Assembly (NCBI GenBank): GCA_009691465.1
Contig: SICK01000001.1
Span: 24,705-88,704, forward strand
Length of the DNA stretch: 64,000 nucleotides
Direction of reading: 5' to 3'
Origin: Candidatus Kaiserbacteria bacterium
GTDB lineage: Bacteria > Patescibacteriota > Minisyncoccia > Phycocordibacterales > SBAW01
Positions within the stretch are counted from its first letter, which is position 1. The number at the start of each line of letters is the position of its first letter. The notes beneath the pieces were generated by a model that did not search any database, was not told the DNA's origin, and was given only the letters and a program-made list of their open reading frames with translations. Below are positions 1-64,000 of the stretch, piece after piece. The translations under genes were made by a program, and so were the position numbers.

Positions 1-2
1 AA

Positions 3-104
3 GTCACCATACTGATTTCCGGCGCGGTGCAGGTGACCGGCACCCAGCAGTCGCAATTTAATCTGCAAACCTCGGTGACCCAGCGCCTCTACGACGAACT
101 ATGA
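3..104 (+). CDS. 3' end of an ORF truncated by the window edge (unknown, probably part of the pilin-like cluster)
   Basis: Frame 3 is open from the window start (..VTILISGAVQVTGTQQSQFNLQTSVTQRLYDEL*). TGA at 102-104 overlaps the next start (ATGA coupling). Confidence 0.3.
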   Translation, partial: VTILISGAVQVTGTQQSQFNLQTSVTQRLYDEL

Positions 105-667
105 TACAGAAAATACAACAGGGATTTACGCTGATAGAGACGCTCATCGCGGTGCTTATACTCACCACCGCAATAACCGGGCCGCTCACCATTGCCTCCA
201 AAGGGTTGACCGCAACGCTCATCGCCAAGGACCAGATCTCCGCCTTTTATCTCGCCCAGGACGCGGTCGAGTATGTGCGCTTTTTGCGCGACAGCGCCTG
301 CCTTGCCGCCGGCGCGCCGGTCGGCGGTTGTGCGGCAGAGGTCTGGCTCTCAAGTTTGACCGCGTGCACCAGCGCCGGTGGTGGCACGGCCTGCTACTTC
401 GACTCCCTCGCCCAGAACCCGGCTACCCCGGCAACCTGTGCGGGCGATTGCCCCGTTATGCGCTACGACACTGCGTCGCACGCATTCAACTACAACGGCT
501 CGGCCACACCAACACCGCAAAAGTTTACCCGCACGGTGACGATCAACAACGACCCGTCCGGTCCCGCTCCGGACGAGGCTATACTGACCGTGACGGTGAC
601 CTGGGCCAACTTGGCGGGGATAACCCACACCGCAGTAGTGCGCGAAAATATACTCCGATGGCAATAA
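101..667 (+). CDS. Pseudopilin / type IV pilin-like protein with prepilin-type N-terminal cleavage/methylation motif
   Basis: N-terminus MIQKIQQG|FTLIETLIAVLILT is a class III signal (G/FTLIE plus hydrophobic helix). The stop overlaps the next gene. Confidence 0.75.
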   Translation: MIQKIQQGFTLIETLIAVLILTTAITGPLTIASKGLTATLIAKDQISAFYLAQDAVEYVRFLRDSACLAAGAPVGGCAAEVWLSSLTACTSAGGGTACYFDSLAQNPATPATCAGDCPVMRYDTASHAFNYNGSATPTPQKFTRTVTINNDPSGPAPDEAILTVTVTWANLAGITHTAVVRENILRWQ

Positions 668-1206
668 AAAAACACAACAGAGGGTTTACGATTTTCTTTG
701 CGATGCTGGCCGGGGGACTCGCACTCTCTATCGGTGTCGCCATATATGACCTGACGGTCCGCGAGCTCGAGCTCTCGGCCACCGCCACCCAGTCGCAATA
801 TGCAATCTACGCCGCCGACACGGGGGTCGAGTGCGCGCTGTATTGGGACTACAAGTGCGCCGGTGGGGGATGCATGGACGGCAGTGCGTTTGCAACCTCC
901 AGCGCCTATCTCGGAGCGGGTTCCGGGGTGCTGTGCAACGGCCAGGACGTGGCCGCGGCGGGGACTCCACCGACTCCGTTTAATGCTCCGCCGGCAAACT
1001 GGATCCCGTGGAGCATAGAAAACAGCACCTCTGCGGCGACCACCACCTTTTATATTTCGTTTGCGCCGGCGCAACCCTACTGCGCCAAAGTCGAGGTGAT
1101 GAAAAGTGGCGATCCCATCCAGACCACCGTTATCTCCCATGGCTTTAATACTTGTGCCCCGGGCAGTACCAACCAACTGGAGCGCGCGCTGTACGTGAGC
1201 TACTAG
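658..1206 (+). CDS. Minor-pilin-like protein (PilX-N-like hydrophobic N-terminus)
   Basis: Internal ATG at 658 of track ORF 328..1206 gives MAIKKHNRGFTIFFAMLAGGLALSIGVAIYDL. The longer version overlaps the upstream pilin gene out of frame. Confidence 0.55.
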   Translation: MAIKKHNRGFTIFFAMLAGGLALSIGVAIYDLTVRELELSATATQSQYAIYAADTGVECALYWDYKCAGGGCMDGSAFATSSAYLGAGSGVLCNGQDVAAAGTPPTPFNAPPANWIPWSIENSTSAATTTFYISFAPAQPYCAKVEVMKSGDPIQTTVISHGFNTCAPGSTNQLERALYVSY

Positions 1207-1215
1207 GGGCTATAG

Positions 1216-3255
<2,040 letters not shown>

Positions 3256-3269
3256 TGTAGTATTAGCCC

Positions 3270-3608
3270 ATGATTTCGAAGGAGGAGGTACTCAAACTCG
3301 CCGAGCTGGCGCGGCTCAAGATTGGGGATGGGGAGGTTGAGGGACTGCAAAAAGATATTTCGAGCATTTTGGAGTACGTGGGACAAGTGAGCGCCGTCCA
3401 GCCGCAAGGAGAGACCTTTCTGTCGGACAGCAAGGACTCACCTTTCGGCCTACACACCGTGATGCGCGAGGACCTGCCTCGACTTGCGTCGGGCAAGGCG
3501 GGTGTGCCCACCCCGGTGCTCGGCGAGCGCGAAGCGCTTTTGAATGCGTTCCCCACGCGCGAGGGCGACTTCAACGTGGTCCGGAAGATAATCCAAAAAG
3601 ATGAATAA
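3270..3608 (+). CDS. gatC: Asp/Glu-tRNA(Asn/Gln) amidotransferase subunit C
   Basis: ISKEEVLKLAELARLKI...LQKDISSILEYVGQV is typical GatC. It overlaps gatA by 8 nt. Confidence 0.85.
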   Translation: MISKEEVLKLAELARLKIGDGEVEGLQKDISSILEYVGQVSAVQPQGETFLSDSKDSPFGLHTVMREDLPRLASGKAGVPTPVLGEREALLNAFPTREGDFNVVRKIIQKDE

Positions 3609-5010
3609 ACTGAACGAGCTCACTATCGCAGAAGCATCAAAAAAACTCGCTGCGGGCGAGATAACCGCCGTGCAGTTGGCGCAGGCGTGTCTGGATGAGA
3701 TTGCAAAAAGAAATCCGGAGCTGAACGCTTATCTGGAAGTGTTTGATGATGTGCTAGAGCAAGCCAAGAAAGCCGACGAACGCCGCGCCGCGGGGGAGAG
3801 TCATCCTCTGTTGGGAATTCCGCTCGCTGTAAAAGACAATATTTTGATACAGGGGCGTGTCGCGTCGGCCGCGAGCAAGATGCTCGAACAGTATGTCGCG
3901 ACCTATGACGCAACGGTGATAAAAAAACTCAAAGAAGCCGGGGCAGTATTCCTCGGTCGCACCAACATGGACGAATTTGCGATGGGCGGCAGTAACGAAA
4001 ATTCGGCTTTTGGTCCTGCAAAAAATCCGCATGATGAAAGTCGAGTGACCGGCGGCTCATCGGGCGGTTCGGCGGCGGCGGTTGCTGCGCACCTCTGTTT
4101 GGGAGCATTGGGGAGCGATACGGGCGGCTCGGTGCGCGAGCCAAGCAGTTTTTGCGGTGTGGTCGGGTTTAAGCCGACCTACGGCGCAGTGTCGCGCTCG
4201 GGGTTGATGGCGATGGGCTCGTCTCTCGACCAAGTAGGCCCTATTACTAAAACGCTGGAAGATGCGGAGATATTGTTTGACACTATCCGCGGCAAAGACC
4301 CGTTGGACAGTACATCCGTAGACCCGGAAGATCTCAAATCACAAACCTCAAATAACAAACGCATCGGCGTGCCGCGCCACTTATTTAAAGAGGGGATAGA
4401 CCAAGACGTGCTTGAGCGGTTTGAAGCGTCGCTCAAAAAATTGGAGGGGCAGGGCTACGAGCTGGTTGATATCACCCTGCCATCCTCGCCGCTGGCGCTC
4501 GCCCTGTACTACATCATCATGCCCGCCGAAGCATCGAGCAACCTGGCGCGTTTCGACGGGGTGCGTTACGGATTGTCGCTCAAAGGCTCGTCGCTAATCG
4601 AAGATTATGCAAAAACGAGAGGGGAAGGTTTTGGCCCCGAGGTGCGCCGCCGCATCATGCTCGGCACCTATGTGCTTTCGGCCGGCTACTACGACGCCTA
4701 CTACGGCAAGGCCATCGCCGCACGCGCGCTTTTGCGCAAAGAATACAATGATGCGCTCAAGACGCTTGCGTGCATTGCAACACCCACGGTGCCCTCGCCC
4801 GCATTTGCTTTGGGAGAAAAGTCCGACCCGCTGGCTATGTATCTCGCCGATATTTTTACCGTTTCGGCAAACCTTACCGGCAATCCGGCCGTCTCGGTCC
4901 CGATGGGGACCGTAGAACGCGGAGGAAAAGCCCTGCCGGCAGGGTTGCAACTCACCGCTGCGCATGGGGATGAAGCGGCGCTCTTTGTGGTAGGAAAGGC
5001 GTTAGAATAG
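3601..5010 (+). CDS. gatA: Asp/Glu-tRNA(Asn/Gln) amidotransferase subunit A
   Basis: 469 aa. Amidase signature GGSSGGSAAAVAA and GSDTGGSVREPSSFCGVVGFKPTYG. Confidence 0.95.
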   Translation: MNKLNELTIAEASKKLAAGEITAVQLAQACLDEIAKRNPELNAYLEVFDDVLEQAKKADERRAAGESHPLLGIPLAVKDNILIQGRVASAASKMLEQYVATYDATVIKKLKEAGAVFLGRTNMDEFAMGGSNENSAFGPAKNPHDESRVTGGSSGGSAAAVAAHLCLGALGSDTGGSVREPSSFCGVVGFKPTYGAVSRSGLMAMGSSLDQVGPITKTLEDAEILFDTIRGKDPLDSTSVDPEDLKSQTSNNKRIGVPRHLFKEGIDQDVLERFEASLKKLEGQGYELVDITLPSSPLALALYYIIMPAEASSNLARFDGVRYGLSLKGSSLIEDYAKTRGEGFGPEVRRRIMLGTYVLSAGYYDAYYGKAIAARALLRKEYNDALKTLACIATPTVPSPAFALGEKSDPLAMYLADIFTVSANLTGNPAVSVPMGTVERGGKALPAGLQLTAAHGDEAALFVVGKALE

Positions 5011-5015
5011 AGGTG

Positions 5016-5603
5016 ATGCAAAACGGCGTCGATTTTTTGAACCTCGAGTATCTGCTCGTGCGCTCGTACGAGTTTGTAGCGAGCTTCCATGGGACACTAG
5101 GGCAATTCCCAGAGTGGGTAGGGGGAGTGGTATATTTTGTACTTGTGTTAGGCATGGTGCTGTCGTTTATACTCCTGATTTTTATTGTCTACTCCCAGAT
5201 CAAGCTTCTGCAGACCGAGCATGCCGGGTTCCACGCGATGGAGGCCGAGAGCCACGAAGCGCACGACCCCGAAGTAGAGTCGACCGGCAAGAACGACCGG
5301 TGGGAGCGCATTGTCGAGCTTGCCGCCTCGGCAAACGAAAGCGAGTGGCGCCGCGCGATACTGGAGGCCGACATCATGCTCGGGGACGTGTTGTCAGACC
5401 AGGGCTATGAGGGAGCGAGCGTCGGCGAGCAGCTGAAGATGGCCAACCCGATACAAATGACCACGCTCGACTTGGCATGGAAGGCGCACAAAGTGCGCAA
5501 CGACATCGCGCACGGGGGCGAGCGCTACAAGCTTGAGGAACGCGAGGTCCGCGTGGCCATAGACTACTTTAAACGCGTGTTTGAAGAATTCGCTGCGATT
5601 TAG
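5016..5603 (+). CDS. Membrane-anchored hypothetical protein with C-terminal helical domain carrying an RNDIAH (R-x4-H) motif
   Basis: TM helix VVYFVLVLGMVLSFILLIFIV. C-terminal AWKAHKVRNDIAHG. TAGAAT at 5003-5008 lies 7 nt before ATG 5016. Confidence 0.6.
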   Translation: MQNGVDFLNLEYLLVRSYEFVASFHGTLGQFPEWVGGVVYFVLVLGMVLSFILLIFIVYSQIKLLQTEHAGFHAMEAESHEAHDPEVESTGKNDRWERIVELAASANESEWRRAILEADIMLGDVLSDQGYEGASVGEQLKMANPIQMTTLDLAWKAHKVRNDIAHGGERYKLEEREVRVAIDYFKRVFEEFAAI

Positions 5604-5606
5604 CCA

Positions 5607-5642
5607 AACGAAAAGGCACCCTACTGGGTGCCTTTTCGTTAT
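5607..5642 (+). terminator. Rho-independent terminator
   Basis: AACGAAAAGGCACCC-TACT-GGGTGCCTTTTCGTT perfect hairpin directly after the stop at 5603. Confidence 0.65.
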
Positions 5643-5643
5643 C

Positions 5644-5718
5644 TGGTTGCGGGGGCGGGAATTGCACCCGCGACCTCAAGGTTATGAGCCTTGTGAGCTA
5701 CTACTGCTCCACCCCGCT
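5644..5718 (-). tRNA. tRNA-fMet (CAT), initiator-like
   Basis: AGCGGGGTGGAGCAG...CTCATAA...CCCCCGCAACCA. 1:72 is unpaired (A:A), A11:T24 is present, and the acceptor arm closely resembles the E. coli initiator. CCA is encoded. D-loop and T-loop are atypical. Confidence 0.85.
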
Positions 5719-5745
5719 ATAAAAGGTATTCTAGCACAGTGCGGG

Positions 5746-5819
5746 TGTCGGCGGAAGGACTTGCACCTTCGACCTTGGGTTTATGAGTCCCATGCTCTAA
5801 CTACCTGAGCTACGCCGAC
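5746..5819 (-). tRNA. tRNA with CAT anticodon (elongator Met or Ile2)
   Basis: GTCGGCGTAGCTCAGGTAGTTAGAGC..CTCATAA..GAAGGTGCAAGTCCTTCCGCCGACA cloverleaf. G1:C72 is paired. CCA is not encoded. Confidence 0.85.
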
Positions 5820-5856
5820 GTGAGCTTAGGCTAGCATTTTTACCGTCGCTCTTCAA

Positions 5857-5994
5857 TTACGATACGGTCCCGACAATCGTCCGCGCAAAGTCGAGGATGA
5901 GATTGAGGACGGAAATGAAGAACGTGATGATGAGCGTCAAAAACGCCAGCAAAAAGTTGAGGATGGTGTTGAGCAGGGAGGTGATAGCGTCCAT
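5857..5994 (-). CDS. Small hydrophobic protein (45 aa), below the track cutoff
   Basis: MDAITSLLNTILNFLLAFLTLIITFFISVLNLILDFARTIVGTVS*. TATACT (6001-6006, minus strand) lies 6 nt upstream of the ATG. Confidence 0.35.
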   Translation of the reverse strand: MDAITSLLNTILNFLLAFLTLIITFFISVLNLILDFARTIVGTVS

Positions 5995-6016
5995 GCAGAT
6001 AGTATAGCAAACGTTG

Positions 6017-6090
6017 CGCGAGAGACGGGACTTGAACCCGCAACCTCTGCCGTGACAGGGCAGCGCTCTAACCAGTTGAGCTACTCCCGC
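6017..6090 (-). tRNA. tRNA-Asp (GTC)
   Basis: GCGGGAGTAGCTCAACTGGTTAGAGC..CTGTCAC..TTCAAGT cloverleaf. Confidence 0.9.
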
Positions 6091-6128
6091 AACTGCGGGT
6101 CGAACAAGGCGATTTTAGCGCAAAAACG

Positions 6129-6512
6129 CTATTTTTCCAACGAGGAGGGCAGGACACCCTTTTGTTCGCAGAAATTACGGAACTCGACTTTAAGACGGTC
6201 GAGCTCCTCGTCGGTCATGTCCTCGGCATCAATAAGGATGTTGCGTGCAGCATCGTTGGCCTTGATAAGTTCGTCGAGCTTAAGGTGTATCGCATGCGCA
6301 TCGCGGTTCTGGGTGTTTTGTATCAAAAACACCATCAAGAAGGTCAGCACGGTGGTGCCCGTGTTGATGATGAGCTGCCACGTGTCAGAGAAGTGGAATA
6401 TCGGTCCGCACAGCGCCCAGATGACGATGATAAAAAACGCCCATGCAAACGCCCACGAACTCCCCATCAACTGACTTGCTTTATGCGCCGCCTTCCGGAA
6501 CACGTCGTTCAT
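6129..6512 (-). CDS. Low-affinity iron permease family protein
   Basis: FSDTWQLIINTGTTVLTFLMVFLIQNTQNRDAHAIHLKLDELI matches the family signature as I remember it. Confidence 0.75.
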   Translation of the reverse strand: MNDVFRKAAHKASQLMGSSWAFAWAFFIIVIWALCGPIFHFSDTWQLIINTGTTVLTFLMVFLIQNTQNRDAHAIHLKLDELIKANDAARNILIDAEDMTDEELDRLKVEFRNFCEQKGVLPSSLEK

Positions 6513-7029
6513 ATACCGGTAGTGTAACCCGGAACTTCAGTGCCCGTATAGCCGGCAGTGGGGGGAGCGCAGGGAGGCTCGGCAGGTGGATACTAATCGC
6601 GACACGAGCCGAAGTGTAGGCCAGGTAGGAGAGGAAGAGTACATAGGGCAGCGACATCGCCACAAAGAATATCCACAGCCGTGTCGTCGGGGCGGCAAAC
6701 ATGTACAGTGCGCTGCTTATGAGCAGGGGCACAAAGGTCCGGTAGAGGGCATTGGTGTCAAACAGGGGAGTAACGCCGGCCTTATCCTCTGCGTAGAGCC
6801 AATAGAGAAAGGCAAATCCTCTCCACGTGGCATATACAGCGCTTACGAGGCATAGGGTCCACAGTGGCGTGTGGTACGAGCGCAGGACCAACAGCGCCGC
6901 AAAAAGCTGTGCGGCCGCCAGACCGCCGGCGAGCGGCAAGAACAGCGCAAGACGCGACGCGCGATAGGTCTCGCGCATCCAAGCAATAGGAGTGAATCGG
7001 GCTTCCATAAAAACATATCGTACCGCCAT
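6481..7029 (-). CDS. Hypothetical polytopic membrane protein
   Basis: 182-aa ORF with several hydrophobic helices. It overlaps the downstream gene by 32 nt. No recognised motif. Confidence 0.5.
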   Translation of the reverse strand: MAVRYVFMEARFTPIAWMRETYRASRLALFLPLAGGLAAAQLFAALLVLRSYHTPLWTLCLVSAVYATWRGFAFLYWLYAEDKAGVTPLFDTNALYRTFVPLLISSALYMFAAPTTRLWIFFVAMSLPYVLFLSYLAYTSARVAISIHLPSLPALPPLPAIRALKFRVTLPVYERRVPEGGA

Positions 7030-7050
7030 GAGTATGGAGACGCTGTGTGA

Positions 7051-7079
7051 TTGAAAATCTTGCTAAAATGGGCTACTCT
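7051..7079 (+). promoter_or_regulatory. Sigma70-like promoter for the tRNA-Thr pair (and possibly prfB)
   Basis: TTGAAA (7051-7056), 17-nt spacer, TACTCT (7074-7079). The tRNA starts at 7090. Confidence 0.45.
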
Positions 7080-7089
7080 CGCTTGGTAA

Positions 7090-7162
7090 GCCGAAGTAGC
7101 TCAGATGGTAGAGCAGCTCCATGGTAAGGAGCAGGTCGCCGGTTCGATCCCGGCCTTCGGCT
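7090..7162 (+). tRNA. tRNA-Thr (GGT)
   Basis: GCCGAAGTAGCTCAGATGGTAGAGC, anticodon loop ATGGTAA, T-arm GCCGGTTCGATCCCGGC. Confidence 0.9.
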
Positions 7163-7180
7163 CCCGATGTAGTGTCGGAA

Positions 7181-7256
7181 GCCAGCGTAGCTCAGTTGGT
7201 AGAGCATCTCACTCGTAACGAGAAGGTCGTCGGTTCAATCCCGACCGCTGGCTCCA
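7181..7256 (+). tRNA. tRNA-Thr (CGT)
   Basis: GCCAGCGTAGCTCAGTTGGTAGAGC, anticodon loop CTCGTAA, CCA encoded. Confidence 0.9.
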
Positions 7257-7281
7257 CGTTCAACAGGTTCAGTGTAAACAA

Positions 7282-8148
7282 GTGGAAAAGGAACAAAAAG
7301 AGGAAAGAATAAAAGAGATAGAGGCGGCTATGCAAACCGCCGACTTTTGGAGTAATCCGGCGGAGGCCCAGCAACTGATTAAAGAGCTGCAGGATCTGAA
7401 GACGGAGGCCGAAGGCGGTTCGGCGTATGACCGCGGCGGGGCGATACTGTCTATGGTTGCGGGCGCCGGGGGTGACGATGCCGAGGACTTTGCCCGCATG
7501 CTTTTTGAGATGTACCGGAAGTATTTTGAAAAGCGGGGATGGAGCGCAAAGGTGTTGCACGAAAACCGCAACGACCACGGCGGATTTCGCAACCTTTCGG
7601 TAGAAGTGGATGCAAAGGGCGCCTACCGCACGCTTAAAAACGAGTACGGCGTCCACCGCTTGGTGCGCCTTTCTCCCTATAATGCCTCACAAAAGCGCCA
7701 CACCTCGTTTGTGTTGGTCGAGGTCTTGCCGGTCATCGACAAAGTCGCCGCTATTGAGCTCGACGAAAAGGAGTTGGAGATCACGGTGGCGCGCAGTAGC
7801 GGCCCCGGCGGGCAGAACGTCAACAAGCGCGAGACCGCGGTGCGCATCGTGCATACGCCGACCGGTATCAGTGCCCACGTCGACGGCGAGCGCACGCAGG
7901 GCGCCAACAAAGAAAAAGCACTCGCTATCGTGAAGGCAAAATTACTCCGCCGGCTCGAAGAAGAGCGTAAGGAAAAGATATCCGACCTGTCAGTCGCCAC
8001 GGGCAAGATAGAGTGGGGGAGCCAGATACGCTCCTATGTCCTGCACCCCTACAAATTGGTCAAAGACCACCGCAGTGGCGTAGAGGTCCGCGATGCCGAA
8101 GGCGTACTCGACGGCAACCTCGAACCCTTTTTGGAAAAATCAGAATAA
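7282..8148 (+). CDS. prfB: Peptide chain release factor 2 (compact form)
   Basis: GGQ motif [22 protein letters not shown]2-type region [22 protein letters not shown] start 25 nt after the tRNA. Only 288 aa. Confidence 0.85.
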
Positions 8149-8170
8149 GGTACAATAAGGAGCGTTAAAA

Positions 8171-8851
8171 ATGATCTACTACGACCGCGTATCCAAAATA
8201 TACGCTGACAACTCTGTTGCACTCGAAGACGTCAGCTTCTCCGTAGAGCCGGGAGAGTTCGTCTCCATCGTCGGGCACTCCGGCGCGGGCAAGACGACGC
8301 TGGTCAAGATGCTCCTGGCCGAAGAAAAGCCCTCCAGCGGCGCGGTCTTTTTTGAGTCCATCAATATCCACGAGGTGCCGCTGTCCAAAATGGGCGCTCT
8401 GCGGCGCAAGATAGGCACGGTCTTTCAGGACTTCCGGTTGCTCCCCAACAAAACCGCGTACGAAAACATCGCCTTTGCGATGGAGGCGGCGGGCCGCAAT
8501 GAAGAAGAAATACACTCCGACGTGCCGCACGTGCTCGAGTTGGTCGACCTGGGCGACAAGATGAACAATTTTCCCGACGAGCTCTCCGGCGGCGAGCAGC
8601 AGCGCGTTGCTATCGCACGCGCCATCGTCAACCAGCCCGACGTCATCGTGGCCGACGAGCCGACGGGCAACCTCGACCCGGTCAACACGTTCGAAATCGT
8701 GCAAATCCTCAAAAAAATCAACGACCTCGGCACCACCATCATTTTGACCACCCATAACAAAGGCGTCATCGACGCACTCAAAAAACGCGTCATCACCATG
8801 GACCGCGGCAAGGTCATCCGCGACGATAGGGAAGGAAAGTATATACTGTAA
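8171..8851 (+). CDS. ftsE: Cell division ATP-binding protein FtsE
   Basis: Walker [10 protein letters not shown], signature [14 protein letters not shown], Walker [21 protein letters not shown] upstream. Confidence 0.9.
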
Positions 8852-8853
8852 CT

Positions 8854-9783
8854 ATGTTCAACTGGGTACTACTCAAGCGGGTGTTTCGGGCGGGGATACT
8901 CGACTTCTCGCGCAATGCGTTTGTCTCCTTTGCCTCCATCCTTGTCATGACCGTGACGCTCTTTGTGGTGGGGCTCACCGTCTTTGCCGGCGTGATACTC
9001 GGCTCGGCTCTGCAGGAGTTGCGCGACAAAGCAGACATCAACGTCTACTTCGTCCAGTCTGTCGCCGAGGACCGCATCCTCGAGATGAAGGCCTCGCTCG
9101 AAGCCCTGCCCGAGGTCTCCTCCGTGCAGTACCTTTCGCATGACGAGGCGCTCGCCGCGTTCCGTGAGCGGCACAAAAACGACCAGCTGACACTCAACGC
9201 TCTGGAAGAGTTGGGGGACAACCCGTTCGGCGCGGTACTCAACGTCAAGGCGAAAGACCTCTCCCAGTACGAGTCCATCGCGGCGTTCTTGCAGGACCAG
9301 CAGTCGCAGGACAGTGGCTCGGTCATCGACAAGATCAACTTCTATGACGAACAGCATCGCGCGGCGCTCGCCCGGCTCGAGCTCATCACCGACTCCTCAC
9401 AGCGGCTTGGGTTTATCATCATCGCTCTGCTTATCATCACCACCATCGCCATATCCTTTAATACCCTGCGGCTCGCCATATACACCAGCCGCGACGAGAT
9501 ACAAGTGATGCGGCTCGTCGGCGCGGGCTCCTTTTATATCCGCGCGCCCTTTATGGTCGAGGGTGTGCTCTACGGACTGGTTGCCGGCATCGTAACCCTG
9601 CTCCTCTTCTACCCGCTTGCGTACTGGCTCGGCACCTCGACCGGCAACTTCTTCGGCGGCGTCAATATATTTACCTACTACACCGGGCACTTCCTCTTCT
9701 TTTTCGCGCTTATTCTTGGCACCGGCGCGCTCATCGGCGCCATCGCCAGTTGGCTTGCGGTCAGGCGGTATCTCAAGATATAA
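8854..9783 (+). CDS. ftsX: Cell division permease-like protein FtsX
   Basis: Directly follows ftsE. N-terminal TM, periplasmic domain and three C-terminal TM helices (MRLVGA motif). Confidence 0.85.
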
Positions 9784-9795
9784 CAGAGTACGTAC

Positions 9796-11424
9796 ATGGC
9801 GAGCCCTAAATACATTTTTGTTGTAGGCGGTGTGATGTCGGGCATCGGCAAAGGGGTCGCCTCCTCCGCGATAGGGCGGATTATGCAGAGCAAGGGTTAC
9901 AAGACGACGGCGATTAAAATCGACCCGTATATCAACGTCGACGCCGGCACGATGAACCCCACCGAGCACGGCGAGGTCTTTGTGCTGGACGACGGCTACG
10001 AGACCGACCAGGACATGGGCAACTATGAGCGCTTTTTGGGCGAGACACTGCCGAGCATCAACTATATGACCACCGGCCGGGTGTATCAGGAGGTCATCCG
10101 GCGCGAGCGCAACCTCGAGTACAAAGGCAAAAACGTCGAGGTCGTGCCCGACATCCCGCTCGAGGTCATCCGGCGCATTACCGAGGCACAAAAAGCGGCC
10201 AACGCGGATGTAACGCTCATCGAGGTGGGCGGCACCATCGGCGAGTATCAAAACATCATTTTTTTGGAGGCGGCGCGCATGCTCAAGCAAAAGTATCCGC
10301 ACGACGTGGGTGTCGTTATGCTCTCCTACGTCCCTATCCCGGGCAACATCGGCGAGATGAAGACCAAGCCCACGCAGTACGCGGCGAGGAGTCTCAACTC
10401 GGTGGGGTTGCAGGCCGACGTCATTTTGGCCCGCGCAGCCGTACCCATCGATGAGAAGCGCAAAGAAAAGATAGCTATTTTTTGCAACATACTGCCCGAG
10501 CGGGTTATTTCGGCCCCCGACGTCGAGTCGATTTATGACGTACCTATTAATTATGAAAAGGACGGTCTCGGCGACATACTCTGCGACGTGTTGGGGCTCG
10601 AGCGCCGGCCTACCGACCTCTCTGCCTGGGAGGCGTTTGTCAAAAAATCCAAAAACGGTTCAAAAAAAATCAACATCGCCGTGGTGGGGAAGTATTTCGA
10701 GTCCGGCGAGTACGTGCTTGCCGACGCGTACATCTCGGTGTTAGAGGCGCTCAAACACGCGGCCTACAGCCAAGACCTCGGGGTCAAACTTTCCTATCTG
10801 GACTCCGAAGGGTACGAGCAGGACCCCGCCAAACTTTCCGAACTCAAGAACTATGACGGTGTGTTGGTACCGGGCGGGTTTGGGAGTCGTGGTGTCGAGG
10901 GCATTATCGCGGCGATACAGTTTGCACGCGAGCAGAAGATCCCGTATTTCGGACTTTGCTACGGCATGCAGCTCTTAACCATCGAGTACGCGCGCAACGT
11001 TGCCGGGCTCGCCGGGGCCAACACCGCCGAAATAAACAAAGACGCTCCGCACCCCATCATCGACGTGATGCCCGGTCAGGAAGACCTGCTGACCAAACAA
11101 GACTACGGCGGGACCATGCGCTTGGGCACGTATCCGTGCGTGCTTAAAGAGGGTACGATCGCGCACGGCGCGTATGGTAGCGGCGAGGTCGCCGAGCGCC
11201 ACCGCCACCGCTACGAGGTTAATCCGGAATATATACAAAAGCTCTCCGACGCGGGGCTGGTCTTTTCGGGCACGTCCCCCGATGGTCGTCTGATGGAGAT
11301 AGCCGAACTCTCTAAAGACGTACATCCTTTTATGCTCGGGACGCAGTTCCATCCGGAGTTTCTCTCGCGCCCGCTCTCGCCGCATCCGCTTTTTGTCGCT
11401 TTTATCAAAGCCGCTTCCAAATAA
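9796..11424 (+). CDS. pyrG: CTP synthase
   Basis: KYIFVVGGVMSGIGKG N-terminus. GATase domain GLCYGMQ...QFHPEF. Confidence 0.95.
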   Translation: MASPKYIFVVGGVMSGIGKGVASSAIGRIMQSKGYKTTAIKIDPYINVDAGTMNPTEHGEVFVLDDGYETDQDMGNYERFLGETLPSINYMTTGRVYQEVIRRERNLEYKGKNVEVVPDIPLEVIRRITEAQKAANADVTLIEVGGTIGEYQNIIFLEAARMLKQKYPHDVGVVMLSYVPIPGNIGEMKTKPTQYAARSLNSVGLQADVILARAAVPIDEKRKEKIAIFCNILPERVISAPDVESIYDVPINYEKDGLGDILCDVLGLERRPTDLSAWEAFVKKSKNGSKKINIAVVGKYFESGEYVLADAYISVLEALKHAAYSQDLGVKLSYLDSEGYEQDPAKLSELKNYDGVLVPGGFGSRGVEGIIAAIQFAREQKIPYFGLCYGMQLLTIEYARNVAGLAGANTAEINKDAPHPIIDVMPGQEDLLTKQDYGGTMRLGTYPCVLKEGTIAHGAYGSGEVAERHRHRYEVNPEYIQKLSDAGLVFSGTSPDGRLMEIAELSKDVHPFMLGTQFHPEFLSRPLSPHPLFVAFIKAASK

Positions 11425-11453
11425 GACTGATTTTTGCTATCGTTGCCGTGTAT

Positions 11454-11524
11454 TGCCAGATCGTCTAATGGTAGGACAACGGACTCTGAATCCGTTTATC
11501 TTGGTTCGAATCCAAGTCTGGCAG
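11454..11524 (+). tRNA. tRNA-Gln (CTG)
   Basis: TGCCAGATCGTCTAATGGTAGGAC, anticodon loop CTCTGAA, T-arm CTTGGTTCGAATCCAAG. Confidence 0.9.
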
Positions 11525-11617
11525 CTCGAATTTTTAAGAAGCGTAGCGCCTATAAAAATTCAGAGTCCCGAACAAGCTTGCTTGGAGGGGCCGAATTTTT
11601 AAGCGTATTATATATCC

Positions 11618-11854
11618 ATGTATTTGGTCTATATCCTAGAGTGTAGCGACCGAACCTTATACACAGGTATAACAAATAATTTGGAACGCCGATTTTATCA
11701 ACACCAGAAAGGGGCTGGCGGTCATTACACAAGCTCCAAACAAGTAGTTAGAATTGTTTATACTGAAGAACACCCCGACCGCTCGTCGGCTTTAAAACGC
11801 GAAGCCGAAATAAAAAGCTGGCGCAGAGAAAAGAAACTAGCTTTATTTGAGTAA
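11618..11854 (+). CDS. GIY-YIG nuclease family protein (small, UPF0213/YhbQ-like)
   Basis: MYLVYILECSDRTLYTGITNNLERRFYQH...REAEIKSW is the GIY-YIG core. Confidence 0.85.
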   Translation: MYLVYILECSDRTLYTGITNNLERRFYQHQKGAGGHYTSSKQVVRIVYTEEHPDRSSALKREAEIKSWRREKKLALFE

Positions 11855-11964
11855 AATAAAAAAGACCAGAGCGAATTGTTCTGATCCTTGTTCGAATTCA
11901 GTCGTAATGCTTTTTTATAGAACTTAGTGTAATGTCCTGCTAGACACAAAGCGGGAGATTACCG

Positions 11965-12324
11965 ATGGACAAGTCGGCAAGCCGATTTGCTCTGAAGTTG
12001 CGGGAGCTTGGCTTCGAGAGGGTCGAGGGTGCAGACAAGGAATATCATGTCCGTACCACTACCGCTCGTATCGAGCGGACGCTCGGTAAGTCCTCAAGAC
12101 ACGAACGTCGAAAGTTAAGAAGCCTGATTCTGAGAATGCTGAAAGAGCAACCCTCCTACACCGTTACAGTGTTCCGGGATGGGACGGCATTGACAGAGGC
12201 GTCCGACGACACGGGCCAAATGTGGAAAGCCGAGGGAAATATCGACCTCCGTCCTTTTGGTTTTCTCAACAACGCCGAGTGGATCATCAACCACCACAAG
12301 GCGAAGGCTTCAACAGTTCACTAA
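11965..12324 (+). CDS. Hypothetical protein
   Basis: 119-aa ORF in the AT-richer region, followed by a strong terminator. No recognised motif. Confidence 0.55.
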   Translation: MDKSASRFALKLRELGFERVEGADKEYHVRTTTARIERTLGKSSRHERRKLRSLILRMLKEQPSYTVTVFRDGTALTEASDDTGQMWKAEGNIDLRPFGFLNNAEWIINHHKAKASTVH

Positions 12325-12358
12325 CCGCCCCTGTAAGTGGGGCGGCTTTTTCTTTTTC
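12325..12358 (+). terminator. Rho-independent terminator
   Basis: CCGCCCC-TGTAAGT-GGGGCGG followed by CTTTTTCTTTTT. Confidence 0.7.
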
Positions 12359-12470
12359 CTAATTGTTCTGAACGCATCCAACTGAGGCAGCCAGTGTGCA
12401 AAGCCAATAAAAAAGGGAGGTGTTTCGGAGTGCTACAATAGGAGTGTAGAAATTCATCTAAATCAACCCC

Positions 12471-12746
12471 ATGAAAAAGAGGATAGTAAGCAAAAAAACG
12501 GCCAAGAAAATAAAATCGGCCGGTAAAAGTGTAGCGAAGAAAACAGGATCGTTTGTGAGGAAAGCAAACAAAGAAGTAGGCAAAACGGCAAGGGCGCTTC
12601 AGAAGGAGTGGAAAAGAGAGCAGCCACAGCGTGAAGAATATATAAGAAATTTCAAGAAAATTGGCGGTGATGTTATTGAAACTATAAAAAAAGACGTAAG
12701 GGAAATTCGCAATAATAAAACGAAAGGCAAGAATAAAAAGAAATAA
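12471..12746 (+). CDS. Hypothetical lysine-rich basic protein
   Basis: 91-aa ORF, very K-rich (MKKRIVSKKTAKKIKSAGKSVAKK...KGKNKKK). TACAAT box about 30 nt upstream. Confidence 0.5.
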   Translation: MKKRIVSKKTAKKIKSAGKSVAKKTGSFVRKANKEVGKTARALQKEWKREQPQREEYIRNFKKIGGDVIETIKKDVREIRNNKTKGKNKKK

Positions 12747-12791
12747 CTAGTCAATTAGTTTATCAATTTATTAAGTAATAAAAATACGATT

Positions 12792-12953
12792 ATGCTAAAA
12801 AATACTCCCATGGTGGTCGGAATTGTTTTGTTGATTCTAGGATTAGTTGGTCTCGTTTCCAATTTCTCGGTGTTCCTGATGTGGACTCTCGTCGTCTTGG
12901 GCATCCTCGGCATACTGTGGGGCTGGTTGGATAAAGGCCAGAGTAGCAAATAA
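12792..12953 (+). CDS. Small membrane protein (53 aa), below the track cutoff
   Basis: MLKNTPMVVGIVLLILGLVGLVSNFSVFLMWTLVVLGILGILWGWLDKGQSSK* has two hydrophobic helices. The overlapping minus-strand track ORFs look spurious. Confidence 0.4.
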   Translation: MLKNTPMVVGIVLLILGLVGLVSNFSVFLMWTLVVLGILGILWGWLDKGQSSK

Positions 12954-13126
12954 TAAAAAAATAAGTGCGAATTCTTTTGCTACAGCAGAGGCAGGGCTGG
13001 TAGGGGTGGCTCTTTTGCCCGTGGCGGTGGTGCTTATAGGTGGCTTCGGGATACTCTGCCTCATCTCGATGATAGTGTGGATGATTGTTGCTAAATAAGC
13101 ATTTTCGGCGTACTATATAAAACATC

Positions 13127-13147
13127 GCGGGAGGGGCCCGCCTTTTT
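13127..13147 (+). terminator. Possible terminator closing the AT-rich region
   Basis: GCGGG-AGGGG-CCCGC followed by CTTTTT, just upstream of typA. Confidence 0.45.
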
Positions 13148-13153
13148 AATTGT

Positions 13154-14917
13154 ATGGACATCCGCAACATCGCCATCATCGCGCACGTCGACCACGGCAA
13201 GACCACCTTGACTGATGCCTTGCTGCGCCAGGCGGGGGTGGCGGTCGAAGGGGCCACGATGGATAGCAACGACCTCGAGCGCGAGCGCGGCATCACTATT
13301 TATGCAAAAAACGCGGCTCTTGAATACAAAGGCACCAAGATAAACATCGTCGACACGCCGGGCCACGCCGACTTCGGCTCCGAGGTCGAGCGCGTACTGC
13401 GTTCTATCGACTCGGTGCTGTTGGTCGTTGACGCGCAGGAGGGCCCGATGCCGCAGACGCGCTTTGTACTTAAAAAATCTTTGGAGCTGGGACTCAAACC
13501 CATCGTTGTCATCAATAAAATTGACAAGCCCGCCGCCGACCCTGCCGCGACCGAAGAAGGCGTGCTTGAACTCTTCTTGGAGCTCGGTGCCAACGACGAC
13601 CAAAGCAACTTCCCCGTGGTGTACTCCATCGGCCGGCAGGGGATTGCAAAAAAGAAACTGGAGGATGAATCTAAAGACCTCACACCGCTTTTGGAAACCA
13701 TTTTGGAGCACGTGCCCGCCGCATCCTCACCCGAGCTTGCCGCGCGTCCGCTACGCGCACAACCCTTTAACCTCGGCTACGACAACTTTCTTGGCCGGCT
13801 CGCAGTCGTGCGCATCTACGATGGCGTGCTCAAGGCCGGCCAGCCGGTATTTGTAAAGAACGCGCAAGGGGTGCCCCGCGCCGGCAAAGTGCTTAAAATT
13901 TTTTCGTTCAAAGGGCTCGAGCGTGTCGAGGTGCCTGAAGCGGCGGCGGGGGACATCGTGTTGGTGGCGGGCCTCCCCGACATCTATATCGGTGAGACCG
14001 TGTGCGAGAGCGAGGCCGCAGAGATGCTGCCCACAATCGCCGTTGATGAACCCACGATAGGACTGAACTTTCTCGTCAACAACTCGCCGTTTGCCGGGCG
14101 CGAGGGTAAGTTTGTGACCGGTCGGCAGATACGCGCGCGGCTCGAGAAGGAGCTCGAGATAAACGTCGGGCTCAAGATCGATTTTTCTTCCAGCGAATTT
14201 TTTAAGGTGTACGGCCGCGGCGAGCTCCACGTCGCCATCCTGCTCGAAAACATGCGCCGCGAAGGTTTTGAGCTGCAAGTATCCCAACCGCAGGTAATCT
14301 TCCACGAAGAGGGCGGGGTCAAGATGGAGCCATACGAAGAGGTCATCATCGATATCCCCGCCGCCTACCAAGGTGCCATCATCGAGCGCCTTGGCCAGCG
14401 CAAAGTAATAATCAAAGACATGCGCACGCACGAAAATTCTGTGCGCCTGATTTTGGAGGGCCCCACGCGCGGACTCTTGGGCTATCGCACGCAGTTTACG
14501 CTCGACACGCGCGGCGAGGGTATCTTCTCGTCTCGCTTCGTCGAGTTCCGCCCCTACGCCGGCGAGATAAGCAAGCGCGCGGTGGGCTCGATGATATCGA
14601 TGGCCGCCGGAAAAGCGCTGGGCTTTTCGTTGTGGAACCTGCAGGACCGCGGCGTCCTTTATATAAAAGCGGCAGTCGAGGTGTACGAAGGCCAGGTCAT
14701 CGGCAACACCTCCAAGGGCGAGCAGATGTTTGTAAACCCCACCAAGGGCAAGGCTCTCACCAACATGCGCGCCTCCGGCACCGACGAGGCCATGCACCTG
14801 GTGCCTCCGTATGAACTTACTATCGAGCGCGGGCTCGAGGTGATGGGCGAGGACGAGTATCTCGAAATAACTCCCTCCTCGGTCCGCCTGCGCAAACAAC
14901 CCGGCGCCAAGTTTTAG
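13154..14917 (+). CDS. typA: Translational GTPase TypA/BipA
   Basis: IRNIAIIAHVDHGKTTL, DTPGHADF, NKID. 587 aa with EF-G-like domains. Confidence 0.95.
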   Translation: MDIRNIAIIAHVDHGKTTLTDALLRQAGVAVEGATMDSNDLERERGITIYAKNAALEYKGTKINIVDTPGHADFGSEVERVLRSIDSVLLVVDAQEGPMPQTRFVLKKSLELGLKPIVVINKIDKPAADPAATEEGVLELFLELGANDDQSNFPVVYSIGRQGIAKKKLEDESKDLTPLLETILEHVPAASSPELAARPLRAQPFNLGYDNFLGRLAVVRIYDGVLKAGQPVFVKNAQGVPRAGKVLKIFSFKGLERVEVPEAAAGDIVLVAGLPDIYIGETVCESEAAEMLPTIAVDEPTIGLNFLVNNSPFAGREGKFVTGRQIRARLEKELEINVGLKIDFSSSEFFKVYGRGELHVAILLENMRREGFELQVSQPQVIFHEEGGVKMEPYEEVIIDIPAAYQGAIIERLGQRKVIIKDMRTHENSVRLILEGPTRGLLGYRTQFTLDTRGEGIFSSRFVEFRPYAGEISKRAVGSMISMAAGKALGFSLWNLQDRGVLYIKAAVEVYEGQVIGNTSKGEQMFVNPTKGKALTNMRASGTDEAMHLVPPYELTIERGLEVMGEDEYLEITPSSVRLRKQPGAKF

Positions 14918-14957
14918 CGGTTGACCTAGGGGCGCATTTTGACTAGGCTATACTCCC

Positions 14958-15707
14958 ATGCCCGATTCTATCTACGTATCCGACATATATAAGTCCTTTG
15001 GCGAGGTGCAGGCCCTCCGCGGGGTCTCTCTGCGCGTCCCCAAAGGCAAAGTGGTGGGCTTGCTGGGCCCCAACGGCGCGGGCAAAACTACTCTAGTGCG
15101 GATTTTGGCGACCTTGATGTACCCCGACAAAGGGGAGGCAAAAGTAGAGGGGATAGACGTCGTCGCGCGCCCCGACGATGTGCGCCGGCTCATCGGACTT
15201 ACGGGGCAGTATGCCGCTGTGGACGAGAACCTGACCGGCCGCGAAAACCTCATCATGATAGGCCGGCTCTATCATATGTCTATCGACGCCGCACGCAGCA
15301 AGGCGCAAGAACTCCTCAACCGGTTTCAGTTGGCCGACGCCGCCGACCGCACGCTCAAAACATACTCCGGCGGTATGCGCCGCCTGCTCGACATCGCGGC
15401 GAGCATCATCAACTCGCCGACCGTGCTCTTTTTGGACGAGCCGACCACCGGGCTCGACCCCAAGAGCCGGCTTGAGCTGTGGACAATAATCCGCGAGCTC
15501 GTTGCCGGCGGCACTACGCTGCTGCTGACTACACAATATCTTGAGGAGGCCGACCGCTTGGCCGACACCATCGTCGTCATCGACCACGGCCGTGTCGTGG
15601 CCGAAGGTACGTCAGAGGACCTTAAACGCCGCACCGGCAAAACCACGCTCGACGAAGTGTTTCTTACTCTCACCGGCCACTCGATAGAGGAGACCCCGAC
15701 CGTATGA
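14958..15707 (+). CDS. ABC transporter ATP-binding protein (DrrA/ABC-2 type)
   Basis: Walker [10 protein letters not shown], signature [12 protein letters not shown], Walker [12 protein letters not shown]. Confidence 0.9.
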
Positions 15708-16492
15708 ACAACCCCGCACTACATAGAATAAAGTGGTTCGTCTCCGACCTGTTGGTGATGCTTGAGCGCAACATCGTCAAGTATGTCCGCCTGCCGCAGT
15801 TGATGGTGTTCTCCTCTATCCAACCCATCATGTTTCTTCTGCTGTTTACCTACGTATTCGGCGGCGCTATCAGCCGCGGGGGCAACTACATCGACTACCT
15901 CCTGCCGGGCATTTTGGCGCAGACGGTCATCTTCGGCGCGATGATGACGGGGGTGGGGTTGGCCGAGGACCTGCAAAAAGGTATCATCGACCGCTTTAAG
16001 TCGCTCCCGATGGCGCACAGCGCTTTTCTGCTCGGCCGCACTATCACCGACATGATACGCAACATTTTTGTTATCTTCCTCATGCTCGGCATCGGCTACC
16101 TTATCGGCTTTCGTACCCACACCGGTTTGAGTGACTTCTTTACCGCGGTTGCGCTGTTGCTGTTCTTTGGGTTTGCGTTCTCCTGGATATCGGCCACCAT
16201 CGGCATGCTGGTCAAAAACGTTGAGACCGCGCAGGTGTCGGGCTTTATCTGGATATTCCCGCTGGTCTTCGCCTCTTCCATCTTTGTCCCGACGGAGACC
16301 ATGCCGGACTGGCTCCGAGCCTTCGCCGACATCAACCCCGTTTCAGCCGTCGTCAACGCAGTGCGCGGGCTCATGTTGGGTAATTTGAGCGACTACAATC
16401 TTGCAAAAAACACCGTGCTCGCTTTTGTGTGGATAGTGGGCATCCTGACGGTTTTTATCCCGTTGGCGGTGCGTCTCTACCGCCGCAGCTAA
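15704..16492 (+). CDS. ABC-2 type transporter permease
   Basis: 4-nt overlap with the ATPase gene. Six predicted TM helices typical of ABC-2 permeases. Confidence 0.85.
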
Positions 16493-16535
16493 ACCCCGTG
16501 AGATGGCCGGGAGGCCTATCTCACTGGGGTAGAAT
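16493..16535 (+). promoter_or_regulatory. Conserved hairpin (ACCCCGTGAGAT / ATCTCACTGGGGT) fused to a TAGAAT -10 box
   Basis: Arm 1 at 16493-16504, inner GGCC-GGGA-GGCC hairpin, arm 2 at 16518-30, TAGAAT at 16530-35. The same arms recur at 23345-23407. Confidence 0.45.
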
Positions 16536-16541
16536 GTAGTG

Positions 16542-17093
16542 ATGCGCAAGCGGCAGCACCTCCTGCAGGATTTTTTTATTATTGCCGCGAGTATTGCACT
16601 CGCGGTCGCTATTGTGCGCTACGACTTGGTGCAACTGTTGCTCTTGCACCTGGGCGGAGGCAAAACGCTCGTCGCGTTTGTTGCAGGACTCTTTTTTACT
16701 TCTATCGCGACCACCGCGCCCGCAATGGCGGTCTTAGGCGAGCTGTCACTCAACAATAACCTGTTCTTTGTGGCGGTGGTCGGCGGCGCGGGCGCGGTCA
16801 TCGGCGACTACATCCTGTTTGTATTCGTACGCGACCGCGTGTCGGATGACATTGCCTATCTGTTGGCGCGCACGGGCACGCCGCGCTTCTTTAAAATATT
16901 CCACCGCCGCAGTTTTAAGCGTGTGCTACCGTTCCTCGGCGGGCTCATTATCGCCAGCCCCCTGCCCGATGAGTTGGGGTTGGCCCTGCTCGGCATATCC
17001 AAAATGCCCACGAGCCGCTTTCTGGCGATTTCTTTTGCTTTTAATACCGTCGGTATACTCTTGATAGGTTTGGTGGCGCGTTCGCTGGTCTAA
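16542..17093 (+). CDS. Hypothetical membrane protein
   Basis: Multi-TM ORF. ATG 16542 lies 6 nt after TAGAAT (the track uses GTG 16539). Confidence 0.55.
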   Translation: MRKRQHLLQDFFIIAASIALAVAIVRYDLVQLLLLHLGGGKTLVAFVAGLFFTSIATTAPAMAVLGELSLNNNLFFVAVVGGAGAVIGDYILFVFVRDRVSDDIAYLLARTGTPRFFKIFHRRSFKRVLPFLGGLIIASPLPDELGLALLGISKMPTSRFLAISFAFNTVGILLIGLVARSLV

Positions 17094-17113
17094 TCGCATG
17101 CTACACTTTTTGT

Positions 17114-18886
17114 ATGATAGATAAGTCGGCACTCGACTACATCCGCGCCGAGCTCAAAAGCGGAAAAAATAGAGAGGAGATAGGTCGCACCATGATGACG
17201 GGCGGCTGGTCGGTGGTTGATGTCAATAAAGCGTTTGCAGAGCTCGACGCACCTGCGGCACCTGCAACAGCGCTCACACCTCTCCCGGTTGCTCCGGTTG
17301 TCCCCGTGGTTGCAAAACCCGCGACCTCGCCGCTACCACCCGTTGCGACCCCTGCTCCGGCTCCCTTGGCATCGCAGGCGGCTCCAACTCCAACTCCAAC
17401 TCCCGCGCCCGTTGCCGTTTCTGCTCCTGCTCCTGCTCCCGCGAAGCACCCGCGGCATGTACTCAAATATATTTTTGCAGTCATCGGTGTTTTGGTACTG
17501 CTTTGCGGCGGCACCGTCGGCTATGCTTATGCCGCAGAGCAGTTTGTTTTTCTGCCGCCCCTGCCGTTTACACTGCCGCTCCCGTTCCTTTCCTCGGCGC
17601 CTTACAACAGCAATCAGGTGCTGCAGGATATGGCGCTGGGCTTTACGCATATCTCCCAGGCCTCGTTTGATTCCAACGTAAGCATCATGGCCGAGCCGCG
17701 CGACGCAGGTGTAACACCACTCGTGCTCGATGCATCTAACAAACAAACACTGCAATCTTTGGCCGACTATGTGCCGTCCGAGTTCAAACTAAGTCTCTCC
17801 TTCGGCGGTGCGGCCGAAAAGACGGATGGCGCGGGCAATGCGCGCATTACCGCAGCCGGCTCGCTCCAATCGACCGACTTCTCGATGGAGGCGGCACTCG
17901 AGGCCCGCAAAGTGGGGGACACAGTATATATTCTTTTGAGCAAATTTCCGTCGGTCTTCTTTGATGTGTCAGCCATCAGTGACAAGTGGATAGCCATCAC
18001 GCCCGAAGATCAAAAAACGTACGGAGGAGGCACCGGTCTCTCGTCGGTACTTGCAAGCACGACTCCGGATGACCAGGCAAAAGCCCGCGCGCGGCTTACT
18101 AATCTCCTGTCGCTCGCCGACCAGTACCGCGTCTTCGTGTTTTCTACCGGTCTTGAGCGCGTGGACCTCGGCGGGGCACCACTCTACCACTACACGCTCG
18201 CGCTTAACCCCGAAGGGGTGGGTCCGTTTTATGAGGCGGCGCTTGCGGCTTATGGCAGCGACCCCGGCTACGGCTTTACCCAAACAGAACTCGACTATCT
18301 GCAGAGCCCGGACGGCAAGCAGTTACTCGACTATCTCGGCAAAAATATGACGCTCGAGGTGTGGGCCGACGGCACAGGCATCCCGCATGAGCTGAAGCTG
18401 TCTATGCGGCTGGTCCCGAGCGACGATATAGTGCGGATGAAGGACAAACAGGTGCGGCTGACCGTCGATGTGCGCCTCAATGACATCAATACGCCGGTGA
18501 CCATCGCTGTGCCTACTCCTACTATCACCGCGCAGGAAGCCGAAAAGCTCATCTTCGGTTCTGCGTTGAGCGATGCACGCGCAAAAGCGCGTGATGCTCG
18601 TCGCATCGCCGACACAAAATCAATACAGCTTGCATTCGAGCTCTACTACAACGACAATAAACAGTATCCAGCAACGCTTGCGGCTATTGCTCCCACCTAC
18701 TTGCCCGTAGTACCTACAGACCCGCTCGACCATATGCCGTATCTCTACGTGGTCGGCACTAGCGGGGAGACGTACAAACTCAGCGCCAACCTCGAGAACT
18801 CAAAAAATACTGCAATCAAAAAGGGTGTAAGTACCAAGGCGTGCGACGGCAGTGCCGGCCGCTACTGCTACACGGTGAGTCAGTAG
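17114..18886 (+). CDS. Membrane-anchored extracellular protein with Pro/Ala-rich linker and C-terminal pilin-like globular domain
   Basis: PA/PT-rich tract, a single TM (VLKYIFAVIGVLVLLCGG), and a C-terminus ARDARRIADTKSIQLAFELYYNDNKQYP...C...C resembling the post-helix part of type IV pilins. Confidence 0.6.
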   Translation: MIDKSALDYIRAELKSGKNREEIGRTMMTGGWSVVDVNKAFAELDAPAAPATALTPLPVAPVVPVVAKPATSPLPPVATPAPAPLASQAAPTPTPTPAPVAVSAPAPAPAKHPRHVLKYIFAVIGVLVLLCGGTVGYAYAAEQFVFLPPLPFTLPLPFLSSAPYNSNQVLQDMALGFTHISQASFDSNVSIMAEPRDAGVTPLVLDASNKQTLQSLADYVPSEFKLSLSFGGAAEKTDGAGNARITAAGSLQSTDFSMEAALEARKVGDTVYILLSKFPSVFFDVSAISDKWIAITPEDQKTYGGGTGLSSVLASTTPDDQAKARARLTNLLSLADQYRVFVFSTGLERVDLGGAPLYHYTLALNPEGVGPFYEAALAAYGSDPGYGFTQTELDYLQSPDGKQLLDYLGKNMTLEVWADGTGIPHELKLSMRLVPSDDIVRMKDKQVRLTVDVRLNDINTPVTIAVPTPTITAQEAEKLIFGSALSDARAKARDARRIADTKSIQLAFELYYNDNKQYPATLAAIAPTYLPVVPTDPLDHMPYLYVVGTSGETYKLSANLENSKNTAIKKGVSTKACDGSAGRYCYTVSQ

Positions 18887-18953
18887 CCTTCACCTGCGCT
18901 ACAGCCGGGGTGCGTAATCATAGGCCCGCGAGGCCGTCTGGTATATTGAGATT

Positions 18954-20168
18954 ATGCGGAAATTTTTTCTATTATTTTTGGTATGCGTAGCTGCTAGTGC
19001 GGCTGGGTTTCCTGCCGCGTCGGCGCGCGCGGCGGCGTTCGAATACTCGGGCTGGCTCCCGTATTGGAAGGAGGCTTCTTCGACCATGGATGCGCTCGCG
19101 CACATCGACCAGCTCCACGAAATCAACCCCTTTGTCTACGTGGTCCAAAACGACGGCACGGTGGCCGACCGGGCCGGCATTGCCGATGAGCCGTGGCGCT
19201 CGCTGTTTGTGGTCGCCAAGGCAAAAAAGGTCCGCGTCATCCCGACGGTCATGTGGAGCAACACTGCCGCGATACACACCATATTGAGCAACCAAAAATC
19301 TCGCATCAAGCTCGAGGACGATATCACGGCGCTCGCGTACAACGAGGGCTTCGACGGCGTCGACATCGACTTTGAAGGGAAGTCGGCTGATGACAAAGCA
19401 TATTTTTCTACCTTTCTGAAAGGTTTGTATCAACGCATGGGCAAAAAGTGGGTGATGTGCACCATCGAGTCGCGTACGCCGCTCGCCGACCGCTACTACG
19501 GAGAGACTCCGCCGAAAGACGCGGGTATGTATGCCAACGACTTTGTACAAATCAACAAATACTGCGACCGCGTGCGCTTTATGACCTACGACCAGCAGAA
19601 CATCGACCTCAAACTAGCCGCCGCGGCAGCAGCAGCGGGGCAGATATATGCGCCGGTTGCCGACACCGCTTGGGTAGAAAAAGCAATCCGCGAGGCGATG
19701 AAAACCATCCCAAAAAGTAAAATCATCATCGGCGTAGCGACCTACGGCTACGAGTGGGATGTCACCGCGTACTCCGACGGCTATGTCTACGACCTGCTGT
19801 GGTCGTTCGGCATCAACTACGCGACCCCGATTGCCGCGCAATACAACATCACCCCTACGCGGCAAGCCTCCGGAGAAATGGGCTTTAGCTACACCCCTGT
19901 AGGCGGGCTCTCGGCCGCGCCAACGGGGATGGTCGAGCTGGCGCCGGACGCGCCGCAAGGTACCTCGTCGGCCGATATAGCCTCGGTGAGCGCCTTGGCG
20001 GCAGCCAAAGCCAACAACTCACACTCGTCCTTCCGCTACATGGTCTGGCAAGACGCGACCGCAATAAAAGCAAAGATAGACCTTGCCAAAAAACTGGGAG
20101 TCCGCGGCGTAGCCGTCTTCCGCCTCGACGGCGGGGAAGACCAAGCCATGTGGAACTATTTTAGGTAA
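18954..20168 (+). CDS. Secreted glycoside hydrolase family 18 (chitinase-like) protein
   Basis: Signal peptide MRKFFLLFLVCVAASAAG. Catalytic GH18 motif FDGVDIDFE (DxxDxDxE). Confidence 0.75.
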   Translation: MRKFFLLFLVCVAASAAGFPAASARAAAFEYSGWLPYWKEASSTMDALAHIDQLHEINPFVYVVQNDGTVADRAGIADEPWRSLFVVAKAKKVRVIPTVMWSNTAAIHTILSNQKSRIKLEDDITALAYNEGFDGVDIDFEGKSADDKAYFSTFLKGLYQRMGKKWVMCTIESRTPLADRYYGETPPKDAGMYANDFVQINKYCDRVRFMTYDQQNIDLKLAAAAAAAGQIYAPVADTAWVEKAIREAMKTIPKSKIIIGVATYGYEWDVTAYSDGYVYDLLWSFGINYATPIAAQYNITPTRQASGEMGFSYTPVGGLSAAPTGMVELAPDAPQGTSSADIASVSALAAAKANNSHSSFRYMVWQDATAIKAKIDLAKKLGVRGVAVFRLDGGEDQAMWNYFR

Positions 20169-20194
20169 GTGGAGCCTGTCCGCCAGCAGGCGGG

Positions 20195-20223
20195 TTGACA
20201 AAATCCCCTTATTTTGCTACAAT
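20195..20223 (+). promoter_or_regulatory. Consensus sigma70-type promoter of the DEAD-box helicase gene
   Basis: TTGACA (20195-20200), 17 nt, TACAAT (20218-20223). ATG at 20234. Confidence 0.65.
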
Positions 20224-20233
20224 AGTTCCTTCA

Positions 20234-21493
<1,260 letters not shown>

Positions 21494-21503
21494 ACAAAAA
21501 CGT

Positions 21504-21707
21504 ATGGCCAACAACACTCAAAACCAAAAAAAGCCGGTCCATGTACCTAAGCTCAAGGGCCCGCCCAAGCAATACCAGCAGGACGGCCACTGGATTGTAA
21601 AGCCGGGCAAAACCCAGGTCCTTTTGTGCACCTGCGGCAACCGCTACATCAAAACCCGCCCGGGCCAGACCGTGTGCGTCCGCTGCCTCTTTAGCGCCAA
21701 GAAATAA
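21504..21707 (+). CDS. Small zinc-ribbon-like protein
   Basis: 67 aa with CTCG...CVRC cysteine pairs. Basic N-terminus. Confidence 0.5.
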   Translation: MANNTQNQKKPVHVPKLKGPPKQYQQDGHWIVKPGKTQVLLCTCGNRYIKTRPGQTVCVRCLFSAKK

Positions 21708-21728
21708 CCCTTTGCTATACTGTGGGGT

Positions 21729-22253
21729 ATGAACTCCACCGGATGGGCAGTCATTGTCATTATCATAATTATTATAGGAGGTGCGTGGTGGTTTATGACG
21801 CAGCAGACTCCCGCTGCAGCACCGGCCGGGCAAACGCAGACTAACCAAAATGCGGATGGCGCCGACGTTACGCCGCCCGCCGCTACCGACACGCAAGGCA
21901 GCAGTGCGTCGGTCGATGCGGGTGCCACCGTGGGGGTGCGCAAGACGGTCACCGTCATCTATAACGGCGACAGTTTTTCCCCGTCGAACATAACCATTTC
22001 TAAGGGAGACACGGTCACCTTTGAAAACGAGGGCGGCGGGTCTATGTGGGTCGCCTCCAACGAGCACCCCAACCACACCGCCTACGACGGCAGCAGCCGC
22101 TCGGCGCACTGTGCTGCGGGCTATACCGGGGAGAAGCCCTTCGACCAGTGCGGCAACGGCGCCTCGTTCAGCTTTACCTTTACCAAAACGGGGTCGTTCG
22201 GCTATCACAATCACTCCCAAGCCCAGCTCGGCGGTACTGTTGTGGTAAAATAG
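21729..22253 (+). CDS. Membrane-anchored cupredoxin-like domain protein
   Basis: N-terminal TM. ITISKGDTVTFENEGGGSMWVASNEHPNH...FGYHNHSQ resembles cupredoxin/EfeO-type folds. Confidence 0.55.
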   Translation: MNSTGWAVIVIIIIIIGGAWWFMTQQTPAAAPAGQTQTNQNADGADVTPPAATDTQGSSASVDAGATVGVRKTVTVIYNGDSFSPSNITISKGDTVTFENEGGGSMWVASNEHPNHTAYDGSSRSAHCAAGYTGEKPFDQCGNGASFSFTFTKTGSFGYHNHSQAQLGGTVVVK

Positions 22254-22293
22254 CCCCGACGCCTTGGTCGGGGTCCCGACCTAAGCGTCGGGA
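22254..22293 (+). terminator. Two tandem near-identical hairpins
   Basis: CCCCGAC-gccttg-GTCGGGG (22254-73) followed immediately by TCCCGAC-ctaagc-GTCGGGA (22274-93). No T-run. Confidence 0.4.
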
Positions 22294-22303
22294 TTAAGTA
22301 ATC

Positions 22304-22699
22304 ATGATAGACAACCGTGCACGCACCGCCTACCTTTTCCTGCGAGTCGGGGTGGCGTTTGCATTCCTCTACCCGCCGCTCTCGGCAATCTTCGGCGACC
22401 CGTACACGTGGCTGGGGTACTTCCCACAATCGGTACGCGGCCTTGCCCTGAGCTTGTCGAATGGGTTTGTAGACGACCTGCTCCTCCTGCACGCCTTCGG
22501 CGTAGTCGAGATACTCATCGCCCTGTGGATACTCTCCGGGTACAAAATCTTCCTCCCTGCGCTCGGGGCGACCGTTTTGTTGCTTGCTATCGTGGTGTTT
22601 AACTTCTCCCAGATGGATGTCGTCTTCCGCGACCTCTCAATCGCGGCCGCCGCGCTCTCACTTGCGCTTATCAACTGGCCCCGTACACTACCCGTATGA
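22304..22699 (+). CDS. Hypothetical membrane protein
   Basis: 131 aa with four hydrophobic helices. Confidence 0.5.
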   Translation: MIDNRARTAYLFLRVGVAFAFLYPPLSAIFGDPYTWLGYFPQSVRGLALSLSNGFVDDLLLLHAFGVVEILIALWILSGYKIFLPALGATVLLLAIVVFNFSQMDVVFRDLSIAAAALSLALINWPRTLPV

Positions 22700-23337
22700 C
22701 TAAAAGCACCTGGGCGGTCATTGTCGTAGTCGTGCTCATGATAGGGGTGGGGTTGGCGGTGGTATACCGCGCTCCGCTGTCACAGCTCTTTAGCCCGGGA
22801 CAGGATGCTACTCCGGCGCACGAGACTCCGCCGATTACCCAAGCCCAAACCTACTCGACTAGCACCTATGCCGTGCAATATCCGTCCGAGTATCTGCTCA
22901 ACGAGGAGTATGCATACGACCAGTTCGGCCCCAAAAAACTTATACACGGCATCTCGCTCACCATACCGGCCAACGTCGCCACCGGCACCAACCTTTCTGC
23001 CGACACGCGCATCAGTGTCGAGCAATTGCCGCGCGCCAAAAAGTGCACGGGCGATATCTTTATCCCCGACAACGTCGCCGCTCGCACCATAACCGAGGGC
23101 GGCACCGACTACTCGCTTGCTACCACCAGCGGCGCCGCTGCCGGCAACCGGTACGAGGAGACGGTCTTTGCGCTTGCAACCTCGAGCCCCTGCACCGCGG
23201 TGCGCTACTTTGTACACTACGCGGCTATAGAAAACTTTCCCCAAGGAGCGGTCCGCGAGTTCGACCGCACCGCGTTGTTGAACGGCTTCGACACCATCCG
23301 TCGAACGCTGGTGATAAAAGGCATTGCGGCGCAATAG
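22696..23337 (+). CDS. Hypothetical membrane-anchored/secreted protein
   Basis: 4-nt overlap with the upstream gene. N-terminal TM WAVIVVVVLMIGVGLAVV. Confidence 0.5.
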   Translation: MTKSTWAVIVVVVLMIGVGLAVVYRAPLSQLFSPGQDATPAHETPPITQAQTYSTSTYAVQYPSEYLLNEEYAYDQFGPKKLIHGISLTIPANVATGTNLSADTRISVEQLPRAKKCTGDIFIPDNVAARTITEGGTDYSLATTSGAAAGNRYEETVFALATSSPCTAVRYFVHYAAIENFPQGAVREFDRTALLNGFDTIRRTLVIKGIAAQ

Positions 23338-23338
23338 C

Positions 23339-23411
23339 GGGTATACCCCGTGAGATAGTTTATAGAATACCCACAGATAGTGTTTGGAGGGTATCTCATG
23401 GGGTATATAAT
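23339..23411 (+). promoter_or_regulatory. Second copy of the ACCCCGTGAGAT hairpin family, fused to a TATAAT box
   Basis: TATACCCCGTGAGATA (23342-57) pairs with TATCTCATGGGGTATA (23392-407), 16 bp with one G.U. TATAAT at 23406-11. Confidence 0.45.
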
Positions 23412-23456
23412 TGTAAGCAGGTCTTTTAATTAGTATTAATTGTAATTGTTTTAGAC

Positions 23457-23876
23457 ATGATCAAGCATCTTACGCACATGCGCTACCACAAGGCGTTGGG
23501 TCTCCTCGTCTTGCGGCTCGCTACCGGTCTTGTGTTTCTTAATCACGGATGGTCCAAGCTCGCCGGCCTTGCCGGGGCGCGGGGCTTTTTCTCCTCTCTT
23601 GGTTTGCCGGCCGAGACCGCAACGCTCATCGCGGTTGTCGAGGTGGTGGGCGGGCTCATGCTCATCTTGGGTGTGGCACCGCGCATCGCGGGCCTCGTCT
23701 TGGGTGCCGAGATGATAGCGGCCATGATATTAGTGGGCCTCCCGGCGTCCGACTGGATGGTGCTCTTTGCCAAGCCGGGCAGTGTCGAGATAGAACTTGT
23801 TTTGGCCGCCGCGGCACTTGCAATATTTGCGGTGGGTGGTGGTCGCTACGCAATCTACAGCGCAGAGCGGGACTAA
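23457..23876 (+). CDS. DoxX family membrane protein
   Basis: LGLLVLRLATGLVFLNHGWSKL plus four TM helices. Confidence 0.8.
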   Translation: MIKHLTHMRYHKALGLLVLRLATGLVFLNHGWSKLAGLAGARGFFSSLGLPAETATLIAVVEVVGGLMLILGVAPRIAGLVLGAEMIAAMILVGLPASDWMVLFAKPGSVEIELVLAAAALAIFAVGGGRYAIYSAERD

Positions 23877-24235
23877 TGTTGCGTCGCAGGTCCAAGCTCC
23901 AATACAAAAAGTACAAAGAGCAGGCGCGCGTGGCTGTCCACGCGCGCCTCTCTTACTTCAACTCCTTCTACAACCACGCCTACCGGCGCGTGTTCATCAA
24001 AAACACCAAGTCGCGCTGGGCCAGCTGCTCCACTCTAGGCAACCTCAACTTCAACTACAAAATAATTTTTTTGCCACCTGCCTTGCAGGACTACTTGGTC
24101 GTGCACGAGCTCTGCCACCTGCGGCACTTCGACCACTCGCCCGCGTTTTGGGCGCTGGTGGGGGAGGCTCTGCCCGCCCACCGCGCGGCGCGGCGCGCCC
24201 TGCGCCGCATCGAGCGCGGTGTTAGAATCACCTAA
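23876..24235 (+). CDS. YgjP-like (DUF45/M48-type) zinc metallopeptidase, short form
   Basis: HELCHLRHFDHSPAFWALV (HExxH...FW). TAATG overlap with doxX. The N-terminal extension in the track ORF was rejected. Confidence 0.75.
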   Translation: MLRRRSKLQYKKYKEQARVAVHARLSYFNSFYNHAYRRVFIKNTKSRWASCSTLGNLNFNYKIIFLPPALQDYLVVHELCHLRHFDHSPAFWALVGEALPAHRAARRALRRIERGVRIT

Positions 24236-24238
24236 TAT

Positions 24239-24556
24239 ATGCGCCTCCTTTCTGCCGCCGGCAAAGCTCTGTTGTGGCTCGAGGCGGCGCTGTTTGACAT
24301 GATATCTACGGCCAAGACCAAAGCCGGCGTGCCGATGGGGACGCGCACCGACTTTGTGGCGCTGCTCGGCGAGGCGTACCACAGCTTCAAGTTCATCGAC
24401 AAAGAAATGTGGCACTACTTCCACGAGCTGCGCAAAGTACGTAACTACGTGCACCTCAAGGCGGCGGACTTCCAAGAGCACACCGCCTACACGGTCGAGG
24501 AGGCCAACGAGGCGCTGACCATGCTCGAGCGGTTCCGACGGCGGTTCGTCGCCTAA
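24239..24556 (+). CDS. Hypothetical helical protein with KVRNYVH motif (weakly HEPN/DUF4145-like)
   Basis: 105-aa ORF 3 nt after the metallopeptidase gene. ELRKVRNYVHL resembles the KVRNDIAH of ORF 5016. Confidence 0.45.
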   Translation: MRLLSAAGKALLWLEAALFDMISTAKTKAGVPMGTRTDFVALLGEAYHSFKFIDKEMWHYFHELRKVRNYVHLKAADFQEHTAYTVEEANEALTMLERFRRRFVA

Positions 24557-24612
24557 CCCCTCTAACCCCCTCCGGATCTCACCCCCGTTTATCCCCACCC
24601 TCCCAATCCTTA

Positions 24613-24641
24613 TTCTAGCTTTTTGCAAAAACACGTAGTAA
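24613..24641 (+). promoter_or_regulatory. Promoter-operator module, copy 1
   Basis: TTCTAG (24613-18), 17-nt spacer containing the 12-bp palindrome TTTTTGCAAAAA (24620-31), TAGTAA (24636-41). Confidence 0.55.
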
Positions 24642-24725
24642 CGAGGTGAGTAGTAGCTAGTGGCGAGGCCGCGGCATTTTGCTATACTCCGACTAGATCT
24701 TCGACGGCTCGCAAAGGAGAAGCAC

Positions 24726-24953
24726 ATGCTCAAATGGATTCTGACCCTAATAGTCATGGCCGGCGACTTGGCACTCTTTGGGGCGGCCGGCACTATCCTG
24801 TATTTGATGCCGCACCATCCGCTCACCTGGATCGTTGTGGCTGCCGGCGGCTGGGAGTGGGCTACGACCGGCGGTTTTCTTGCATGGAGAGTTATGTTCA
24901 TCAGGCGCGAGCGGGACGCCTTCCGCAAGAGTGCCCAAAAGATAGGGTTTTGA
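24726..24953 (+). CDS. Small two-TM membrane protein
   Basis: AAGGAG SD 6 nt before ATG 24726. MLKWILTLIVMAGDLALFGAAG... Confidence 0.55.
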   Translation: MLKWILTLIVMAGDLALFGAAGTILYLMPHHPLTWIVVAAGGWEWATTGGFLAWRVMFIRRERDAFRKSAQKIGF

Positions 24954-24975
24954 CTCCGCCATGCGGAGTCTTTTT
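24952..24975 (+). terminator. Rho-independent terminator
   Basis: GACTCCGC-CAT-GCGGAGTC followed by TTTTT. Confidence 0.7.
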
Positions 24976-24990
24976 ATATCCACAATCTTG

Positions 24991-25019
24991 TTCTAGCTTT
25001 TTGCAAAAACACGTAATAG
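24991..25019 (+). promoter_or_regulatory. Promoter-operator module, copy 2 (arsR-family gene promoter)
   Basis: TTCTAG (24991-96), 17-nt spacer with TTTTTGCAAAAA (24998-25009), TAATAG (25014-19). ATG at 25029. Confidence 0.6.
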
Positions 25020-25028
25020 ACTTTTGGT

Positions 25029-25307
25029 ATGGCAAGTACACCTGCGGATTATCGGCGGATGGAGCGCGTGGTAAAGGGCTTCGCCAATCACCGCCGGCTC
25101 CAAATGCTCGACCTTTTGCGCAAGGAGCCCGAGCTTACGCTCGAGCAGATCGCCGAGCGGCTCAACATCGGCTACATGAACGCCTCCGACCACGTCCGGC
25201 GCATGGCCCTGGCGGGTCTGGTGATGAAGCGCAACGACGGCCCGCGCGTGCATCACAAACTCACGCCCCGCGCCGAGTCTATTCTAGCTTTTTGCAAAAA
25301 GCTGTAA
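25029..25307 (+). CDS. ArsR/SmtB-family winged-helix transcriptional regulator
   Basis: FANHRRLQMLDLLRKEPELTLEQIAERLNIGYMNASDHVRRMALAGLV is a typical ArsR HTH. Confidence 0.85.
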   Translation: MASTPADYRRMERVVKGFANHRRLQMLDLLRKEPELTLEQIAERLNIGYMNASDHVRRMALAGLVMKRNDGPRVHHKLTPRAESILAFCKKL

Positions 25308-25310
25308 TAA
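25282..25310 (+). promoter_or_regulatory. Promoter-operator module, copy 3 (inside the 3' end of the regulator gene)
   Basis: TTCTAG (25282-87), 17-nt spacer with TTTTTGCAAAAA (25289-300), TAATAA (25305-10). Confidence 0.45.
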
Positions 25311-25379
25311 GGCCCCGCGTTGCGGGGCTCCAATATCGCTTCAACCCCGCTACAGGGGGAGGGGGTGTATAGTTGGGAC

Positions 25380-25508
25380 ATGAGTAAAAAACAATTTGGG
25401 CCGGCGGGGACGAACTTTAACGCTCGGCGGCCGCAGGCCGCGCGGATGCAACCGGTGGTGCGGATGAAAGGGCTGCGCAGTACAAAGAAGCCCAAGGGTG
25501 GCAGGTAG
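25380..25508 (+). CDS. Possible small basic protein (42 aa)
   Basis: MSKKQFGPAGTNFNARRPQAARMQPVVRMKGLRSTKKPKGGR*. TATAGT (25368-73) lies 6 nt before the ATG. Confidence 0.3.
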   Translation: MSKKQFGPAGTNFNARRPQAARMQPVVRMKGLRSTKKPKGGR

Positions 25509-25529
25509 TCTGCGTTGTATACTTGAGGA

Positions 25530-25766
25530 ATGTCTCTTGAGAATCAACGCGACCAGATTATAGAAAATTTGGAGTTGCTCAACCGGCAGGTAGCCAAGCA
25601 AAACTCGCTGTCGCGGATGTTGTGGGTCGGCGTTATATACGGCATCGGCTTTTTTATCGGGTCGGTCATTATTGCGACCATTGCTTTTGGAATCTTAGGC
25701 CCGTGGTTTGGCCAAATCGGCTGGATACGCTCTGCGTTTGAAACAGGCTACGGACTTTTGCATTAA
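25530..25766 (+). CDS. Small coiled-coil plus TM protein
   Basis: TATACT (25518-23) lies 6 nt before the ATG. N-terminal helix followed by WVGVIYGIGFFIGSVIIATIAFGILGPW. Confidence 0.55.
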   Translation: MSLENQRDQIIENLELLNRQVAKQNSLSRMLWVGVIYGIGFFIGSVIIATIAFGILGPWFGQIGWIRSAFETGYGLLH

Positions 25767-26323
25767 TGACTCTCCGGCGCACCCTACTGGTCGGTCTGCT
25801 CCTGCTTTCTGCGCAGGCGCTCGTGCTGGTTATCTTTGGTCAGCCGCTGATTGCCGCTGACGGTACGGTCAAACTGTGGGAGGGGGTCGTGTCGGGGCCG
25901 GGGAACTCGCAACACCTAACCGACTGGTACACCTTTTCGCACATCATCCACGGATTTATTTTTTATTGGTTGCTCGGGCTCATCTTCCCCCGGTTGGGGG
26001 TCGGGGCACGGTTTGCGCTTGCGGTGGGGGTGGAGGTTGCCTGGGAGATAGCAGAAAACACGCCCATGGTCATACAGCACTACCGCGAGCAGGCACTCGC
26101 GGCCGGCTACTCGGGCGATAGCGTCATCAACTCGGTCTGCGACACAGTCGCGATGGGAGTGGGGTTCCTCCTTGCGTGGCGCTTGCCGATACTCACCACC
26201 GTGCTCATTGCGGTTGGGCTCGAGGCGTTTGTCGGCTATGCTATCCGCGACAACCTTACGCTCAACGTACTCAACCTTATATACCAATTTGATTTTATCC
26301 ACGCCTGGCAAAGCGGCGGATAA
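25766..26323 (+). CDS. DUF2585/UPF0314-like membrane protein
   Basis: NSQHLTDWYTFSHIIHGFIFYWLL matches the family motif as I remember it. TAATG coupling. Confidence 0.65.
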   Translation: MTLRRTLLVGLLLLSAQALVLVIFGQPLIAADGTVKLWEGVVSGPGNSQHLTDWYTFSHIIHGFIFYWLLGLIFPRLGVGARFALAVGVEVAWEIAENTPMVIQHYREQALAAGYSGDSVINSVCDTVAMGVGFLLAWRLPILTTVLIAVGLEAFVGYAIRDNLTLNVLNLIYQFDFIHAWQSGG

Positions 26324-26370
26324 CCTCAGGTGCTCAATGGTAGGAAAGAGTCTTTTGTTATACTAGAGCT

Positions 26371-26943
26371 ATGTTCGATTTTAAGCAGTCATGGATAGCG
26401 GCAGCGGCGGTACTCGTGCTCCTGGGGGCCGGTATCTGGTATGTCTCTGCGCAGCCAAAAAGCGATGAACAAGTCTTCTGCACCGCCGATGCGATGCAAT
26501 GTCCTGACGGCTCGTATGTGGGTCGCTCGGGTCCCCATTGCGAGTTTGTTTGCCCCGCAGCTACCTCGACCAGTGGCGGGGGCACCACGGGCGGTGGTAC
26601 GGGCGGCGGTGGAGGCATACTGCCGTATAACTCCGGCATCCGCGGCGTGGTGATGGCGGGCCCCACCTGCCCGGTAGAGCGCGACCCGCCCGACCCCGCT
26701 TGCGCCGACAAACCCGTCGAGACTAACATCACCGTCGTCCGCGCCGTCGACCCCACCCGCGTCGTGGTAGTCACAACAAGCAATAAGCAAGGCATGTTCG
26801 AAGCCCCGCTCCCTCCGGGCGAGTATGTTATACAAGCGGGCCCTTATGGCGTGCCGTATCCGCGTTGCAGTGACACGCGTGTCAGTGTGCAGCCCAACAC
26901 CTACGCACGCGTAGCCGTGTCATGCGACACGGGGATACGATAA
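26371..26943 (+). CDS. Hypothetical membrane-anchored secreted protein (Cys motif, Gly-rich linker, beta-rich domain)
   Basis: N-terminal TM, CTADAMQCPDGSYVGRSGPHCEFVCP, G/T-rich linker. Confidence 0.55.
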   Translation: MFDFKQSWIAAAAVLVLLGAGIWYVSAQPKSDEQVFCTADAMQCPDGSYVGRSGPHCEFVCPAATSTSGGGTTGGGTGGGGGILPYNSGIRGVVMAGPTCPVERDPPDPACADKPVETNITVVRAVDPTRVVVVTTSNKQGMFEAPLPPGEYVIQAGPYGVPYPRCSDTRVSVQPNTYARVAVSCDTGIR

Positions 26944-26977
26944 AAAGACAGAAAAAACTGCCTGTATACTTATGTAC

Positions 26978-27343
26978 ATGGACTCCCCGGTGCTATTTCA
27001 GCGGCTCGAGGGCGCGCTCATGTTTTTGGTCGCGCTCACGCTCTACTTTTGGTTTGACTTCCCCGGCTATATCTTTTTTGTTTTGCTGTTTGTGTTTGAC
27101 CTCTCGATGCTCGGCTACTTTGTCGACAACCGCGTCGGCGCCCTGCTGTACAACCTGGGGCACTCGTTGGTGTGGCCGCTGGGGCTCTTTTGGTACTCGG
27201 TGTTTTTTGACAACGGGGTCGCGTTTGCACTGGCACTCATTTGGCTTGCACACATCGGGATGGACCGCGCGTTCGGCTTTGGGCTTAAATGCTCGACCGG
27301 TTTCAACGATACGCACCTGGGCCCCATCGGAGGCAAAAAGTAG
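26978..27343 (+). CDS. DUF4260-like membrane protein
   Basis: WLAHIGMDRAFGFGLK. TATACT (26965-70) lies 7 nt before ATG 26978 (the track start is 26972). Confidence 0.6.
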   Translation: MDSPVLFQRLEGALMFLVALTLYFWFDFPGYIFFVLLFVFDLSMLGYFVDNRVGALLYNLGHSLVWPLGLFWYSVFFDNGVAFALALIWLAHIGMDRAFGFGLKCSTGFNDTHLGPIGGKK

Positions 27344-27355
27344 TATACTGCTTAT

Positions 27356-27646
27356 ATGATGCAAAATTACAACGGGTGGAGAGGCGAGGATCATATGTGG
27401 ATTCTTAATTCGCCGCATATGCTTTGGCTGTTGCCGATTGCGGGTGTGTTGTTGGTACTGTGCATTGTGTGGTCGGTGTTGTGGAAGGGGCTCGCGCTCT
27501 GGCACAGCGCGCGGCGTGCAGAACCGGCGTGGTTTATCGCACTCCTGCTCATAAACACCCTCGGGATTTTAGAAATTGTCTACCTGTTCTACTTTGCCAA
27601 ACTTTCTTTTAAGGAACTGTTTTCGCGGCACGAGCACCGCACCTAA
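27356..27646 (+). CDS. DUF5652-like small membrane protein
   Basis: LWKGLALWHSARRAEPAWFIALLLINTLGILEIVYLFYF. Confidence 0.55.
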   Translation: MMQNYNGWRGEDHMWILNSPHMLWLLPIAGVLLVLCIVWSVLWKGLALWHSARRAEPAWFIALLLINTLGILEIVYLFYFAKLSFKELFSRHEHRT

Positions 27647-27649
27647 GGT

Positions 27650-28267
27650 ATGGGGAAGGCACTCTTAGCCGCCGCGATACTCGCGGGCATCTTCGGCGCA
27701 GGATACTGGCTTTTATTTATGCGCGGTGCACCGGCTCCTGCAGAGCCCGCAGCCGAGGTACCACTGACCACTAACGCACCTACTACACCTATGCAAGCGA
27801 CACTCCACACTAACAAAGGCGATATCACGATTGAGTTTTTTGACGCTGATGCTCCCAACACGGTGGCGAACTTTACCAAACTTGCGCAGGCCGGGTTCTA
27901 TGACGGGACCAAGTTCCACCGCGTCATCAGCAACTTTATGATCCAAGGCGGCGACCCGCTGTCCAAAGACGACTCTGCGGCCGCGCGATGGGGGACCGGC
28001 GGCCCGGGGTACCAGTTTGCCGACGAAATCCGCGCCAACAATCACAACGTGGTGGGCACTATATCGATGGCCAACGCAGGGCCCAACACCAACGGCTCGC
28101 AGTTCTTTATCAACGTGGCGGACAACAGCTTTTTGGACACCAAACACACCACCTTTGGCAAGGTAGTGGCGGGGATGGAGGTGGTCAATGCTATCGCCCA
28201 GACCCCCACCGGGGCTAACGACCGCCCCGTTTCGCCTATAATAATCAACAGTATTAGCCTCAAATAG
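27650..28267 (+). CDS. Peptidyl-prolyl cis-trans isomerase (cyclophilin type), membrane-anchored
   Basis: GFYDGTKFHRVISNFMIQGGDP and SMANAGPNTNGSQFFI. Confidence 0.9.
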   Translation: MGKALLAAAILAGIFGAGYWLLFMRGAPAPAEPAAEVPLTTNAPTTPMQATLHTNKGDITIEFFDADAPNTVANFTKLAQAGFYDGTKFHRVISNFMIQGGDPLSKDDSAAARWGTGGPGYQFADEIRANNHNVVGTISMANAGPNTNGSQFFINVADNSFLDTKHTTFGKVVAGMEVVNAIAQTPTGANDRPVSPIIINSISLK

Positions 28268-28365
28268 GGGAGATTCGCCTCCCTTGTCGGCATAAGTGTT
28301 CCCTTATCCACAGACTTGTGTATCTTGTGTACTTGCAGGGGTAATTTGTGCCCTATACTGTACAC

Positions 28366-29052
28366 ATGCGTTACTACAATCAGTCACTAACGGGCAAGCA
28401 AAAGAGGGTGTTGGACAACATCAGCCTCTACATCAAGGCCAAGGGCGAGCCGCCCACGCTCGACGAACTGCGGCAAAACCTGGGGTTTAAGTCTATACGC
28501 ACCGTCACGCAGTACCTCGAGGCGTTGGAAAAGAAGGGCCACATCATCCGCCGCAAGCATATGCGGCGCAATATTGAGTTGCGTGCGGTAGACGCCGAAG
28601 GTCGCACCGCCATGCTGGTCTCTGTCCCGGTGGTGGCCAACGTGGGGTGCGACGACTTGTCGGTGTTTGCGCAAGAGCAGAACGACGAGTTTTTGCAGGT
28701 GGACAAACAAATTGTCGACGAAGCCTCGGGCGAAATTGTTGCCGTACGCGCCGTGGGCGACTCGATGGCCGACGCGGGGGTCAAAAGCGGCGATTATATT
28801 TTGGTGCAGTTTACCGACAAGGTCAAAAGCGGTGACCGCGTGGCGGCCATCATCGGCGACATGGTCACGGTCAAGCGGCTTGAGCGCCGGCAAGGGGTCA
28901 CTATTTTGTATCCCGAAAGCAAGGACCCCAAGTACAAACCGATTGTATTGAGCGAAAACTTTAAAATCGCCGGGCGTGTGCTCTGCATAATCCCGGCCGC
29001 GGTGGCCGAGCTGGAGGATGTGGTCGCGGTCCCCGACGAAGAATGGCGATGA
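28366..29052 (+). CDS. lexA: LexA-like repressor (S24 peptidase)
   Basis: N-terminal wHTH (TLDELRQNLGFKSIRTVTQYLEALEKKGHI). Ser/Lys dyad context RAVGDSMADAG...VTVKRL. TATACT lies 6 nt before ATG 28366. Confidence 0.85.
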   Translation: MRYYNQSLTGKQKRVLDNISLYIKAKGEPPTLDELRQNLGFKSIRTVTQYLEALEKKGHIIRRKHMRRNIELRAVDAEGRTAMLVSVPVVANVGCDDLSVFAQEQNDEFLQVDKQIVDEASGEIVAVRAVGDSMADAGVKSGDYILVQFTDKVKSGDRVAAIIGDMVTVKRLERRQGVTILYPESKDPKYKPIVLSENFKIAGRVLCIIPAAVAELEDVVAVPDEEWR

Positions 29053-29414
29053 CCGACGAATGGAAAAATAAATTAACCCCGGCACAGTACAAAGTATTGC
29101 GAGAGAAGGGGACCGAGGCCCCGTTTACGGGCGCACTGCTCAAAGAAGCGCGTGACGGCATGTACAAGTGTGTCGCGTGCGGCAACCCGCTTTTTGCATC
29201 GGACACCAAGTTTGACTCGGGGACCGGGTGGCCGAGTTTCGACGAAGCGCTGCCGGGTGCGGTCAAATTTTTGGATGATAGAGGTCAGACAGAAGTAGTG
29301 TGCGCGCAGTGTGGCGGACACTTGGGTCACCTGTTCGACGACGGCCCTACCAAAACCGGCAAGCGGTATTGTCTAAATTCGGTTTGTTTAGAATTTGGAG
29401 AAGGAGAGAAATAG
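29043..29414 (+). CDS. msrB: Peptide-methionine (R)-S-oxide reductase
   Basis: CVACGNPLF...GWPSF...CAQCGGHLGHLFDDGP...RYCLNS. Overlaps lexA by 10 nt. Confidence 0.95.
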   Translation: MAMTDEWKNKLTPAQYKVLREKGTEAPFTGALLKEARDGMYKCVACGNPLFASDTKFDSGTGWPSFDEALPGAVKFLDDRGQTEVVCAQCGGHLGHLFDDGPTKTGKRYCLNSVCLEFGEGEK

Positions 29415-29420
29415 GAGGAA

Positions 29421-29490
29421 AATTTGAAAAGTTCTTTTCTCTGGAGAGATGAACGGGAGCCCTACTCCGACGAAAAGAACTTTTCAAATT
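29421..29490 (+). promoter_or_regulatory. 19-bp perfect inverted repeat in the msrB-helicase intergenic region
   Basis: AATTTGAAAAGTTCTTTTC (29421-39) and its exact reverse complement GAAAAGAACTTTTCAAATT (29472-90), with a 32-nt loop. Confidence 0.6.
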
Positions 29491-29501
29491 TTCCTAAGAT
29501 C

Positions 29502-31106
29502 ATGACACAAGAACAAGCATTACAAATTCTCAAAAGCGGGGCGAATGTCTTTTTGACCGGCGAGCCGGGGGCGGGCAAGACGTATACCATCAACCAGTAC
29601 GTCGCGTGGCTCCGCGAGCGCGGGGTCGAACCCGCTATCACCGCCAGCACCGGCATCGCCGCCACACACGTGGGCGGGATGACCATCCACGCCTGGAGCG
29701 GGATAGGCATACGGCGCGACCTCACCGACTGGGACCTCGAAGCCATGTTGGAGCGCGAGCCTTTGGTGCGCCGGGTGCGCGGCACGCACGTGCTTATCAT
29801 CGATGAGATATCGATGCTCAATGCGCACTTGCTGACCATGGTCGACCGCGCGACGCGCACCCTGCGGGGCAGTGAGCGCCCCTTCGGCGGCCTGCAGGTT
29901 ATTTTTGTGGGAGATTTTTTCCAGCTGCCGCCAATCACGCCTCGTGACCCTGAGCGAAGTCGAGAGGGTACGCTGGATTTTGAACAAGACAGTAAAACCG
30001 GATTTGCATTCGAATCACCCAGCTGGGAGGAAGCCAATCCGCTCTACTGCTATCTCTCCGAGCAACACCGGCAGGAGGATGACGCGTTTTTGGACGTACT
30101 TGGTGCCTTGCGTAGCGGGACCTTTGATATCGCGCACCAGGAGGCACTGCGCAAGCGCGCCTCCGCCAAGCCCCGCGGCGACGAAACCCAACTCTATCCG
30201 CACAACAAAGACGTCGACCGCATCAACGACGAACGGCTTTCAAAGCTCGACGCTCCGGCAAAAGTCTATGCGATGCGCGCCGAGGGCAACAAAAATATTG
30301 TCGAGGCACTGAAGCGCGGTTGCCTTTCGCCCGAGACCCTTGCGCTCAAGGTGGGTGCGTCGGTCATTTTTACGCGCAACAATTTTGACACCGGCTACGT
30401 CAACGGGACGCTGGGGGTGATAGAGGGCTTTGCCGAAAGCGGCTTCCCCCTGGTGCGGACAAGGCAAGGGGCGCTGATAGAGGCGACGCCCGAGGAGTGG
30501 CGCGTCGAGGACCGCGGCCGCGTGCTTGCAAAAATTGTGCAGGTGCCACTCCGGCTTGCGTGGGCTATCACCGTGCACAAAAGCCAGGGGATGAGCCTTG
30601 ATGCGGCAGTGATGGACTTATCGCAGGCGTTCGAATATGGCCAGGGTTACGTCGCGCTCTCGCGGGTGCGCACGCTCGACGGATTGTATCTGTCTGGATT
30701 TAATGAGCGCGCATTGCAGGTGCACCCGGCGATACTGGAGCGCGATGCGCAGTTCCGCGGTGCATCGACCGCGGCACAAGCGGCGTTTGCGCAGATGCCT
30801 GTGCCCGAGCTTGCGGAGCTGCACAAAAAGTTTGTCACCGCTATCGGCGGCAAAGAACCCGTGCCCGGGCAAGCATCAAATTTCAAAGATGCAAATAACA
30901 AACAAGACGGACAAAACCGGCTCGAAAAGATTCGAGAGAAGCACCCCAACGCCTACAAACCCTGGAGCGCCGAGGACGATGCACGACTGACCGAACTCTT
31001 TCGCAATTCCACCAAGACCTCGGCATTGATTAAAGAATTTGGCCGCCACAAAGGCGCGATAGAGTCGCGCTTGATGCGCCTGGGCCTTGTCGAACCGGAT
31101 TTATAA
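29502..31106 (+). CDS. Pif1/RecD-family ATP-dependent DNA helicase with C-terminal HTH-like tail
   Basis: GEPGAGKTY, LIIDEISML, VGDFFQLPPI, ITVHKSQGMSLD. Start set to ATG 29502 because the track TTG 29424 would encode the inverted repeat. Confidence 0.85.
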   Translation: MTQEQALQILKSGANVFLTGEPGAGKTYTINQYVAWLRERGVEPAITASTGIAATHVGGMTIHAWSGIGIRRDLTDWDLEAMLEREPLVRRVRGTHVLIIDEISMLNAHLLTMVDRATRTLRGSERPFGGLQVIFVGDFFQLPPITPRDPERSREGTLDFEQDSKTGFAFESPSWEEANPLYCYLSEQHRQEDDAFLDVLGALRSGTFDIAHQEALRKRASAKPRGDETQLYPHNKDVDRINDERLSKLDAPAKVYAMRAEGNKNIVEALKRGCLSPETLALKVGASVIFTRNNFDTGYVNGTLGVIEGFAESGFPLVRTRQGALIEATPEEWRVEDRGRVLAKIVQVPLRLAWAITVHKSQGMSLDAAVMDLSQAFEYGQGYVALSRVRTLDGLYLSGFNERALQVHPAILERDAQFRGASTAAQAAFAQMPVPELAELHKKFVTAIGGKEPVPGQASNFKDANNKQDGQNRLEKIREKHPNAYKPWSAEDDARLTELFRNSTKTSALIKEFGRHKGAIESRLMRLGLVEPDL

Positions 31107-31192
31107 CTACAACACTAGTTTTGATGAAAGGGGAGTAGGAGGTGTGCGTCATAAGGCATGTGCGAGTGTATTAACCATATCCTTATGTATCT

Positions 31193-31732
31193 ATGAAAAA
31201 CCTTATTAAATTCATCACCGGCGGGGCGTTGGTTGCCTTGATGCTCCCGACACTCGCCCTTGCCAATGAAAACGGGTCTAATGCGGTAAAAGTCCGTGCA
31301 GACCTCCAGACGCGGATAGAGAAGCAGTTCAATCGTATCGAGAAGGGCGACAAGCATGACGTCAAAAAGGACGAGAAAAAGTTTGACCGCGCCACGACCA
31401 CCGCGGCCAACATCACCAAACAAGCCGTGCGCATACAAGGCGCGGTAGACGTGCTTGCGTCGTTTGACGCTCGTCTGCAGACCAACATCGCCAGCTCGAG
31501 CAACGCGGCGGCGCTGACGCTCAAGTACAACGACTACAAGACCGCCGCTACCGGTGCCAAAACAAAGGCCGGCACGGCAATCAGCGGCGCCGCGCAGGTC
31601 AACGCGACAAACAGCACTACGACCAACGCCGCGCTCTTGGCGACTGCCAAGGTAGACCTCAAAGAGTCTAAAGGGTTCTTCCATGATGCCCAGAAGCTGT
31701 TTATGCAGATTCTGCACTCGCTCTGGAACTAA
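31193..31732 (+). CDS. Secreted helical hypothetical protein
   Basis: Signal peptide MKNLIKFITGGALVALMLPTLALA. Low-complexity A/T/K-rich helical body. Confidence 0.55.
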   Translation: MKNLIKFITGGALVALMLPTLALANENGSNAVKVRADLQTRIEKQFNRIEKGDKHDVKKDEKKFDRATTTAANITKQAVRIQGAVDVLASFDARLQTNIASSSNAAALTLKYNDYKTAATGAKTKAGTAISGAAQVNATNSTTTNAALLATAKVDLKESKGFFHDAQKLFMQILHSLWN

Positions 31733-31752
31733 CTTCCCCTCCGCAGTGCATC

Positions 31753-31780
31753 AAAACCCCGCCTTAGGCGGGGTTTTGCG
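31753..31780 (+). terminator. Rho-independent terminator
   Basis: AAAACCCCGCC-TTA-GGCGGGGTTTT. Confidence 0.75.
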
Positions 31781-31795
31781 TTGTATCATAAACAC

Positions 31796-32779
31796 ATGCG
31801 CCCGTTGCTGTATGTGTTTGTGGCCGTAGCTTTTTTTGTGTCTGTCGTGCCCGCGGGCGCGCACGAAGTGTATGTACTCTCGCCGGACACTATTGCGCAC
31901 GACCTCTCTACCCCCTCACCCAACCCCTTCGACTCCTTTGCCACCAACCGATTTCAGTTTTTCTTTTGGGGATTTCTTGCTTTTGTGCTGGTGACCACGG
32001 TCTTCTTTGCCTCTATCACGCACCGGTTCGAGATTTTTTTTGAGCCGTATCTTACGCGTCTGCGGCCGATGGCGCCTGTCGTGGCACGGGTTACGCTGGG
32101 CCTGTGCCTACTTGCAAGCGCCTACAATCACGCACTTTTCGGGCCGGAGCTCCCAATTGAGCAGCTGCAACTCTTTGGGCTTTTTGCATTTTGGGGTTTG
32201 TGGCTCTCGGGTGTGCTTATAGTGCTCGGCATATTTCCGCGCCTCGCGGCGCTGGTCGCGGTCGGTATCTTTGCGGTCGGAACCCTGCAGTGGGGGAGCT
32301 ATATGCTCAACTACGCCAACTATCTCGGCGAGATGGCGGTGGTGTTGCTGCTGGGCTCTGCGGCTATCAGCACCAAACGGCTCGAGCCGTATGCTTTCTT
32401 AATCCTCCGCATCGCCTTTGGCATCTCGGTCATTTTTGCCTCGGTGTATGGCAAGTTTATCCACAGCAACCTTGCACTCTCGACCGTGTCGCAGTACCAC
32501 CTGACAAATTTCTTCCCCTTTGACCCGCTGTTTATTGTGCTCGGCGCATGCATCATCGAGGTAATCATGGGTATCTTCTTTATCATCGGGTTTGAGGTCC
32601 GGCACACGGCGCTGTTCTTTTTGTTTTGGATATTCCTCTCGCTGCTCTACTTCGGCGAGTCGGTCTGGCCGCACATGGTGCTGGTCGGCGTCAACATCGC
32701 GTTGTTTATGTACGGCTACGACCGGTGGACGGTCGAAGGCCGCCTCTTTAACCGCGGCAAGCTTCAACCCTTCTTATGA
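31796..32779 (+). CDS. Hypothetical polytopic membrane protein with signal peptide
   Basis: MRPLLYVFVAVAFFVSVVPAGAHEVYVL followed by about 8 TM helices. ATG 31796 chosen over track TTG 31781. Confidence 0.55.
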   Translation: MRPLLYVFVAVAFFVSVVPAGAHEVYVLSPDTIAHDLSTPSPNPFDSFATNRFQFFFWGFLAFVLVTTVFFASITHRFEIFFEPYLTRLRPMAPVVARVTLGLCLLASAYNHALFGPELPIEQLQLFGLFAFWGLWLSGVLIVLGIFPRLAALVAVGIFAVGTLQWGSYMLNYANYLGEMAVVLLLGSAAISTKRLEPYAFLILRIAFGISVIFASVYGKFIHSNLALSTVSQYHLTNFFPFDPLFIVLGACIIEVIMGIFFIIGFEVRHTALFFLFWIFLSLLYFGESVWPHMVLVGVNIALFMYGYDRWTVEGRLFNRGKLQPFL

Positions 32780-32807
32780 ACAAAGAAAGATATGCTATAG
32801 TCCGCCC

Positions 32808-33527
32808 ATGTTAGTTGCTGTCGCCATAGCCGCATTTTGCTCCACCCTGCTCGGAGGTTTTTTTGCCCTGCGGTTGCGCGACCGCCTGCATTTGATACTC
32901 GGATTTTCTGCCGGCGCGGTGGTGGCGGTCGCATTTTTTGACTTGATACCGGAGGCGCTCGACCTAGGCGCCGGGACATACGAGCCGTCCTCGGTGCTTT
33001 CTGTGGTGGCGCTCGGATTTTTAATCTACCTGGTGCTCGACCGGATGTTACTGATGCACTCGCACGCGGGCGAGGAGCACGGCGCCCATGCCGACCGCGG
33101 GGCGGTGGGGGCGGGGACATTGTCATTGCACAGCTTTTTGGACGGCGTGGGCATTGGGCTCGCGTTTGAGATCAGCACTGCGGTCGGTGTTGTGGTCGCG
33201 GTGGCGGTGCTTGCGCACGACTTTTCTGACGGGATAAACACGGTCAACTTCGTGCTCAAAAACGGCGGCTCGTGGCACAAGGCGTTTCGCTGGCTCTTGC
33301 TCGACGCGCTCGCACCGGTGCTCGGCATCCTCTCCACGCTTTTTTTTGTATTGAGCGCTCCGCAGTTGGCGCTCGCGCTCGCGCTCTTCGGCGGCTTCTT
33401 CCTCTATATCGGCGCGTCCGACCTTATACCCGAAAGTCACCACGCACACCCCACTATCCTTACCACTGCGCTTACCGTCGCCGGTGCGTTGGTGCTCTAC
33501 GTCGTTATCCGTTTGGCCGGGATATAA
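32808..33527 (+). CDS. ZIP family metal (zinc) transporter
   Basis: HSFLDGVGIGLAFE and AHDFSDGINT motifs. TATAGT (32796-801) lies 6 nt before ATG 32808. Confidence 0.85.
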   Translation: MLVAVAIAAFCSTLLGGFFALRLRDRLHLILGFSAGAVVAVAFFDLIPEALDLGAGTYEPSSVLSVVALGFLIYLVLDRMLLMHSHAGEEHGAHADRGAVGAGTLSLHSFLDGVGIGLAFEISTAVGVVVAVAVLAHDFSDGINTVNFVLKNGGSWHKAFRWLLLDALAPVLGILSTLFFVLSAPQLALALALFGGFFLYIGASDLIPESHHAHPTILTTALTVAGALVLYVVIRLAGI

Positions 33528-33534
33528 TAGCAGT

Positions 33535-33741
33535 ATGCAAGAACAACTTGACCGGATGGAGCTAAAGCTGATCGCGCTCGAGGGCAAGCTCGACGCGGTG
33601 TATCAATCGTCCGAAAAGATGCGCAAATACTTTATGTGGACGCTCATCATCACGGTGGGAGCTATCGCTATACCGCTCCTTATACTCCCCGCGGTGATCC
33701 CCGGATTTCTGGCCTCGCAAGGGGTTGGGCTTGGTTTTTAG
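33535..33741 (+). CDS. Small coiled-coil plus TM protein
   Basis: TATAAT (33523-28) lies 6 nt before the ATG. MQEQLDRMELKLIALEGKLDAV...WTLIITVGAIAIPLLILPAVI. Confidence 0.5.
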   Translation: MQEQLDRMELKLIALEGKLDAVYQSSEKMRKYFMWTLIITVGAIAIPLLILPAVIPGFLASQGVGLGF

Positions 33742-33786
33742 GCCGGCGCTTGCACTATTTACAGGGCCGTTATAGGATGGCGCTCT

Positions 33787-34617
33787 ATGAAAAAAACGCT
33801 TATTTTTGGGGCAATTATCGGTATCTTGGCGCCGGCTATGGCTTTGGCCCAGACTGCTAGCACTGGCCTCCTTAGCGTATACGTACAAGTCAGCAACCCG
33901 GTGGGGTCGAGCTACTCGCCGTCTAACTTTCAGGTATTTGTCTCGGGCGGCAACCCCAGCCTCAACAATTTCTCCGGCTCGGTCTCCGGCACACTCGTCA
34001 CGGTAACCCCCGGTCCTTACGCGGTCACTGTCGCCAACCAAAACGGCTTTACTCCGTCGTACTCGGTCGGTTGCAACAGCACCATGTTTGCCGGCGGCAC
34101 CCAGCTGTGTGTCATCACCATGACCGGCGGCACCTATAACCCCGTCATCACATCGTTTCCTATCACCGCGCTCCCGGCGCCGCTTTCGTGCCGCGCCGAG
34201 ACCCCGACCGTCTCTCTCGGACAGACGGCGCGCTTTAGTGTCGTGGGCGGATTGGGCGGCACCTACAACTGGAGCACCGCCTCGCAGAACTTCCCCAACA
34301 TCGGTCCGGTACTCACCACCACCTTCCCCTCGAGCGGGACGCAGACGGTCACGGTGACCAACGCCGGCCAGACCGCCGTCTGTGTCGTTACGGTGCTTAC
34401 GACCTACGCTCCGGTGCAGACCAGCGGCTACAACTACAACGGCTATCAGGGCTACACCAACTACACCTCCACCTACACCGCGGCGCCGTACTTCCCCAAC
34501 ACGGGTTTTGCTCCGGGCAACGGCGCGCAGATGGCTTTTGCAACCGTGCTTCTTATGGGTGCGGCCATCATGAGCTACCCCTATGCACGAAAAGCATTTG
34601 CTATTGCCGTCCGCTAA
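33787..34617 (+). CDS. Secreted surface protein with C-terminal sortase sorting signal (FPNTG)
   Basis: Signal peptide. C-terminus YFPNTG-FAPGNGAQ, a hydrophobic helix, then ARKAFAIAVR. A sortase gene follows. Confidence 0.6.
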   Translation: MKKTLIFGAIIGILAPAMALAQTASTGLLSVYVQVSNPVGSSYSPSNFQVFVSGGNPSLNNFSGSVSGTLVTVTPGPYAVTVANQNGFTPSYSVGCNSTMFAGGTQLCVITMTGGTYNPVITSFPITALPAPLSCRAETPTVSLGQTARFSVVGGLGGTYNWSTASQNFPNIGPVLTTTFPSSGTQTVTVTNAGQTAVCVVTVLTTYAPVQTSGYNYNGYQGYTNYTSTYTAAPYFPNTGFAPGNGAQMAFATVLLMGAAIMSYPYARKAFAIAVR

Positions 34618-35281
34618 GACGGTTGTGCTGGTACAGCGCCCCTCACCCCGATCGGGCGGGCGCTACCTGCGTTACTTTGTAATCGGCGTTGGGTTGCTGT
34701 GCGTCATCGCCGGCGCCGCCGATGTGAGCTCGCGCTTTGCGCGTGCCACCTTCGGCGAGGATGCGGCGTTTGTCGCCTTTGCACCCGCCGTTGCGCTCGA
34801 CAACCGGGTTGCTCCCACAGCAACTTCCACCCCCGGAGTATTGGTGCCTGCGCGTCTGCGCATCCCCGCGCTGGGGGTCAGTGCGGGGGTCGAGGTGGTC
34901 GGCAAAAAGGCCGACGGCAGTATGGGCACGCCAAAAAATTTTGATAACGTTTCGTGGTACTCGCTCGGTTCTAAACCGGGGCAAGCGGGGAGTGCGGTCT
35001 TTGCCGGGCATGTCAATAATGCGCTTATGAAGCCGGGCGTCTTTGAGCACCTCTCCCAGCTGAAGAAAGGGGACTATGTCACGGTGGATGATGCCGAAGG
35101 CCACTCCAAGGTGTACCGCGTCTACTCGGTAGAAACCTACGAGCAGGGCGCTGATACCGCCGCCCTCTTTGCCACTACGGGGGCCGAGCAGCTGGTGCTT
35201 ATCACCTGTGACGGCGATTGGGTGCCCGCCGCAAAGACCTTTGACCGCCGACTGGTGATCGTTGCCCGCCCCGCATACTAG
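34583..35281 (+). CDS. Sortase family transpeptidase
   Basis: N-terminal TM. LRIPALGVSAGV, AVFAGHVN (His), LVLITCDG (TLxTC-type Cys), RLVIVARP (Arg). Confidence 0.85.
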   Translation: MHEKHLLLPSAKTVVLVQRPSPRSGGRYLRYFVIGVGLLCVIAGAADVSSRFARATFGEDAAFVAFAPAVALDNRVAPTATSTPGVLVPARLRIPALGVSAGVEVVGKKADGSMGTPKNFDNVSWYSLGSKPGQAGSAVFAGHVNNALMKPGVFEHLSQLKKGDYVTVDDAEGHSKVYRVYSVETYEQGADTAALFATTGAEQLVLITCDGDWVPAAKTFDRRLVIVARPAY

Positions 35282-35375
35282 TGCTACACTATTTTTGTTC
35301 GAGTAAGTCTCCATGTGCCTTCGGCCGGGAGGGTCGCCTTACGGAGAACAGTAAGTAATTTTGTTTCTCGTAATC

Positions 35376-35627
35376 ATGGCACGCAAACTCTTTGTCGGCG
35401 GACTTCCGTACCGCACGACGGGTGATGAACTCCGCGACGCCTTCGCCCAAGCGGGCGAGGTCGCCACGGCGAGCATCGTGACTGATCGCGAGACCGGCCG
35501 CTCCCGGGGCTTCGGCTTTGTGGAGATGGCAGATGATGCAGGTGCCGACGGAGCCATTGCCATGTGGAATGGCAAAGAGTTCGGCGGACGCATGCTCACG
35601 GTCTCCGACGCCCGCCCGAAAGCATAG
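35376..35627 (+). CDS. RNA-binding protein (single RRM)
   Basis: RNP2 KLFVGGL and RNP1 RGFGFVEM. Confidence 0.9.
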   Translation: MARKLFVGGLPYRTTGDELRDAFAQAGEVATASIVTDRETGRSRGFGFVEMADDAGADGAIAMWNGKEFGGRMLTVSDARPKA

Positions 35628-35641
35628 CTTTCGCGCAGTCC

Positions 35642-35676
35642 AAAAGCCCCGCCTCCCGGCGGGGCTTTTGCTTTTT
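35642..35676 (+). terminator. Rho-independent terminator
   Basis: AAAAGCCCCGCC-TCCC-GGCGGGGCTTTT followed by GCTTTTT. Confidence 0.75.
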
Positions 35677-35694
35677 GCATGGTAAAATTTTTTT

Positions 35695-36513
35695 ATGCGG
35701 CAGAAAAAAGCCGACCTCACAACACTGGTTTGGGAAGCGCGCCGGCACTACCGCGAAGAGGTGCGGGCACATTTGCCTTGGCGTGCCACCCGCGACCCCT
35801 ACAAAATCCTCGTCTCCGAGGTGATGCTCCAACAGACCCAGGTAGAGCGGGTCATACCGTATTACAAAAAGTTTGTGCGCACCTTCCCCAGCGCGCGCGT
35901 ACTCGCCCGGGTGTCACTGCTCAACGTCTTGCACGTCTGGCAGGGGTTGGGCTATAACCGCCGGGCCAAGTTCTTACACCAGGCGGCAAAAATTCTCGCG
36001 ACTAAAAAAACCATCGACCTTACTACCGGGTTTTTAGAGAGCCTACCGGGGGTAGGGCACTACACCGCGCGGGCGGTGGCGGTCTTTGCGTTTAATCGCC
36101 CCGAAGTGTTTGTCGAGACCAATATCCGCACGGTGTTTTTTTATCATCTCGGTCCCAAGCGCAAGCTATCCGACAAGCAGCTCTTGCCGCTCGTGGAACG
36201 CGCACTCCAGGAGTCGGGGATGGAGCCGCGGGAGTTCTACTCGGCGATGATGGACTATGGTGCGCACCTCAAGCGGCAAGGTATCCGGCTCAACCAAAAA
36301 AGCACGCACTATACTAAGCAATCGAAGTTCGAGGGCTCGACGCGCCAGTTGCGCGGGGTGATACTGCGCGAGCTCCTAAAGCATCACGCGACACTGAGCG
36401 TGCTTGCGCACCAAATCCCGCGCAGCCGAGAGGACCTGACCAACGAGCTGGCGCGCCTAACAGCCGAGGGCTTGGTGTCGCTCCACGGCCGCTATTTTGC
36501 AATCAAAAGTTAG
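35695..36513 (+). CDS. MutY-like HhH-GPD adenine glycosylase lacking Fe-S cysteines, with wHTH-like C-terminus
   Basis: LPWRATRDPYKILVSEVMLQQTQVERVIPYY and LPGVGHYTARAV. There is no Cys in the whole protein. TAAAAT lies 6 nt before the ATG. Confidence 0.8.
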   Translation: MRQKKADLTTLVWEARRHYREEVRAHLPWRATRDPYKILVSEVMLQQTQVERVIPYYKKFVRTFPSARVLARVSLLNVLHVWQGLGYNRRAKFLHQAAKILATKKTIDLTTGFLESLPGVGHYTARAVAVFAFNRPEVFVETNIRTVFFYHLGPKRKLSDKQLLPLVERALQESGMEPREFYSAMMDYGAHLKRQGIRLNQKSTHYTKQSKFEGSTRQLRGVILRELLKHHATLSVLAHQIPRSREDLTNELARLTAEGLVSLHGRYFAIKS

Positions 36514-38366
36514 ACGCCGAGTACCACGGGGATGACAATGGGGCGCTTGTTGGTCTTTTCGAAGAGGAAGCGGGCCACGGCGTCGGTGACCTCGTTTTTA
36601 ATCATGTCGAAGTTGATAGGGTTTTGGTTTTTGGCCGTGTCCTCGATGGTCTTTTTGACAATAATGCGCGCCTGCTGGAGGAGCTCCTGGCTTTCGCGCA
36701 GGTACACGAACCCGCGGCTGATGATGTCGGGCGACTTGCGCAGACGGCCGTTCTTGGGGTTGACCGTCGCGATGATAACAAACATCCCTTCTTGCGAGAG
36801 CACGGTGCGGTCGCGGATGACCACTTCTTGGATGTCACCGATAGAGAAGCCGTCTACCAACCGCAAGCCGGCGGGCGCCATTTCTTTGAGCCGGACGATT
36901 TTTTGTCCCTCGTTCTGTATCTCGATGACGCAGGAGTTGTCGGGGACCACTATCTCGTCTTCTTGCCGGCCGCAGGCTTTGGCGATGTCGGCGTGGACCC
37001 GGAGCATGTAGTGGTAGCCGTGGAGCGGCATAAAGAAGCGCGGATTTATTTTTTGATGGATCCAGAACGTCTCGTCGCGATTGGCGTGACCCGAGGCGTG
37101 CACCTCCATAGTGTCGCGGTGGATAATCTTGGCACCCTGCCTGGAGAGGTTGTCCTTGAGCTTCTGCACCGAGCGCTCGTTGCCGGGGATGACCGAAGAG
37201 GAGAGCACGACCGTGTCGCCTTTTTTTATCTTGACCGCTTTGTGGGTCTTCATCGCGATGCGCATCAGCGCGGCAAACTCGTCGCCCTGGGCGCCCGTGC
37301 CGAGTATGACGATTTTGTTGTCGGGCAGGTGCTCGAGCTGGCCCTGGTCGATAAAGGTCTTCTCCGCGACTTTGAGTAACCCGAGTTGTTTTACTATCTC
37401 GATGTTGACCTTCATTGAGCGACCCTCGACCAGCACTTTTTTGCCGGCGCGCTCTGCCGCCTCGAGCATGCGCATGATGCGCTCGAGCTGGGATGAGAAG
37501 GTCCCGATGATGAGCCGGCCGGTAGACTTGGTGATGATCTCGTCGAGATTTTTTTGTACGGTCTTCTCCGGGATAGAGAAGCCCGGACGCTCGCAGTTGG
37601 TCGAGTCGGCGGCCAAGAAGAGGACTTTTTTGTCTTTAAAATAGGCAAACTCCTTTTCCTCTCCCTCGCTCGGGATGCCGTCCATGTGGTCGAGGCGCAG
37701 GTCGCCGGTAAAGACCAACTCACCGTACGGGGTCTCGATGATGATGCCCATGGCGTCGGGGATGGTGTGCGAGACCGAGAAGAAGCGTACGCGAAAAGCA
37801 CCCACTTTGACCGTGTCCGTTTTTTCTACCTCGTGGATGTCCAGCGGTTTAAGATTGGGGAACTCTTCTTGCCGCTTGCGTATCATCACCGAGGTGAGTG
37901 TGCGCGTGTAGATCGGCGGGTAGCCGATGCGGTCGATGACGTAGGGGATGGCGCCGATGTGGTCGAGGTGGCCGTGCGTGATAAAGAGCCCGCGGATTTT
38001 CTCCCGGCGGTCTTCGAGGTATTTGGTGTTGGGGAGGATGTAGTCGATGCCGGGGGTGTCATCCTCGCGGAATTGGAACCCCGCGTCGACGATGATGATA
38101 TCGTCGCCCATTTCTACTACGGTCATGTTGCGGCCGATTTCTTCTACACCCCCCAGCGGGATGATGCGGATGTTGCCCTCGGCAAGAGGGGGGATGGGCT
38201 TTTCGTCTCCGTTGAGCATCGGCGTGTGCTCGGGGATCTCGCGCATAGGGTGCGGCTGGTGGGGTTTGGGACCTCCGTGGCGCAGGCGGCCGCGCCCGCC
38301 GCCGCGGCGGCTGCCTGCCCCCGCGGGCCGCGGGCCACCTCTACCTCTGTTTCTTTGTGGTTCCAT
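36510..38366 (-). CDS. rnj: Ribonuclease J
   Basis: Metallo-beta-lactamase motif ITHGHLDHIGAIPY, beta-CASP region, 618 aa. Arg/Gly-rich N-terminal extension. Confidence 0.9.
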   Translation of the reverse strand: MEPQRNRGRGGPRPAGAGSRRGGGRGRLRHGGPKPHQPHPMREIPEHTPMLNGDEKPIPPLAEGNIRIIPLGGVEEIGRNMTVVEMGDDIIIVDAGFQFREDDTPGIDYILPNTKYLEDRREKIRGLFITHGHLDHIGAIPYVIDRIGYPPIYTRTLTSVMIRKRQEEFPNLKPLDIHEVEKTDTVKVGAFRVRFFSVSHTIPDAMGIIIETPYGELVFTGDLRLDHMDGIPSEGEEKEFAYFKDKKVLFLAADSTNCERPGFSIPEKTVQKNLDEIITKSTGRLIIGTFSSQLERIMRMLEAAERAGKKVLVEGRSMKVNIEIVKQLGLLKVAEKTFIDQGQLEHLPDNKIVILGTGAQGDEFAALMRIAMKTHKAVKIKKGDTVVLSSSVIPGNERSVQKLKDNLSRQGAKIIHRDTMEVHASGHANRDETFWIHQKINPRFFMPLHGYHYMLRVHADIAKACGRQEDEIVVPDNSCVIEIQNEGQKIVRLKEMAPAGLRLVDGFSIGDIQEVVIRDRTVLSQEGMFVIIATVNPKNGRLRKSPDIISRGFVYLRESQELLQQARIIVKKTIEDTAKNQNPINFDMIKNEVTDAVARFLFEKTNKRPIVIPVVLGV

Positions 38367-38424
38367 GATTCTGAACTTAGTAATTAATTTTTTTCAAATA
38401 AGATTTTTCGCTTTGTAATCTTTC

Positions 38425-40185
38425 TTAATTTTTTCGTGTTACGAAGAAAGGCCAGACTCTGTCCGTCTCGCGGTGCCACTGCGGCAAGCTCAAGAATCGG
38501 TCGCTCGGCGTTTCTATAAATCCAAGGTGTACCCCCTGGATGTCGTTAGGCACACTATACACGAAATCCGGCGCATACAAAAATACGGCGGGGATATCGC
38601 GCCCAAGCTCGGCGAGGAACACCTCCAACAAGGCCTGCCGCTTGTCGGTTTGAGCAGTCTGCCGCAGGTCGGAGAGCGCCTTGTCGGCCTTTTGGTTGGC
38701 GTATAGGGCGACGTTGAGCCCCGGGTCGTTGCGCTGGCTGGAGTGCCAAAAAGCAAAGAGATCGAGCTCGCGGCCGATGACTTCGCCAAAAAGGAGCGCG
38801 TCGTACTTGCGCGGGCGGATAACGTTTTGAGACAGGTCGCCCTGCTCAAATATTTTGACGTTGACGCGCGCTCCGGCAGCCTCCCAGGCAATCCGCAGAT
38901 ACTCGGCCGCGGCACGCAGCTCCGGCACGTTGGCGGTGGCGAGGTCAAACTCAAGCACGGTGGTCTGCGCGGTTTTGCCGGTGCCGGTGGTTTTGCGCAG
39001 GACACCGTCGTCGCCGGCCTTCCATCCCGCCGCAACAAGCCGCGCGCGCGCGGCGGCGGCGAGCGCCTTGGTCGTACTGGTGGAAGTGGTCTGCGCCCCG
39101 CCGATAAGTGTCGGCGGCACCGGGCCATACAGCGCCGTGCCATAGCCCCCCAACACCTCCTGCACCAGCTCGTCGCGGTTTACGGCGTCGTTGAGTGCCG
39201 ATCGGACCGCCTTGTCGCGCAGGACGACCGACTGGTTTTGATTAAAGAAGACGCCGAACACGCGGTTTAAGGGCGAGGTGCGGATGTCCGCCGCCGAGAG
39301 GTCCTTAAGGTTGCCGGGAGATATACTGCTCGCCGAGTCTATCTCGCCGGCATTAAGCGCGGTCAACAGCGACCCCTCACTCTGGAAAAACCGCAGCGTG
39401 ACGGAGCCGATATACGGCTCGCCGAGTGCATAGCCGCCGAAGGCTTGCAGAGTATAGGTGGACGGGATGCCCGAGGAGGAGCGCGATACCGAGTCGAGTT
39501 TGTACGGCCCGGAGCCGATGGGCTCCTGGTTGAGCTCGCTAAAAGGGAACTCTTCGTCGCTCACGCCTATCCACCGCGCTTTAGGCAAAATCCCAAGCGT
39601 CAGGTTTTCGATAAAAGGAGCATAAGCGCTCTTGAGTATAAAGCGCACGGTCTTGGCATCGGGTGCTTCGGCAACGACGCCGTCCCAGTTGGCGCGCAGC
39701 GGGGACTTGAGCGCCGGGTCCTGCGCCTTCATCACCGTGTAGACCACGTCGTCGGCGGTGACCTTGGAGCCGTCGTGGAAGGTGAGGTCTTGCCGCAGGG
39801 TAAACGTGTAGGTCTTGCCGTCCGGGGAGACCTCGTAGCCCTCTGCGAGGTCGGGTGTAAAGCCTCCTTCCGGCGTGGCGCGCAGGAGGCCCGAGTACAG
39901 CAGGGCGGTCAGGTCGCGGTCGGCGTCGGATATGGCGAGGAGGGGGTTGATAAAGCGCGGTGTGCCGATGATGCCCTCGTGCAAGCTCCCGCCGTAGGAG
40001 GGCACCTCGACCACCAGCGCCTCTTTGACCATATACAACAGAGCGGCACTGCTGACGGTCAGCAAGACGGCAAAGCACAAGAAAAGTGCGCGGCCGCCAC
40101 GCCCGAGGCCCTCAACGGTGTCTCCCGCCCGGTCTAAGACGGGCAGATGTACGGCAGTCTGCGCAATGCGCCAGAGGTTTTTCAT
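38425..40185 (-). CDS. ABC transporter substrate-binding protein (family 5, peptide/nickel type)
   Basis: N-terminal TM anchor. Family-5 SBP-like regions (TFTLRQDLTFHDGSKVTADDVVYT). No adjacent permease genes. Confidence 0.7.
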   Translation of the reverse strand: MKNLWRIAQTAVHLPVLDRAGDTVEGLGRGGRALFLCFAVLLTVSSAALLYMVKEALVVEVPSYGGSLHEGIIGTPRFINPLLAISDADRDLTALLYSGLLRATPEGGFTPDLAEGYEVSPDGKTYTFTLRQDLTFHDGSKVTADDVVYTVMKAQDPALKSPLRANWDGVVAEAPDAKTVRFILKSAYAPFIENLTLGILPKARWIGVSDEEFPFSELNQEPIGSGPYKLDSVSRSSSGIPSTYTLQAFGGYALGEPYIGSVTLRFFQSEGSLLTALNAGEIDSASSISPGNLKDLSAADIRTSPLNRVFGVFFNQNQSVVLRDKAVRSALNDAVNRDELVQEVLGGYGTALYGPVPPTLIGGAQTTSTSTTKALAAAARARLVAAGWKAGDDGVLRKTTGTGKTAQTTVLEFDLATANVPELRAAAEYLRIAWEAAGARVNVKIFEQGDLSQNVIRPRKYDALLFGEVIGRELDLFAFWHSSQRNDPGLNVALYANQKADKALSDLRQTAQTDKRQALLEVFLAELGRDIPAVFLYAPDFVYSVPNDIQGVHLGFIETPSDRFLSLPQWHRETDRVWPFFVTRKN

Positions 40186-40236
40186 AACAACAAACAAAAG
40201 ACAAAAAGCGCGCGGCTTCCGGGCTTGTGTTTGGCG

Positions 40237-40467
40237 TTAGCGGATGAGGAGCGCGGCGAAGGCGCTCACGCAAAAGAGGATACCGATGATAATGGCGGTG
40301 TAAAAGAGGTACTTTTCCGAGCCGCGGCGCGTGTGATAGCCGGCAGAGAAGTTGTCGCCCCCGAACGCCCCGCCCAACGACGCGCCCGTCTGCTGCAATA
40401 GGATGCAGACGACAAGCAATACCGACAGCACTATTTGTATGTAGGGGAGCACCCCCGCTATAGACAT
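40237..40467 (-). CDS. secG: Preprotein translocase subunit SecG
   Basis: VLLVVCILLQQTGASLGGAFGG plus a second TM. Start set to the internal ATG (MSIAGVLPY...). Confidence 0.75.
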   Translation of the reverse strand: MSIAGVLPYIQIVLSVLLVVCILLQQTGASLGGAFGGDNFSAGYHTRRGSEKYLFYTAIIIGILFCVSAFAALLIR

Positions 40468-40517
40468 TACTAAGTAGGCTACCACAGCATCACACCACGT
40501 GCAAACCTTGTATAGAC

Positions 40518-40546
40518 TTGACCCCACCCGTTCTTTTACTTATAGT
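40518..40546 (+). promoter_or_regulatory. groES-groEL promoter
   Basis: TTGACC (40518-23), 17 nt, TATAGT (40541-46). ATG at 40557. No CIRCE element seen. Confidence 0.55.
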
Positions 40547-40556
40547 GCGTCCACGT

Positions 40557-40895
40557 ATGAAGAAGAAAAAAGCTAAGAAGGCACAAAAAAAGCCCTCTAC
40601 TATCATCAAATTTCCCGTCTCTCCCGCGGGCGACCGCGTGTTGGTACGGCGCATCCCGCCGGAGGAGGTAACCAGCTTCGGTATCATCATCCCCGACACC
40701 AATAAAGAAAAATCGGAGGAAGGCGTCATCATCGCGGTCGGCCCGGGCAAAAAGAACGAGGACGGCAAGCTGATACCGGTCTCGTATACGGTGGGGACTC
40801 GGGTGCGGTTCTCCTACGGCGATGAAATAAAAATAAACGGCATCGACCACATTTTGGTCCACGAGGAAAACATCACTGCAATCATCAATAAGTAA
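40557..40895 (+). CDS. groES: Co-chaperonin GroES with Lys-rich N-terminal extension
   Basis: [19 protein letters not shown]...GIIIPDT...GVIIAVGPG, preceded by [15 protein letters not shown]. Confidence 0.9.
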
Positions 40896-40896
40896 T

Positions 40897-42549
40897 ATGG
40901 CAAAACAAATACTTTTTAACGAAAAGGCCCGCCGCGCGCTTAAAAGCGGCATCGACAAGGCCAGCAATGCGGTCAAGGTGACGCTCGGCCCCCGCGGTCG
41001 CAACGTCGCGCTTGCAAAGAGCTATGGCGGCCCGACTATCACCAACGACGGCGTTTCTATTGCTAAAGAAATTTCGCTTAAAGACCCGTTTGAGAACATG
41101 GGTGCAGAAATAGTAAAAGAGGTCGCGAGCAAAACCAACGATATCGCGGGCGACGGTACCACGACCTCGGTCGTGCTTCTGCAAGCACTGATTGATGAGG
41201 GGATGAAGCACACCGAAGCGGGACTTTCGGCCATGGCCGTGCGGCACGGGATAGAGCAGGCCACGGCAGAGGCGGTGGTGGCTCTAAAGTCGCTCGCCAA
41301 AAAAATCGTGAGCGACGAAGAGGTGCGCCAAGTGGCGACCATATCGGCCGAGTCGGTTGAAATAGGCCAGATCATTGCCGACACGATCAAAGAGGTGGGC
41401 AAGGACGGTGTTGTCACGGTCGAAGAGTCGCAGTCTTTGGGTATTGAAAAAGAAGTAGTTGAGGGATTGGAATTCGACAAGGGCTACGTGAGCGCCTACA
41501 TGGTGACCGACTCGTCCCGGATGGAGGCGGTGTACAAAGACCCGCTGATACTTATTACCGACAAAAAAATCTCGAGCGTGCAGGAGGTACTGCCGATGCT
41601 GCAGAAAATTGCTGAGTCCGGCAAGAAGGACTTGGTGATTATTGCCGAGGACGTAGACGGCGAGGCGCTGACCACGTTTGTGCTCAACAAGCTGCGCGGC
41701 ACGTTTAATGTGCTGGCGGTCAAAGCGCCGGGCTATGGCGATCGCAAAAAGGAGATGCTGCAGGACATTGCGGTGATGACTGGCGGGCAGGTGATATCTG
41801 AAGAGGTGGGAGTCAAGTTTGAAAACGCCACACTGGACATGCTCGGCCGCGCACAGAAAGTGATTGCGACCAAAGACAAAACTGTGTTGGTGGGCGGCAA
41901 GGGTGCCAAAAAGGACATCACCGCGCGCATAGCGCAGATACGCAAGCAGATAGAGGACACGACGAGCAAATTTGATAAAGAAAAGCTGGGCGAGCGTCTT
42001 GCTAAGTTGGTCGGCGGGGTCGCCATTATACGCGTGGGTGCGGCGACCGAGACCGAGATGAAGTATCTCAAACTCAAGATTGAGGACGCGGTCAACGCGA
42101 CCAAAGCCGCGATTGAGGAGGGCATCGTTGCCGGTGGTGGTGTAGCGCTCGTTAAGGCTGCACAAAAAGTGTCTGAAAGCTTTGCAAAGGCCAAAGACAA
42201 AATGGACACCGCCGGCAGGGTGGGCTACGAGGTGGTGCTGAAAGCTTTGGAGATGCCCCTGCGGCAGATTGCGTTTAATGCCGGCACCGACGCGGGGGTG
42301 GTGGTAGACAAAGTCAAAAACGCCAAAGGCAACGCCGGCTATGATGCGGTCAAAGATGAGATAGTCACCGACGTCATCGCCGCAGGCATTGTCGACCCGG
42401 TCAAAGTGACCCGCACCGCGCTCGAGCGCGCCGCATCCGCCGCCGCGATACTCTTGACCACCGAAGCGGCCGTCGCCGAGGAGCCCAAAGAAGAAAAAGA
42501 AGGCGCAGGCGGCGGAATGCCGGGAGGCATGGGCGACATGGACTACTAA
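40897..42549 (+). CDS. groEL: Chaperonin GroEL
   Basis: [14 protein letters not shown]...DGTTT...C-terminal [12 protein letters not shown]. Confidence 0.97.
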
Positions 42550-42616
42550 AATATCAAGGAGAGTCCTTGATATTTGGGGCCCTTGCAATCTGCACAGACT
42601 TGCTATACTTAGGGCC

Positions 42617-43177
42617 ATGACACTTATCTATATCCTCGCGGGGGTAGCGGTCTTGGCGCTCCTGTGGATTATTGCGGTGTACAACCGTTTTATCCGCCTC
42701 GTCCAGCGCACCAAGGAGGCATGGGCGGACATCGACGTACAGCTTAAACGCCGCTACGACCTGATCCCCAACCTGATTGAGTCGGTCAAAGGGTACATGC
42801 AACACGAGGCCGGCACGCTGGAAAAGGTGACCGCCGCACGCGCGGCAGCGATGGACGCCGGCGGACTCGAGGCTAAGGCCAAGGCCGAGAACATGTTGAC
42901 CGGAGCGCTCAAGAGCCTCTTTGCGGTTGCAGAGAGCTACCCGGACCTTAAGGCCAACACCAACTTTTTGGAGCTGCAGCGCGAACTGTCGGACACCGAA
43001 AACAAAATCCAGGCGGCGCGCCGCTTCTACAACACCAACGTGCGCGATCTGAACACGGCCGTACAGTCGTTCCCCGGCAACGTCATCGCAAACTCCTTCC
43101 GCTTTGAGCCTAGAGAGTTCTTTGAGCTCGGCGAGTCCGATGCGGAAGCCCGCCAACCGGTCAAAGTAGGGTTTTAG
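42617..43177 (+). CDS. lemA: LemA family protein
   Basis: N-terminal TM. YNRFIRL...AWADIDVQLKRRYDLIPNL...RRFYNTNVRDLN. Confidence 0.9.
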   Translation: MTLIYILAGVAVLALLWIIAVYNRFIRLVQRTKEAWADIDVQLKRRYDLIPNLIESVKGYMQHEAGTLEKVTAARAAAMDAGGLEAKAKAENMLTGALKSLFAVAESYPDLKANTNFLELQRELSDTENKIQAARRFYNTNVRDLNTAVQSFPGNVIANSFRFEPREFFELGESDAEARQPVKVGF

Positions 43178-43293
43178 CAAAAACGAAGTTTTCTGGAGGG
43201 CAGAAAATTTCCTGCTGATAAATTTTCCTACTGCACGGCCCCGTCGGGCCTGCAGACCCTCCGAAAAACTTGTTTTTGCTACACTAATTACGT

Positions 43294-44193
43294 ATGGCAT
43301 CCAATCTCTATACGCACCAAGACAGCAATATCGCTAAGACCTGGGTCTTGATGGGCTCCTTTTTGGTGGTCGTGATAGCGGTCGGGTGGGCGATCAGCTA
43401 CTACTTTAACAATCCGGGCATACTCTTTTTTGCCGTGCTCTTTGCGCTGGCGACGAACATTTTTGCGTACTGGAACTCTGACAAGGTCGCGATAGCGATG
43501 AGCGGCGCCAAGCCCGCAGAAGAGGCACAGTACGGCGACTTGCATAACATCGTCGAAAATCTTGCTATCACCGCCGGGCTCCCCAAACCGCGCGTCTACA
43601 TCATCGACGACCCGGCGCCTAACGCTTTTGCCACCGGGCGCAACAAGGAGCACGCGGCCATAGCCGTGACGACCGGGCTTTTGGGTATGATGGACCGCAC
43701 CGAGCTCGAGGGGGTGTTGGCGCACGAACTATCCCACGTGGGCAACCGCGACATTTTGGTGTCGACCGTTGCGGTGGTGTTGGTGGGGTTTGTCTCGCTC
43801 GCGTCTGACTTCTTTTTGCGCACCACCATGTGGGGCGGGCGGGGGAGCGACAAGGACAGCAAAAGCAATCCTTTTTTGGCGATTCTTGCCGTGGCGCTTA
43901 TTGTGCTCGCGCCTATTGTGGCGACCCTGATGCAGCTTGCTATATCGCGCAAGCGCGAGTTTTTGGCCGATGCCTCCGGCGCGCTCCTGACCCGCTACCC
44001 CGAAGGGCTTGCCAATGCACTACGCAAGATAGGCGCGTATGCCTCCCCGATGAAGCGCGCCAACACTGCTACCGCACACCTCTTTATCTCAAACCCCTTC
44101 GGTGCGGCTGCCGCCCGCAGTGGCCTAGCGAAGCTCTTTATGACCCACCCGCCGATAGCTGACCGCATCAAAGCGCTGGTCGGAAACGAATAA
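43294..44193 (+). CDS. htpX: Zinc metalloprotease HtpX (M48)
   Basis: HELSHVGNRD. TM topology typical of HtpX. THPPIADRI. Confidence 0.9.
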   Translation: MASNLYTHQDSNIAKTWVLMGSFLVVVIAVGWAISYYFNNPGILFFAVLFALATNIFAYWNSDKVAIAMSGAKPAEEAQYGDLHNIVENLAITAGLPKPRVYIIDDPAPNAFATGRNKEHAAIAVTTGLLGMMDRTELEGVLAHELSHVGNRDILVSTVAVVLVGFVSLASDFFLRTTMWGGRGSDKDSKSNPFLAILAVALIVLAPIVATLMQLAISRKREFLADASGALLTRYPEGLANALRKIGAYASPMKRANTATAHLFISNPFGAAAARSGLAKLFMTHPPIADRIKALVGNE

Positions 44194-44216
44194 ATAGGGT
44201 ATTTTTGTTAAGCATT

Positions 44217-44304
44217 GGAGGCGTCGCATAGCGGTCTAGTGCACCGCCTTGGAAAGGCGGCATACCGAAAGGTATCGTGAGTTCGAATCTCACCGCCTCC
44301 GCCA
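44217..44304 (+). tRNA. tRNA-Ser (GGA)
   Basis: GGAGGCGTCGCATAGCGGTCTAGTGC, anticodon loop TTGGAAA, long variable arm, CCA encoded. Confidence 0.9.
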
Positions 44305-44661
44305 TTACTCTGCCGCACAAGCCTGACTTGCGGCAGCCGCTCGCTCTTGAAAACCGGGAGGGATTGAGCCGTCCTTGGGGAACGAGGCTATCTCTTCATT
44401 TGTCATAGAATCTGCCACTTTGGTCGACACACAAGCACAGTACGAAACTATCGTCTCGTGCGAGACACCTTCATTTGCAGGATTACTGCTCTGAGCACTA
44501 ATACAGCTTTCATTTGACCCCTCAATAAAACCTTCACGCACGTCTCCAGCTATAGCCTCGTTACCATGCTGACTAAACCAAACCGTTTTTATCACGCCGC
44601 CAATACCTCCGAGAACAACGACAACGACTAATGCAATACCCAACCATTTTAGAATTTTCAT
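44305..44661 (-). CDS. Hypothetical membrane-anchored protein
   Basis: MKILKWLGIALVVVVVLGGIGGVI TM. Visibly AT-richer. The stop abuts the tRNA-Ser 3' end. Confidence 0.5.
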   Translation of the reverse strand: MKILKWLGIALVVVVVLGGIGGVIKTVWFSQHGNEAIAGDVREGFIEGSNESCISAQSSNPANEGVSHETIVSYCACVSTKVADSMTNEEIASFPKDGSIPPGFQERAAAASQACAAE

Positions 44662-44692
44662 AATTGAAGTCTATCCGTTCTACACCCTACGT

Positions 44693-45355
44693 CTACCGAA
44701 CTGTCCCCAGTCGGCTTTTTATTAACTCCAACGTTTCTGCGCCTGACTTGTCGCGCATTTCGGCGGTGGGCACAGTGATATGCGAGAGCGCTTTATACTT
44801 TTCGCGGCGCTCCTTAAGCAGGGCCGGGTAGCAGCGGCGCAGGGAGTCTTGCTCACTCTCGCCGTTTTGCATACTAAAATAGTTGCCCCAGGCCACCGGC
44901 TTCGGCTCTTTGAAAAACCGTTCTACCATGTGCTCGATAGAGCCTTCGTCGACATCCAAGTGGACCACCAAACAGTTCTCTCTCAAAATCTGGAGTGTCT
45001 CGGGTTGGAGCTGCACGACGCTCCCCGTGGTGTCAAAAACAAAATTTTTGCCGCCGGTCTTCATCGATGCCTCGCGGGTAAAAGTGTTTTCTAGCTCCAA
45101 ATATTTTTGCTCGCGTTCTTTATAGCCCTCGCTGGTGGGGTAGCCCAGCCACGACGATATGTCGTCCATGCCGGCAAACCCGAGCGCCTTTTGTATCTCC
45201 TCGTCTACCTGGTACCACAAAAACCCCTTGTCTCTCTCGAGTACTTTGGAGCGGTAGCTTTTGCCGGCGTTGGACATCCCCACAAAAGAAAGGCGCAGGG
45301 TGCCCGCGGCGAGGTGTGCGTCAAACTCCTCGGGTCGGAGCTGCTGGGACTGCAT
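44693..45355 (-). CDS. P-loop NTPase/kinase-like protein
   Basis: Walker A GMSNAGKS. 220 aa. No further family assignment possible. Confidence 0.55.
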   Translation of the reverse strand: MQSQQLRPEEFDAHLAAGTLRLSFVGMSNAGKSYRSKVLERDKGFLWYQVDEEIQKALGFAGMDDISSWLGYPTSEGYKEREQKYLELENTFTREASMKTGGKNFVFDTTGSVVQLQPETLQILRENCLVVHLDVDEGSIEHMVERFFKEPKPVAWGNYFSMQNGESEQDSLRRCYPALLKERREKYKALSHITVPTAEMRDKSGAETLELIKSRLGTVR

Positions 45356-45404
45356 TTTGGTATACTATAGCGGTTCGTTTTATAAGTAAAACAACTCTTT
45401 GCCT

Positions 45405-45818
45405 ATGGACATTACCATCAATTATTTGGCGGTTATCGCGGCGGCCGTCGTCGCCTACGCCGTCGGTGCGCTGTGGCACAGCCCGGCGGGGTTCGGCAAG
45501 TATTGGATGCACCTGATGGGCTTTACCGAGGGCCACATGAAGTCGATGCCGCTCTCACCTGCGCAGGCCATGTCTATCGGGTTTGTAGTAACGCTCCTGA
45601 TGGCCTACGTGTTGGCGCACTTTGTCGTGCTGGTGGGCGCCACAACGTGGCAGGTAGCGCTCCAGCTGGGCTTTTGGCTGTGGCTGGGCCTCGTGGCCCC
45701 CACGCTCGCCAACGGCTGGCTGTGGGAGGGCAAGTCGCCGAAGCTTTTTGTGTTTAATGCGGCCTATGCGTTGGTCAACGTAGAGGTGATGGTGCTCATA
45801 CTCGGCTTGTGGCACTAA
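45405..45818 (+). CDS. DUF1761-like membrane protein
   Basis: INYLAVIAAAVVAYAVGALWHSPAGFGKYWM. Confidence 0.65.
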   Translation: MDITINYLAVIAAAVVAYAVGALWHSPAGFGKYWMHLMGFTEGHMKSMPLSPAQAMSIGFVVTLLMAYVLAHFVVLVGATTWQVALQLGFWLWLGLVAPTLANGWLWEGKSPKLFVFNAAYALVNVEVMVLILGLWH

Positions 45819-46252
45819 AGCACACTATCCTCGCGCTTATCGTACTGGCCGCGGTTGCGGCGGCTGTGGCGGTCGCGGTGCGTCCGGATACCACAAACAC
45901 CATGCGCACCATACTCATTGGATCAACAAAAGTTGCGGTCGATGTCGCCGATACCGAAAGCTTGCGCGAGCAGGGGCTCTCGGGTCGCGCCGGCCTTGCC
46001 GAGGGGGAGGGAATGTTGTTTGTGTTCGAGCGCGACGGCCTGTGGGCTTTTTGGATGAAGGACATGCTCTTCCCCCTAGACATGATATGGGCCGACGCCG
46101 AGGGCCGTGTGGTCACCGTCGCGGCTGATGTGTCCCCCGACACCTACCCGCAGACCTTTGCCCCGTCGGCGCCCGCACTCTATGTCCTCGAAGTGCCGGC
46201 CGGGTTTGCCGCGCAGCACGGGGTTGCCCTTGGTACCAAACTTGTGATATAA
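45809..46252 (+). CDS. DUF192 domain protein
   Basis: GLSGRAGLAEGEGMLFVFERDGLWAFWMKDMLFPLDMIW. Confidence 0.8.
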   Translation: MALKHTILALIVLAAVAAAVAVAVRPDTTNTMRTILIGSTKVAVDVADTESLREQGLSGRAGLAEGEGMLFVFERDGLWAFWMKDMLFPLDMIWADAEGRVVTVAADVSPDTYPQTFAPSAPALYVLEVPAGFAAQHGVALGTKLVI

Positions 46253-46254
46253 TG

Positions 46255-46556
46255 CTAGGAGCGCGTTGAACAGTAGCCTCACCCGCAAGGGTGGGGAGGA
46301 AAGTCCGAGCTCTCATCCGCCTTCGGGCGAGATAACAAGGTAGCAGGTAACCCCTGTCGTACGCTTTTTGCGGGCGTAAGAGGTGCGAACAGAGACGAGT
46401 CCCGCCGCAAGGCGGGAGTGAAACGGCAAAATCCTTACCCGGGAGCAAGGCCGTGCCGTGTCGCAAGACATGGAGTGCCGCTAGAGCCCCACAGCGATGT
46501 GTGGCCCAGATAAATTACTGTTTACAACAGAACTCGGCTTACAGACGCGCGCGCAG
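46255..46556 (+). ncRNA. rnpB: RNase P RNA (bacterial type A)
   Basis: Conserved GGAGGAAAGTCCGAGC (about 46296-46310), GTGAAACGG, GGAGCAAGGCC and ACAGAACTCGGCTTACAG (about 46527-46544). Ends are approximate. Confidence 0.88.
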
Positions 46557-46562
46557 TATGTG

Positions 46563-46590
46563 AAAACCCCGGCTAACCGCCGGGGTTTTT
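46563..46590 (+). terminator. Rho-independent terminator after rnpB
   Basis: AAAACCCCGGC-TAACC-GCCGGGGTTTTT. Confidence 0.75.
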
Positions 46591-46670
46591 GCGTGTATAC
46601 TTATGGAAGACAGGTCCATTATTACTAGCGCGGGGACATCGCGTCTCCGTCAATAATTGTTATTCGCTGT

Positions 46671-48998
46671 ATGCACACACGTCTTGTTTCGTGGTCGCGC
46701 TACGCGCTCCTGGCGGGTATGGTTCTCGCTTTGGTGCTCATAGTCCCGGCCGCATGGTTCCCCTTCCAATTACTTAAAATAGCCGCGTTTGCCGCATGTC
46801 TGGCGGCGGCGGTACTCCTGTTTATCTTCGGCGGTGGCGCGCGGGCGCTTTTGCGTACGCACGGCTTTTATGCCGCGCTCGCCGTGCTCGCTATCCCCGC
46901 CGCGTACGGGCTTTCTGCGTTTTTTTCCGCGGACAACTCTATCGCGCTTGCAGGGTATAGCATCGAGACAGATACCATACTCTTTGCGTTGCTTGCCTCG
47001 TTGGCGTACCTGATGTCCTTTACGCTCTTCCGCACCCTGCGCACCGCGCGGCTCCTTACCACGGTTGTCTTTTGGTCGCTCGCGGCCGCGGCAATATTCC
47101 AGCTTGTCTCCGTCACCTTCGGCTCCTACGCGATACCGCTCGAGGCCTTTACCGACCGGTCGGTCAACCTGATAGGCAAGTGGAATGACCTCGGGCTCAC
47201 CGCGGCGCTGTTGGCGCTGTTGTTGTTGGTACGCCTCGAGCTCGGCGCCTTGCCAAAATTGTGGACCGTCGTCTCTTCAGTTGCGTTGGTGTTCTTGATA
47301 GCTCTGCTCGCGCTGGTCAACTTTTCTCTCTCCTGGGCATTGTTACTTGCGGGTTGTATCATCGTCGGCCTCTTGTCGCTGTTGCGACAGCGTCAAGAGC
47401 AGTCCGCCGAGACGCCCCGCGCGCGGGTGCAACTGCCGCGCTACGCGCTTGCGGGCGCCGCGCTCACCATCGCCGCTCTGCTCTACGGTGGGGTCGTCAA
47501 CACATCTCTTACTAAAATTTTCCCCGTCTCCTCGCTTGAGGTGCGGCCGGGCCTCGCCGCGACCATGGGCATCATCGACCATGCCCGGGCCGGCTCTGTC
47601 CAAAAAATAACTATTGGTACGGGGCCGTCGACCTTCGGCCCGGCGTGGCTCAAATACAAACCCGCCGAGGTCAACCGCACGCCGTTCTGGAACCTCGACT
47701 TTAATGTCGGATACTCCGCGCTCGCGACCGCCTTCGGCAGTGTCGGGCTGGTGGGCGCTCTGGCGTGGTTGGTGCCGCTCTTCCTGATGCTCGGGGCGGT
47801 GGTCCGCGCCGCGCGGCTCTCGCTCCTCTCGCGCGAGGAACGCACGGTGGCGACGCTGTTGGTGCTGGGGAGCCTCTTCCTGATAGCAACCCTGGTGCTC
47901 TATGTGCCGAGCCAAAACATTATCTTGTTGGGGTGTGTGCTCTCGGGCAGTGCGTTCGGCTTTTTGTGGAGACAGGGCCGGAGTGCCGAGCCCGAACCGG
48001 AGCCCGGTATGTGGCAGGGAATCAGCGTTCTCGTAATCGCCGGAGGGTTTACGGTGTTGGCGCTCTTTGCCTGTGTGGTGACGGAACGGCGCTTTGTATC
48101 GCAGGCCTACACGGGTGCGGGGGTCTACGAGCTTGCGGCCGGGCACGTTGATGCCGCGCTCGCCTATGCCGCGAGCGCGGCAAAAGTCGAGGCGGCCCCC
48201 GACGCACTACGTCTTGCCGCCGACGCCGGTCTGCAAAAAATCACCGCAATAGCCGCCGATACAGCGCTCCCGCGCACACAGGCACAACAGGCTTTTACCG
48301 AACAGGCGCAGGCGGCGGTCCGCGCGGCACAGCGCTCTATCGCCGCCGCTCCGCAGGACTACCGCGGGTTCTTCTCGCTCGCGCGGATATACGCTTACCT
48401 TGCATCGCTTAAGGTTGACCTGGCCTACGCCGGCGCACAGCAAGCCTATACCGCGGCCGCCGCCTTAAACCCGACCTCTCCGGCTATCCCGCTTGCGGTT
48501 GCCCGGCTGGAAGCCGCGCAGGGCAACAGCAAAAACATGGAGGCGGCCGTCACCAAGGCGCTGCAACTGAAGCCCGACTACACCGACGCCATCCTCTTTG
48601 TCGTGCAGGTCAACGTCAACAGCAACGACCTTGCCTCGGCGATACGCAACACCACGCTCGCCGTACAGACGGCGCCCGGCGTGCCGGCGATATGGTTTGA
48701 GCTCGGGTTGCTCTACTACGCCGGGGGAGATACCGCGAGCGCCATCCCGCCGCTCGAGCAGGCCATACGTTTGGTGTCCAACTATGCCAACGCCAAGTAC
48801 TATCTGGGGCTTTCGTACTATGCACAACACCGGACCAAGGAAGCCAAAGCACTCTTCCTGGACCTTCTCTCCACCAACCCCGACAATGTCGAAATCAAAG
48901 CTATCGTCAAAAATATAGAAGCCGGCAAAAAACCGCTCGAGGGGCTCGAGCCCGCGACCCTGCCGCAAGACAGAAAGACCGCACCGGTCACCGAGTAG
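46671..48998 (+). CDS. Large polytopic membrane protein (O-antigen ligase/Wzy-like) with C-terminal TPR repeats
   Basis: About 12 TM helices followed by A/Y/L-rich TPR-like repeats (YYLGLSYYAQHRTKEAKALF). Confidence 0.6.
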   Translation: MHTRLVSWSRYALLAGMVLALVLIVPAAWFPFQLLKIAAFAACLAAAVLLFIFGGGARALLRTHGFYAALAVLAIPAAYGLSAFFSADNSIALAGYSIETDTILFALLASLAYLMSFTLFRTLRTARLLTTVVFWSLAAAAIFQLVSVTFGSYAIPLEAFTDRSVNLIGKWNDLGLTAALLALLLLVRLELGALPKLWTVVSSVALVFLIALLALVNFSLSWALLLAGCIIVGLLSLLRQRQEQSAETPRARVQLPRYALAGAALTIAALLYGGVVNTSLTKIFPVSSLEVRPGLAATMGIIDHARAGSVQKITIGTGPSTFGPAWLKYKPAEVNRTPFWNLDFNVGYSALATAFGSVGLVGALAWLVPLFLMLGAVVRAARLSLLSREERTVATLLVLGSLFLIATLVLYVPSQNIILLGCVLSGSAFGFLWRQGRSAEPEPEPGMWQGISVLVIAGGFTVLALFACVVTERRFVSQAYTGAGVYELAAGHVDAALAYAASAAKVEAAPDALRLAADAGLQKITAIAADTALPRTQAQQAFTEQAQAAVRAAQRSIAAAPQDYRGFFSLARIYAYLASLKVDLAYAGAQQAYTAAAALNPTSPAIPLAVARLEAAQGNSKNMEAAVTKALQLKPDYTDAILFVVQVNVNSNDLASAIRNTTLAVQTAPGVPAIWFELGLLYYAGGDTASAIPPLEQAIRLVSNYANAKYYLGLSYYAQHRTKEAKALFLDLLSTNPDNVEIKAIVKNIEAGKKPLEGLEPATLPQDRKTAPVTE

Positions 48999-49001
48999 AA
49001 A

Positions 49002-50666
49002 ATGGTCCGCGCCTTCCTATCCGCAATGGGACTCGAAGTGCGGGGCATGCACCAGGCGGCATATCTCCTTGCCGCCTTTGCCCTGCTCTCCCAGCTGCTG
49101 GCGCTGGTGCGCGACCGGCTCTTTGCGGCGTCCTTCGGCGCCTCCTCCACACTCGACGTCTACTATGCTGCGTTCCGCGTACCGGACCTGCTGTTTGCGA
49201 CCATCGCCTCACTGTTGTCGCTCTACGCACTCTTGCCGATATTGTCCCGCCTGCAGGAAGAAGGCAGGGGAGCGACCGCGTTTCTCGACAAGGCGCTGGT
49301 GGTTTTTTTCTGCGCGATGGGGGTCGTGGCGGCGGCGCTCTGGCTTGTTATGCCCGCGCTTGCTCCGCTCATTGCTCCCGGGCTCGACCACAGCCAGCTG
49401 GTGTTGCTCGCACGGATACTCCTCTTGCAGCCGATATTCCTCGGGGCCTCAAACATCGTCGCATCGCTGACCCAACTGCGGCACCGCTTTGTCCTCTACG
49501 CCGTTTCGCCGCTCCTCTATAATCTCGGGATAATCTTCGGTGTGCTCGCCTTGTATCCCCGCATGGGCCTTGCGGGGCTGGGCTGGGGTGTCGTAGCGGG
49601 CGCCGTCCTGCACTTGGCGGTCCAACTGCCGTTTTATACCAAAGAGGAGCGCGGAGCGCGGATACGGACGGGCGAGGCTCTGCGGTATGTGCGCGAGGTG
49701 CTTGTGCTTTCTGTCCCGCGTACGCTCGCGCTCGGCGCGGGGCAGTTCTCACTGCTTATACTCACGGCGATGGCGTCGTTCCTTGCCCCCGGCTCTATCG
49801 CGGTGTTTACCTTTGCGTTCAACCTGCAGGCGGTGCCGCTGGCTATCATCGGCGTGTCGTACTCGGTGGCCGCGTTCCCCACACTCTCGCGGCTCCATGC
49901 GGCCGGAGAGCGCGATGAGTTTATAAAACACATCGAGGCGGCTCTGCGGCACATGTTGTTTTGGGCGATACCCGCCACCGTGTTTGTCATAGTCTTGCGC
50001 GCCCAGCTGGTCCGCACCATTTTAGGGGCCGGGATGTTTGACTGGGAGGCCACCCGCCTGGTGGCGGCGGCGCTTGCGCTGTTTATCGTGTCGCTCTCGG
50101 CCCAAAGCGTCACCCTGCTGGTTGCGCGCGGCTACTATGCCGCGGGGCGGGTCGCCCGGCCGCTCCTCTTTGCAACCCTCTCCGTATTGGTAGCGGTGGT
50201 GTCTGCTTCCATTCTTACGGCGGCGTTCCACTCGCATGCGCTGTTGCGCGACTTTCTTGAGTCGCTCCTGCGCGTCGGCGACATCCCCGGCACCACGGTG
50301 CTGATGCTCGCGATGGCCTACGCCGCAGGGGCACTGGCGCAGGCGGGTTTCGGGCTGCGTTATTTTGCTCACGACTTTTCGCTGTCCCTACGCCCGCTCG
50401 GCCGGCTCGTGTTTGAGAGCTCTTCTGCAGCGATCATCGGCGGTGCGGCGGCGTACGCAACGCTTGCCTACGTGGGAAGCCGCGTCGATATAAACACCAC
50501 CGCCGGGATAGTCTCGCAGGGCGCGATAGCGGGAGTCTTGGGACTTGCGGTCACGGCGGCTACGCTCGCGCTCTTGCGCAACCGCGAGTGCATCGAAGCG
50601 TGGGCCGCGCTCCAACGGCGGCTCATCAAAGAACCGCCGGCCGTCGAGGCGACCGAGGTCGCATAA
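49002..50666 (+). CDS. murJ: Lipid II flippase MurJ
   Basis: LLSQLLALVRDRLFAASFGASSTLDVYYAAFRVPDLLF is typical MurJ/MviN. 14 TM helices. Confidence 0.85.
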   Translation: MVRAFLSAMGLEVRGMHQAAYLLAAFALLSQLLALVRDRLFAASFGASSTLDVYYAAFRVPDLLFATIASLLSLYALLPILSRLQEEGRGATAFLDKALVVFFCAMGVVAAALWLVMPALAPLIAPGLDHSQLVLLARILLLQPIFLGASNIVASLTQLRHRFVLYAVSPLLYNLGIIFGVLALYPRMGLAGLGWGVVAGAVLHLAVQLPFYTKEERGARIRTGEALRYVREVLVLSVPRTLALGAGQFSLLILTAMASFLAPGSIAVFTFAFNLQAVPLAIIGVSYSVAAFPTLSRLHAAGERDEFIKHIEAALRHMLFWAIPATVFVIVLRAQLVRTILGAGMFDWEATRLVAAALALFIVSLSAQSVTLLVARGYYAAGRVARPLLFATLSVLVAVVSASILTAAFHSHALLRDFLESLLRVGDIPGTTVLMLAMAYAAGALAQAGFGLRYFAHDFSLSLRPLGRLVFESSSAAIIGGAAAYATLAYVGSRVDINTTAGIVSQGAIAGVLGLAVTAATLALLRNRECIEAWAALQRRLIKEPPAVEATEVA

Positions 50667-50723
50667 AGAGGATAAAAATAGTACAGTACGCCCCAACGCC
50701 CCGTTGCGGGGCGAAAATTCAAA

Positions 50724-52523
50724 ATGAATCAGATACGGAATTTTTCAATCATCGCGCACATCGACCACGGCAAGTCCACTCTTGCCGACCGGTTTTTGGA
50801 AGTTACCCACACGATAGAAAAGCGCAAGATGCGCGAGCAGGTGCTCGACAGCATGGAATTGGAGCGCGAGCGGGGTATCACCATCAAAATGCAGCCGGTG
50901 CGGATGACGTACGGCGAGTACCAGCTCAACCTTATCGATACCCCTGGACATATCGACTTTTCGTACGAGGTGTCGCGTGCACTGACCGCGGTCGAGGGAG
51001 CAATATTGCTTGTGGATGCCACCCAGGGTGTGCAGGCGCAGACGCTGACCACCCTGCGCAGTGCGCGCGAGCAGGGGCTTGTTATCATCCCCGCTATTTC
51101 GAAAATCGATTCGCCGCTGGCGGCGGTAGAGGACACTATCCTGCAGGTCAGCAAGCTCCTCGGTGTTTCGGAGGACAGTATCTTGCTCTGCTCTGGCAGG
51201 ACAGGGGAGGGGGTGGAAGACCTGTTAAAAGCGGTCATCGAGCGCGTACCGCCGCCGCGCCAAGGACTGACCTTAGCTCAGGGCTCTTCAAGGTCAGACC
51301 TTGGCACGGCGGCACTGGTCTTCGACTTTCAGTACTCCGACCATCAGGGCGTCATCGTCTTTTTGCGCATGTTTGCCGGCACGGTAGCAAAAGGCGATGC
51401 GCTCGAGTTTGCCGCAAGCGGGCGGCGCTTCAATGCGCTTGAGGTGGGGACCTTCTCCCCAAGTCCCAAAGCCGCCGCATCGCTTGCGGCGGGCGAGATA
51501 GGCTACATCGTCACCGGCATCAAAGAGCCCGGGTTTGCGCGCGTGGGAGACACAGTACGCACCGGCAAAAGCCAAACCCCGCCGCTCTCCGGCTATGCAG
51601 AGCCCAAGCCGGTGGTGTGGGCCAGCATCTACCCGGAGAGCCAGGACGACTTTACGGCACTGCGACAAGCACTTACGCGGCTACGCTTGAGCGACTCGTC
51701 CCTGTCGTTCGAAGAGGAGTCGTCGGGCGTGTTGGGGCGAGGGTTCCGCTGCGGGATGCTCGGCATGTTGCACCTCGAAATCGTCAGCGAGCGTCTGCGG
51801 AGGGAGGCAAAACTGCGTCTGATAGTAACGACCCCGAGCATTGAGTACGAGGTAGAAACGCGGGACGGCAAGCGCTCTTCGGTGTACTCGGCGTCGATGT
51901 TCCCCGAGTTTGGCGATATCGTCAAAGTATGGGAGCCGTTTGTCGAAGTGGAGATCCTCCTGCCCGCACACTACCTTGGGAGCACGGTGACCTTGCTGTT
52001 TGAGCACGAGGCGGTCACCGAGTCGACGGAAAACTTTTCCGAAGGCCGTATCAAGTTGACGGTCGTGATGCCTCTGCGCGAGTTGATGCGCAACTTTTTT
52101 GACAAAATAAAAAGCGTTACCCAAGGGTACGCTAGTGTGTCCTACCAGATGCGGGAGCTGCGCGTGGCCGATGTTGCGCGGCTCGACATAGTGGTGGCCG
52201 ACGAGCTGGTGCCGGCGTTCTCGCGGGTTATCGCGCGACACCGGGTCGACGAAGAGGCACAGGCCGCTGTGGAGAAGCTGTACGGCATTTTGCCGCGGCA
52301 GATGTTTACTACCAAAATCCAAGGGCAAGCACTGGGGCGCATCATCTCGAGCCGCACACTCTCGGCGCTTAAAAAGGATGTCACCCAACACATGTACGGG
52401 GGTGATATTACCCGCAAGATGAAGCTGCGCGAAAAACAAAAGAAAGGCAAAGCAAAGATGAAAGAGCGCGGCAGAGTAAACATCCCCGAGGAGGTGTTCC
52501 TCAAGATGGTCAAATCAGACTGA
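50724..52523 (+). CDS. lepA: Elongation factor 4 (LepA)
   Basis: IRNFSIIAHIDHGKSTLADR, DTPGHIDF, and a C-terminus typical of LepA. Confidence 0.95.
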   Translation: MNQIRNFSIIAHIDHGKSTLADRFLEVTHTIEKRKMREQVLDSMELERERGITIKMQPVRMTYGEYQLNLIDTPGHIDFSYEVSRALTAVEGAILLVDATQGVQAQTLTTLRSAREQGLVIIPAISKIDSPLAAVEDTILQVSKLLGVSEDSILLCSGRTGEGVEDLLKAVIERVPPPRQGLTLAQGSSRSDLGTAALVFDFQYSDHQGVIVFLRMFAGTVAKGDALEFAASGRRFNALEVGTFSPSPKAAASLAAGEIGYIVTGIKEPGFARVGDTVRTGKSQTPPLSGYAEPKPVVWASIYPESQDDFTALRQALTRLRLSDSSLSFEEESSGVLGRGFRCGMLGMLHLEIVSERLRREAKLRLIVTTPSIEYEVETRDGKRSSVYSASMFPEFGDIVKVWEPFVEVEILLPAHYLGSTVTLLFEHEAVTESTENFSEGRIKLTVVMPLRELMRNFFDKIKSVTQGYASVSYQMRELRVADVARLDIVVADELVPAFSRVIARHRVDEEAQAAVEKLYGILPRQMFTTKIQGQALGRIISSRTLSALKKDVTQHMYGGDITRKMKLREKQKKGKAKMKERGRVNIPEEVFLKMVKSD

Positions 52524-52555
52524 TTTGACCCATACAGGATGTAGAGCGAATAGCC

Positions 52556-52660
52556 CTAAAAACTAAAGGCAAAGGTGGAGACGATCATCGAGACTATCAC
52601 GATACCGCCGATGATTATGGCGCCGATTTTGACGTTGCGGTCTCTGTTTTTTCCGTACAT
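52556..52660 (-). CDS. Small membrane peptide (34 aa), below the track cutoff
   Basis: MYGKNRDRNVKIGAIIIGGIVIVSMIVSTFAFSF*. TATAGT (minus strand, 52668-73) lies 7 nt before the ATG. Confidence 0.35.
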   Translation of the reverse strand: MYGKNRDRNVKIGAIIIGGIVIVSMIVSTFAFSF

Positions 52661-52679
52661 GTGAGGTACTATAGCAAAG

Positions 52680-53069
52680 ATGAGGGAGTTTAAAAAGCGC
52701 CGGACCTACGGGGCAGAAATACTGCGGATTGCGGGGGGTAGCCTGGGTATCGGCCTGCTTGCGGCCGCGGCGGTTATCGCCGGCCGGGGGGCGTATGACA
52801 TGTACGGCAAATTTGCCGAGGCGGCCGCCGCCCGCACCGGGGCCGAGGCACAACTTGCCGAACTGCAGGGTCGCCAAGCGGCTGTCGAGACTGCGGTAGA
52901 GGGGCTCTCGAACGAGCGCGGGGTCGAGGGCGCGGTGCGCGAGCGCTACGGCGTCGCGCGGCCCGGCGAGGGCCAGATAGACATCGTGCGGAGTGCCTCC
53001 AGCAGCGAGGCCCTACGGCAAGAAAAAGGTATGTTTGAGAAGCTGTGGGACCTGCTGTTCGTGTGGTAA
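52680..53069 (+). CDS. FtsB/DivIC-like septum formation initiator family protein
   Basis: TM, coiled coil, then VRERYGVARPGE (compare the FtsB ..G.v.pGE motif). Confidence 0.6.
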   Translation: MREFKKRRTYGAEILRIAGGSLGIGLLAAAAVIAGRGAYDMYGKFAEAAAARTGAEAQLAELQGRQAAVETAVEGLSNERGVEGAVRERYGVARPGEGQIDIVRSASSSEALRQEKGMFEKLWDLLFVW

Positions 53070-53092
53070 AGTGTCTTTCGCGCGGGGTGTAT

Positions 53093-53166
53093 GCGAGTGT
53101 AGTTTAGTGGCAGAACTGGTGCTTCCCAAGCATCGGGCGGGAGTTCGATTCTCCCCACTCGCACCA
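53093..53166 (+). tRNA. tRNA-Gly (CCC)
   Basis: GCGAGTGTAGTTTAGTGGCAGAAC, anticodon loop TTCCCAA, CCA encoded. Confidence 0.9.
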
Positions 53167-53206
53167 AAAGTTGCACAGACTCCCAAATAATTTATACTGG
53201 AGCTAT

Positions 53207-53449
53207 ATGGACAAAACCGTAACCATTTACTCAACGCCGACCTGCCACTTTTGCCAGATGGCCAAAGAGTTCTTTGCCGAAAAGAACGTCCAATTTACCA
53301 ACTTTGATGTGTCGCAAGACGCCGTCAAGCGCGAGGAGATGATTAAGATGACCGGGCAACTTGGGGTGCCGGTGATTGTGGTCGGAGGCGATGTGATGGT
53401 CGGTTTTGACCGTGCCAAACTCGCCGCCAAGCTCGGCATCGAGGCATAA
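53207..53449 (+). CDS. Glutaredoxin/NrdH-like redoxin
   Basis: VTIYSTPTCHFCQMAKEFF...GVPVIVVGG. CxxC thioredoxin fold. Confidence 0.85.
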   Translation: MDKTVTIYSTPTCHFCQMAKEFFAEKNVQFTNFDVSQDAVKREEMIKMTGQLGVPVIVVGGDVMVGFDRAKLAAKLGIEA

Positions 53450-53454
53450 TTTTT

Positions 53455-53529
53455 TGGTGTCCCCGGCAGGAATTGCACCCACATCTACCCCTTAGGACGG
53501 GGCTGTTCTATCTATTGAACTACGGGGAC
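53455..53529 (-). tRNA. tRNA-Arg (CCT)
   Basis: GTCCCCGTAGTTCAATAGATAGAAC, anticodon loop GTCCTAA, T-loop TGCAATT, CCA encoded. Confidence 0.85.
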
Positions 53530-53570
53530 CTGACCGCAAAACTGTACCACGACGGTGCTATAATTTATAC

Positions 53571-53852
53571 ATGGATGCGGATTTGGAGGAGTTAAAGCGG
53601 CAGATTGAGCGGCTCGAGAAGACGACTACCGAAACCAACCGGTCGGTGCACAAAATGCGTCGCTCCCAGCGCCGGCAGACGATACTGCGCGTGCTGTGGT
53701 GGGTGGTAATCTTTGGGATCAGCGCCTATACGTACTTGACCTACGTGCAGCCCTACGTCGACCAGATGATGAGCGCCTATGGCAATGCCAAAGACTTTCA
53801 AGTGCAGGTCCAGGACTTTTTTGCCCAGTTTGGGCACAAGACGGCAAACTAG
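53571..53852 (+). CDS. Small coiled-coil plus TM protein
   Basis: TGcTATAAT (53559-64) lies 6 nt before the ATG. LEELKRQIERLEK...VLWWVVIFGISAYTYLTYV. Confidence 0.55.
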   Translation: MDADLEELKRQIERLEKTTTETNRSVHKMRRSQRRQTILRVLWWVVIFGISAYTYLTYVQPYVDQMMSAYGNAKDFQVQVQDFFAQFGHKTAN

Positions 53853-53853
53853 G

Positions 53854-53926
53854 TGCTTGGGGCCGGGGTCGAACCGGCGACATCTTCCTCTTCAGGGAAG
53901 CGCTCTACCAACTGAGCTACCCAAGC
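53854..53926 (-). tRNA. tRNA-Phe (GAA)
   Basis: GCTTGGGTAGCTCAGTTGGTAGAGC, anticodon loop CTGAAGA. Confidence 0.9.
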
Positions 53927-53943
53927 GGTAGAGGGATTCTAGC

Positions 53944-54441
53944 CTAATTAGACTTAACTTTCAATTTGGCCTGGCGGCCTTTGTCGAGTTTGGGGAGCCG
54001 GATGACGAGGAGCCCGTGCTTTTCTGTGGCCTCGGCCTCTTCTATTTCGACCTCCTGCGGGAGTACGATGGTGCGGGTAAACGAGCCCCAGTACAATTCC
54101 TGAAAGAAGAAGTCGCCCGCCGTGCCCTCGGTGTGGCGCTCGCGCTTGCCGCGGATGGTGACCATGTCGCGGGTGATAGAGACGTCGAGGTCGTCGGGCC
54201 GCACGCCCGCTATCATCGCTTTGATAACGATGTGGCTGGGCGTCTGGTAGACATCTACCGCAAGCTCGCCGGCCTCTTCCTCCTCGATAATTTCTGCCGG
54301 GGAGGACTGGGAGATGGGGATATTTTTACTTTTGGGGGAGAGGGAGTAAGAAGCACCACCCTGTTCGAGCTCGTCGAAGGTGTAGTCGTCGGTCTGACTG
54401 CCGGTCAGCCACTCAAATAAGGATCGTTTTTCTTTAGCCAT
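53944..54441 (-). CDS. Hsp20/alpha-crystallin family small heat-shock protein
   Basis: LAVDVYQTPSHIVIKAMIAGVRPDDLDVSI...GSFTRTIVLPQEVE...GLLVIRLPK. Confidence 0.9.
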   Translation of the reverse strand: MAKEKRSLFEWLTGSQTDDYTFDELEQGGASYSLSPKSKNIPISQSSPAEIIEEEEAGELAVDVYQTPSHIVIKAMIAGVRPDDLDVSITRDMVTIRGKRERHTEGTAGDFFFQELYWGSFTRTIVLPQEVEIEEAEATEKHGLLVIRLPKLDKGRQAKLKVKSN

Positions 54442-54444
54442 ATG

Positions 54445-55158
54445 TTAGCAGTAGTCGCGGGCGGGTTGCTTGACCTGCTCGGTCATAAATAACAATACCA
54501 CGATACCAAACCAGATGCAGAGGAATATCCAGAACGTCGCACCCCCGCTACTGCCCAGTATAAAAAAGTTGAAGAGCGTATGCAATGTAATGGCAAGGAT
54601 AAGTCCCACCAGAGCCGCCACGCGCCTTGCCGCCACCCCTTTGTAGAACGCCAGCGCCAACGCGACCCCGATGGTGGCCGACGAGAGCGAGTGCAGCAAG
54701 GTGGCACCTATAAACCGCAGGTCGCCCGTGATGATGGACTTCAAAACCTCGCCGTCCTGGAGCGGCGTAAGGAGGAAGAGCGCGTTCTCGAACGCAGAAA
54801 AGCCCAGTGCCGCAGTGACCAGATAGATGACTGCGTCAAGCGGCTCGTCAAAGACCCGCAGGCGCAACGCCACCAGGTATGCCGCACCGAACTTTATGAC
54901 CTCTTCTATTGCCGCCCACGAAAAAAGGATGAGTGTGGGGGGATGGGTCGGGCATATGCCTCCTGCAATGAGGTATGAGCAGGCAAGGCGCTCGAGCTGG
55001 AGCGCAAGGTATACGCCCGCGGCGCCGGCCACAAAGCACAAAAAGAGGTAGCGTTTTGGCTCCGGCTGACAACGGTCTTCGAGTAGCCAAAACGTAAGCC
55101 ACAACAGCGCCGGGAGCAGGCCGCCGAGCAGAGCGACAAAAAGAACGGGGGACTCCAT
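54445..55158 (-). CDS. PrsW-family intramembrane protease
   Basis: AAIEEVIKF (EExxK), FSAFENALF, LLHSLSSA, HTLFNFF. Multi-TM. TATAAT (minus strand, 55165-70) lies 6 nt before the ATG. Confidence 0.7.
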   Translation of the reverse strand: MESPVLFVALLGGLLPALLWLTFWLLEDRCQPEPKRYLFLCFVAGAAGVYLALQLERLACSYLIAGGICPTHPPTLILFSWAAIEEVIKFGAAYLVALRLRVFDEPLDAVIYLVTAALGFSAFENALFLLTPLQDGEVLKSIITGDLRFIGATLLHSLSSATIGVALALAFYKGVAARRVAALVGLILAITLHTLFNFFILGSSGGATFWIFLCIWFGIVVLLFMTEQVKQPARDYC

Positions 55159-55170
55159 GAGGAGATTATA

Positions 55171-57297
55171 CTATGCAACCGGCCAGTGCTCGACCATCAG
55201 TAGGTCTTTTTTGCTGGGCATACTGTCCCAAATCTCTTCGGTGACAAACGGCATAAAGGGGTGCAGGAGTTTAAGCGAGTTCTCCAACAAGTAATACAAC
55301 GTCGCACCGTACTCCGGCTTGCCCTTGCTCTCCTCCAAGATCTCGGCGGCAAAGCGGTCCCATACGTAGTGGTAGAGCTTCTCCGCCGCCATATAGATGC
55401 GATACTCCTCCAGGTCTTTGGTGACGTCTTGCGCCATCGTATCAAACTCCGCTTTGAGTTCCGGCTTAATCTCGCCCGTACTATCCTGCGAGAGCACAAA
55501 CCGGGTGATGTTCCAGAGCTTGTTGGCAAAGAGTTTGTAACCCTTTATCTTTTGCTCGTCGAACTTGACGTCGCTCCCCAGCGGCGCCCCCACGATGAGC
55601 CCCATGCGCAAGGCGTCCGCGCCATACTTTTCTATCATCAGAAGCGGGTCAACGCCGTTATTGAGTGACTTGCTGAACTTGCGTCCGTCTTTGGCGCGCA
55701 CAAGCCCGTGGATAAACACGATGTTAAACGGTACCACCCCCAGGTGGAAGGTGCCCATCAGTATCATGCGAGAGACCCATAGCTGGAGTATCTCGTACGC
55801 CGGAGACATAAACGACGTGGGGTAGAACGTCTCCAGGTCTGCCGTCTTCTCGGGCCATCCGAGCGTGGAGAAGGGCCACAGTGCAGAGGAAAACCAGGTG
55901 TCCAGCACATCAGGGTCTTGGCTCCACTCCTCGCCCGGAGAAGTCTCGCTCACGGTGGACTCCTCGCCCCTGTACCACACGGGGATGCGGTGCCCGAACC
56001 AGATCTGCCGGCTGATGCACCAGTCGCGCAGGTTGTCTATCCAGTGGAAGTACGTTTTGCGAAATCCTTCCTGCGGCATATCCACCGCGCCGCTTTCTAC
56101 CGCCGCGCGCATAAGCGCTTTGAGCGTAGTCTCGCTCCCGCTCGCGACACCGGGTATCTCCGAATAGGGGATAGTAAATGGTTTGTTGACGTCTATCCAC
56201 CACTGGAGTTTTGGCAGCGGCTCAATAATCGCGCCCGTGCGCTCGGAGGTCGAAACGTTTTGTTTGATGTCCTCTACTTTTTCCAACAAGCCCTCGCTCT
56301 GCAGCCACTCGGCTACCAGCTCGCGCGCCTCGGCAGTTTTTTTGCCGTGCAGGCGACCTTCTACTTCCATCTTTGCGTACTCGTTGATTACTTGGGGCCG
56401 CGGGAGGTCGTGCCGCTCGGCAATGTCCCAGTCGGTTTGGCTGTGCGCCGGCGTAACCCCCAAGGCGCCGGTACCAAACTCTGGTTCGACCGCAGGGTCC
56501 GCAATTATTTTTATATGCACCGGGACATCACAAAACACCGCATCGTACTCTTGACCCACATATTGTCTGTAGCGCTCATCGTCGGGGTGCACCGCCACTG
56601 CGGTGTCGCCCACTTTTGTCTCGAGCCGTGTGGTGGCTACGGGGATAGGGAAGTCTTTAGAGTAGCGAAACGTGTAGAGTTTGGCGTCACGCTCTTCGTA
56701 CAAGGTCTCATCGTCCGAAATAGTAGTCTGGCCTTTTGGGTCCCAGTTGACGATGCGGTTGCCCCGGTAGATAAGCCCCGCCTCGAACATCCGCTTAAAG
56801 GCGGTAAACACCGCCGTGTTGCGCGCCTCATCCATCGTGTAGGCGTAGCGCGACCAGTCGAGCGACGCGCCCATACGGCGGACCTGGCTCAAAATGGTGC
56901 TCTCGCTGTTTTTTGCAAACTCGGTGACGCGCTTGACCAGCTCATCGCGCCCGATGTCGTAGCGGCTTTTCCCCTCTTCTTTTTGGATATCTTTTTCTAC
57001 CCGAGCTTGGGTGGGGAGTGCTGCCGAGTCGGTGCCCGGGATCCATAGCGCTTTTTTGCCGCGCATCCGCTGAAAGCGGATGACGATATCCTGCAGGGCG
57101 TCTTCGTAGGCGTGGCCCACGTGGAGCGTGCCGGTCACGTTAGGCGGGGGGAGGATTACGGTAAAGGCCTCCGCGCGCTCGCCAGGCAGGTTGTCCGGGT
57201 TAAAGTAGCCCGATTCCTCCCACTTCTTATATATAGCTCCCTCGGTCGCCGTGGGGTCGTAGGGCTTTAGAAACTTCTCGGGGACGTCTGGGGCCAT
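55171..57297 (-). CDS. valS: Valine--tRNA ligase (compact, no C-terminal coiled coil)
   Basis: HIGH region PNVTGTLHVGHA, editing-domain motif TTRLET, KMSKS as KFSKSL. 708 aa. Confidence 0.95.
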   Translation of the reverse strand: MAPDVPEKFLKPYDPTATEGAIYKKWEESGYFNPDNLPGERAEAFTVILPPPNVTGTLHVGHAYEDALQDIVIRFQRMRGKKALWIPGTDSAALPTQARVEKDIQKEEGKSRYDIGRDELVKRVTEFAKNSESTILSQVRRMGASLDWSRYAYTMDEARNTAVFTAFKRMFEAGLIYRGNRIVNWDPKGQTTISDDETLYEERDAKLYTFRYSKDFPIPVATTRLETKVGDTAVAVHPDDERYRQYVGQEYDAVFCDVPVHIKIIADPAVEPEFGTGALGVTPAHSQTDWDIAERHDLPRPQVINEYAKMEVEGRLHGKKTAEARELVAEWLQSEGLLEKVEDIKQNVSTSERTGAIIEPLPKLQWWIDVNKPFTIPYSEIPGVASGSETTLKALMRAAVESGAVDMPQEGFRKTYFHWIDNLRDWCISRQIWFGHRIPVWYRGEESTVSETSPGEEWSQDPDVLDTWFSSALWPFSTLGWPEKTADLETFYPTSFMSPAYEILQLWVSRMILMGTFHLGVVPFNIVFIHGLVRAKDGRKFSKSLNNGVDPLLMIEKYGADALRMGLIVGAPLGSDVKFDEQKIKGYKLFANKLWNITRFVLSQDSTGEIKPELKAEFDTMAQDVTKDLEEYRIYMAAEKLYHYVWDRFAAEILEESKGKPEYGATLYYLLENSLKLLHPFMPFVTEEIWDSMPSKKDLLMVEHWPVA

Positions 57298-57306
57298 TGG
57301 GCCATT

Positions 57307-58416
57307 CTAGCTTGCTATAGAAAGATTTCCAACGGCTCGCAGCTCGGGGCCGGCGGTATCATTTAGCCCCGAGAGGGCGCGGGCGAGGGCGGCTTGGGCT
57401 ATCATGATGGCGTTGTCGCCCGTTATTGAGAGTTGCGGGAGGCGCAGGTCGATGTCGGGAAACTCCTCCAGTACGAGCGCCTGCAGCTTTTCGCGGATGT
57501 AGCGGTTGGCCGCCACCCCGCCGCCTATTACGAACGTCTGCGCGTTGGTCTGCTCCAACGCCTGGCGCGTTTTGGATACCATCACATCGGCGATGGCGTC
57601 CTCAAGCTCGGCAGCAAAGGCTGCGATCTCGTCGTTTGAGAGCTTTTGTATACCGCCGCGGTCGCGCAGCGCGTACAGAGCAGCAGTTTTTAGTCCCGAA
57701 AAAGAAAAATCACAGGTACCGGAGTTGATCATCGGTCGGGGGAGTTTGGGCACGGAAAAAGTTCCGGAAAAGGGAGTTGGGGTCGTGTTCATCTCTCCCT
57801 TTTCCGGAAGCTTTTTCCGTGCCTGTGCAGCCAGCTTAGAAATCTCCGGCCCGCCGGGATAGGGGAGCCCCAGCATGCGCGCGACTTTATCGAACGCCTC
57901 ACCGACGGCGTCATCCAGCGTCTTGCCGATGATCTCGTATTGCAGCCACTCTTTCATCAAAACAAACTCCGTGTGTCCGCCCGAAATCAAAAGCGCAAGC
58001 ACAGACATTCTAACGTTTTGCAAAATGTTTGAATGTTCGCCGCTTGGTTGGGCAAGAGAGGAGATTAAGTGGCCCTCCATGTGATTGGTGGGCAAGAGGG
58101 GGACGTTCTTTTCAGCCGCAACTTTTTTGGCAAACTCGATCCCGGTCCAGAGCGCCGGCTCGAGCCCCGGGCCGTGGGTCACCGCTACGGCGTCGAACTC
58201 CTCGTTTGCAAACTGCTCAAACAGCGCGGGTAGGTTCTTTTGGTGCTCGCGCTTGGCCAGGTTGGGGTATACCCCGCCGTAGGGCGAGTGGAGTAGGGCT
58301 TGCGAAAGCAGAGCGGCCTTTTTGGTCTCAAATGCAAAACCCTCGGAGGTTTTGGTGCCCTCAACTAAAGCAATTCCGGTCTCATCGCAGGAGGTTTCTA
58401 TTGCTAACACTTTCAT
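57307..58416 (-). CDS. tsaD: tRNA N6-adenosine threonylcarbamoyltransferase TsaD
   Basis: MKVLAIETSCDETGIALV, HMEGHL, GGGVAAN. The track N-terminal extension runs into tRNA-Val and was rejected. Confidence 0.9.
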   Translation of the reverse strand: MKVLAIETSCDETGIALVEGTKTSEGFAFETKKAALLSQALLHSPYGGVYPNLAKREHQKNLPALFEQFANEEFDAVAVTHGPGLEPALWTGIEFAKKVAAEKNVPLLPTNHMEGHLISSLAQPSGEHSNILQNVRMSVLALLISGGHTEFVLMKEWLQYEIIGKTLDDAVGEAFDKVARMLGLPYPGGPEISKLAAQARKKLPEKGEMNTTPTPFSGTFSVPKLPRPMINSGTCDFSFSGLKTAALYALRDRGGIQKLSNDEIAAFAAELEDAIADVMVSKTRQALEQTNAQTFVIGGGVAANRYIREKLQALVLEEFPDIDLRLPQLSITGDNAIMIAQAALARALSGLNDTAGPELRAVGNLSIAS

Positions 58417-58554
58417 AAATTTGGTGGTCACAAGTCGAGCTTCGCCGTCGCGCAACTCGCTCGCGACCCCGGCTCGCGGCTCTGCAAATGCAGGGCATCG
58501 CTGCGCCTTGCACAAAGCACAAAGTCTGCCGTGAGGCATACTTTGTGTCTTTTG

Positions 58555-58627
58555 TGCACCCTGAGAGATTCGAACTCCCGGCCTACCCCACGTCAAGGGG
58601 TCGCTCTACCAACTGAGCTAAGGGTGC
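58555..58627 (-). tRNA. tRNA-Val (GAC)
   Basis: GCACCCTTAGCTCAGTTGGTAGAGC, anticodon loop TTGACGT. Confidence 0.9.
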
Positions 58628-58653
58628 GCCATCAAAAAATAGCAGAGAAAGCG

Positions 58654-58908
58654 CTATTTGTCATCGCCCCAGCGCCAGCGCGCGGGCTCGCCGGTCTTGT
58701 GGGCGATATACCAAAGAGCCGCGACCAACAGAGCGGTCTGCGGAATAAAATTTATGAGCGTGTCGCTTACCGAGTGCGAGGAGGAGTCGATGCGATAAAA
58801 GTTGGCGAGCATGAGCACCAAAAATAGCAGCATAATCAGCCACCCCTCCCACGTGGCCGGGTACCAGCCATAGCCGTAGCGTTTGGCTTTGAACCAGTAT
58901 TTTTGCAT
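58654..58908 (-). CDS. Small membrane protein (YGYGWYPATWEGW motif)
   Basis: MQKYWFKAKRYGYGWYPATWEGWLIMLLFLVLML. The track extension overlaps tRNA-Ser. Confidence 0.55.
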   Translation of the reverse strand: MQKYWFKAKRYGYGWYPATWEGWLIMLLFLVLMLANFYRIDSSSHSVSDTLINFIPQTALLVAALWYIAHKTGEPARWRWGDDK

Positions 58909-58933
58909 TACTTCTATGTTAGTTTTTAATGAG

Positions 58934-59020
58934 CGGAGGAGGTGAGATTCGAACTCACGGTGAGGTTTCCCCCACGCCACATTTCGAGTGTGGTGCCTTC
59001 GACCACTCAGCCACTCCTCC
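58934..59020 (-). tRNA. tRNA-Ser (CGA)
   Basis: GGAGGAGTGGCTGAGTGGTCGAAGGC, anticodon loop CTCGAAA, long variable arm. Confidence 0.9.
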
Positions 59021-59078
59021 TTGGTCTAGCCAAAATAAAGTACCATTTTTTAGCGTTTTACGCTATAGTTTGAGCCAA

Positions 59079-59150
59079 GGCCCTATCGTCTAACGGTTAG
59101 GACGCCGGCTTTTCAAGCCGTTAATCCGGGTTCGATTCCCGGTAGGGTCA
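59079..59150 (+). tRNA. tRNA-Glu (TTC)
   Basis: GGCCCTATCGTCTAACGGTTAGGAC, anticodon loop TTTTCAA, T-arm CCGGGTTCGATTCCCGG. Confidence 0.9.
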
Positions 59151-59237
59151 CAATTTTTTTAGCCTTATTCCACAACGCCGTTTGGAGCACCCAAACGGGA
59201 AATTTTCGCGAGTTGGAACCATGCTAGCATTTAAGAC

Positions 59238-59708
59238 ATGGCGCGAATTGGTAATGTCATTTTTTGGATTATTGCTGTGGCCGTGGGGGGTTTCTTCTTA
59301 ATGATGTTTGCGGCTGGAATTATGTCTGGTTTGGGTACACAGAATCAGGCAAACGGAGTCTCAGTGACCGACTCAAATCCTATTGGGCTTCATATAATAA
59401 ACGAACAAGTAAAACTGGGAGACACCATTACGGTTGTATGGGATTCGACGAGAATTCCTCCTAATGCTCGGGGTATGGGCTTGCATATTGTCCGGCCAGA
59501 CCATAATTACGTAAGTGGAGTTGGGGTCGTAGGAATTGACCCAAGACTTGGCTCGTATCAACTGCAAAAGCTCCCCAGCGAACCTTTTTATGGATTTGTT
59601 GACGGCGGAGAGTACTACGTCAGCGCTCTGGTCACCGATACGGCAGACCCTAATGGGAATATACTCATGAAGGCGGATAGTGATTCCTTTCGAATAATCT
59701 CTCAATGA
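59238..59708 (+). CDS. Hypothetical membrane-anchored protein
   Basis: N-terminal TM VIFWIIAVAVGGFFLMMFAAGIM followed by a beta-rich domain. AT-richer codon usage. Confidence 0.5.
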   Translation: MARIGNVIFWIIAVAVGGFFLMMFAAGIMSGLGTQNQANGVSVTDSNPIGLHIINEQVKLGDTITVVWDSTRIPPNARGMGLHIVRPDHNYVSGVGVVGIDPRLGSYQLQKLPSEPFYGFVDGGEYYVSALVTDTADPNGNILMKADSDSFRIISQ

Positions 59709-60082
59709 AAAGACATTTCATATGGTTCTTCATTACAGTCGCCCTGCTCTGGGGGATTGGTGTAGCGGGTAGTATCGTCTTTGAGTGCCAAGGTGCTCTA
59801 GGTTCAGGAGTTCGGTGTGCCAAAGGAGGCCCACTTGGTTTGTTTATGGAAGGCTACTTGCCGAGTATGGAGATAGGTCTGATTTTCGTGATCTTCCTCG
59901 GCATTCCTGTAGCGATAGTTGTCGGTTCGATTATGCTTTTTCGAAGAATTTCAAAGCAAGAGAAAGTACAAAGTGTGTCTGCACCGAATTCAACTCAACA
60001 TACCTCATGGACAAAATACCTCCTGCTAATCCCTACAATAGGGATAGGTATTATATTTTTACTGAATATTCTGTTTGATTAA
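59705..60082 (+). CDS. Hypothetical membrane protein
   Basis: 4-nt overlap with the upstream ORF. Three hydrophobic helices. Confidence 0.5.
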   Translation: MKRHFIWFFITVALLWGIGVAGSIVFECQGALGSGVRCAKGGPLGLFMEGYLPSMEIGLIFVIFLGIPVAIVVGSIMLFRRISKQEKVQSVSAPNSTQHTSWTKYLLLIPTIGIGIIFLLNILFD

Positions 60083-60148
60083 TTCCCTCCCAAACCGCTG
60101 CCACTGATACAGCTCCCATACTAGCTGGTTCCAATTAGCTCCCACTTG

Positions 60149-60200
60149 GGTCAGCGCAGAAAAAGAGCCGCCATAAGGCGGCCTTTTTTGTACGCTGACC
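60149..60200 (+). terminator. Long composite hairpin / bidirectional terminator
   Basis: GGTCAGCG...AAAAAG.GCCGCC-ATAA-GGCGGC.TTTTTT...CGCTGACC. Confidence 0.6.
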
Positions 60201-60355
60201 ACTAAGCAAAGTCTGGGAGACTTTGCGGCCGGGAATCGAAAGCCGGAGCGGGCCCCAGACCAGCAGGTCTGGGAGCGAGGCAGGGTCGTGCGGCCAAAAT
60301 TGCGACGGCAATTTTGGAACGCCTGACCGATCCGTGCTTGCCTGCGGCAAGACAC

Positions 60356-60370
60356 TTCCCGGTAGGGTCA
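60356..60370 (+). repeat. Direct repeat of the tRNA-Glu 3' end (att-like)
   Basis: TTCCCGGTAGGGTCA is identical to 59136-59150. Confidence 0.7.
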
Positions 60371-60394
60371 GCGCAAGGGGAGTATGATAGGGCT

Positions 60395-60799
60395 ATGGCT
60401 AAACGAAAAGCGCCCGGAAGCACGGGCAGGGGGAAATTTTATCGGATAGAGTTGCGGCCCAAAGGGCAGTTTAGCAGCTTCCGCGTACAGGATGTGGGTA
60501 AAAAGGGCGGGCTCGAGCGCCTGGCCGGACACCGCCGTAGCGGTAGTTGGGACACGGTGTCGTGGCTGATATCCAAAGACAAAGCGTCGGTGGTCAAAGG
60601 GCACCTCAAGATTACGGGCAAAAAAGAGCAGAGCGTACTCAAACAAATCAAAGGGCCGATTGTGCACGTCAAAGCCGATATCTTCCGCGCGCATCCGCGC
60701 AACGTCCCGGAGGCCAAAAAGCCCACCCCCGCTATGCGCCGGGCACAGCGCGCCAACATCAAAAAAGCACAGACGGCCCGGGCAAAGAAGCGCCGCTAA
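60395..60799 (+). CDS. Hypothetical basic protein
   Basis: MAKRKAPGSTGRGKFYRIELRPKG... with a K/R-rich tail. TATGAT (60383-88) lies 6 nt before the ATG. Confidence 0.55.
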   Translation: MAKRKAPGSTGRGKFYRIELRPKGQFSSFRVQDVGKKGGLERLAGHRRSGSWDTVSWLISKDKASVVKGHLKITGKKEQSVLKQIKGPIVHVKADIFRAHPRNVPEAKKPTPAMRRAQRANIKKAQTARAKKRR

Positions 60800-60817
60800 A
60801 AACGCTATACTAGAGGT

Positions 60818-61216
60818 ATGGTCAAAAAGATAGTTACCTTCTTCGACAAGCTTGAGGACCGGGTGCGTATACGGCTCTCGCACAACCCCATACTCTATGC
60901 GCTTGTGGGCGCGGTGGGGATCATTTTGCTCTGGAAGGGCGTGTGGGAGGTCGCCGAGCTCATCCCCGCGCTCCATGGGTTCGGCTCGCTCATTGCCGGC
61001 ATCATCATATTGCTGATGAGCGGCCTCTTGGTGTCGTTTTTTATAGGCGACAGCATCATCCTCTCGGGATTTAAAAAAGAAAAGAAATTGGTAGAAAAGA
61101 GCGAGCTCGATATTTTAAAAGCCGAAGAGTCGCAGACCACCGAGATTATGCGCAAGCTCGAGCATTTAGAAAAGGACATCCACGAGCTCAAAGGCGACCA
61201 CCGCCACAACGTATAA
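60818..61216 (+). CDS. Hypothetical membrane protein with C-terminal coiled coil
   Basis: TATACT (60806-11) lies 6 nt before the ATG. Two TM helices followed by a charged helix. Confidence 0.55.
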   Translation: MVKKIVTFFDKLEDRVRIRLSHNPILYALVGAVGIILLWKGVWEVAELIPALHGFGSLIAGIIILLMSGLLVSFFIGDSIILSGFKKEKKLVEKSELDILKAEESQTTEIMRKLEHLEKDIHELKGDHRHNV

Positions 61217-62143
61217 CTATTTAGCCGCTTTCAAAAAGAAGTAGATGTCTTCGAGCGCTTTGACCGCGTCGCCGGCGGCGATGTTGTTTTGGTGATACAG
61301 GCCGTCGGAGCAGTCGCCCGCGGCCCAGATGCCCGCGACACTGGTGCGCTGGGTCTTGCCGTCTACCTTGATCTTGCCCCACTCGTCGAGTGCAACAAGG
61401 CCGCTCACGAGCTCGGTCGCCGGGATCATGCCTATTTCTACAAAGATGCCCGCGACCGGGGTCTCAACCGTCTCGCCGGTCTCTACGTTTTTGGTGACGA
61501 TAGACTTTACAAATTGCTCGCCTTTGACCTCGACGGGCGTGTGGGGGGTGAGCACGCGCATGTTGGGGTGGGCGAGCACCGCATCAACGGTCGCTTTGTC
61601 GGCGCGCAAAAACTCCTCGCGGCGGTGTATCAGTGTGACCGACTTGCAGTAGGCCAACAATTGCGCCGCGGTCTCAAAACCCGCATTGCCGCCGCCTACG
61701 ACCGCCACATCCTGGCCCGTAAAGAGCGGCCCGTCACAGCTGGCGCAGTAGGTGACGCCCTTGTTTTCAAACTCGGCCGCGCCTTTTGCCTCCAACTTTT
61801 TGCGTGAGCCGCCGGTTGCAACCAGCACCGTTTTGGCGGGGTAGATACTGCCGGTCGTTTGTATAGAAAAATGATCGCCTGCGGATTCGACTTTGCTGGC
61901 GCGCTCGCCGAGCTTAATATCGAGCACATCCGAAGCATACTCGCGCAGGTGCTTCTCTAACTGTTTGGCCATCTCCAAACCTTTGATATGCGGCGTGCCT
62001 ATCCAGTTTTGGACATCCTGGCTGTCGACAGACTGGCCGCCTACCGCTTCTGCTATAAAAACCGTGTTGAGCCTCTTGCGTGCCGCGTACACTCCCGCGG
62101 CAACACCTGCGGGCCCGCCGCCGATAATCGCCAAATCATACAT
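61217..62143 (-). CDS. trxB: Thioredoxin-disulfide reductase
   Basis: FAD site IIGGGPAGVAAGVYAARK, redox CASCDG, NADPH site VVGGGNAG. Confidence 0.9.
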   Translation of the reverse strand: MYDLAIIGGGPAGVAAGVYAARKRLNTVFIAEAVGGQSVDSQDVQNWIGTPHIKGLEMAKQLEKHLREYASDVLDIKLGERASKVESAGDHFSIQTTGSIYPAKTVLVATGGSRKKLEAKGAAEFENKGVTYCASCDGPLFTGQDVAVVGGGNAGFETAAQLLAYCKSVTLIHRREEFLRADKATVDAVLAHPNMRVLTPHTPVEVKGEQFVKSIVTKNVETGETVETPVAGIFVEIGMIPATELVSGLVALDEWGKIKVDGKTQRTSVAGIWAAGDCSDGLYHQNNIAAGDAVKALEDIYFFLKAAK

Positions 62144-62152
62144 CCCTGTATC

Positions 62153-63322
62153 TTACTTCATCTTCGGCCTGCGGAGAAACGACGGGACCGCGCCCCACTC
62201 GTCGTCCTCTTCGTCGGCAGGCTTCGGGGTTGCCTTTGTCTCCGCCGGTTTCTCCTCCTTTTCTTTTACGGTGGCGGTGGTGCTAAATATCTTACCCAAC
62301 GGCGCTTCCTCCGTGTCCTTCTCGCGGAAGGCCCCAAAGAGCGGCGTGCCGCGCGGGGCGATACCCGCCGCGGGGAAGCCGGTCGCGATAACAGTCACGC
62401 GCACCTCGCCTTTTTTGAGCTTTTCGTCGCGCACCGCGCCGAAGATTATTTTGGCATTACTGTCCACCGACTCGGTTATTATTTTTGCCGCTTCGTGCAC
62501 CTCGAGCATGCCGAGGTCATCCCCGCCGGCGATGGCAAAGAGCACTCCCTTGGCCCCGTTGATAGAGAGCTCGAGCAGGGGAGACGAGACCGCCGCCTTG
62601 GCCGCGGCCGCGGCGCGGTTTTCTCCCGAAGCGACCCCGATGCCCATCAGGGCGCTTCCGGCGTTTTCCATAACCGCGCGGATGTCGGCAAAGTCGACGT
62701 TGATGATGCCCGGGTTGGTGATGAGGTCGGAGATGCCCTCGACGGCTTGCTTGAGCACATCGTCGCACATAGCAAAGGCGTGTTTGAGCGTAGTGTCCTT
62801 GGCCACGGTGGCCAAGAGCCGGTCGTTGGGGATCACGATGAGCGCATCCACTTCTTTGCGGAGCTCCTCGAGGCCTATCTCGGCGATGCGCATGCGCTGG
62901 GCGCCTTCAAACGAAAATGGCTTGGTGACGACACCCACCGTGAGCGCTCCCATCTCTTTGGCAGTCCGTGCGACCACGGGTGCCGCGCCCGTGCCCGTCC
63001 CACCCCCCATGCCGCAGGCGACAAAGACCATGTCGCTGCCTTTCATCGCCTGTTGTACTTCCTCTTTAGTTTCTTCCGAAGCGCGTTTGCCGATTTCGGG
63101 GTTCATGCCCGCGCCCAAGCCGCGCGTAAGGTTTTTGCCGATGTGGATTTTTTTCTTGGCCTGCGAGTGATGCAAGTCCTGCGCGTCGGTGTTGATGGCG
63201 ATAAAGTCCACGCCGCGTACCTTGGACTCTATCATGTGATTGACGGCATTTTTGCCCGAGCCGCCGACGCCGACGACGCGGATCCGTGCGAACGCTTCTA
63301 CTTCGGGTTGTACTTGCGGCAT
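62153..63322 (-). CDS. ftsZ: Cell division protein FtsZ
   Basis: [10 protein letters not shown], tubulin signature [14 protein letters not shown]-terminal peptide [12 protein letters not shown]. Confidence 0.97.
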
Positions 63323-63426
63323 GAGTAAGTTGGAATTGCGCTGATAAATGTTGCATCAGTGTACCTCTCTGTTTTTGCATGTGCAAGCAACCTGCAATCC
63401 CCAGCACTCTGCTCAAACGCTTAGGC

Positions 63427-63455
63427 ACAAAAAAGCCCCAGTTAAGGGCTTTTTT
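63427..63455 (-). terminator. Bidirectional-looking hairpin between ftsA and ftsZ
   Basis: CAAAAAAGCCC-cagttaa-GGGCTTTTTTG. Confidence 0.65.
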
Positions 63456-63499
63456 GCTGCTTCGACAAAACTCTTGACGCCTTATCCTTTTGTATCCCG

Positions 63500-64000
63500 C
63501 TACGGCAAAAACTTTTTGAACCAGCGCCAGATGTTGGAAAAAAGGTCGGTGATGCTGTGGTGCTCGGCAACCTCGAGGTCATCGCCATTGTTGAACCCCC
63601 ACAACGTCAGTCCGTATGCGACCGCCCACGATGCATCGCGCAACTGCATCTTTTGCGAGGCATCGATGACCGCGGTGCGGCTCGGCAGGCGCAGTACCGC
63701 CTTGGCCAAGTCGGCCGCTGTTTGTATCGAGGAGCCGCCGCCGGTCAAAATCACACCCGCGGGCAGGAGTTCGTCTTTGCCGATTTTGCGCAGGTGCGCT
63801 TCGACCAGTTTAAACATATCGCTGACACGGCGCGCGATGATGTCGTCGATTTTGCGTTTGGGGTACGGGGCGCCTAATACCGCGCCTTGCTTAAGCTGCT
63901 CGGCCTCCTCCGGAGAAATGCGAAGCCCCAGTGCCAGGTCGTTGGTGATGTCGGAGGCGCCGACGGGGAAGACTTTTATAGAAATCGGTACGCTGTCCTC
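63500..64000 (-). CDS. ftsA: Cell division protein FtsA (C-terminal part, 5' end outside the window)
   Basis: Frame open to the window edge (..VGASDITNDLALGLRISPEEAEQLK..VILTGGGS..). C-terminal amphipathic helix LFSNIWRWFKKFL. Confidence 0.85.
   Translation of the reverse strand, partial: EDSVPISIKVFPVGASDITNDLALGLRISPEEAEQLKQGAVLGAPYPKRKIDDIIARRVSDMFKLVEAHLRKIGKDELLPAGVILTGGGSSIQTAADLAKAVLRLPSRTAVIDASQKMQLRDASWAVAYGLTLWGFNNGDDLEVAEHHSITDLFSNIWRWFKKFLP

Follow-up and report, generated by a model that had tools for sequence, protein, structure and literature searches.

Leaderless gene expression is an already known style. In the Actinobacteria, leaderless transcription has been shown experimentally. 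By convention, mRNAs with leaders of 5 nt or fewer, which offer no space for a Shine–Dalgarno (SD) sequence, are counted as leaderless. The GeneMarkS-2 signature of bacterial leaderless transcription is a Pribnow box 6–8 nt from the start (PMC6028130). For the Patescibacteria (CPR), we found no report of leaderless-type expression in the literature.

How, then, are genes read in one 64,000-nt stretch of a Candidatus Kaiserbacteria genome, which we call the window? About half of its protein genes carry a −10 element with no −35 element, placed for transcription to start at the ATG, and we argue that leaderless mRNA is very probably the main mode of gene expression in this genome, which is that of an ultra-small, Paceibacteria-like member of the CPR/Patescibacteria.

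Start Sites in the Window

A sequence-only reading of the window had listed 22 pairs (20 on the plus strand and 2 on the minus strand) in which a TANNNT hexamer ends 6 or 7 nt before an ATG, and the coordinates of all 22 are exact. These sites are real, but its estimate of about 20 genes was too low: there are 37 leaderless-type sites among ~76 genes. With the gap defined as the nucleotides between the last T of the hexamer and the ATG, the 15 that it missed have ATGs at 1225 (ligA), 8854 (ftsX), 22696, 25029, and 31796 (gap 6 or 7); at 45355, 57297 (leuS), 62143 (trxB), 52660, and 38366 (gap 6 or 7, minus strand); and at 6512 (minus), 33787, 40467 (minus, secG), 43294, and 53207 (grx), all at gap 8. 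The sites with ATGs at 38366, 22696, and 59238 are weak or doubtful. Each line below gives span, strand, hexamer with gap, and gene; "geometry" means a hexamer so placed in orthologs.

1213..1227, plus: TAGACT-N6-ATG, ligA; in-frame stop 9 nt upstream
3258..3272, plus: TAGTAT-N6-ATG, gatC; TANNNT at gap 6–7 in 7/14 Patescibacteria gatC orthologs
5003..5018, plus: TAGAAT-N7-ATG, 195-aa membrane protein; hexamer overlaps gatA stop codon
5992..6006, minus: TGCTATACT-N6-ATG, 45-aa hydrophobic ORF between tRNA-Asp and tRNA-Met; its one homolog (75% identity, locus L160) also has TGCTATACT-N6-ATG
6510..6526, minus: TACACT-N8-ATG, low-affinity iron permease; Pfam profile position 1 = residue 5
8842..8856, plus: TATACT-N6-ATG, ftsX; 2 nt past ftsE stop
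16530..16544, plus: TAGAAT-N6-ATG, VTT-domain membrane protein; geometry in 3/4 orthologs
17102..17116, plus: TGCTACACT-N6-ATG, 590-aa protein
18942..18956, plus: TGGTATATT-N6-ATG, GH18-like protein
21716..21731, plus: TGCTATACT-N7-ATG, cupredoxin-like protein
22684..22698, plus: TACACT-N6-ATG, 213-aa protein; start overlaps upstream stop (ATGA), geometry in only 1/3 orthologs
25017..25031, plus: TAGACT-N6-ATG, wHTH regulator (92 aa); just past terminator 24952–24970, geometry in 11/11 orthologs
25368..25382, plus: TGTATAGT-N6-ATG, 42-aa basic ORF; peptide kept in 11 relatives, 10/11 with leaderless geometry
25518..25532, plus: TGTATACT-N6-ATG, 78-aa membrane protein; geometry in 4/4 orthologs
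26359..26373, plus: TGTTATACT-N6-ATG, 190-aa secreted protein; geometry in 4/9 orthologs
26965..26980, plus: TGTATACT-N7-ATG, DUF4260; profile position 3 = residue 7
27344..27358, plus: TATACT-N6-ATG, DUF5652; geometry in 7/7 orthologs
28304..28368, plus: lexA control region, with DnaA-box-like TTATCCACA, repeated TTGTGTA, TTGCAG, then TATACT-N6-ATG; geometry in 56/69 orthologs, LexA_DNA_bind profile position 2 = residue 6
31784..31798, plus: TGTATCAT-N6-ATG, DoxX-like protein; terminator-like hairpin immediately before
32796..32810, plus: TGCTATAGT-N6-ATG, ZIP transporter
33523..33537, plus: TATAAT-N6-ATG, 68-aa membrane protein; geometry in 5/8 orthologs
33773..33789, plus: TAGGAT-N8-ATG, 276-aa protein; geometry in 8/14 orthologs
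35683..35697, plus: TGGTAAAAT-N6-ATG, HhH-GPD glycosylase; immediately past terminator 35641–35670
38364..38379, minus: TAAGTT-N7-ATG, RNase J, doubtful; weak hexamer, not conserved, coding score prefers a start 40 codons downstream
40465..40481, minus: TAGCCT-N8-ATG, secG
42604..42619, plus: TGCTATACT-N7-ATG, lemA
43280..43296, plus: TGCTACACT-N8-ATG, M48 peptidase
45353..45367, minus: TAGTAT-N6-ATG (or TATAGT-N8), shikimate-kinase-like protein; overlaps divergent TGGTATACT on the plus strand
52658..52682, both: divergent pair with 19 bp between the two genes, −10 hexamers overlapping by 5 bp on opposite strands
ATG 52680, plus: TACTAT-N7-ATG, DivIC-like, one half of that pair
ATG 52660, minus: TGCTATAGT-N7-ATG, 34-aa ORF, the other half
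53193..53209, plus: TATACT-N8-ATG, glutaredoxin; profile position 1 = residue 5
53559..53573, plus: TGCTATAAT-N6-ATG, 93-aa membrane protein
55156..55170, minus: TATAAT-N6-ATG, PrsW protease
57295..57309, minus: TAGAAT-N6-ATG, leuS
59225..59240, plus: TGCTAGCAT-N7-ATG, tentative 156-aa ORF, codon usage atypical
60383..60397, plus: TATGAT-N6-ATG, 134-aa basic protein
60806..60820, plus: TATACT-N6-ATG, 132-aa membrane protein
62141..62155, minus: TAAGAT-N6-ATG, thioredoxin reductase (trxB); Pyr_redox_2 position 1 = residue 2, in-frame stop 9 nt upstream

Could such a pattern be an artefact of composition, chance, or the choice of start codons? TAG or TAA within TANNNT can double as the in-frame stop from which the "first ATG" is reckoned, which could inflate hexamer counts just ahead of such ATGs. 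When starts were chosen blind (the first in-frame ATG of each of 74 ORFs picked by coding score, with the hexamer ignored), TANNNT lay upstream at gap 6 in 24 cases, gap 7 in 6, and gap 8 in 7, against a background elsewhere of ~0.85 per position (binomial P = 3e-28). The annotation-free count of TANNNT-N6-ATG on both strands is 29, compared with 13.1 ± 3.7 in dinucleotide-preserving shuffles, none of 100 of which matched it; for the TGN-extended form, the figures are 7 and 0.86. Before ATGs opening ORFs of at least 50 aa, gap 6 alone stands out (25 vs. ~5 for TANNNT and 21 vs. ~2.5 for TANANT), and with GTG or TTG as the start, there is no peak, so the enrichment is limited to ATG. The check proposed in the sequence-only reading, TANNNT at −6/−7 from starts, yields sharp enrichment over both shuffles and other spacings. 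An artefact is at odds with a peak that is sharp at gap 6, rather than spread across the in-frame gaps 0, 3, 6, and 9, and that persists in the annotation-free, shuffle-controlled counts; with the preferred TATACT, which is free of stops in the relevant frame and yet precedes an ATG at gap 5–8 in 12 of its 34 copies; and with 48 loci of other phyla, where the identical procedure gives no peak (20 and 23 vs. 17). Given these controls, we reject it and grant it next to no probability.

Many of the ATGs are fixed as true starts independently of the hexamer, both by in-frame stops 3–30 nt upstream (most sites have no alternative upstream start) and by domain boundaries, because the Pfam models for TrxB, glutaredoxin, iron permease, LexA, SecG, and DUF4260 start at residues 2–9. 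The sites had been ascribed to operon-first genes, which some are; 17 of the 37, however, follow a co-directional gene at <30 nt, and the hexamer either falls within or abuts the 3′ end of that gene.

Relatives and Controls

The signature extends across the lineage. In 79 close relatives (700 kb), gap 6 is found 151 times vs. 26, with gaps 8 and 9 strongly enriched too (84 and 62 vs. 26); in more distant Patescibacteria (20 gatA loci), the peak is present at 44 vs. 8.9; and the Actinobacteria, as a positive control, give 16 and 11 vs. 0.78. It is also conserved gene by gene: the geometry is retained in 122 of 160 orthologs of leaderless-type genes vs. 26 of 126 orthologs of the other genes (Fisher P = 1e-21), counts that include near-identical contigs and hence are not independent events.

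The spread of gaps is broader in this lineage (6 > 7, 8, and 9) than in the Actinobacteria control (6–7 only), and a share of the mRNAs may, therefore, carry leaders of 1–3 nt. One could go further and suppose that the promoters are real but that transcription usually starts 1–4 nt before the ATG, most likely so at gaps 8–10. In keeping with this are the enriched gaps 8 and 9 in the relatives, the lexA orthologs, some of which have gap 6 and others gap 8, three genes (20234, 40557, and 24239) with a −10 at gap 10, and a preference for T at −1 and A at +1. Nevertheless, the commonest gap in the window by far is 6 (24/37), at which the canonical +1 and the A of the ATG coincide, and we consider such near-leaderless starts, as the usual case, unlikely but worth keeping in mind. 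Leaders this short leave no room for an SD sequence and fall under the leaderless convention, so this possibility refines rather than replaces our main explanation.

Shine–Dalgarno Usage

It had also been noted that the listed genes lack SD sequences. They do, but this is not special to them, being true of genes throughout the window. The SD scoring suggested alongside puts usage at background level: SD cores in the region −16 to −5 before starts, compared with a control region, are not enriched in the window (9% vs. 12%), in 20 Patescibacteria gatA loci (7% vs. 7%), or in the 79 close relatives (8.4% vs. 8.3%), whereas the same test in other phyla gives 22% vs. 7%. Upstream of 37 non-leaderless starts, the mean anti-SD duplex energy is −2.9 kcal/mol vs. 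−3.35 at random positions. Ahead of non-leaderless starts, bases −8 to −1 are 33% A and 15% G. SD:anti-SD pairing, thus, has no detectable general role. Two exceptions already named (8171 and 24726) are real, and there is a third at 29424.

8155..8173, plus: AAGGAG-N8-ATG, SD-like, ftsE
24683..24728, plus: TGCTATACT 37 nt upstream, then AAAGGAG-N6-ATG; leadered gene with SD
29402..29426, plus: AGGAGG-N5-TTG, SD, Pif1-like helicase

Three clean, ideally spaced SD sites exceed chance for 6–7-mers, which suggests that the anti-SD may be intact. Neither the window nor any Patescibacteria locus examined holds a 16S rRNA gene; among Parcubacteria 16S rRNAs, the anti-SD motif CCTCCT was found in only 48% (PMC9297842).

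The Motif as a Promoter Element

The consensus of the motif, TGnTAtAcT, is that of an extended −10, often with the TG; no −35 element accompanies it, and a scan for full −35/−10 promoters in the window shows no enrichment (10 vs. 7.4). There is a single canonical promoter.

20195..20236, plus: TTGACA-17-TGCTACAAT, with 10 nt from its end to the start codon (ATG) of a DEAD-box helicase gene, whose leader is ~3–4 nt

Terminators directly precede the promoters at 31784 and 35683.

Might TAnnnT at −12 to −7 instead serve translation, as a non-SD, AU-rich site for ribosome binding in mRNAs that are leadered or polycistronic, resembling GeneMarkS-2 group B (Bacteroidetes type)? An organism without SD signals needs another start-site cue, and the 17 closely packed sites look operon-internal. 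Against this, the motif has the TGn of an extended −10. In 10 of 13 tRNA genes, which are untranslated, it precedes the mature 5′ end by 8–11 nt, a promoter-like distance, and it is also found 31–70 nt upstream of other, clearly leadered genes. In lexA relatives, the motif adjoins a conserved upstream TTGTGTA/TTGC promoter/operator block and stays with it while the ATG lies 6–8 nt away in most and 27–33 nt (~30) away, some 25 nt further off, in a subset; this identifies the motif as part of the promoter and not as a site for ribosomes. Well-anchored non-leaderless starts (BipA, LepA, PyrG, MurJ, and GroEL) lack the motif, and the identical peak appears in the Actinobacteria control. We regard a ribosome-binding motif as very improbable.

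A Proposed Path of Expression

Pervasive leaderless expression, as the sequence-only reading had proposed, was borne out by every proposed computational test that could be run. The last T of the −10 sits 6 nt (less often 7–8) before the ATG that is the ORF's first possible start. Judging from this spacing, a sigma-70-type RNA polymerase would open the −10 and initiate on the first base of the ATG or, at gap-8 sites, 1–2 nt upstream of it. The transcript would then begin with AUG, and a ribosome carrying initiator tRNA would recognize this 5′-terminal AUG by the leaderless pathway, with no SD pairing. Many such promoters overlap or abut the tail of the gene before them, so genes packed 2–20 nt apart could each keep a 5′-terminal AUG of their own. 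Of the remaining genes, some are tightly coupled to the upstream gene (stop to start ≤12 nt) and may depend on reinitiation; others would have short leaders of ~8–80 nt that are A-rich and G-poor.

At the 17 sites that closely follow a co-directional gene, there is no room for a terminator, and read-through transcripts would carry the same ATG internally.

Position of the Hexamer and Extent of the Pattern

How much of this window carries a -10 hexamer placed for leaderless mRNA? A sequence-only reading had proposed about 20 such genes, and all 22 of the TANNNT/ATG pairs that it named exist to the nucleotide, with a gap (the distance between the last T of the hexamer and the A of the ATG) of 6 nt in 16 pairs and of 7 nt in the other 6. 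In a window that is 57% G+C, TANNNT-N6-ATG occurs 29 times on the two strands together, against 13.1 +/- 3.7 in 100 dinucleotide-preserving shuffles, not one of which reaches 29, and the TGN-extended form occurs 7 times vs. 0.86 expected. The comparison with shuffled sequence, a check that the reading had set for itself, thus found TANNNT enriched at -6/-7. For ATGs that open an ORF of at least 50 aa, the profile over gaps 0-40 has one peak, at gap 6 (25 vs. ~5), where the narrower TANANT counts 21 vs. ~2.5; the spacing profiles of GTG and TTG starts have no peak.

The same geometry appears when starts are chosen blind to the hexamer. Codon-usage score gave us 74 ORFs, and each was assigned its first in-frame ATG; 24 of them then have TANNNT at gap 6, another 6 have it at gap 7, and a further 7 at gap 8, with 0.85 per position elsewhere (binomial P = 3e-28 for gap 6 alone). 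In other words, a Pribnow-like -10 lies 6-8 nt from the start, with a sharp peak at gap 6, in 37 of 74 ORFs. The geometry covers ~37 of ~76 protein genes, and the earlier figure of about 20 was too low.

Some of the leaderless-type genes (TANNNT at gap 6-8) missing from the first list, by ATG position; minus strand where marked
1225, ligA
6512, minus, iron permease
8854, ftsX
40467, minus, secG
43294, M48 peptidase
53207, glutaredoxin
57297, minus, leuS
62143, minus, trxB

Are these ATGs the true starts? Reading upstream in frame from most of these ATGs, one meets a stop within 3-30 nt and no other start codon before it; where Pfam profiles match, they begin within a few residues of the proposed N terminus.

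Start of the Pfam match at leaderless-type genes
TrxB: profile position 1 at residue 2
Glutaredoxin: profile position 1 at residue 5
Iron permease: profile position 1 at residue 5
LexA DNA-binding domain: profile position 2 at residue 6
DUF4260: profile position 3 at residue 7
SecG: profile position 4 at residue 9

The RNase J start at 38366 is kept as doubtful because its hexamer is weak, the site is not conserved, and the start implies a long N-terminal extension. Among the small ORFs, one of 42 aa (25380) is conserved in 11 relatives, 10 of which keep the geometry; for one of 68 aa (33535), 5 of 8 orthologs do so. A 45-aa ORF (5994, minus) has one homolog, at 75% identity, which likewise shows TGCTATACT-N6-ATG in a rearranged tRNA neighborhood. 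For a 34-aa ORF (52660, minus), the strong promoter is the sole support.

Promoter Element or Translation Signal

A hexamer close to a start codon could be a promoter or could be read by the ribosome, and the second possibility has a precedent. Bacteroidetes (GeneMarkS-2 group B) have leadered mRNAs with an upstream signal that acts in translation and stands before first and internal genes alike (PMC6028130; Flavobacterium johnsoniae, PMC6847099). The window resembles that group in that its mRNAs have no Shine-Dalgarno (SD) sequence and the upstream regions of its leadered genes are A-rich and G-poor. It differs in that its main signal looks like a promoter -10 placed so that the leader is removed.

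The anatomy of the motif bears on this choice. Aligned on the hexamer, the 37 sites give the consensus TGnTAtAcT; 19 of the 37 have T at -3 and as many have G at -2, and the -35 region of the same sites carries no information. A canonical sigma-70 scan (-35 plus -10) of 20001-40000 found 10 sites vs. 7.4 expected, which is not an enrichment, and it recovered no leaderless-type site, the canonical promoter at 20195 being the sole exception; we read this low yield as promoters without a -35 rather than as promoters that are absent. Extended -10 elements stand 8-11 nt before the mature 5' end in 10 of 13 tRNA genes and also 31-70 nt 5' of clearly leadered genes, and terminator hairpins lie directly 5' of the hexamers at 31784 and 35683. 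Upstream of lexA, all 68 relatives compared keep the block TTATCCACA ... TTGTGTA ... TTGTGTA-TTGC ... TGTGCTAnnnT, while the ATG lies 6-8 nt past the hexamer in most of them but 27-33 nt past it in a subset. That is, the hexamer moves with the promoter/operator and not with the start codon.

A non-SD ribosome binding signal of the group B type was therefore rejected on three counts: the extended -10 also precedes tRNA genes, it keeps its place in the promoter/operator block where the ATG has shifted, and it is absent at well-anchored internal or leadered starts. On sequence evidence, we take the motif to be a -10 promoter element, and a gap of 6 would put the canonical +1 on the A of the ATG.

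Gene Organization

In 36 genes, the spacer upstream measures at least 30 nt or the upstream neighbor is divergent; 20 of them (56%) have leaderless geometry, a first-gene share above the ~25% criterion of group C. A further 17 sites lie only 2-28 nt behind a co-directional gene, with the hexamer in or against the upstream gene's 3' end, as at gatC, ORF 5016, ftsX, and prsW. The description of these genes as operon-first consequently holds only in part. Under the leaderless reading, most genes would be their own transcription units.

The non-leaderless genes fall into two groups. In ~16, the stop-to-start distance is 12 nt or less, which suggests coupling; in ~20, the -10 lies further upstream or none is detectable. 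A pyrimidine at -1 followed by a purine at +1 is typical of transcription start sites, and among the close relatives and in the window, starts without a recognizable TANNNT have T at -1, directly before the A of the ATG, in 44%. Some of the genes counted here as non-leaderless may thus be leaderless by way of -10 elements that do not match TANNNT.

Shine-Dalgarno Usage

We scored an SD core (GGAG, GAGG, or AGGA) at -16 to -5 and used the region further upstream as the control.

Share of starts with an SD core, with the control in brackets
Window: 9% (12%)
20 Patescibacteria gatA loci: 7% (7%)
79 close relatives: 8.4% (8.3%)
48 loci of other phyla: 22% (7%)

In the window, the gatA loci, and the 79 relatives, SD usage is at background with no enrichment, as would be expected of the Parcubacteria that lack the anti-SD (Tsurumaki 2022). 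The mean anti-SD duplex energy at 37 non-leaderless starts (-2.9 kcal/mol vs. -3.35 at random positions) is at background as well, and the Pfam-anchored starts of BipA, LepA, PyrG, MurJ, and GroEL have no SD. We count 3-4 clean sites in the window, at 8171, 24726, and 29424, in keeping with the first impression that few genes carry a clear SD. The leaderless-type sites have no usable SD; at 5016, 25530, and 60818, a GAGG-like string lies directly against the ATG. In sequence, these genes look as leaderless substrates should, with a peak for ATG only and no SD that could serve. Before the non-leaderless starts, bases -8 to -1 are 33% A and 15% G (genome ~21% A and ~28% G).

The window holds no rRNA genes. 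A scan for the conserved 16S 3' region in 159 loci matched in one Actinomycetaceae control locus only.

Relatives and Controls

The best GatA matches, at 55-64% identity, are MAGs labeled Paceibacterota, Parcubacteria, Nomurabacteria, or Saccharibacteria, a tentative placement by similarity search. A LexA-based metagenome scan yielded 79 relatives (contigs L081-L159; 48-92% identity), many of them from groundwater size fractions of 0.1-0.2 um; their sources include Hainich groundwater and JGI samples with the contigs Ga0209542, Ga0209211, and Ga0209541. To every set, we applied the first-ATG rule on all six-frame ORFs of at least 80 aa, with Actinobacteria as the positive control.

TANNNT counts by gap, with the background per position
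79 close relatives: gap 6, 151; gap 7, 80; gap 8, 84; background 26
20 Patescibacteria gatA loci: gap 6, 44; background 8.9
12 Actinobacteria loci (positive control): gap 6, 16; gap 7, 11; background 0.78
48 loci of other phyla: gap 6, 20; gap 7, 23; background 17

Orthologs keep the geometry in 122 of 160 cases for leaderless-type genes vs. 26 of 126 for other genes (Fisher P = 1e-21), counts that are non-independent because some contigs are near-identical. For gatC, the geometry is present in 7 of 14 Patescibacteria loci despite protein identities of 27-52% over the aligned segments.

Comparison with Known Systems

Where else is expression organized in this way? GeneMarkS-2 group C (Actinobacteria, Deinococcus-Thermus) is defined by a Pribnow box 6-8 nt from the start; its members are predicted to be 25-50% leaderless, and in Deinococcus deserti, 167 of 262 genes with a mapped TSS are leaderless (PMC6028130). 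The window shares with Mycobacterium tuberculosis, Streptomyces, and D. deserti a Pribnow-type -10 at 6-8 nt before the start in a large share of transcription units, and the Actinobacteria control loci show the same gap 6/7 peak. It differs in its phylum, Patescibacteria, and in its other genes: group C uses SD-type sites for leadered and operon-internal genes, whereas in the window SD is not enriched and the remaining leadered or internal genes lack SD-type binding sites of that kind. The window is, moreover, enriched for ATG only, and gaps of 8-9 are common here too. In mycobacteria, GTG-initiated leaderless genes are also common.

In Haloarchaea and Sulfolobus (group D), most transcription units lack a leader and SD has little role, as is predicted for the window; their promoter box, however, lies ~26 nt upstream and serves an archaeal initiation machinery, whereas the window has a bacterial extended -10.

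The nearest comparison is the set of Parcubacteria that lack the anti-SD. Roughly every second 16S rRNA from Parcubacteria has no detectable copy of the motif (Tsurumaki et al. 2022, RNA 28:1041, PMC9297842); the paper deals with the rRNA feature only, makes no mention of leaderless mRNA, and leaves start-codon selection open. By best GatA matches, our window belongs to the same broad lineage, and its lack of SD usage is what loss of the anti-SD predicts. An RNA-seq set for another CPR bacterium, Nanosynbacter lyticus (PMID 35975994), is cited in a passage of PMC12641261.

Leaderless-dominated expression is already established for Actinobacteria, Deinococcus, and many archaea. The twist here is that a CPR lineage with reduced ribosomes shows no detectable SD use, and our literature search, partial in its coverage, found no link between leaderless mRNA and CPR, Patescibacteria, or Parcubacteria genes. 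As a prediction, the leaderless reading has good support from the sequence statistics, the anatomy of the motif, the controls, and the conservation among relatives.

Could it describe a whole clade? We think it possible, at a little under an even chance, that the groundwater and soil Paceibacteria at large have no SD:anti-SD pairing and use leaderless initiation by default, with a -35-less extended -10 for each gene. Genes packed 2-20 nt behind a neighbor would then each have their own extended -10 that creates a 5'-terminal AUG, and the remaining genes would be served by coupling or by A-rich unstructured leaders. If so, start-codon selection would be explained for the roughly half of Parcubacteria reported without an anti-SD motif, and bacteria with reduced ribosomes would be seen to initiate by a logic like that of haloarchaea. 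The leaderless reading of the window, if right, would itself supply a start-selection mechanism for the Parcubacteria reported to lack the anti-SD. Under it, gene callers that expect a ribosome binding site would misplace starts and miss small ORFs in these MAGs, while the -10 geometry would fix starts to the nucleotide and support small genes such as the 42-aa ORF. The lineage would then also offer a natural reduced-ribosome system for asking if leaderless initiation is ancestral or was repeatedly derived.

Other Features of the Window

The RNA genes of the window are 13 tRNA genes and an RNase P RNA gene. At the tRNA genes (5644-7256, 11454, 44217, 53093-53926, and 58554-59151), 10 of 13 have a (TGn)TAnnnT whose last base is 8-11 nt ahead of the mature 5' end, which implies precursor leaders of only ~1-4 nt. 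We considered such short leaders as a lineage-specific oddity and rejected the idea, as control tRNAs from other phyla have the same -10 at 7-9 nt; the loci of the close relatives carry no tRNA genes. The RNase P RNA gene is a weak class A match of ~300 nt (109.5 bits, gathering score 100) that starts 5 nt behind the preceding ORF. At this junction (46245-46262), a TGATATAAT promoter within the 3' end of the ORF stops 4 nt short of the Rfam match, so the RNA itself probably starts 2-3 nt into the match.

DnaA-box-like TTATCCACA motifs with at most one mismatch number 19 in the window vs. 7.4 +/- 2.7 in shuffles, among them 28304, 32457, 24589, 24976, 11657, 11695, and 13076; several are intergenic (11.5-13.1 kb, 24.6-25.0 kb, and upstream of lexA). 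We considered a replication origin; there is no dnaA or dnaN among the annotated genes, and the GC skew has no switch.

Given how compact the genome is, two stretches, 11526-13153 and 59152-60394, stand out as unusually poor in genes or atypical. Between 11.5 and 13.1 kb there are only weak ORFs (11965 and 12471), with a TGCTACAAT promoter 31 nt before 12471. Between 59.2 and 60.1 kb lie two membrane-protein ORFs, 59238 and 59705; neither has a Pfam match and 59238 has a negative codon-usage score, and the two may therefore be recent acquisitions.

The translational GTPase genes bipA (13154) and lepA (50724), which have neither SD nor a nearby -10, start a few nucleotides after a GC-rich hairpin and an A/T-rich run (cgcgggaggggcccgcctttttaattgtATG for bipA, 13110-13156; cgccccgttgcggggcgaaaattcaaaATG for lepA, 50690-50726). 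Each hairpin would be either a terminator of the unit upstream or a leader with structure.

The region upstream of lexA (28304-28368), conserved across relatives (L093, L100, L116, L114, and others), has a perfect TTATCCACA and tandem TTGTGTA repeats. In many relatives, a palindrome, GCACAA-T-TTGTGC, overlaps the extended -10 and is probably a LexA operator placed on a leaderless promoter. Some of the relatives have acquired a leader, ~25-30 nt long.

The divergent ATGs at 52660 (minus) and 52680 (plus) are only 19 bp apart, and their hexamers, TATAGT and TACTAT on opposite strands of 52658-52682, overlap by 5 bp to form a symmetric bidirectional promoter. A similar pair occurs at 45353-45370, where TGGTATACT on the plus strand overlaps TATAGT/TAGTAT on the minus strand.

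Follow-up and report, generated by a model that had tools for sequence, protein, structure and literature searches.

G18, U55 and the pseudouridine of the latter are textbook near-invariants of tRNA. In an ordinary tRNA, G18 of the D-loop inserts between T-loop bases 57 and 58 and hydrogen-bonds to U55 or Ψ55, and G19 pairs with C56. The eukaryotic initiator keeps U55 and G18 and has a T-loop marked by A54 and A60. The T-loop is also a generic motif, with examples in RNase P RNA and rRNA. In the canonical tRNA elbow, C61, A58, G18, R57 and the G19–C56 pair form one continuous stack, with G18 contacting U55, and among tRNA modifications Ψ55 is described as the most universally conserved (PMC7912444).

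The generic motif is found in the FMN and cobalamin riboswitches, whose T-loops read UGNRA (88.7%) or CGNRA, with about 80% being UGNAA; the UUCRA loop of tRNA is an outlier among T-loops (bioRxiv 10.1101/2022.12.26.521914). Between positions 4 and 5, the riboswitch loops take up an inserted base that is almost always A (99.96%); two hydrogen bonds link this A to the sugar edge of the G in position 2 of the loop, and UGHAA was the top performer in a genetic screen (bioRxiv 10.1101/2022.12.26.521914).

Two natural bacterial tRNAs are known to depart from the standard elbow. The tRNA-Pyl of Desulfitobacterium hafniense, a single specialised tRNA, has G55, a conserved U54·A58 and A57; it lacks G18G19 and T54-Ψ55-C56, so there is no canonical 19:56 pair, and its core is compact, with a 5-nt D-loop and a 3-nt variable loop (PMC1851642). 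The non-proteinogenic tRNA-Gly of Staphylococcus has U18U19 or C18U19 and lacks U55C56 (PMC4574755); both contacts are lost in this tRNA, which has a role in cell-wall synthesis.

We analysed a 64-kb stretch of DNA (the window) in which three tRNA genes carry A18 and G55 in place of G18 and U55. In our view, a CPR (Patescibacteria) chromosome here likely encodes working tRNAs whose elbow is an alternative to the standard one and its structural equivalent. The finding is broader than what the sequence-only reading of this DNA had seen, and its structural explanation is well supported.

Three variant tRNA genes and their surroundings

ARAGORN called 13 tRNAs in the window, all of which exceed the Rfam RF00005 gathering score of 29 bits. 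Direct reading of their T-loops confirmed the starting observation of the sequence-only reading: the core is T54-G55-C56-A57-A58 in three of the 13, and TTC(G/A)A in the other ten. The three variant genes, their elbow bases and the neighbouring elements used below are as follows.

5644..5718, minus strand: Met1, initiator-type tRNA-Met (CAU), CCA encoded (ARAGORN and Rfam)
5701..5702, minus strand: Met1 D-loop A18 (5702) and G19 (5701) (Infernal, AGUAGUA on the consensus AaUGGUA)
5662..5666, minus strand: Met1 T-loop core, T54 5666, G55 5665, C56 5664, A57 5663, A58 5662
5746..5819, minus strand: Met2, second CAU tRNA, no encoded CCA (ARAGORN and Rfam)
5801..5802, minus strand: Met2 D-loop A18 (5802) and G19 (5801) (Infernal alignment)
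5761..5765, minus strand: Met2 T-loop core, T54 5765, G55 5764, C56 5763, A57 5762, A58 5761
53455..53529, minus strand: tRNA-Arg (CCU), CCA encoded, 4-nt variable loop (ARAGORN and Rfam)
53512..53513, minus strand: Arg D-loop A18 (53513) and G19 (53512) (direct reading, register from the orthologue alignment)
53473..53477, minus strand: Arg T-loop core, T54 53477, G55 53476, C56 53475, A57 53474, A58 53473
6016..6090, minus strand: tRNA-Asp (GTC), canonical G18G19 and TTCAA, internal control (ARAGORN)
6140-6112, minus strand: promoter-like site upstream of tRNA-Asp (sequence scan)
about 5604-5640: hairpin with a T-run after it, just beyond Met1 (seen in the sequence; not flagged by the scanner)

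The T-arms read GCGGG-TGCAATT-CCCGC in Met1, GAAGG-TGCAAGT-CCTTC in Met2 and GTGGG-TGCAATT-CCTGC in Arg-CCU, and the respective D-loops are AGTAGTA, AGGTAGTTA and AATAGATA. All three tRNAs combine A18-G19 with G55-C56. The canonical elbow bases G18 and U55 are absent from each of them, the four bases of G19:C56 and T54·A58 are kept in 3/3, and G53:C61 is kept as well. The change in all three is from G18·U55 to A18·G55, with the G19:C56 pair untouched. Within the window, this swap was found in 3/3 variant tRNAs and 0/9 of the other parsed tRNAs (Fisher p = 0.0045).

The sequence-only reading had proposed that the T-loop change was coupled to a change in its D-loop partner, with G18G19 lost in two of the three tRNAs and present in Met2. 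The coupling stood; the loss did not, since A18 is accompanied by G19 in all three, and the GG of the Met2 D-loop lies at positions 15-16 (5804-5805) rather than 18-19 in the Infernal alignment. The clean cloverleaves described there, one of them initiator-like, were recovered by both ARAGORN and Rfam, the three scores lying above 29 bits: 60.3 bits for Met1 (5647-5718, minus), 63.1 bits for Met2 (5746-5819, minus) and 55.7 bits for Arg-CCU (53458-53529, minus). These values (55.7-63.1 bits) are the lowest among the short-variable-loop tRNAs of the window, the others scoring 63.7-70.7 bits in Rfam. The variant tRNAs have D-loops of 7-9 nt, variable loops of 4-5 nt and standard junctions, and the compact features of tRNA-Pyl, including the one-base acceptor/D junction and the 6-bp anticodon stem, are not found in them.

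Met1 is marked as initiator-type by its CAU anticodon together with an A1·A72 mismatch. An A11:U24 pair in the D-stem is a feature of bacterial initiators, and the Met1 D-stem (GAGC/GCTC) contains it. The three G:C pairs at 29-31:39-41 are reduced to two in Met1 (A29:U41, G30:C40 and G31:C39; anticodon-stem strands CAAGG/CCTTG). The sequence-only reading had pointed out both the mismatch at 1:72 and the shortage of one G:C pair beside the anticodon loop, and both are present in the sequence. CPR orthologues of Met1 have A1·A72 or C1·A72, and three consecutive G:C pairs are likewise missing from most CPR initiators, whichever elbow they have. Because they are seen in CPR initiators with either T-loop, the A1·A72 mismatch and the two-G:C stem are lineage traits, separate from the elbow swap. 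Met2 has a G1:C72 pair and is either an elongator tRNA-Met or a tRNA-Ile2, two identities that C29:G41 and base 32 do not separate.

Met1, Met2 and tRNA-Asp lie on one strand with tRNA-Asp upstream and, given the promoter-like site and the hairpin with its T-run, probably form one transcription unit, Asp-Met2-Met1, with tRNA-Asp transcribed first. ARAGORN found no further CAT or CCT tRNA in the 64-kb window. Metagenome contigs preserve the gene order Gly-CCC, Arg-CCU, Phe-GAA seen around 53.1-53.9 kb. Over several kilobases, and with syntenic flanking genes, the window can be aligned to contigs labelled Adlerbacteria, Patescibacteria group, Paceibacterota or Saccharibacteria (the last label probably generic), the nucleotide identity being 65-79%. 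Its source is probably a Paceibacteria-like member of the CPR. Its genes encode NAD-dependent DNA ligase, GatA, a release factor, FtsEX, CTP synthase, BipA, RNase J, GroEL, MurJ, LepA, a class I aminoacyl-tRNA synthetase, TsaD, FtsZ, thioredoxin reductase, LexA and a sortase. Exact look-ups of the GatA and GroEL proteins returned no record.

Recurrence of the swap and covariation of positions 18, 55 and 57

We scanned species-representative genomes and viral contigs with a CAU-tRNA pattern in which the T-loop was set to TGCAA and the D-loop left free. The pattern matched at least 120 contigs among the species-representative genomes and at least 120 viral contigs. By title, the genome-contig matches listed comprise 85 CPR contigs, 13 from unclassified bacteria and 22 from other taxa. 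Among the matches listed, the Met1 gene type is present in many CPR loci; the Met2 class accounts for at least 69 genome-contig loci. An Arg-CCU pattern with the TGCAA T-loop matched 33 metagenome contigs. Two of the three isolate contigs among the matches listed (L085, Euryhalocaulis caribicus JL2009, and L118, Marinobacter sp. M1N3S26) hold a full gene; the match in L064 (Paracoccus) is a tRNA fragment and was discarded. The contigs L003, L009 and L058, assigned by title to other taxa, carry arrays of 20-40 tRNAs and have a phage-like look.

Cultured phages were searched among 50,697 phage records, by BLAST with one phage alternative tRNA and by megablast with 54 joined alternative tRNAs from viral contigs. 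Six phage records were retrieved and their tRNAs read out (Caulobacter CcrSC, Stenotrophomonas QDWS359, Synechococcus S-CRM01, Erwinia pEa_SNUABM_47, Roseobacter DSS3P8 and crAss cr60_1); the loops were canonical in 6/6 cases.

To follow positions 18 and 55 together, we used the ARAGORN tRNAs with good stems that could be parsed from the matched loci listed (n=935). They comprise 292 A18/G55 tRNAs, 560 G18/U55, three G18/G55 and no credible A18/U55; the sequence-only reading had suggested testing positions 18/19 for covariation with 55 in relatives, and for 18 and 55 the covariation is there. All six apparent A18/U55 cases were rejected as mis-assigned long D-loops that do contain GG. The G18/G55 cases are two non-CPR, otherwise canonical-looking initiators (L018, L021) and a third that is ambiguous. 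Restricting the count to tRNAs outside both search patterns left 61 A18/G55, 551 G18/U55, one G18/G55 and the six mis-assigned A18/U55, a distribution with Fisher p = 3e-76 when shared ancestry is not corrected for. The association of 18 with 55 is close to absolute across these 935 tRNAs from other sequences.

The case for independent occurrences is built not on p-values but on the spread of the swap over 24 anticodon families and, for CAU tRNAs, over more than 100 distinct sequence clusters. The closest pair of an alternative and a canonical CPR initiator differs at 4/58 non-loop positions. With so many families and clusters, and such near neighbours, the swap must have been gained or reverted many times. 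In yeast SUP4oc, no single G18–U55 or G19–C56 mutation was tolerated (PMC4117946), and the rarity of intermediate 18/55 states fits this failure of single mutants.

A reverse scan gave the same picture from the D-arm side. When the A18-type D-arm TGGAGCAGTAGTAGCTC was fixed and the T-loop left unconstrained, G55 was found in 53/53 tRNAs (46 called by ARAGORN and seven identified by eye) and U55 in none. The 46 ARAGORN calls comprise 44 TGC(A/G)A loops, one TGCAA one base off register and one CGCAC; the seven that ARAGORN missed all have TGCAA. The remaining matches are 11 chance occurrences in coding sequence and two apparent tRNAs whose anticodon loop contains an insertion. The A-G dinucleotide occupies the register of the canonical G-G: 2-3 nt, or in rare cases 4, ahead of the D-stem. 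The base at 57 follows the swap: it is A in 95% of alternative loops (n=298; 283 TGCAA and 15 TGCGA) versus G in 76% of canonical ones.

A candidate structure for the alternative elbow

The variant loops, TGCAA followed by TT or GT, read as U-G-N-R-A plus two further bases, and a partner adenine is at hand in A18, which covaries with the G at loop position 2 (292 A18/G55). UGCAA with A18 matches the generic T-loop design, here set into a tRNA. In the arrangement that we propose as the most likely, A18 would intercalate between A57 and A58, replacing G18, and would bond to the sugar edge of G55 in the manner of the donated riboswitch adenine. With T54·A58, G53:C61 and G19:C56 retained, the elbow would be closed, and both the L-shape and the outer elbow face, which is touched by RNase P, the ribosome and IF3, would be preserved. 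We infer this geometry of A18 by analogy with riboswitch T-loops, where the A comes from a different partner loop. The variant tRNAs cannot carry Ψ55, because there is no U55 at that site, and position 55 presumably bears no other modification.

The variant tRNAs share with the canonical ones the cloverleaf, the 7-nt T-loop, a purine in position 57, the pairs T54·A58, G53:C61 and G19:C56, and the D-loop register. The variant elbow differs from the canonical one by A18 for G18, G55 for U55 and a strong preference for A57. It has in common with the generic T-loop of the FMN and cobalamin riboswitches a UGCAA sequence that fits both UGNRA and UGHAA, an available adenine and bulged bases 59 and 60; here, however, the loop belongs to a tRNA, and next to the adenine comes the G of the tRNA-specific G19:C56 pair, which is kept. 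We know of no structure of such a hybrid between A18-G19 and UGCAA. Our search of the full-text literature, outside which most subscription journals lie, returned no A18/G55 elbow and no such T-loop from CPR bacteria or phages. G55 is shared with the tRNA-Pyl of D. hafniense, a natural bacterial tRNA, which unlike the variant tRNAs stands as a single specialised case. The eukaryotic initiator offers a precedent for a tRNA class with its own T-loop signature, but the positions concerned are different and the swap described here is not confined to initiators.

An elbow that is weak or open, with no real contact between 18 and 55 and a specialised or non-ribosomal role like that of the Staphylococcus tRNA-Gly, would be another way to read these genes. 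Natural tRNAs without the standard elbow do exist (Staphylococcus tRNA-Gly, PMC4574755; D. hafniense tRNA-Pyl, PMC1851642). Yet the Staphylococcus type is a joint loss of G18, G19, U55 and C56, whereas the variant tRNAs retain G19 and C56, match 18 to 55 and include an initiator. An open elbow would also leave unexplained why position 18 is specifically A, covarying with G55 and A57, and why G19, C56, T54, A58 and G53:C61 are all kept; moreover, Met1 is the sole initiator-type tRNA at a syntenic locus conserved across many genera. We give this reading only a slight probability.

The low Rfam scores of the three genes could instead suggest pseudo-tRNAs or silent copies, with canonical tRNA-fMet and tRNA-Arg (CCU) genes elsewhere in the genome doing the work, a possibility that the sequence-only reading had itself raised. 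Two mismatches to the consensus would by themselves lower the scores, however, and the cloverleaves are intact. The Arg-CCU gene was compared across 15 genes representing 14 distinct sequences, since the gene of the window and that of L248 are identical: 14 of the 21 stem pairs show changes on both sides, and the D-loop (AAY-AGATA) and T-loop (TGCAA.T) are invariant. The copy in L263 is 100% identical over 53457-53529, that is, over 73 of the 75 bases of the gene. Compensatory changes in the stems around invariant loops point to purifying selection on a working tRNA and argue strongly against a pseudogene. The genes have been kept while their flanks diverged to 65-79% nucleotide identity, and none of the loci among the matches listed combines initiators of the two elbow types. 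Silent copies are thus very unlikely. From this sequence evidence, the three variant genes are probably functional, and we infer that they are expressed.

Sequencing or assembly error, or recent transfer from phages, comes close to being impossible. Such tRNAs are indeed frequent in viral contigs, but the two-site change recurs in hundreds of independent assemblies from varied projects and methods, which excludes the error that the sequence-only reading had named as a potential objection. The CPR alternative tRNAs are closest to canonical CPR tRNAs (the 4/58 differences given above) and not to those of phages, which mostly have U1, and the window is an ordinary stretch of chromosome (ligA, gatA, pyrG, groEL, ftsZ, lepA). 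A structurally equivalent elbow in working chromosomal tRNA genes is the reading that we retain.

Uneven distribution and possible selection

The swap is unevenly distributed. In the CPR-labelled and unclassified loci, which were chosen through their CAU tRNAs so that all counts are indicative only, the loci with both an initiator and a CAU tRNA of the CTCATAA type fall into 11 with both alternative, 10 with an alternative initiator and a canonical elongator, and 28 with a canonical initiator and an alternative elongator. A third CAU class, with the anticodon loop TTCATAA, is alternative in one of 14 cases, and the non-CAU tRNAs of the CPR-labelled and unclassified loci are alternative in 5/121. 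The commonest carrier in viral contigs is an initiator-like tRNA with U1, and many other isotypes occur there as well. Two tRNA arrays are switched almost throughout (L279, 14/15; L275, 7/7). Sir2 and DUF559 were the only assignments that PHROGs and Pfam made for L279, and a scan of viral contigs returned no relative of the Sir2 protein.

Structural equivalence alone does not account for the enrichment in CAU tRNAs and phage arrays, and a selective reason for the swap is plausible. One possibility, which we hold tentatively and regard as rather unlikely, is that the swap was selected for an altered view of the tRNA by factors that read the elbow. This is compatible with the structural explanation and concerns why the swap arose. 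Candidate effects are independence from TruB and Ψ55, altered binding of IF3 through its N-terminal domain, the part that holds the elbow of the initiator (PMC5037330), and escape from a nuclease or defence system that targets tRNA. The concentration in particular tRNAs (CAU versus 5/121 non-CAU), the frequency in phage tRNA arrays across many isotypes and the nearly complete switch of L279 and L275 speak for selection. Against it, the swap is found in initiators and elongators alike, so IF3 alone would be insufficient; the outer G19:C56 platform is the same as in the canonical elbow; and the enrichment figures come from loci picked through CAU tRNAs. No TruB or TrmA domain was found in the 40 ORFs scanned in the 64-kb window, a result that does not extend to the rest of the genome. 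We also considered the Trbp111-like C-terminal OB domain of MetRS as a reader of the elbow that had co-evolved with it, and set the idea aside, as the structure of Trbp111 with tRNA shows this fold on the 3' CA end instead of the elbow (PMC11286949).

More doubtful still is the stronger proposal that A18·G55 is a selected “second standard” and not a neutral variant, one that would free the tRNA from Ψ55 and TruB and alter its recognition by elbow-binding proteins, among them the IF3 N-terminal domain, nucleases or defence systems. If true, it would explain both the concentration in CAU and initiator tRNAs of CPR and the frequent use by phages, and converted arrays such as L279 and L275 would form a tRNA pool physically distinguishable from that of the host.

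Under the structural reading that we prefer, many phages and an extensive radiation of bacteria would translate, and probably initiate too, with tRNAs that have neither G18 nor U55, and a T-loop design otherwise known from riboswitches would be employed in CPR and phage tRNAs. This would amount to a natural experiment on the purpose of Ψ55 and TruB, and on the weight of shape versus base identity in elbow recognition. Engineered tRNAs might be made to evade T-loop modification by following the rule that it suggests, G18A + U55G + G57A. The two-base signature could flag phage or CPR tRNAs in metagenomes. For annotation, the genes with the alternative elbow score below normal tRNAs and at times escape detection: seven clear cases were passed over by ARAGORN.

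Dense tRNA arrays and lone tRNAs with the A18/G55 elbow

The alternative elbow, which combines A at D-loop position 18 with a TGC(A/G)A T-loop, occurs in nearly all tRNAs of dense arrays on three metagenome contigs: 14 of 15 on L279 (1-9772), seven of seven on L275 and four of five on L269. Many isotypes carry it in these arrays, including five consecutive Arg isoacceptors. The ORFs of L279 matched only Sir2 and DUF559.

Lone CAU tRNAs with the same elbow were found in two cultured isolates:

L085, 4124-4198, Euryhalocaulis caribicus JL2009
L118, 4526-4600, Marinobacter sp. M1N3S26

Both tRNAs possibly lie in prophages, and the two strains would be handy for experimental work. The viral contigs L298 and L310 carry initiator-like tRNAs with an A18 D-arm and an apparent interruption beyond the anticodon stem, possibly an intron within the anticodon loop; ARAGORN called neither of these interrupted tRNAs.

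Half-switched initiators and a further T-loop variant

Clear cases in which G55 is combined with the canonical G18 were limited to two initiator tRNAs, from metagenome-assembled genomes (MAGs):

L018, 3673-3748, Acutalibacteraceae MAG
L021, 280-356, Chthoniobacter MAG

Both have G18G19 in the D-loop and TGCAA in the T-loop, and are canonical otherwise. They could be true intermediates or, alternatively, assembly errors.

Another T-loop, CGCAC(T/A)T, was observed in three tRNAs:

L277, 1262-1338, tRNA-Phe (GAA)
L278, 678-754, tRNA-Phe (GAA)
L326, 14152-14224, tRNA

In all three it co-occurs with an A18-type D-loop, AGTTAGTTA or AGTAGTA. Positions 54 and 58 are each C in this loop, which rules out the T54·A58 pair that tRNAs normally form. 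L277 and L278, whose tRNA-Phe (GAA) bears the variant, are the window's closest relatives; the tRNA-Phe of the window itself (53852-53926) is canonical.

The tRNA genes of the window and their surroundings

The second CAU tRNA of the window, which is either an elongator Met or an Ile2 tRNA, has an A·A mismatch at 31:39 in its anticodon arm (5780-5792, TGGGA-CTCATAA-ACCCA). In relatives' tRNAs of this class A31 faces A39 or G39 throughout, and the mismatch is thus conserved. Only five of the 13 tRNA genes include the 3' CCA (Met1, the initiator; Arg-CCT; Gly-CCC; Thr-CGT; Ser-GGA), and these five are intermixed with genes lacking it, even inside a single cluster. The stretch that separates the initiator tRNA from a convergent ORF (5013-5603) contains an 11-bp hairpin, AAAAGGCACCC...GGGTGCCTTTT (5604-5640), that looks like a bidirectional terminator; a terminator consensus scan did not flag it.

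Two further features of the window were annotated:

7282-8148, + strand, release-factor ORF, 288 aa, PCRF (C-terminal half) and RF-1 domains
46258-46557, + strand, RNase P RNA (class A), 109.5 bits

The release-factor ORF, directly preceded by tRNA-Thr (7181-7256), matched the RF-1 domain and only the C-terminal half of PCRF; the protein may be shortened, or its N-terminal portion may lie in a different frame. The RNase P RNA spans 300 nt, versus 367 positions in the model, and its score barely exceeds the gathering score of 100. This reduced RNase P RNA is found in a genome with variable tRNA elbows.

Follow-up and report, generated by a model that had tools for sequence, protein, structure and literature searches.

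Palindromes at the promoter and in the last codons of an ArsR/SmtB-type regulator gene of Parcubacteria: candidate operators that may spread like a small repeat

The operators of ArsR/SmtB repressors are 12-2-12 inverted repeats which overlap the promoter (PMC8790569). The repressors themselves (SmtB, CzrA, ZiaR, AzuR and the non-metal HlyU/BigR/SqrR) have the same small winged helix and α5 dimerisation helix as the 92-aa regulator considered here, and they are its closest matches in both sequence and fold. The predicted site of this regulator is likewise a 12-2-12 element at the promoter, with the centre about 30 nt before a leaderless start. The differences concern both the protein and the site. 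The regulator carries neither the α3N (CxC) nor the α5 (D/H-x-H...H-x2-E) metal site and has one conserved Cys. The putative operator forms the last codons and the stop of its own regulator gene throughout the family, and further copies are found in frame within unrelated housekeeping genes.

Auxiliary intragenic operators are known from lac (O2 in lacZ) and gal (OI in galE), where they loop with the promoter operator. The second predicted operator described here likewise falls within a coding region, at a distance of a few hundred bp from the operator in the promoter, but it is placed in the regulator's own gene, overlaps the stop codon and recurs family-wide, and looping and tetramerisation are putative, with unphased spacing. 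Another arrangement is that of ParB/parS in Bacillus subtilis, where spo0J itself contains a parS site and other sites are found in coding regions. As in ParB/parS and AspA of pNOB8, the palindromic site lies in or next to the gene of its own DNA-binding protein, with more sites in coding regions. In contrast to ParB/parS, no ParA/ParB partners were found near the regulator at 79 homologous loci, several paralogues and site variants occur per genome, and the promoter-proximal position points to transcription control.

Dispersed palindromes form the other point of comparison. Rickettsia palindromic elements (RPE) are selfish palindromes of about 100–150 bp which lie in frame in protein-coding genes, and no cognate DNA-binding protein is known for them. 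The palindromes described here share with RPE the in-frame position in surface loops of conserved proteins, but they are only 30–40 bp long (10–13 aa) and are tied to a regulator family. RPE are mentioned in PMC1779305, and the only in-frame palindromic elements found in the open-access literature were those of Rickettsia and of organelles. In the REP/REPIN-RAYT systems, a dispersed palindrome stands on both sides of a single gene (PMC2817692, PMC3116915). The locus resembles them in that two copies of a 20–40 bp palindrome, which is dispersed in the genome and keeps its symmetry by paired changes, enclose a gene. Unlike in these systems, the flanked gene encodes a 92-aa winged helix-turn-helix (wHTH) protein and not an IS200/IS605-type HUH/Y1 tyrosine transposase, the copy number seems to be low, coding sequence contains one of the flanking copies, and some of the other copies are intragenic rather than extragenic. 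Searches of the open-access literature on regulators, operators and palindromes of Parcubacteria, Patescibacteria and CPR, and on the motif itself, found no description of this layout of regulator and palindrome.

The locus and its regulator

The features discussed below lie in a window of 64 kb, which is the whole stretch of DNA that was analysed:

24609..24642, unstranded: palindrome copy 1, centre between 24625 and 24626; left arm and core intact (TTATTCTAGCTTTTTG before the centre, CAAAAA after it), right arm degenerate (CACGTAGTAAC)
24680..24688, plus strand: predicted extended −10 box TGcTATACT of the two-TM protein gene, of the same −10 type as in most genes of the window
24713–24719, plus strand: Shine-Dalgarno sequence AAAGGAG of the two-TM protein gene, downstream of TGcTATACT
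24726..24953, plus strand: two-TM protein gene (75 aa, MLKWILT...), lineage-specific
24952..24970, plus strand: terminator-like hairpin with T-tract, ending the two-TM protein gene
24987..25020, unstranded: palindrome copy 2, centre between 25003 and 25004; right arm degenerate as in copy 1
25017..25022, plus strand: predicted −10 box TAGACT, 6 nt before the leaderless ATG, overlapping the outer end of copy 2
25029..25307, plus strand: regulator gene; its 92-aa product is a winged helix-turn-helix protein of the ArsR/SmtB type, resembles HlyU and lacks metal-site motifs
25278..25311, unstranded: palindrome copy 3, centre between 25294 and 25295; of the copies the nearest to the family consensus
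25281..25286, minus strand: TAGAAT in the left arm of copy 3, resembling a −10 box that points into the regulator gene
25311..25329, plus strand: G+C-rich hairpin directly after the stop codon, without U-tract
25368..25508, plus strand: TATAGT box (25368–25373) and leaderless 42-aa basic ORF (25380–25508)
25518–25523 and 25530–25766: TATACT box and 78-aa membrane ORF, the next unit after the 42-aa ORF
58004..58037, unstranded: variant palindrome copy 4 (CATTCTAACGTTTTGCAAAATGTTTGAATG), in frame inside tsaD (minus strand)

The initial annotation assigned the regulator to the ArsR family, and this assignment agrees with Pfam, the PDB profile search and the AF2 model searched with Foldseek, all of which place the 92-aa protein in ArsR/SmtB. 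In Pfam, HTH_24, HTH_5 (arsR; 22.2 against a cut-off of 22) and MarR scored above the cut-offs, and HTH_20 fell just under (26.9, cut-off 27). The PDB profile search returned HlyU (E = 1.8e-8), the ArsR-family protein Mb0332 (2e-7), CadC (3e-7) and CzrA (2e-5). The AF2 monomer model (pLDDT 86.4) has α1, α3, αR, wing and α5, with helices at 5–32, 38–45, 49–61 and 80–91 and a beta-hairpin at 65–78; its top Foldseek matches are 2kko, CzrA, SmtB, CadC, HlyU and SqrR, and AspA of pNOB8, an ArsR-like centromere binder, is also among the fold matches. The protein search gave 715 homologues, and the NCBI name of the protein P0001 is ArsR family regulator. In an alignment of 20 members, no Cys in α3 and no His/Asp/Glu pattern in α5 was found for metal sensing, and the Cys pair of HlyU/BigR/SqrR is absent, with Cys89 as the single invariant Cys, the TGC codon of which is the centre of the palindrome. 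The absence of a metal or Cys-pair site separates subgroups and leaves the membership in ArsR/SmtB unaffected. The recognition helix, GYENASDH[VIL]RK, hardly varies across the family.

The surroundings of the gene are variable. When ORFs within 3 kb of the 79 homologous regulator genes were clustered, no conserved neighbour emerged; the most frequent families were a 100-aa protein (11 loci), TspO (10) and YgjP/DUF45 (9). A conserved regulon derived from the neighbours was thus rejected, the best family being present in only 11/79 loci. No transposase or recombinase is conserved near these 79 loci. A phage origin was rejected as well, since neither the palindrome nor the regulator was found in the viral contigs of IMG/VR. 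Several genomes contain 2–3 paralogues of the regulator, with differing site variants within one genome.

The palindrome had been described as a 12-bp element, TTTTTGCAAAAA, set in the 17-nt spacer between TTCTAG and TARTAR and repeated three times. The repetition is confirmed: TTCTAG-N17-TARTAR occurs in the window only at 24613, 24991 and 25282, with 0.26 occurrences expected even with one mismatch, and TTTTTGCAAAAA has exactly three matches in the 64 kb, starting at 24620, 24998 and 25289. With at most one mismatch allowed, it matches 7 times in the window against 0.22 expected, and none of 100 shuffles reached 7. The flanks said to be shared by copies 1 and 2 were recovered by the repeat finder as a 32-nt family with 100, 94 and 81% identity. 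The 12-bp palindrome is indeed present in all three copies, but the true palindrome is larger, 30–34 bp, with the 12-2-12 geometry TTCTAGnnTTTT-GC-AAAAnnCTAGAA; copy 3 is a near-palindrome of 15+15 nt, TATTCTAGCTTTTTG followed by CAAAAAGCTGTAATA.

The sites were scored with a 34-nt weight matrix built from the homologous loci, with a listing threshold of 8 bits and a best score below 0 in shuffled windows. The scores are 17.3 bits for copy 1, 22.3 for copy 2, 44.0 for copy 3 and 28.6 for the tsaD copy; copies 1 and 2 score low (17–22 bits) because their right arms are degenerate. A half-site proposed for the promoter region of the MutY-like gene, CTTTTTGCA at 35671, falls below the 8-bit threshold, lies in a terminator T-tract and is best taken as chance. 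The Rfam scan of the whole window gave only tRNAs and RNase P, with no family at the regulator locus.

Placement at the promoter

Copy 2 ends 9 nt before the regulator ATG at 25029, as was noted initially, and its centre lies 25 nt before this ATG. The comparison covers 79 homologous genes of Kaiser-, Adler-, Nomura-, Taylor- and Niyogibacteria and others, read at the DNA level. A palindrome lies within 95 nt upstream in 75 of them, and 33 of these 75 sites are centred 29–31 nt before the ATG. A TAnnnT box stands 4–10 nt before the start in 63/79 regulator genes, in 41 of them at exactly 6 nt, and a Shine-Dalgarno-like sequence precedes the start in only one of the 79. The local −10 type of the organism is the same, TAnnnT placed 5–9 nt ahead of a leaderless ATG, and a −35 is not conserved. 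In the modal case, the palindrome ends 3 nt before the TAnnnT box; in 7 of the 59 loci which have both a promoter site and an assigned box, the window included, the box overlaps the end of the palindrome.

Judged from sequence, such placement relative to the −10 box would be the position of a repressor. A fixed and conserved palindrome in the promoter is the usual mark, in comparative analyses, of a repressor that controls its own gene through an operator, and the comparison of orthologous loci for co-conservation, which the initial annotation had proposed, finds the palindrome at its fixed core-promoter place in 75/79 homologous genes. The upstream palindromes make autoregulation of the regulator gene by its promoter palindrome a prediction well supported by comparison.

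The same data bear on the view that the three copies are sigma-70 promoters, with TTCTAG as −35, a 17-nt spacer and TARTAR as −10, each carrying a 12-bp operator in the spacer. The spacing is exactly 17 in all three copies, the consensus right arm TAGAAT is −10-like, an ATG follows within 4–9 nt at a minority of sites, and the overlap of the −10 box with the palindrome end in the 7 loci mentioned above can be read in this way. However, the two hexamers correspond to the outer arms of the palindrome and are symmetric: TTCTAG shares just 2/6 positions with TTGACA and mirrors the right arm, and TAGTAA, TAATAG and TAATAA lack the final T of TAnnnT. At the regulator gene, the predicted box is not TAATAG but TAGACT, 3 nt to the right. 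The two-TM protein gene and the small ORFs downstream of the regulator have −10 boxes of their own, and copy 3, which had been taken for a downstream promoter, is an element of the gene end in the whole family, kept whatever follows it. The sigma-70 view is therefore highly improbable.

Copy 1 had also been read as a promoter. It is a near-duplicate of copy 2 and has no TAnnnT box of the local −10 type; the two-TM protein gene has its own TGcTATACT and Shine-Dalgarno sequence, and the predicted start point follows the centre of copy 1 at about 70 nt, which puts this copy near −70. The gene itself has no homologue among about 200 related loci, and residues 5–75 of its protein have no Pfam match. 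Both the 42-aa and the 78-aa small ORFs have homologues in related loci.

Copy 3 as the 3′ end of the gene

Copy 3 encodes the C-terminal residues ILAFCKKL and the stop of the regulator, as had been seen in the initial annotation, and comprises the codons S84–L92 with the stop TAA. At the DNA level, the last 9–10 codons and the stop are the palindrome in 79/79 homologous genes, and FCK plus 1–4 residues forms the C-terminus of all 120 best protein homologues. The codons within the palindrome are frozen: Leu86 is CTA in 75/79, Phe88 TTT in 79/79, Cys89 TGC in 78/79, Lys90 AAA in 79/79 and Ser84 TCT in 48/50. In the rest of the gene, nearly all conserved codons have a relative entropy of about 0.7–1.0, with a low of 0.53. 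The freezing of synonymous codons only in the palindrome suggests selection on copy 3 as DNA. Moreover, the 5′ and 3′ copies of one gene match at 26.6/30 positions, against 24.0/30 between genomes, a difference reached in 0 of 10000 permutations. The two copies are 283–357 bp apart across the family and about 290 bp apart in the window, and no helical phasing is seen among these spacings. The unphased spacing lends looping no support, yet is compatible with it.

The left arm of copy 3, conserved family-wide as the codons TCT ATT CTA, contains on the opposite strand the TAGAAT of 25281..25286, and the promoter consensus scan returned ATTACA-16-TAGAAT on the minus strand (25308–25281). A role of this hexamer as an antisense −10 box is speculative. 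The G+C-rich hairpin which follows the stop codon (25311..25329) is the probable terminator of the regulator transcript.

The palindrome could also be only the DNA template of an RNA hairpin, which would stabilise, terminate or process the regulator mRNA at its 3′ end as well as other transcripts. The fold of 25270–25335, in which the copy 3 hairpin is followed by the strong G+C hairpin, reaches −23.8 kcal/mol (z = −2.1), the symmetry is kept by paired changes, and REP-type hairpins are proposed as mRNA stabilisers (PMC3733652). Against such a role, the gene is leaderless and its conserved 5′ copy precedes the −10 box, so that this copy should be outside the transcript, the stem is A+T-rich and without U-tract, and copies 1 and 2 form no RNA hairpin (z = +0.5 to +0.7, with +0.70 for copy 1). 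Most 3′ copies are imperfect as well, yet each arm is conserved on its own: offset 6 pairs in 22%, offsets 10 and 11 carry the mismatches T.G and C.C, and in many 3′ copies the left arm is kept and the right arm differs (TTCTAG...CTGCAA). The lack of folding in copies 1 and 2, together with left arms kept beside changed right arms, indicates that the half-sites matter and not their pairing, and the RNA explanation appears quite improbable.

The pair of like sites about 290 bp apart which bounds the regulator gene could also mark an excisable or invertible cassette, the palindromes being crossover sites of a site-specific recombinase (serine-recombinase 12-2-12 or Xer/dif-like). Serine-invertase sites have the same 12-2-12 geometry with a 2-bp centre, the gene neighbourhood is variable, and large serine recombinase genes are present beside tsaD in L201 and about 5 kb upstream in L207. 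The symmetric GC centre, however, provides no directionality, the regulator loci have no conserved recombinase nearby, and neither the copies in frame within genes nor the fixed placement at the −10 box is explained, which makes crossover sites very hard to credit.

Dispersed copies and their possible meaning

The initial annotation had held that a module scattered at dozens of unrelated loci would be a generic repeat and not a dedicated operator. Across the lineage, scattering is partly observed: in metagenome contigs, no homologue of the regulator was detected on the stretch that carries the palindrome for 98/141 perfect copies. It is opposed by the enrichment near regulator genes, with 26 extra sites in 282 kb within 2 kb of a regulator gene against 2 in 241 kb at 2–4 kb, and these extra sites mostly carry the regulator's own variant (19/29 at rank 0–1 among 77). 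Of the 66 sites that could be evaluated, about 20 fall within the coding sequences of unrelated housekeeping genes, and in-frame copies were found in MiaA, PyrC, IleRS (ileS), TruB, Ddl, Tgt, MutY, RibE and TsaD. Such sites, away from regulators and inside housekeeping genes, are odd for a local repressor. Gene starts are 2–3 times enriched near the dispersed sites at all distances of 18–120 nt, with no sharp peak, in an ORF calling which is crude (27/66 sites ambiguous). A fixed distance from site to start was therefore dropped, and no regulon is claimed.

Between HMEGH and SGGHT, the tsaD copy of the window encodes the loop residues HSNILQNVRM. The loop is empty in L203 (23 aa) and filled in L201 (36 aa, +39 nt), L202 (33 aa, +30 nt), L204, L205 and L206, with different palindrome variants by lineage and decayed relics in others. 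The peptide is intact in 22/119 TsaD orthologues, and others have relics. Such an in-frame insertion polymorphism at an orthologous site is a feature of the MITE/RPE type. In the decayed copies of L207 and L208, the symmetry is kept via paired changes. No target-site duplication is visible at the intragenic copies, their boundaries are indistinct, and some of them take the place of equally long sequence; the change in length is nil in MiaA and 2–4 aa elsewhere. In 149 kb around the tsaD genes of eight genomes, no sites were found beyond the tsaD copies themselves, and in the 64 kb window the only site beyond the regulator locus is the tsaD copy.

The arms vary symmetrically between sites, and their symmetry exceeds the prediction from column composition at offsets 6, 7, 8, 10, 12, 15, 17 and 18. 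Changes in the recognition helix that would match the operator variants were sought and rejected, as the helix is essentially invariant. An invariant helix with symmetric arms, together with the paired changes in tsaD, fits selection on pairing or arm-to-arm copying better than a simple readout of bases.

These observations lead to the strongest alternative, in which the palindrome would chiefly be a repeat (REP, MITE or RPE-like) that propagates itself or is maintained structurally and that inserts between genes and in tolerated frames. The regulator gene would be its "home" copy, like RAYT genes, which are flanked by REPs (PMC2817692). The wHTH protein would serve the element by binding, protection or mobilisation in trans, rather than host genes, and the symmetry would be kept via hairpin or cruciform. 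The many perfect copies without a regulator homologue on the same stretch, the in-frame copies in housekeeping genes, the polymorphic tsaD loop with its lineage-specific variants and relics, the excess symmetry with the paired changes in L207 and L208, the unconserved neighbours (at best 11/79) and the 2–3 paralogues in several genomes all speak for it. On the other side, the 92-aa protein has no catalytic domain and no conserved transposase or recombinase is nearby; clean insertions and target-site duplications are not seen, and several replacements are of near-equal length. The copy number is low, both in the window and around tsaD, the sites cluster within 2 kb of regulator genes, and the palindrome is missing from viral contigs. 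Finally, the position of the 5′ copy, fixed relative to the −10 box, is unforeseen for a selfish repeat. We consider this alternative unlikely, although it deserves more weight than those above.

The reading we prefer, and hold to be moderately likely from the comparison of sequences, is that the gene encodes an autoregulated repressor of the ArsR/HlyU-like kind, that the 3′ end of this gene contains the operator, and that the operator has spread in the manner of a small repeat. The three copies would be operators of the putatively dimeric 92-aa ArsR/SmtB-type regulator encoded between them. Copy 2 would cover the −35/spacer region and touch the −10 box TAGACT, so that the bound regulator would shut off its own transcription. 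Copy 3 would most likely act as an auxiliary operator, either by looping with copy 2 or by blocking transcription at the gene end, which is the weakest step of the model. Copy 1, which precedes the promoter of the two-TM protein gene, is probably a further target at the locus. The initial proposal of an autoregulated repressor with two additional targets is thus retained for autoregulation, with palindromes at 75/79 promoters, and for copy 1, but not for copy 3 as a promoter of downstream genes. The palindrome family would be spread elsewhere in Parcubacteria genomes, the operator also behaving as a small dispersed repeat.

It is also conceivable, if rather doubtful, that the regulator and the palindrome form a self-spreading regulatory unit, in which operator copies are seeded by a hairpin- or copy-based mechanism and some of them, in frame in essential genes, are kept by selection. 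As the operator is part of the repressor gene (last codons and stop), gene and site would be inherited and copied together. If true, this would be a partnership like that of REP and RAYT, built on a winged-helix repressor and not on a transposase, and a way for tiny CPR genomes to wire and rewire regulons. The in-frame copies raise the question of the origin of transcription-factor sites; those in tsaD, pyrC, miaA and ileS indicate that short palindromic DNA can persist in essential genes of reduced genomes. For annotation, this means that a loop insertion in a conserved enzyme may represent a DNA element and not a feature of the protein. An operator which doubles as the C-terminal codons and stop of its repressor would be a striking case of dual coding and a natural system for the joint constraint on a protein and a DNA site. 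Parcubacteria, as members of the CPR, have very few regulators and are not growable alone, and a computable motif offers a direct handle on their gene control. Together, the motif and the regulator family would allow regulon prediction across hundreds of genomes.

The regulator and the palindrome in its promoter

The regulator gene (25029-25307, plus strand) encodes a 92-aa protein, identical to one listed at NCBI for Candidatus Kaiserbacteria, for which Pfam returns borderline winged-helix matches, arsR HTH_5 among them. A profile of 20 homologues retrieves HlyU (2e-8), the ArsR-family Mb0332 protein, CadC and CzrA from the PDB, the AF2 model (pLDDT 86) presents its elements in the ArsR/SmtB order, and Foldseek returns the same family. 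The three approaches agree on the ArsR-family identity proposed in the initial annotation. The recognition helix is invariant among homologues. The a3N and a5 metal sites were sought in the regulator and neither is present; only one Cys is invariant.

The homologue search lists 715 proteins at E < 1e-3, the best 120 of which are 66-100% identical to the query, and 80 genome loci, drawn from seven or more candidate phyla of Parcubacteria, were compared. In almost every locus, a palindrome of about 30 bp (consensus TCTATTCTAGTGTTTTGCAAAACACTAGAATAGA, geometry 12-2-12) lies at the gene ends, the 5′ palindrome being closely followed by a -10 box and a leaderless ATG. The 5′ site is found within 95 nt of 75 of the 79 genes, its centre falling 29-31 nt before the ATG in 33 of these. 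A TAnnnT box occurs 4-10 nt 5′ of the start in 63/79 genes (at exactly 6 nt in 41), the modal gap between the palindrome end and the -10 box is 3 nt, and a Shine-Dalgarno-like sequence is present in one of the 79 only. In the non-coding 5′ sites, the arms co-vary more than composition predicts. The comparison establishes the module as a conserved 12-2-12 palindrome, placed as a repressor site would be in the promoter of an ArsR-type gene.

The regulator is also tied to its sites by their variants. Within a single gene, the 5′ and 3′ copies agree at 26.6 of 30 positions, against 24.0/30 for copies from different genomes, a value reached in 0/10000 permutations. Extra sites number 26 in the 282 kb within 2 kb of regulator genes versus 2 in the 241 kb at 2-4 kb, and those near regulator genes are mostly of the neighbouring regulator's own variant. 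Seven assemblies (MEWX01, MFLD01, MFLL01, JAUSGQ01, JAUSHX01, CAYHST01 and CAYHJR01) carry 2-3 paralogues, whose site variants differ within one assembly where compared. Conserved gene neighbours of the regulator were looked for, and none was found. Binding of the palindrome by the regulator is probable; repression of its own gene would be a further, less secure step.

Three copies around the regulator gene

The initial annotation located three modules, and exact matches place them as it described: the only occurrences of the 12-mer TTTTTGCAAAAA in the window are at 24620, 24998 and 25289, and TTCTAG-N17-TARTAR is present only at 24613, 24991 and 25282 (0.26 expected in the window even with one mismatch allowed). 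The flanks common to copies 1 and 2 are likewise borne out by a 32-nt repeat, in which these two are 94% identical and copy 3 reaches 81%. The following features are considered.

Palindromes and promoter elements around the regulator gene
24609-24642: copy 1
24680-24688, plus strand: own predicted -10 box of the two-TM gene (24726-24953), TGcTATACT, with AAAGGAG at 24713-24719
24987-25020: copy 2, regulator promoter
25017-25022, plus strand: predicted regulator -10 box TAGACT, 6 nt 5′ of the ATG at 25029, following the TAnnnT rule of the window
25278-25311: copy 3, regulator 3′ end
25368 and 25518: TATAGT and TATACT, own boxes of small ORFs 3′ of copy 3
25380-25508: very basic, leaderless 42-aa ORF MSKKQFGPAGTNFNARRPQAARMQPVVRMKGLRSTKKPKGGR, with homologues in two related loci, L002 (68%) and L043

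The modules had been interpreted as three sigma-70 promoters, and this model fails by the organism's own promoter rules. In the window (G+C about 57%), most genes with an upstream gap have, 5-9 nt 5′ of the ATG, a TAnnnT box that often follows a TG, without a Shine-Dalgarno sequence or a recognisable -35 (examples at 5994, 14958, 18954, 24239, 25380, 25530, 26371, 42617, 43294, 52680 and 53571). Because they lack a Shine-Dalgarno sequence, most genes of the window appear to be leaderless. The same rule puts the regulator -10 at TAGACT, not at TAATAG. The two-TM gene has its own -10 box, and copy 1 therefore lies near -70, from where the regulator might control this neighbouring gene. Copy 3 forms a near-palindrome of 15+15 nt, TATTCTAGCTTTTTG|CAAAAAGCTGTAATA, overlooked initially; therefore its "-35" and "-10" hexamers mirror each other. 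The half-site CTTTTTGCA proposed at 35671-35679 before the MutY-like gene sits inside a terminator T-tract and below the 8-bit threshold of the matrix scan.

An alternative right arm, ACGTAA(T)/TTACGTAAT instead of CTAGAA, recurs: several regulators have it in their promoter copies, among them the one in the window (copies 1 and 2, both upstream) and those of loci L002, L028, L035 and L058 of related genomes. It could reflect a hybrid site or else a second factor. A strong G+C hairpin without a U-tract directly follows the regulator stop (25311-25329); the two-TM gene ends, by contrast, in a classical hairpin and T-tract (24952-24970). The 42-aa ORF is probably a real small protein, and DUF5652 and other small membrane proteins are also encoded in the window. 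The long stretches 11525-12470 and 59152-60313 have no called gene and no Rfam match.

The C-terminal codons of the regulator, S-I-L-V-F-C-K-x-L-x-stop, spell out the same palindrome (TCT ATT CTA GTG TTT TGC AAA AGA CTG CAA TAG), and a C-terminal [IV]L[VAM]FCK plus 1-4 residues ends all 120 of the best homologues (of 715). Synonymous use is near random at almost every conserved codon of the gene (relative entropy about 0.7-1.0, low 0.53); at codons 84-90 it is frozen.

Codons at the regulator 3′ end
Ser84: TCT, 48/50
Leu86: CTA, 75/79
Phe88: TTT, 79/79
Cys89: TGC, 78/79
Lys90: AAA, 79/79

This freezing indicates selection on the nucleotide sequence, beyond the peptide alone, acting on a second palindrome copy embedded in the last codons. 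A role as an RNA hairpin is not enough to account for the palindrome, as the 5′ copy is predicted to be untranscribed, copies 1 and 2 do not fold, and the half-sites are conserved independently of each other. In the operator reading, copy 3 may serve as an auxiliary operator, through looping or by forming a roadblock, which is the weakest step of the proposal.

Copies dispersed in coding sequences

The perfect palindrome occurs in at least 120 stretches of metagenome contigs. Of the 141 sites among the matches listed, 18 mark the 5′ and 25 the 3′ terminus of a regulator homologue, and for the other 98 no regulator homologue was detected on the same stretch. Related copies are dispersed, and some read in frame within genes. 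About 20 of the 66 evaluable sites among these matches fall within long ORFs of recognisable housekeeping genes (MiaA, PyrC, IleRS, TruB, Ddl, Tgt, MutY/Nth and RibE), where they read in frame as [YH]SS[IV]LQNTR[IM]. In several intragenic copies outside tsaD, the palindrome stands in place of sequence of near-equal length. A stop codon falls within the palindrome only in regulator homologues, and in no other ORF of the dispersed set listed. No target duplication was seen at the dispersed copies, and palindrome and regulator are both absent from viral contigs. A MutY/Nth homologue (locus L182) carries the full palindrome in frame; the MutY-like gene of the window is without it (4-aa gap).

The window has one such intragenic copy, in tsaD, an essential tRNA-modification gene.

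Palindrome in tsaD
58004-58037, minus strand: variant palindrome, in frame in tsaD (57307-58416), encoding HSNILQNVRM

This copy is of the "TAAC" class, and the matching regulator paralogue is absent from the window. Across 119 TsaD orthologues, the empty loop measures 23 aa, 22 carry an intact xLQ[NK] peptide, and others have either decayed relics or HSSFLQKAVI, a variant of the window type. In DNA sequence, L203 has an empty loop, and the loop is longer by 39 nt in L201 and by 30 nt in L202 (all tsaD loci of related genomes), and the L202 copy has 29 nt in common with copy 3. In the L207 and L208 relics, the core TTTTGCAAAA has become TTCTGCAGAA or TTCTTGAGAA via paired T>C / A>G changes, which keep the inverted symmetry, and the peptide is still ILQN/ILEN.

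Several genes of mobile type flank tsaD in loci of related genomes: a reverse transcriptase and bAvd pair, diversity-generating retroelement-like, adjoining tsaD (L202, 11505-12970); large serine recombinases, adjoining tsaD in L201 (386-1933) and about 5 kb upstream in L207 (3192-4907); and, in L203 (7143-7880), a LAGLIDADG endonuclease that lies about 2 kb upstream.

The main rival to the operator reading is a REP/RPE-like element, whose symmetry would be kept by hairpin formation and whose partner would be the winged-helix protein; the two are not mutually exclusive. The literature searched holds no description of this regulator family, motif or layout. The regulator-palindrome system would work like the ArsR/SmtB autoregulators, but it differs from them in that the putative operator is contained in the 3′ end of the regulator's own coding sequence and in that operator copies have spread into coding sequences.
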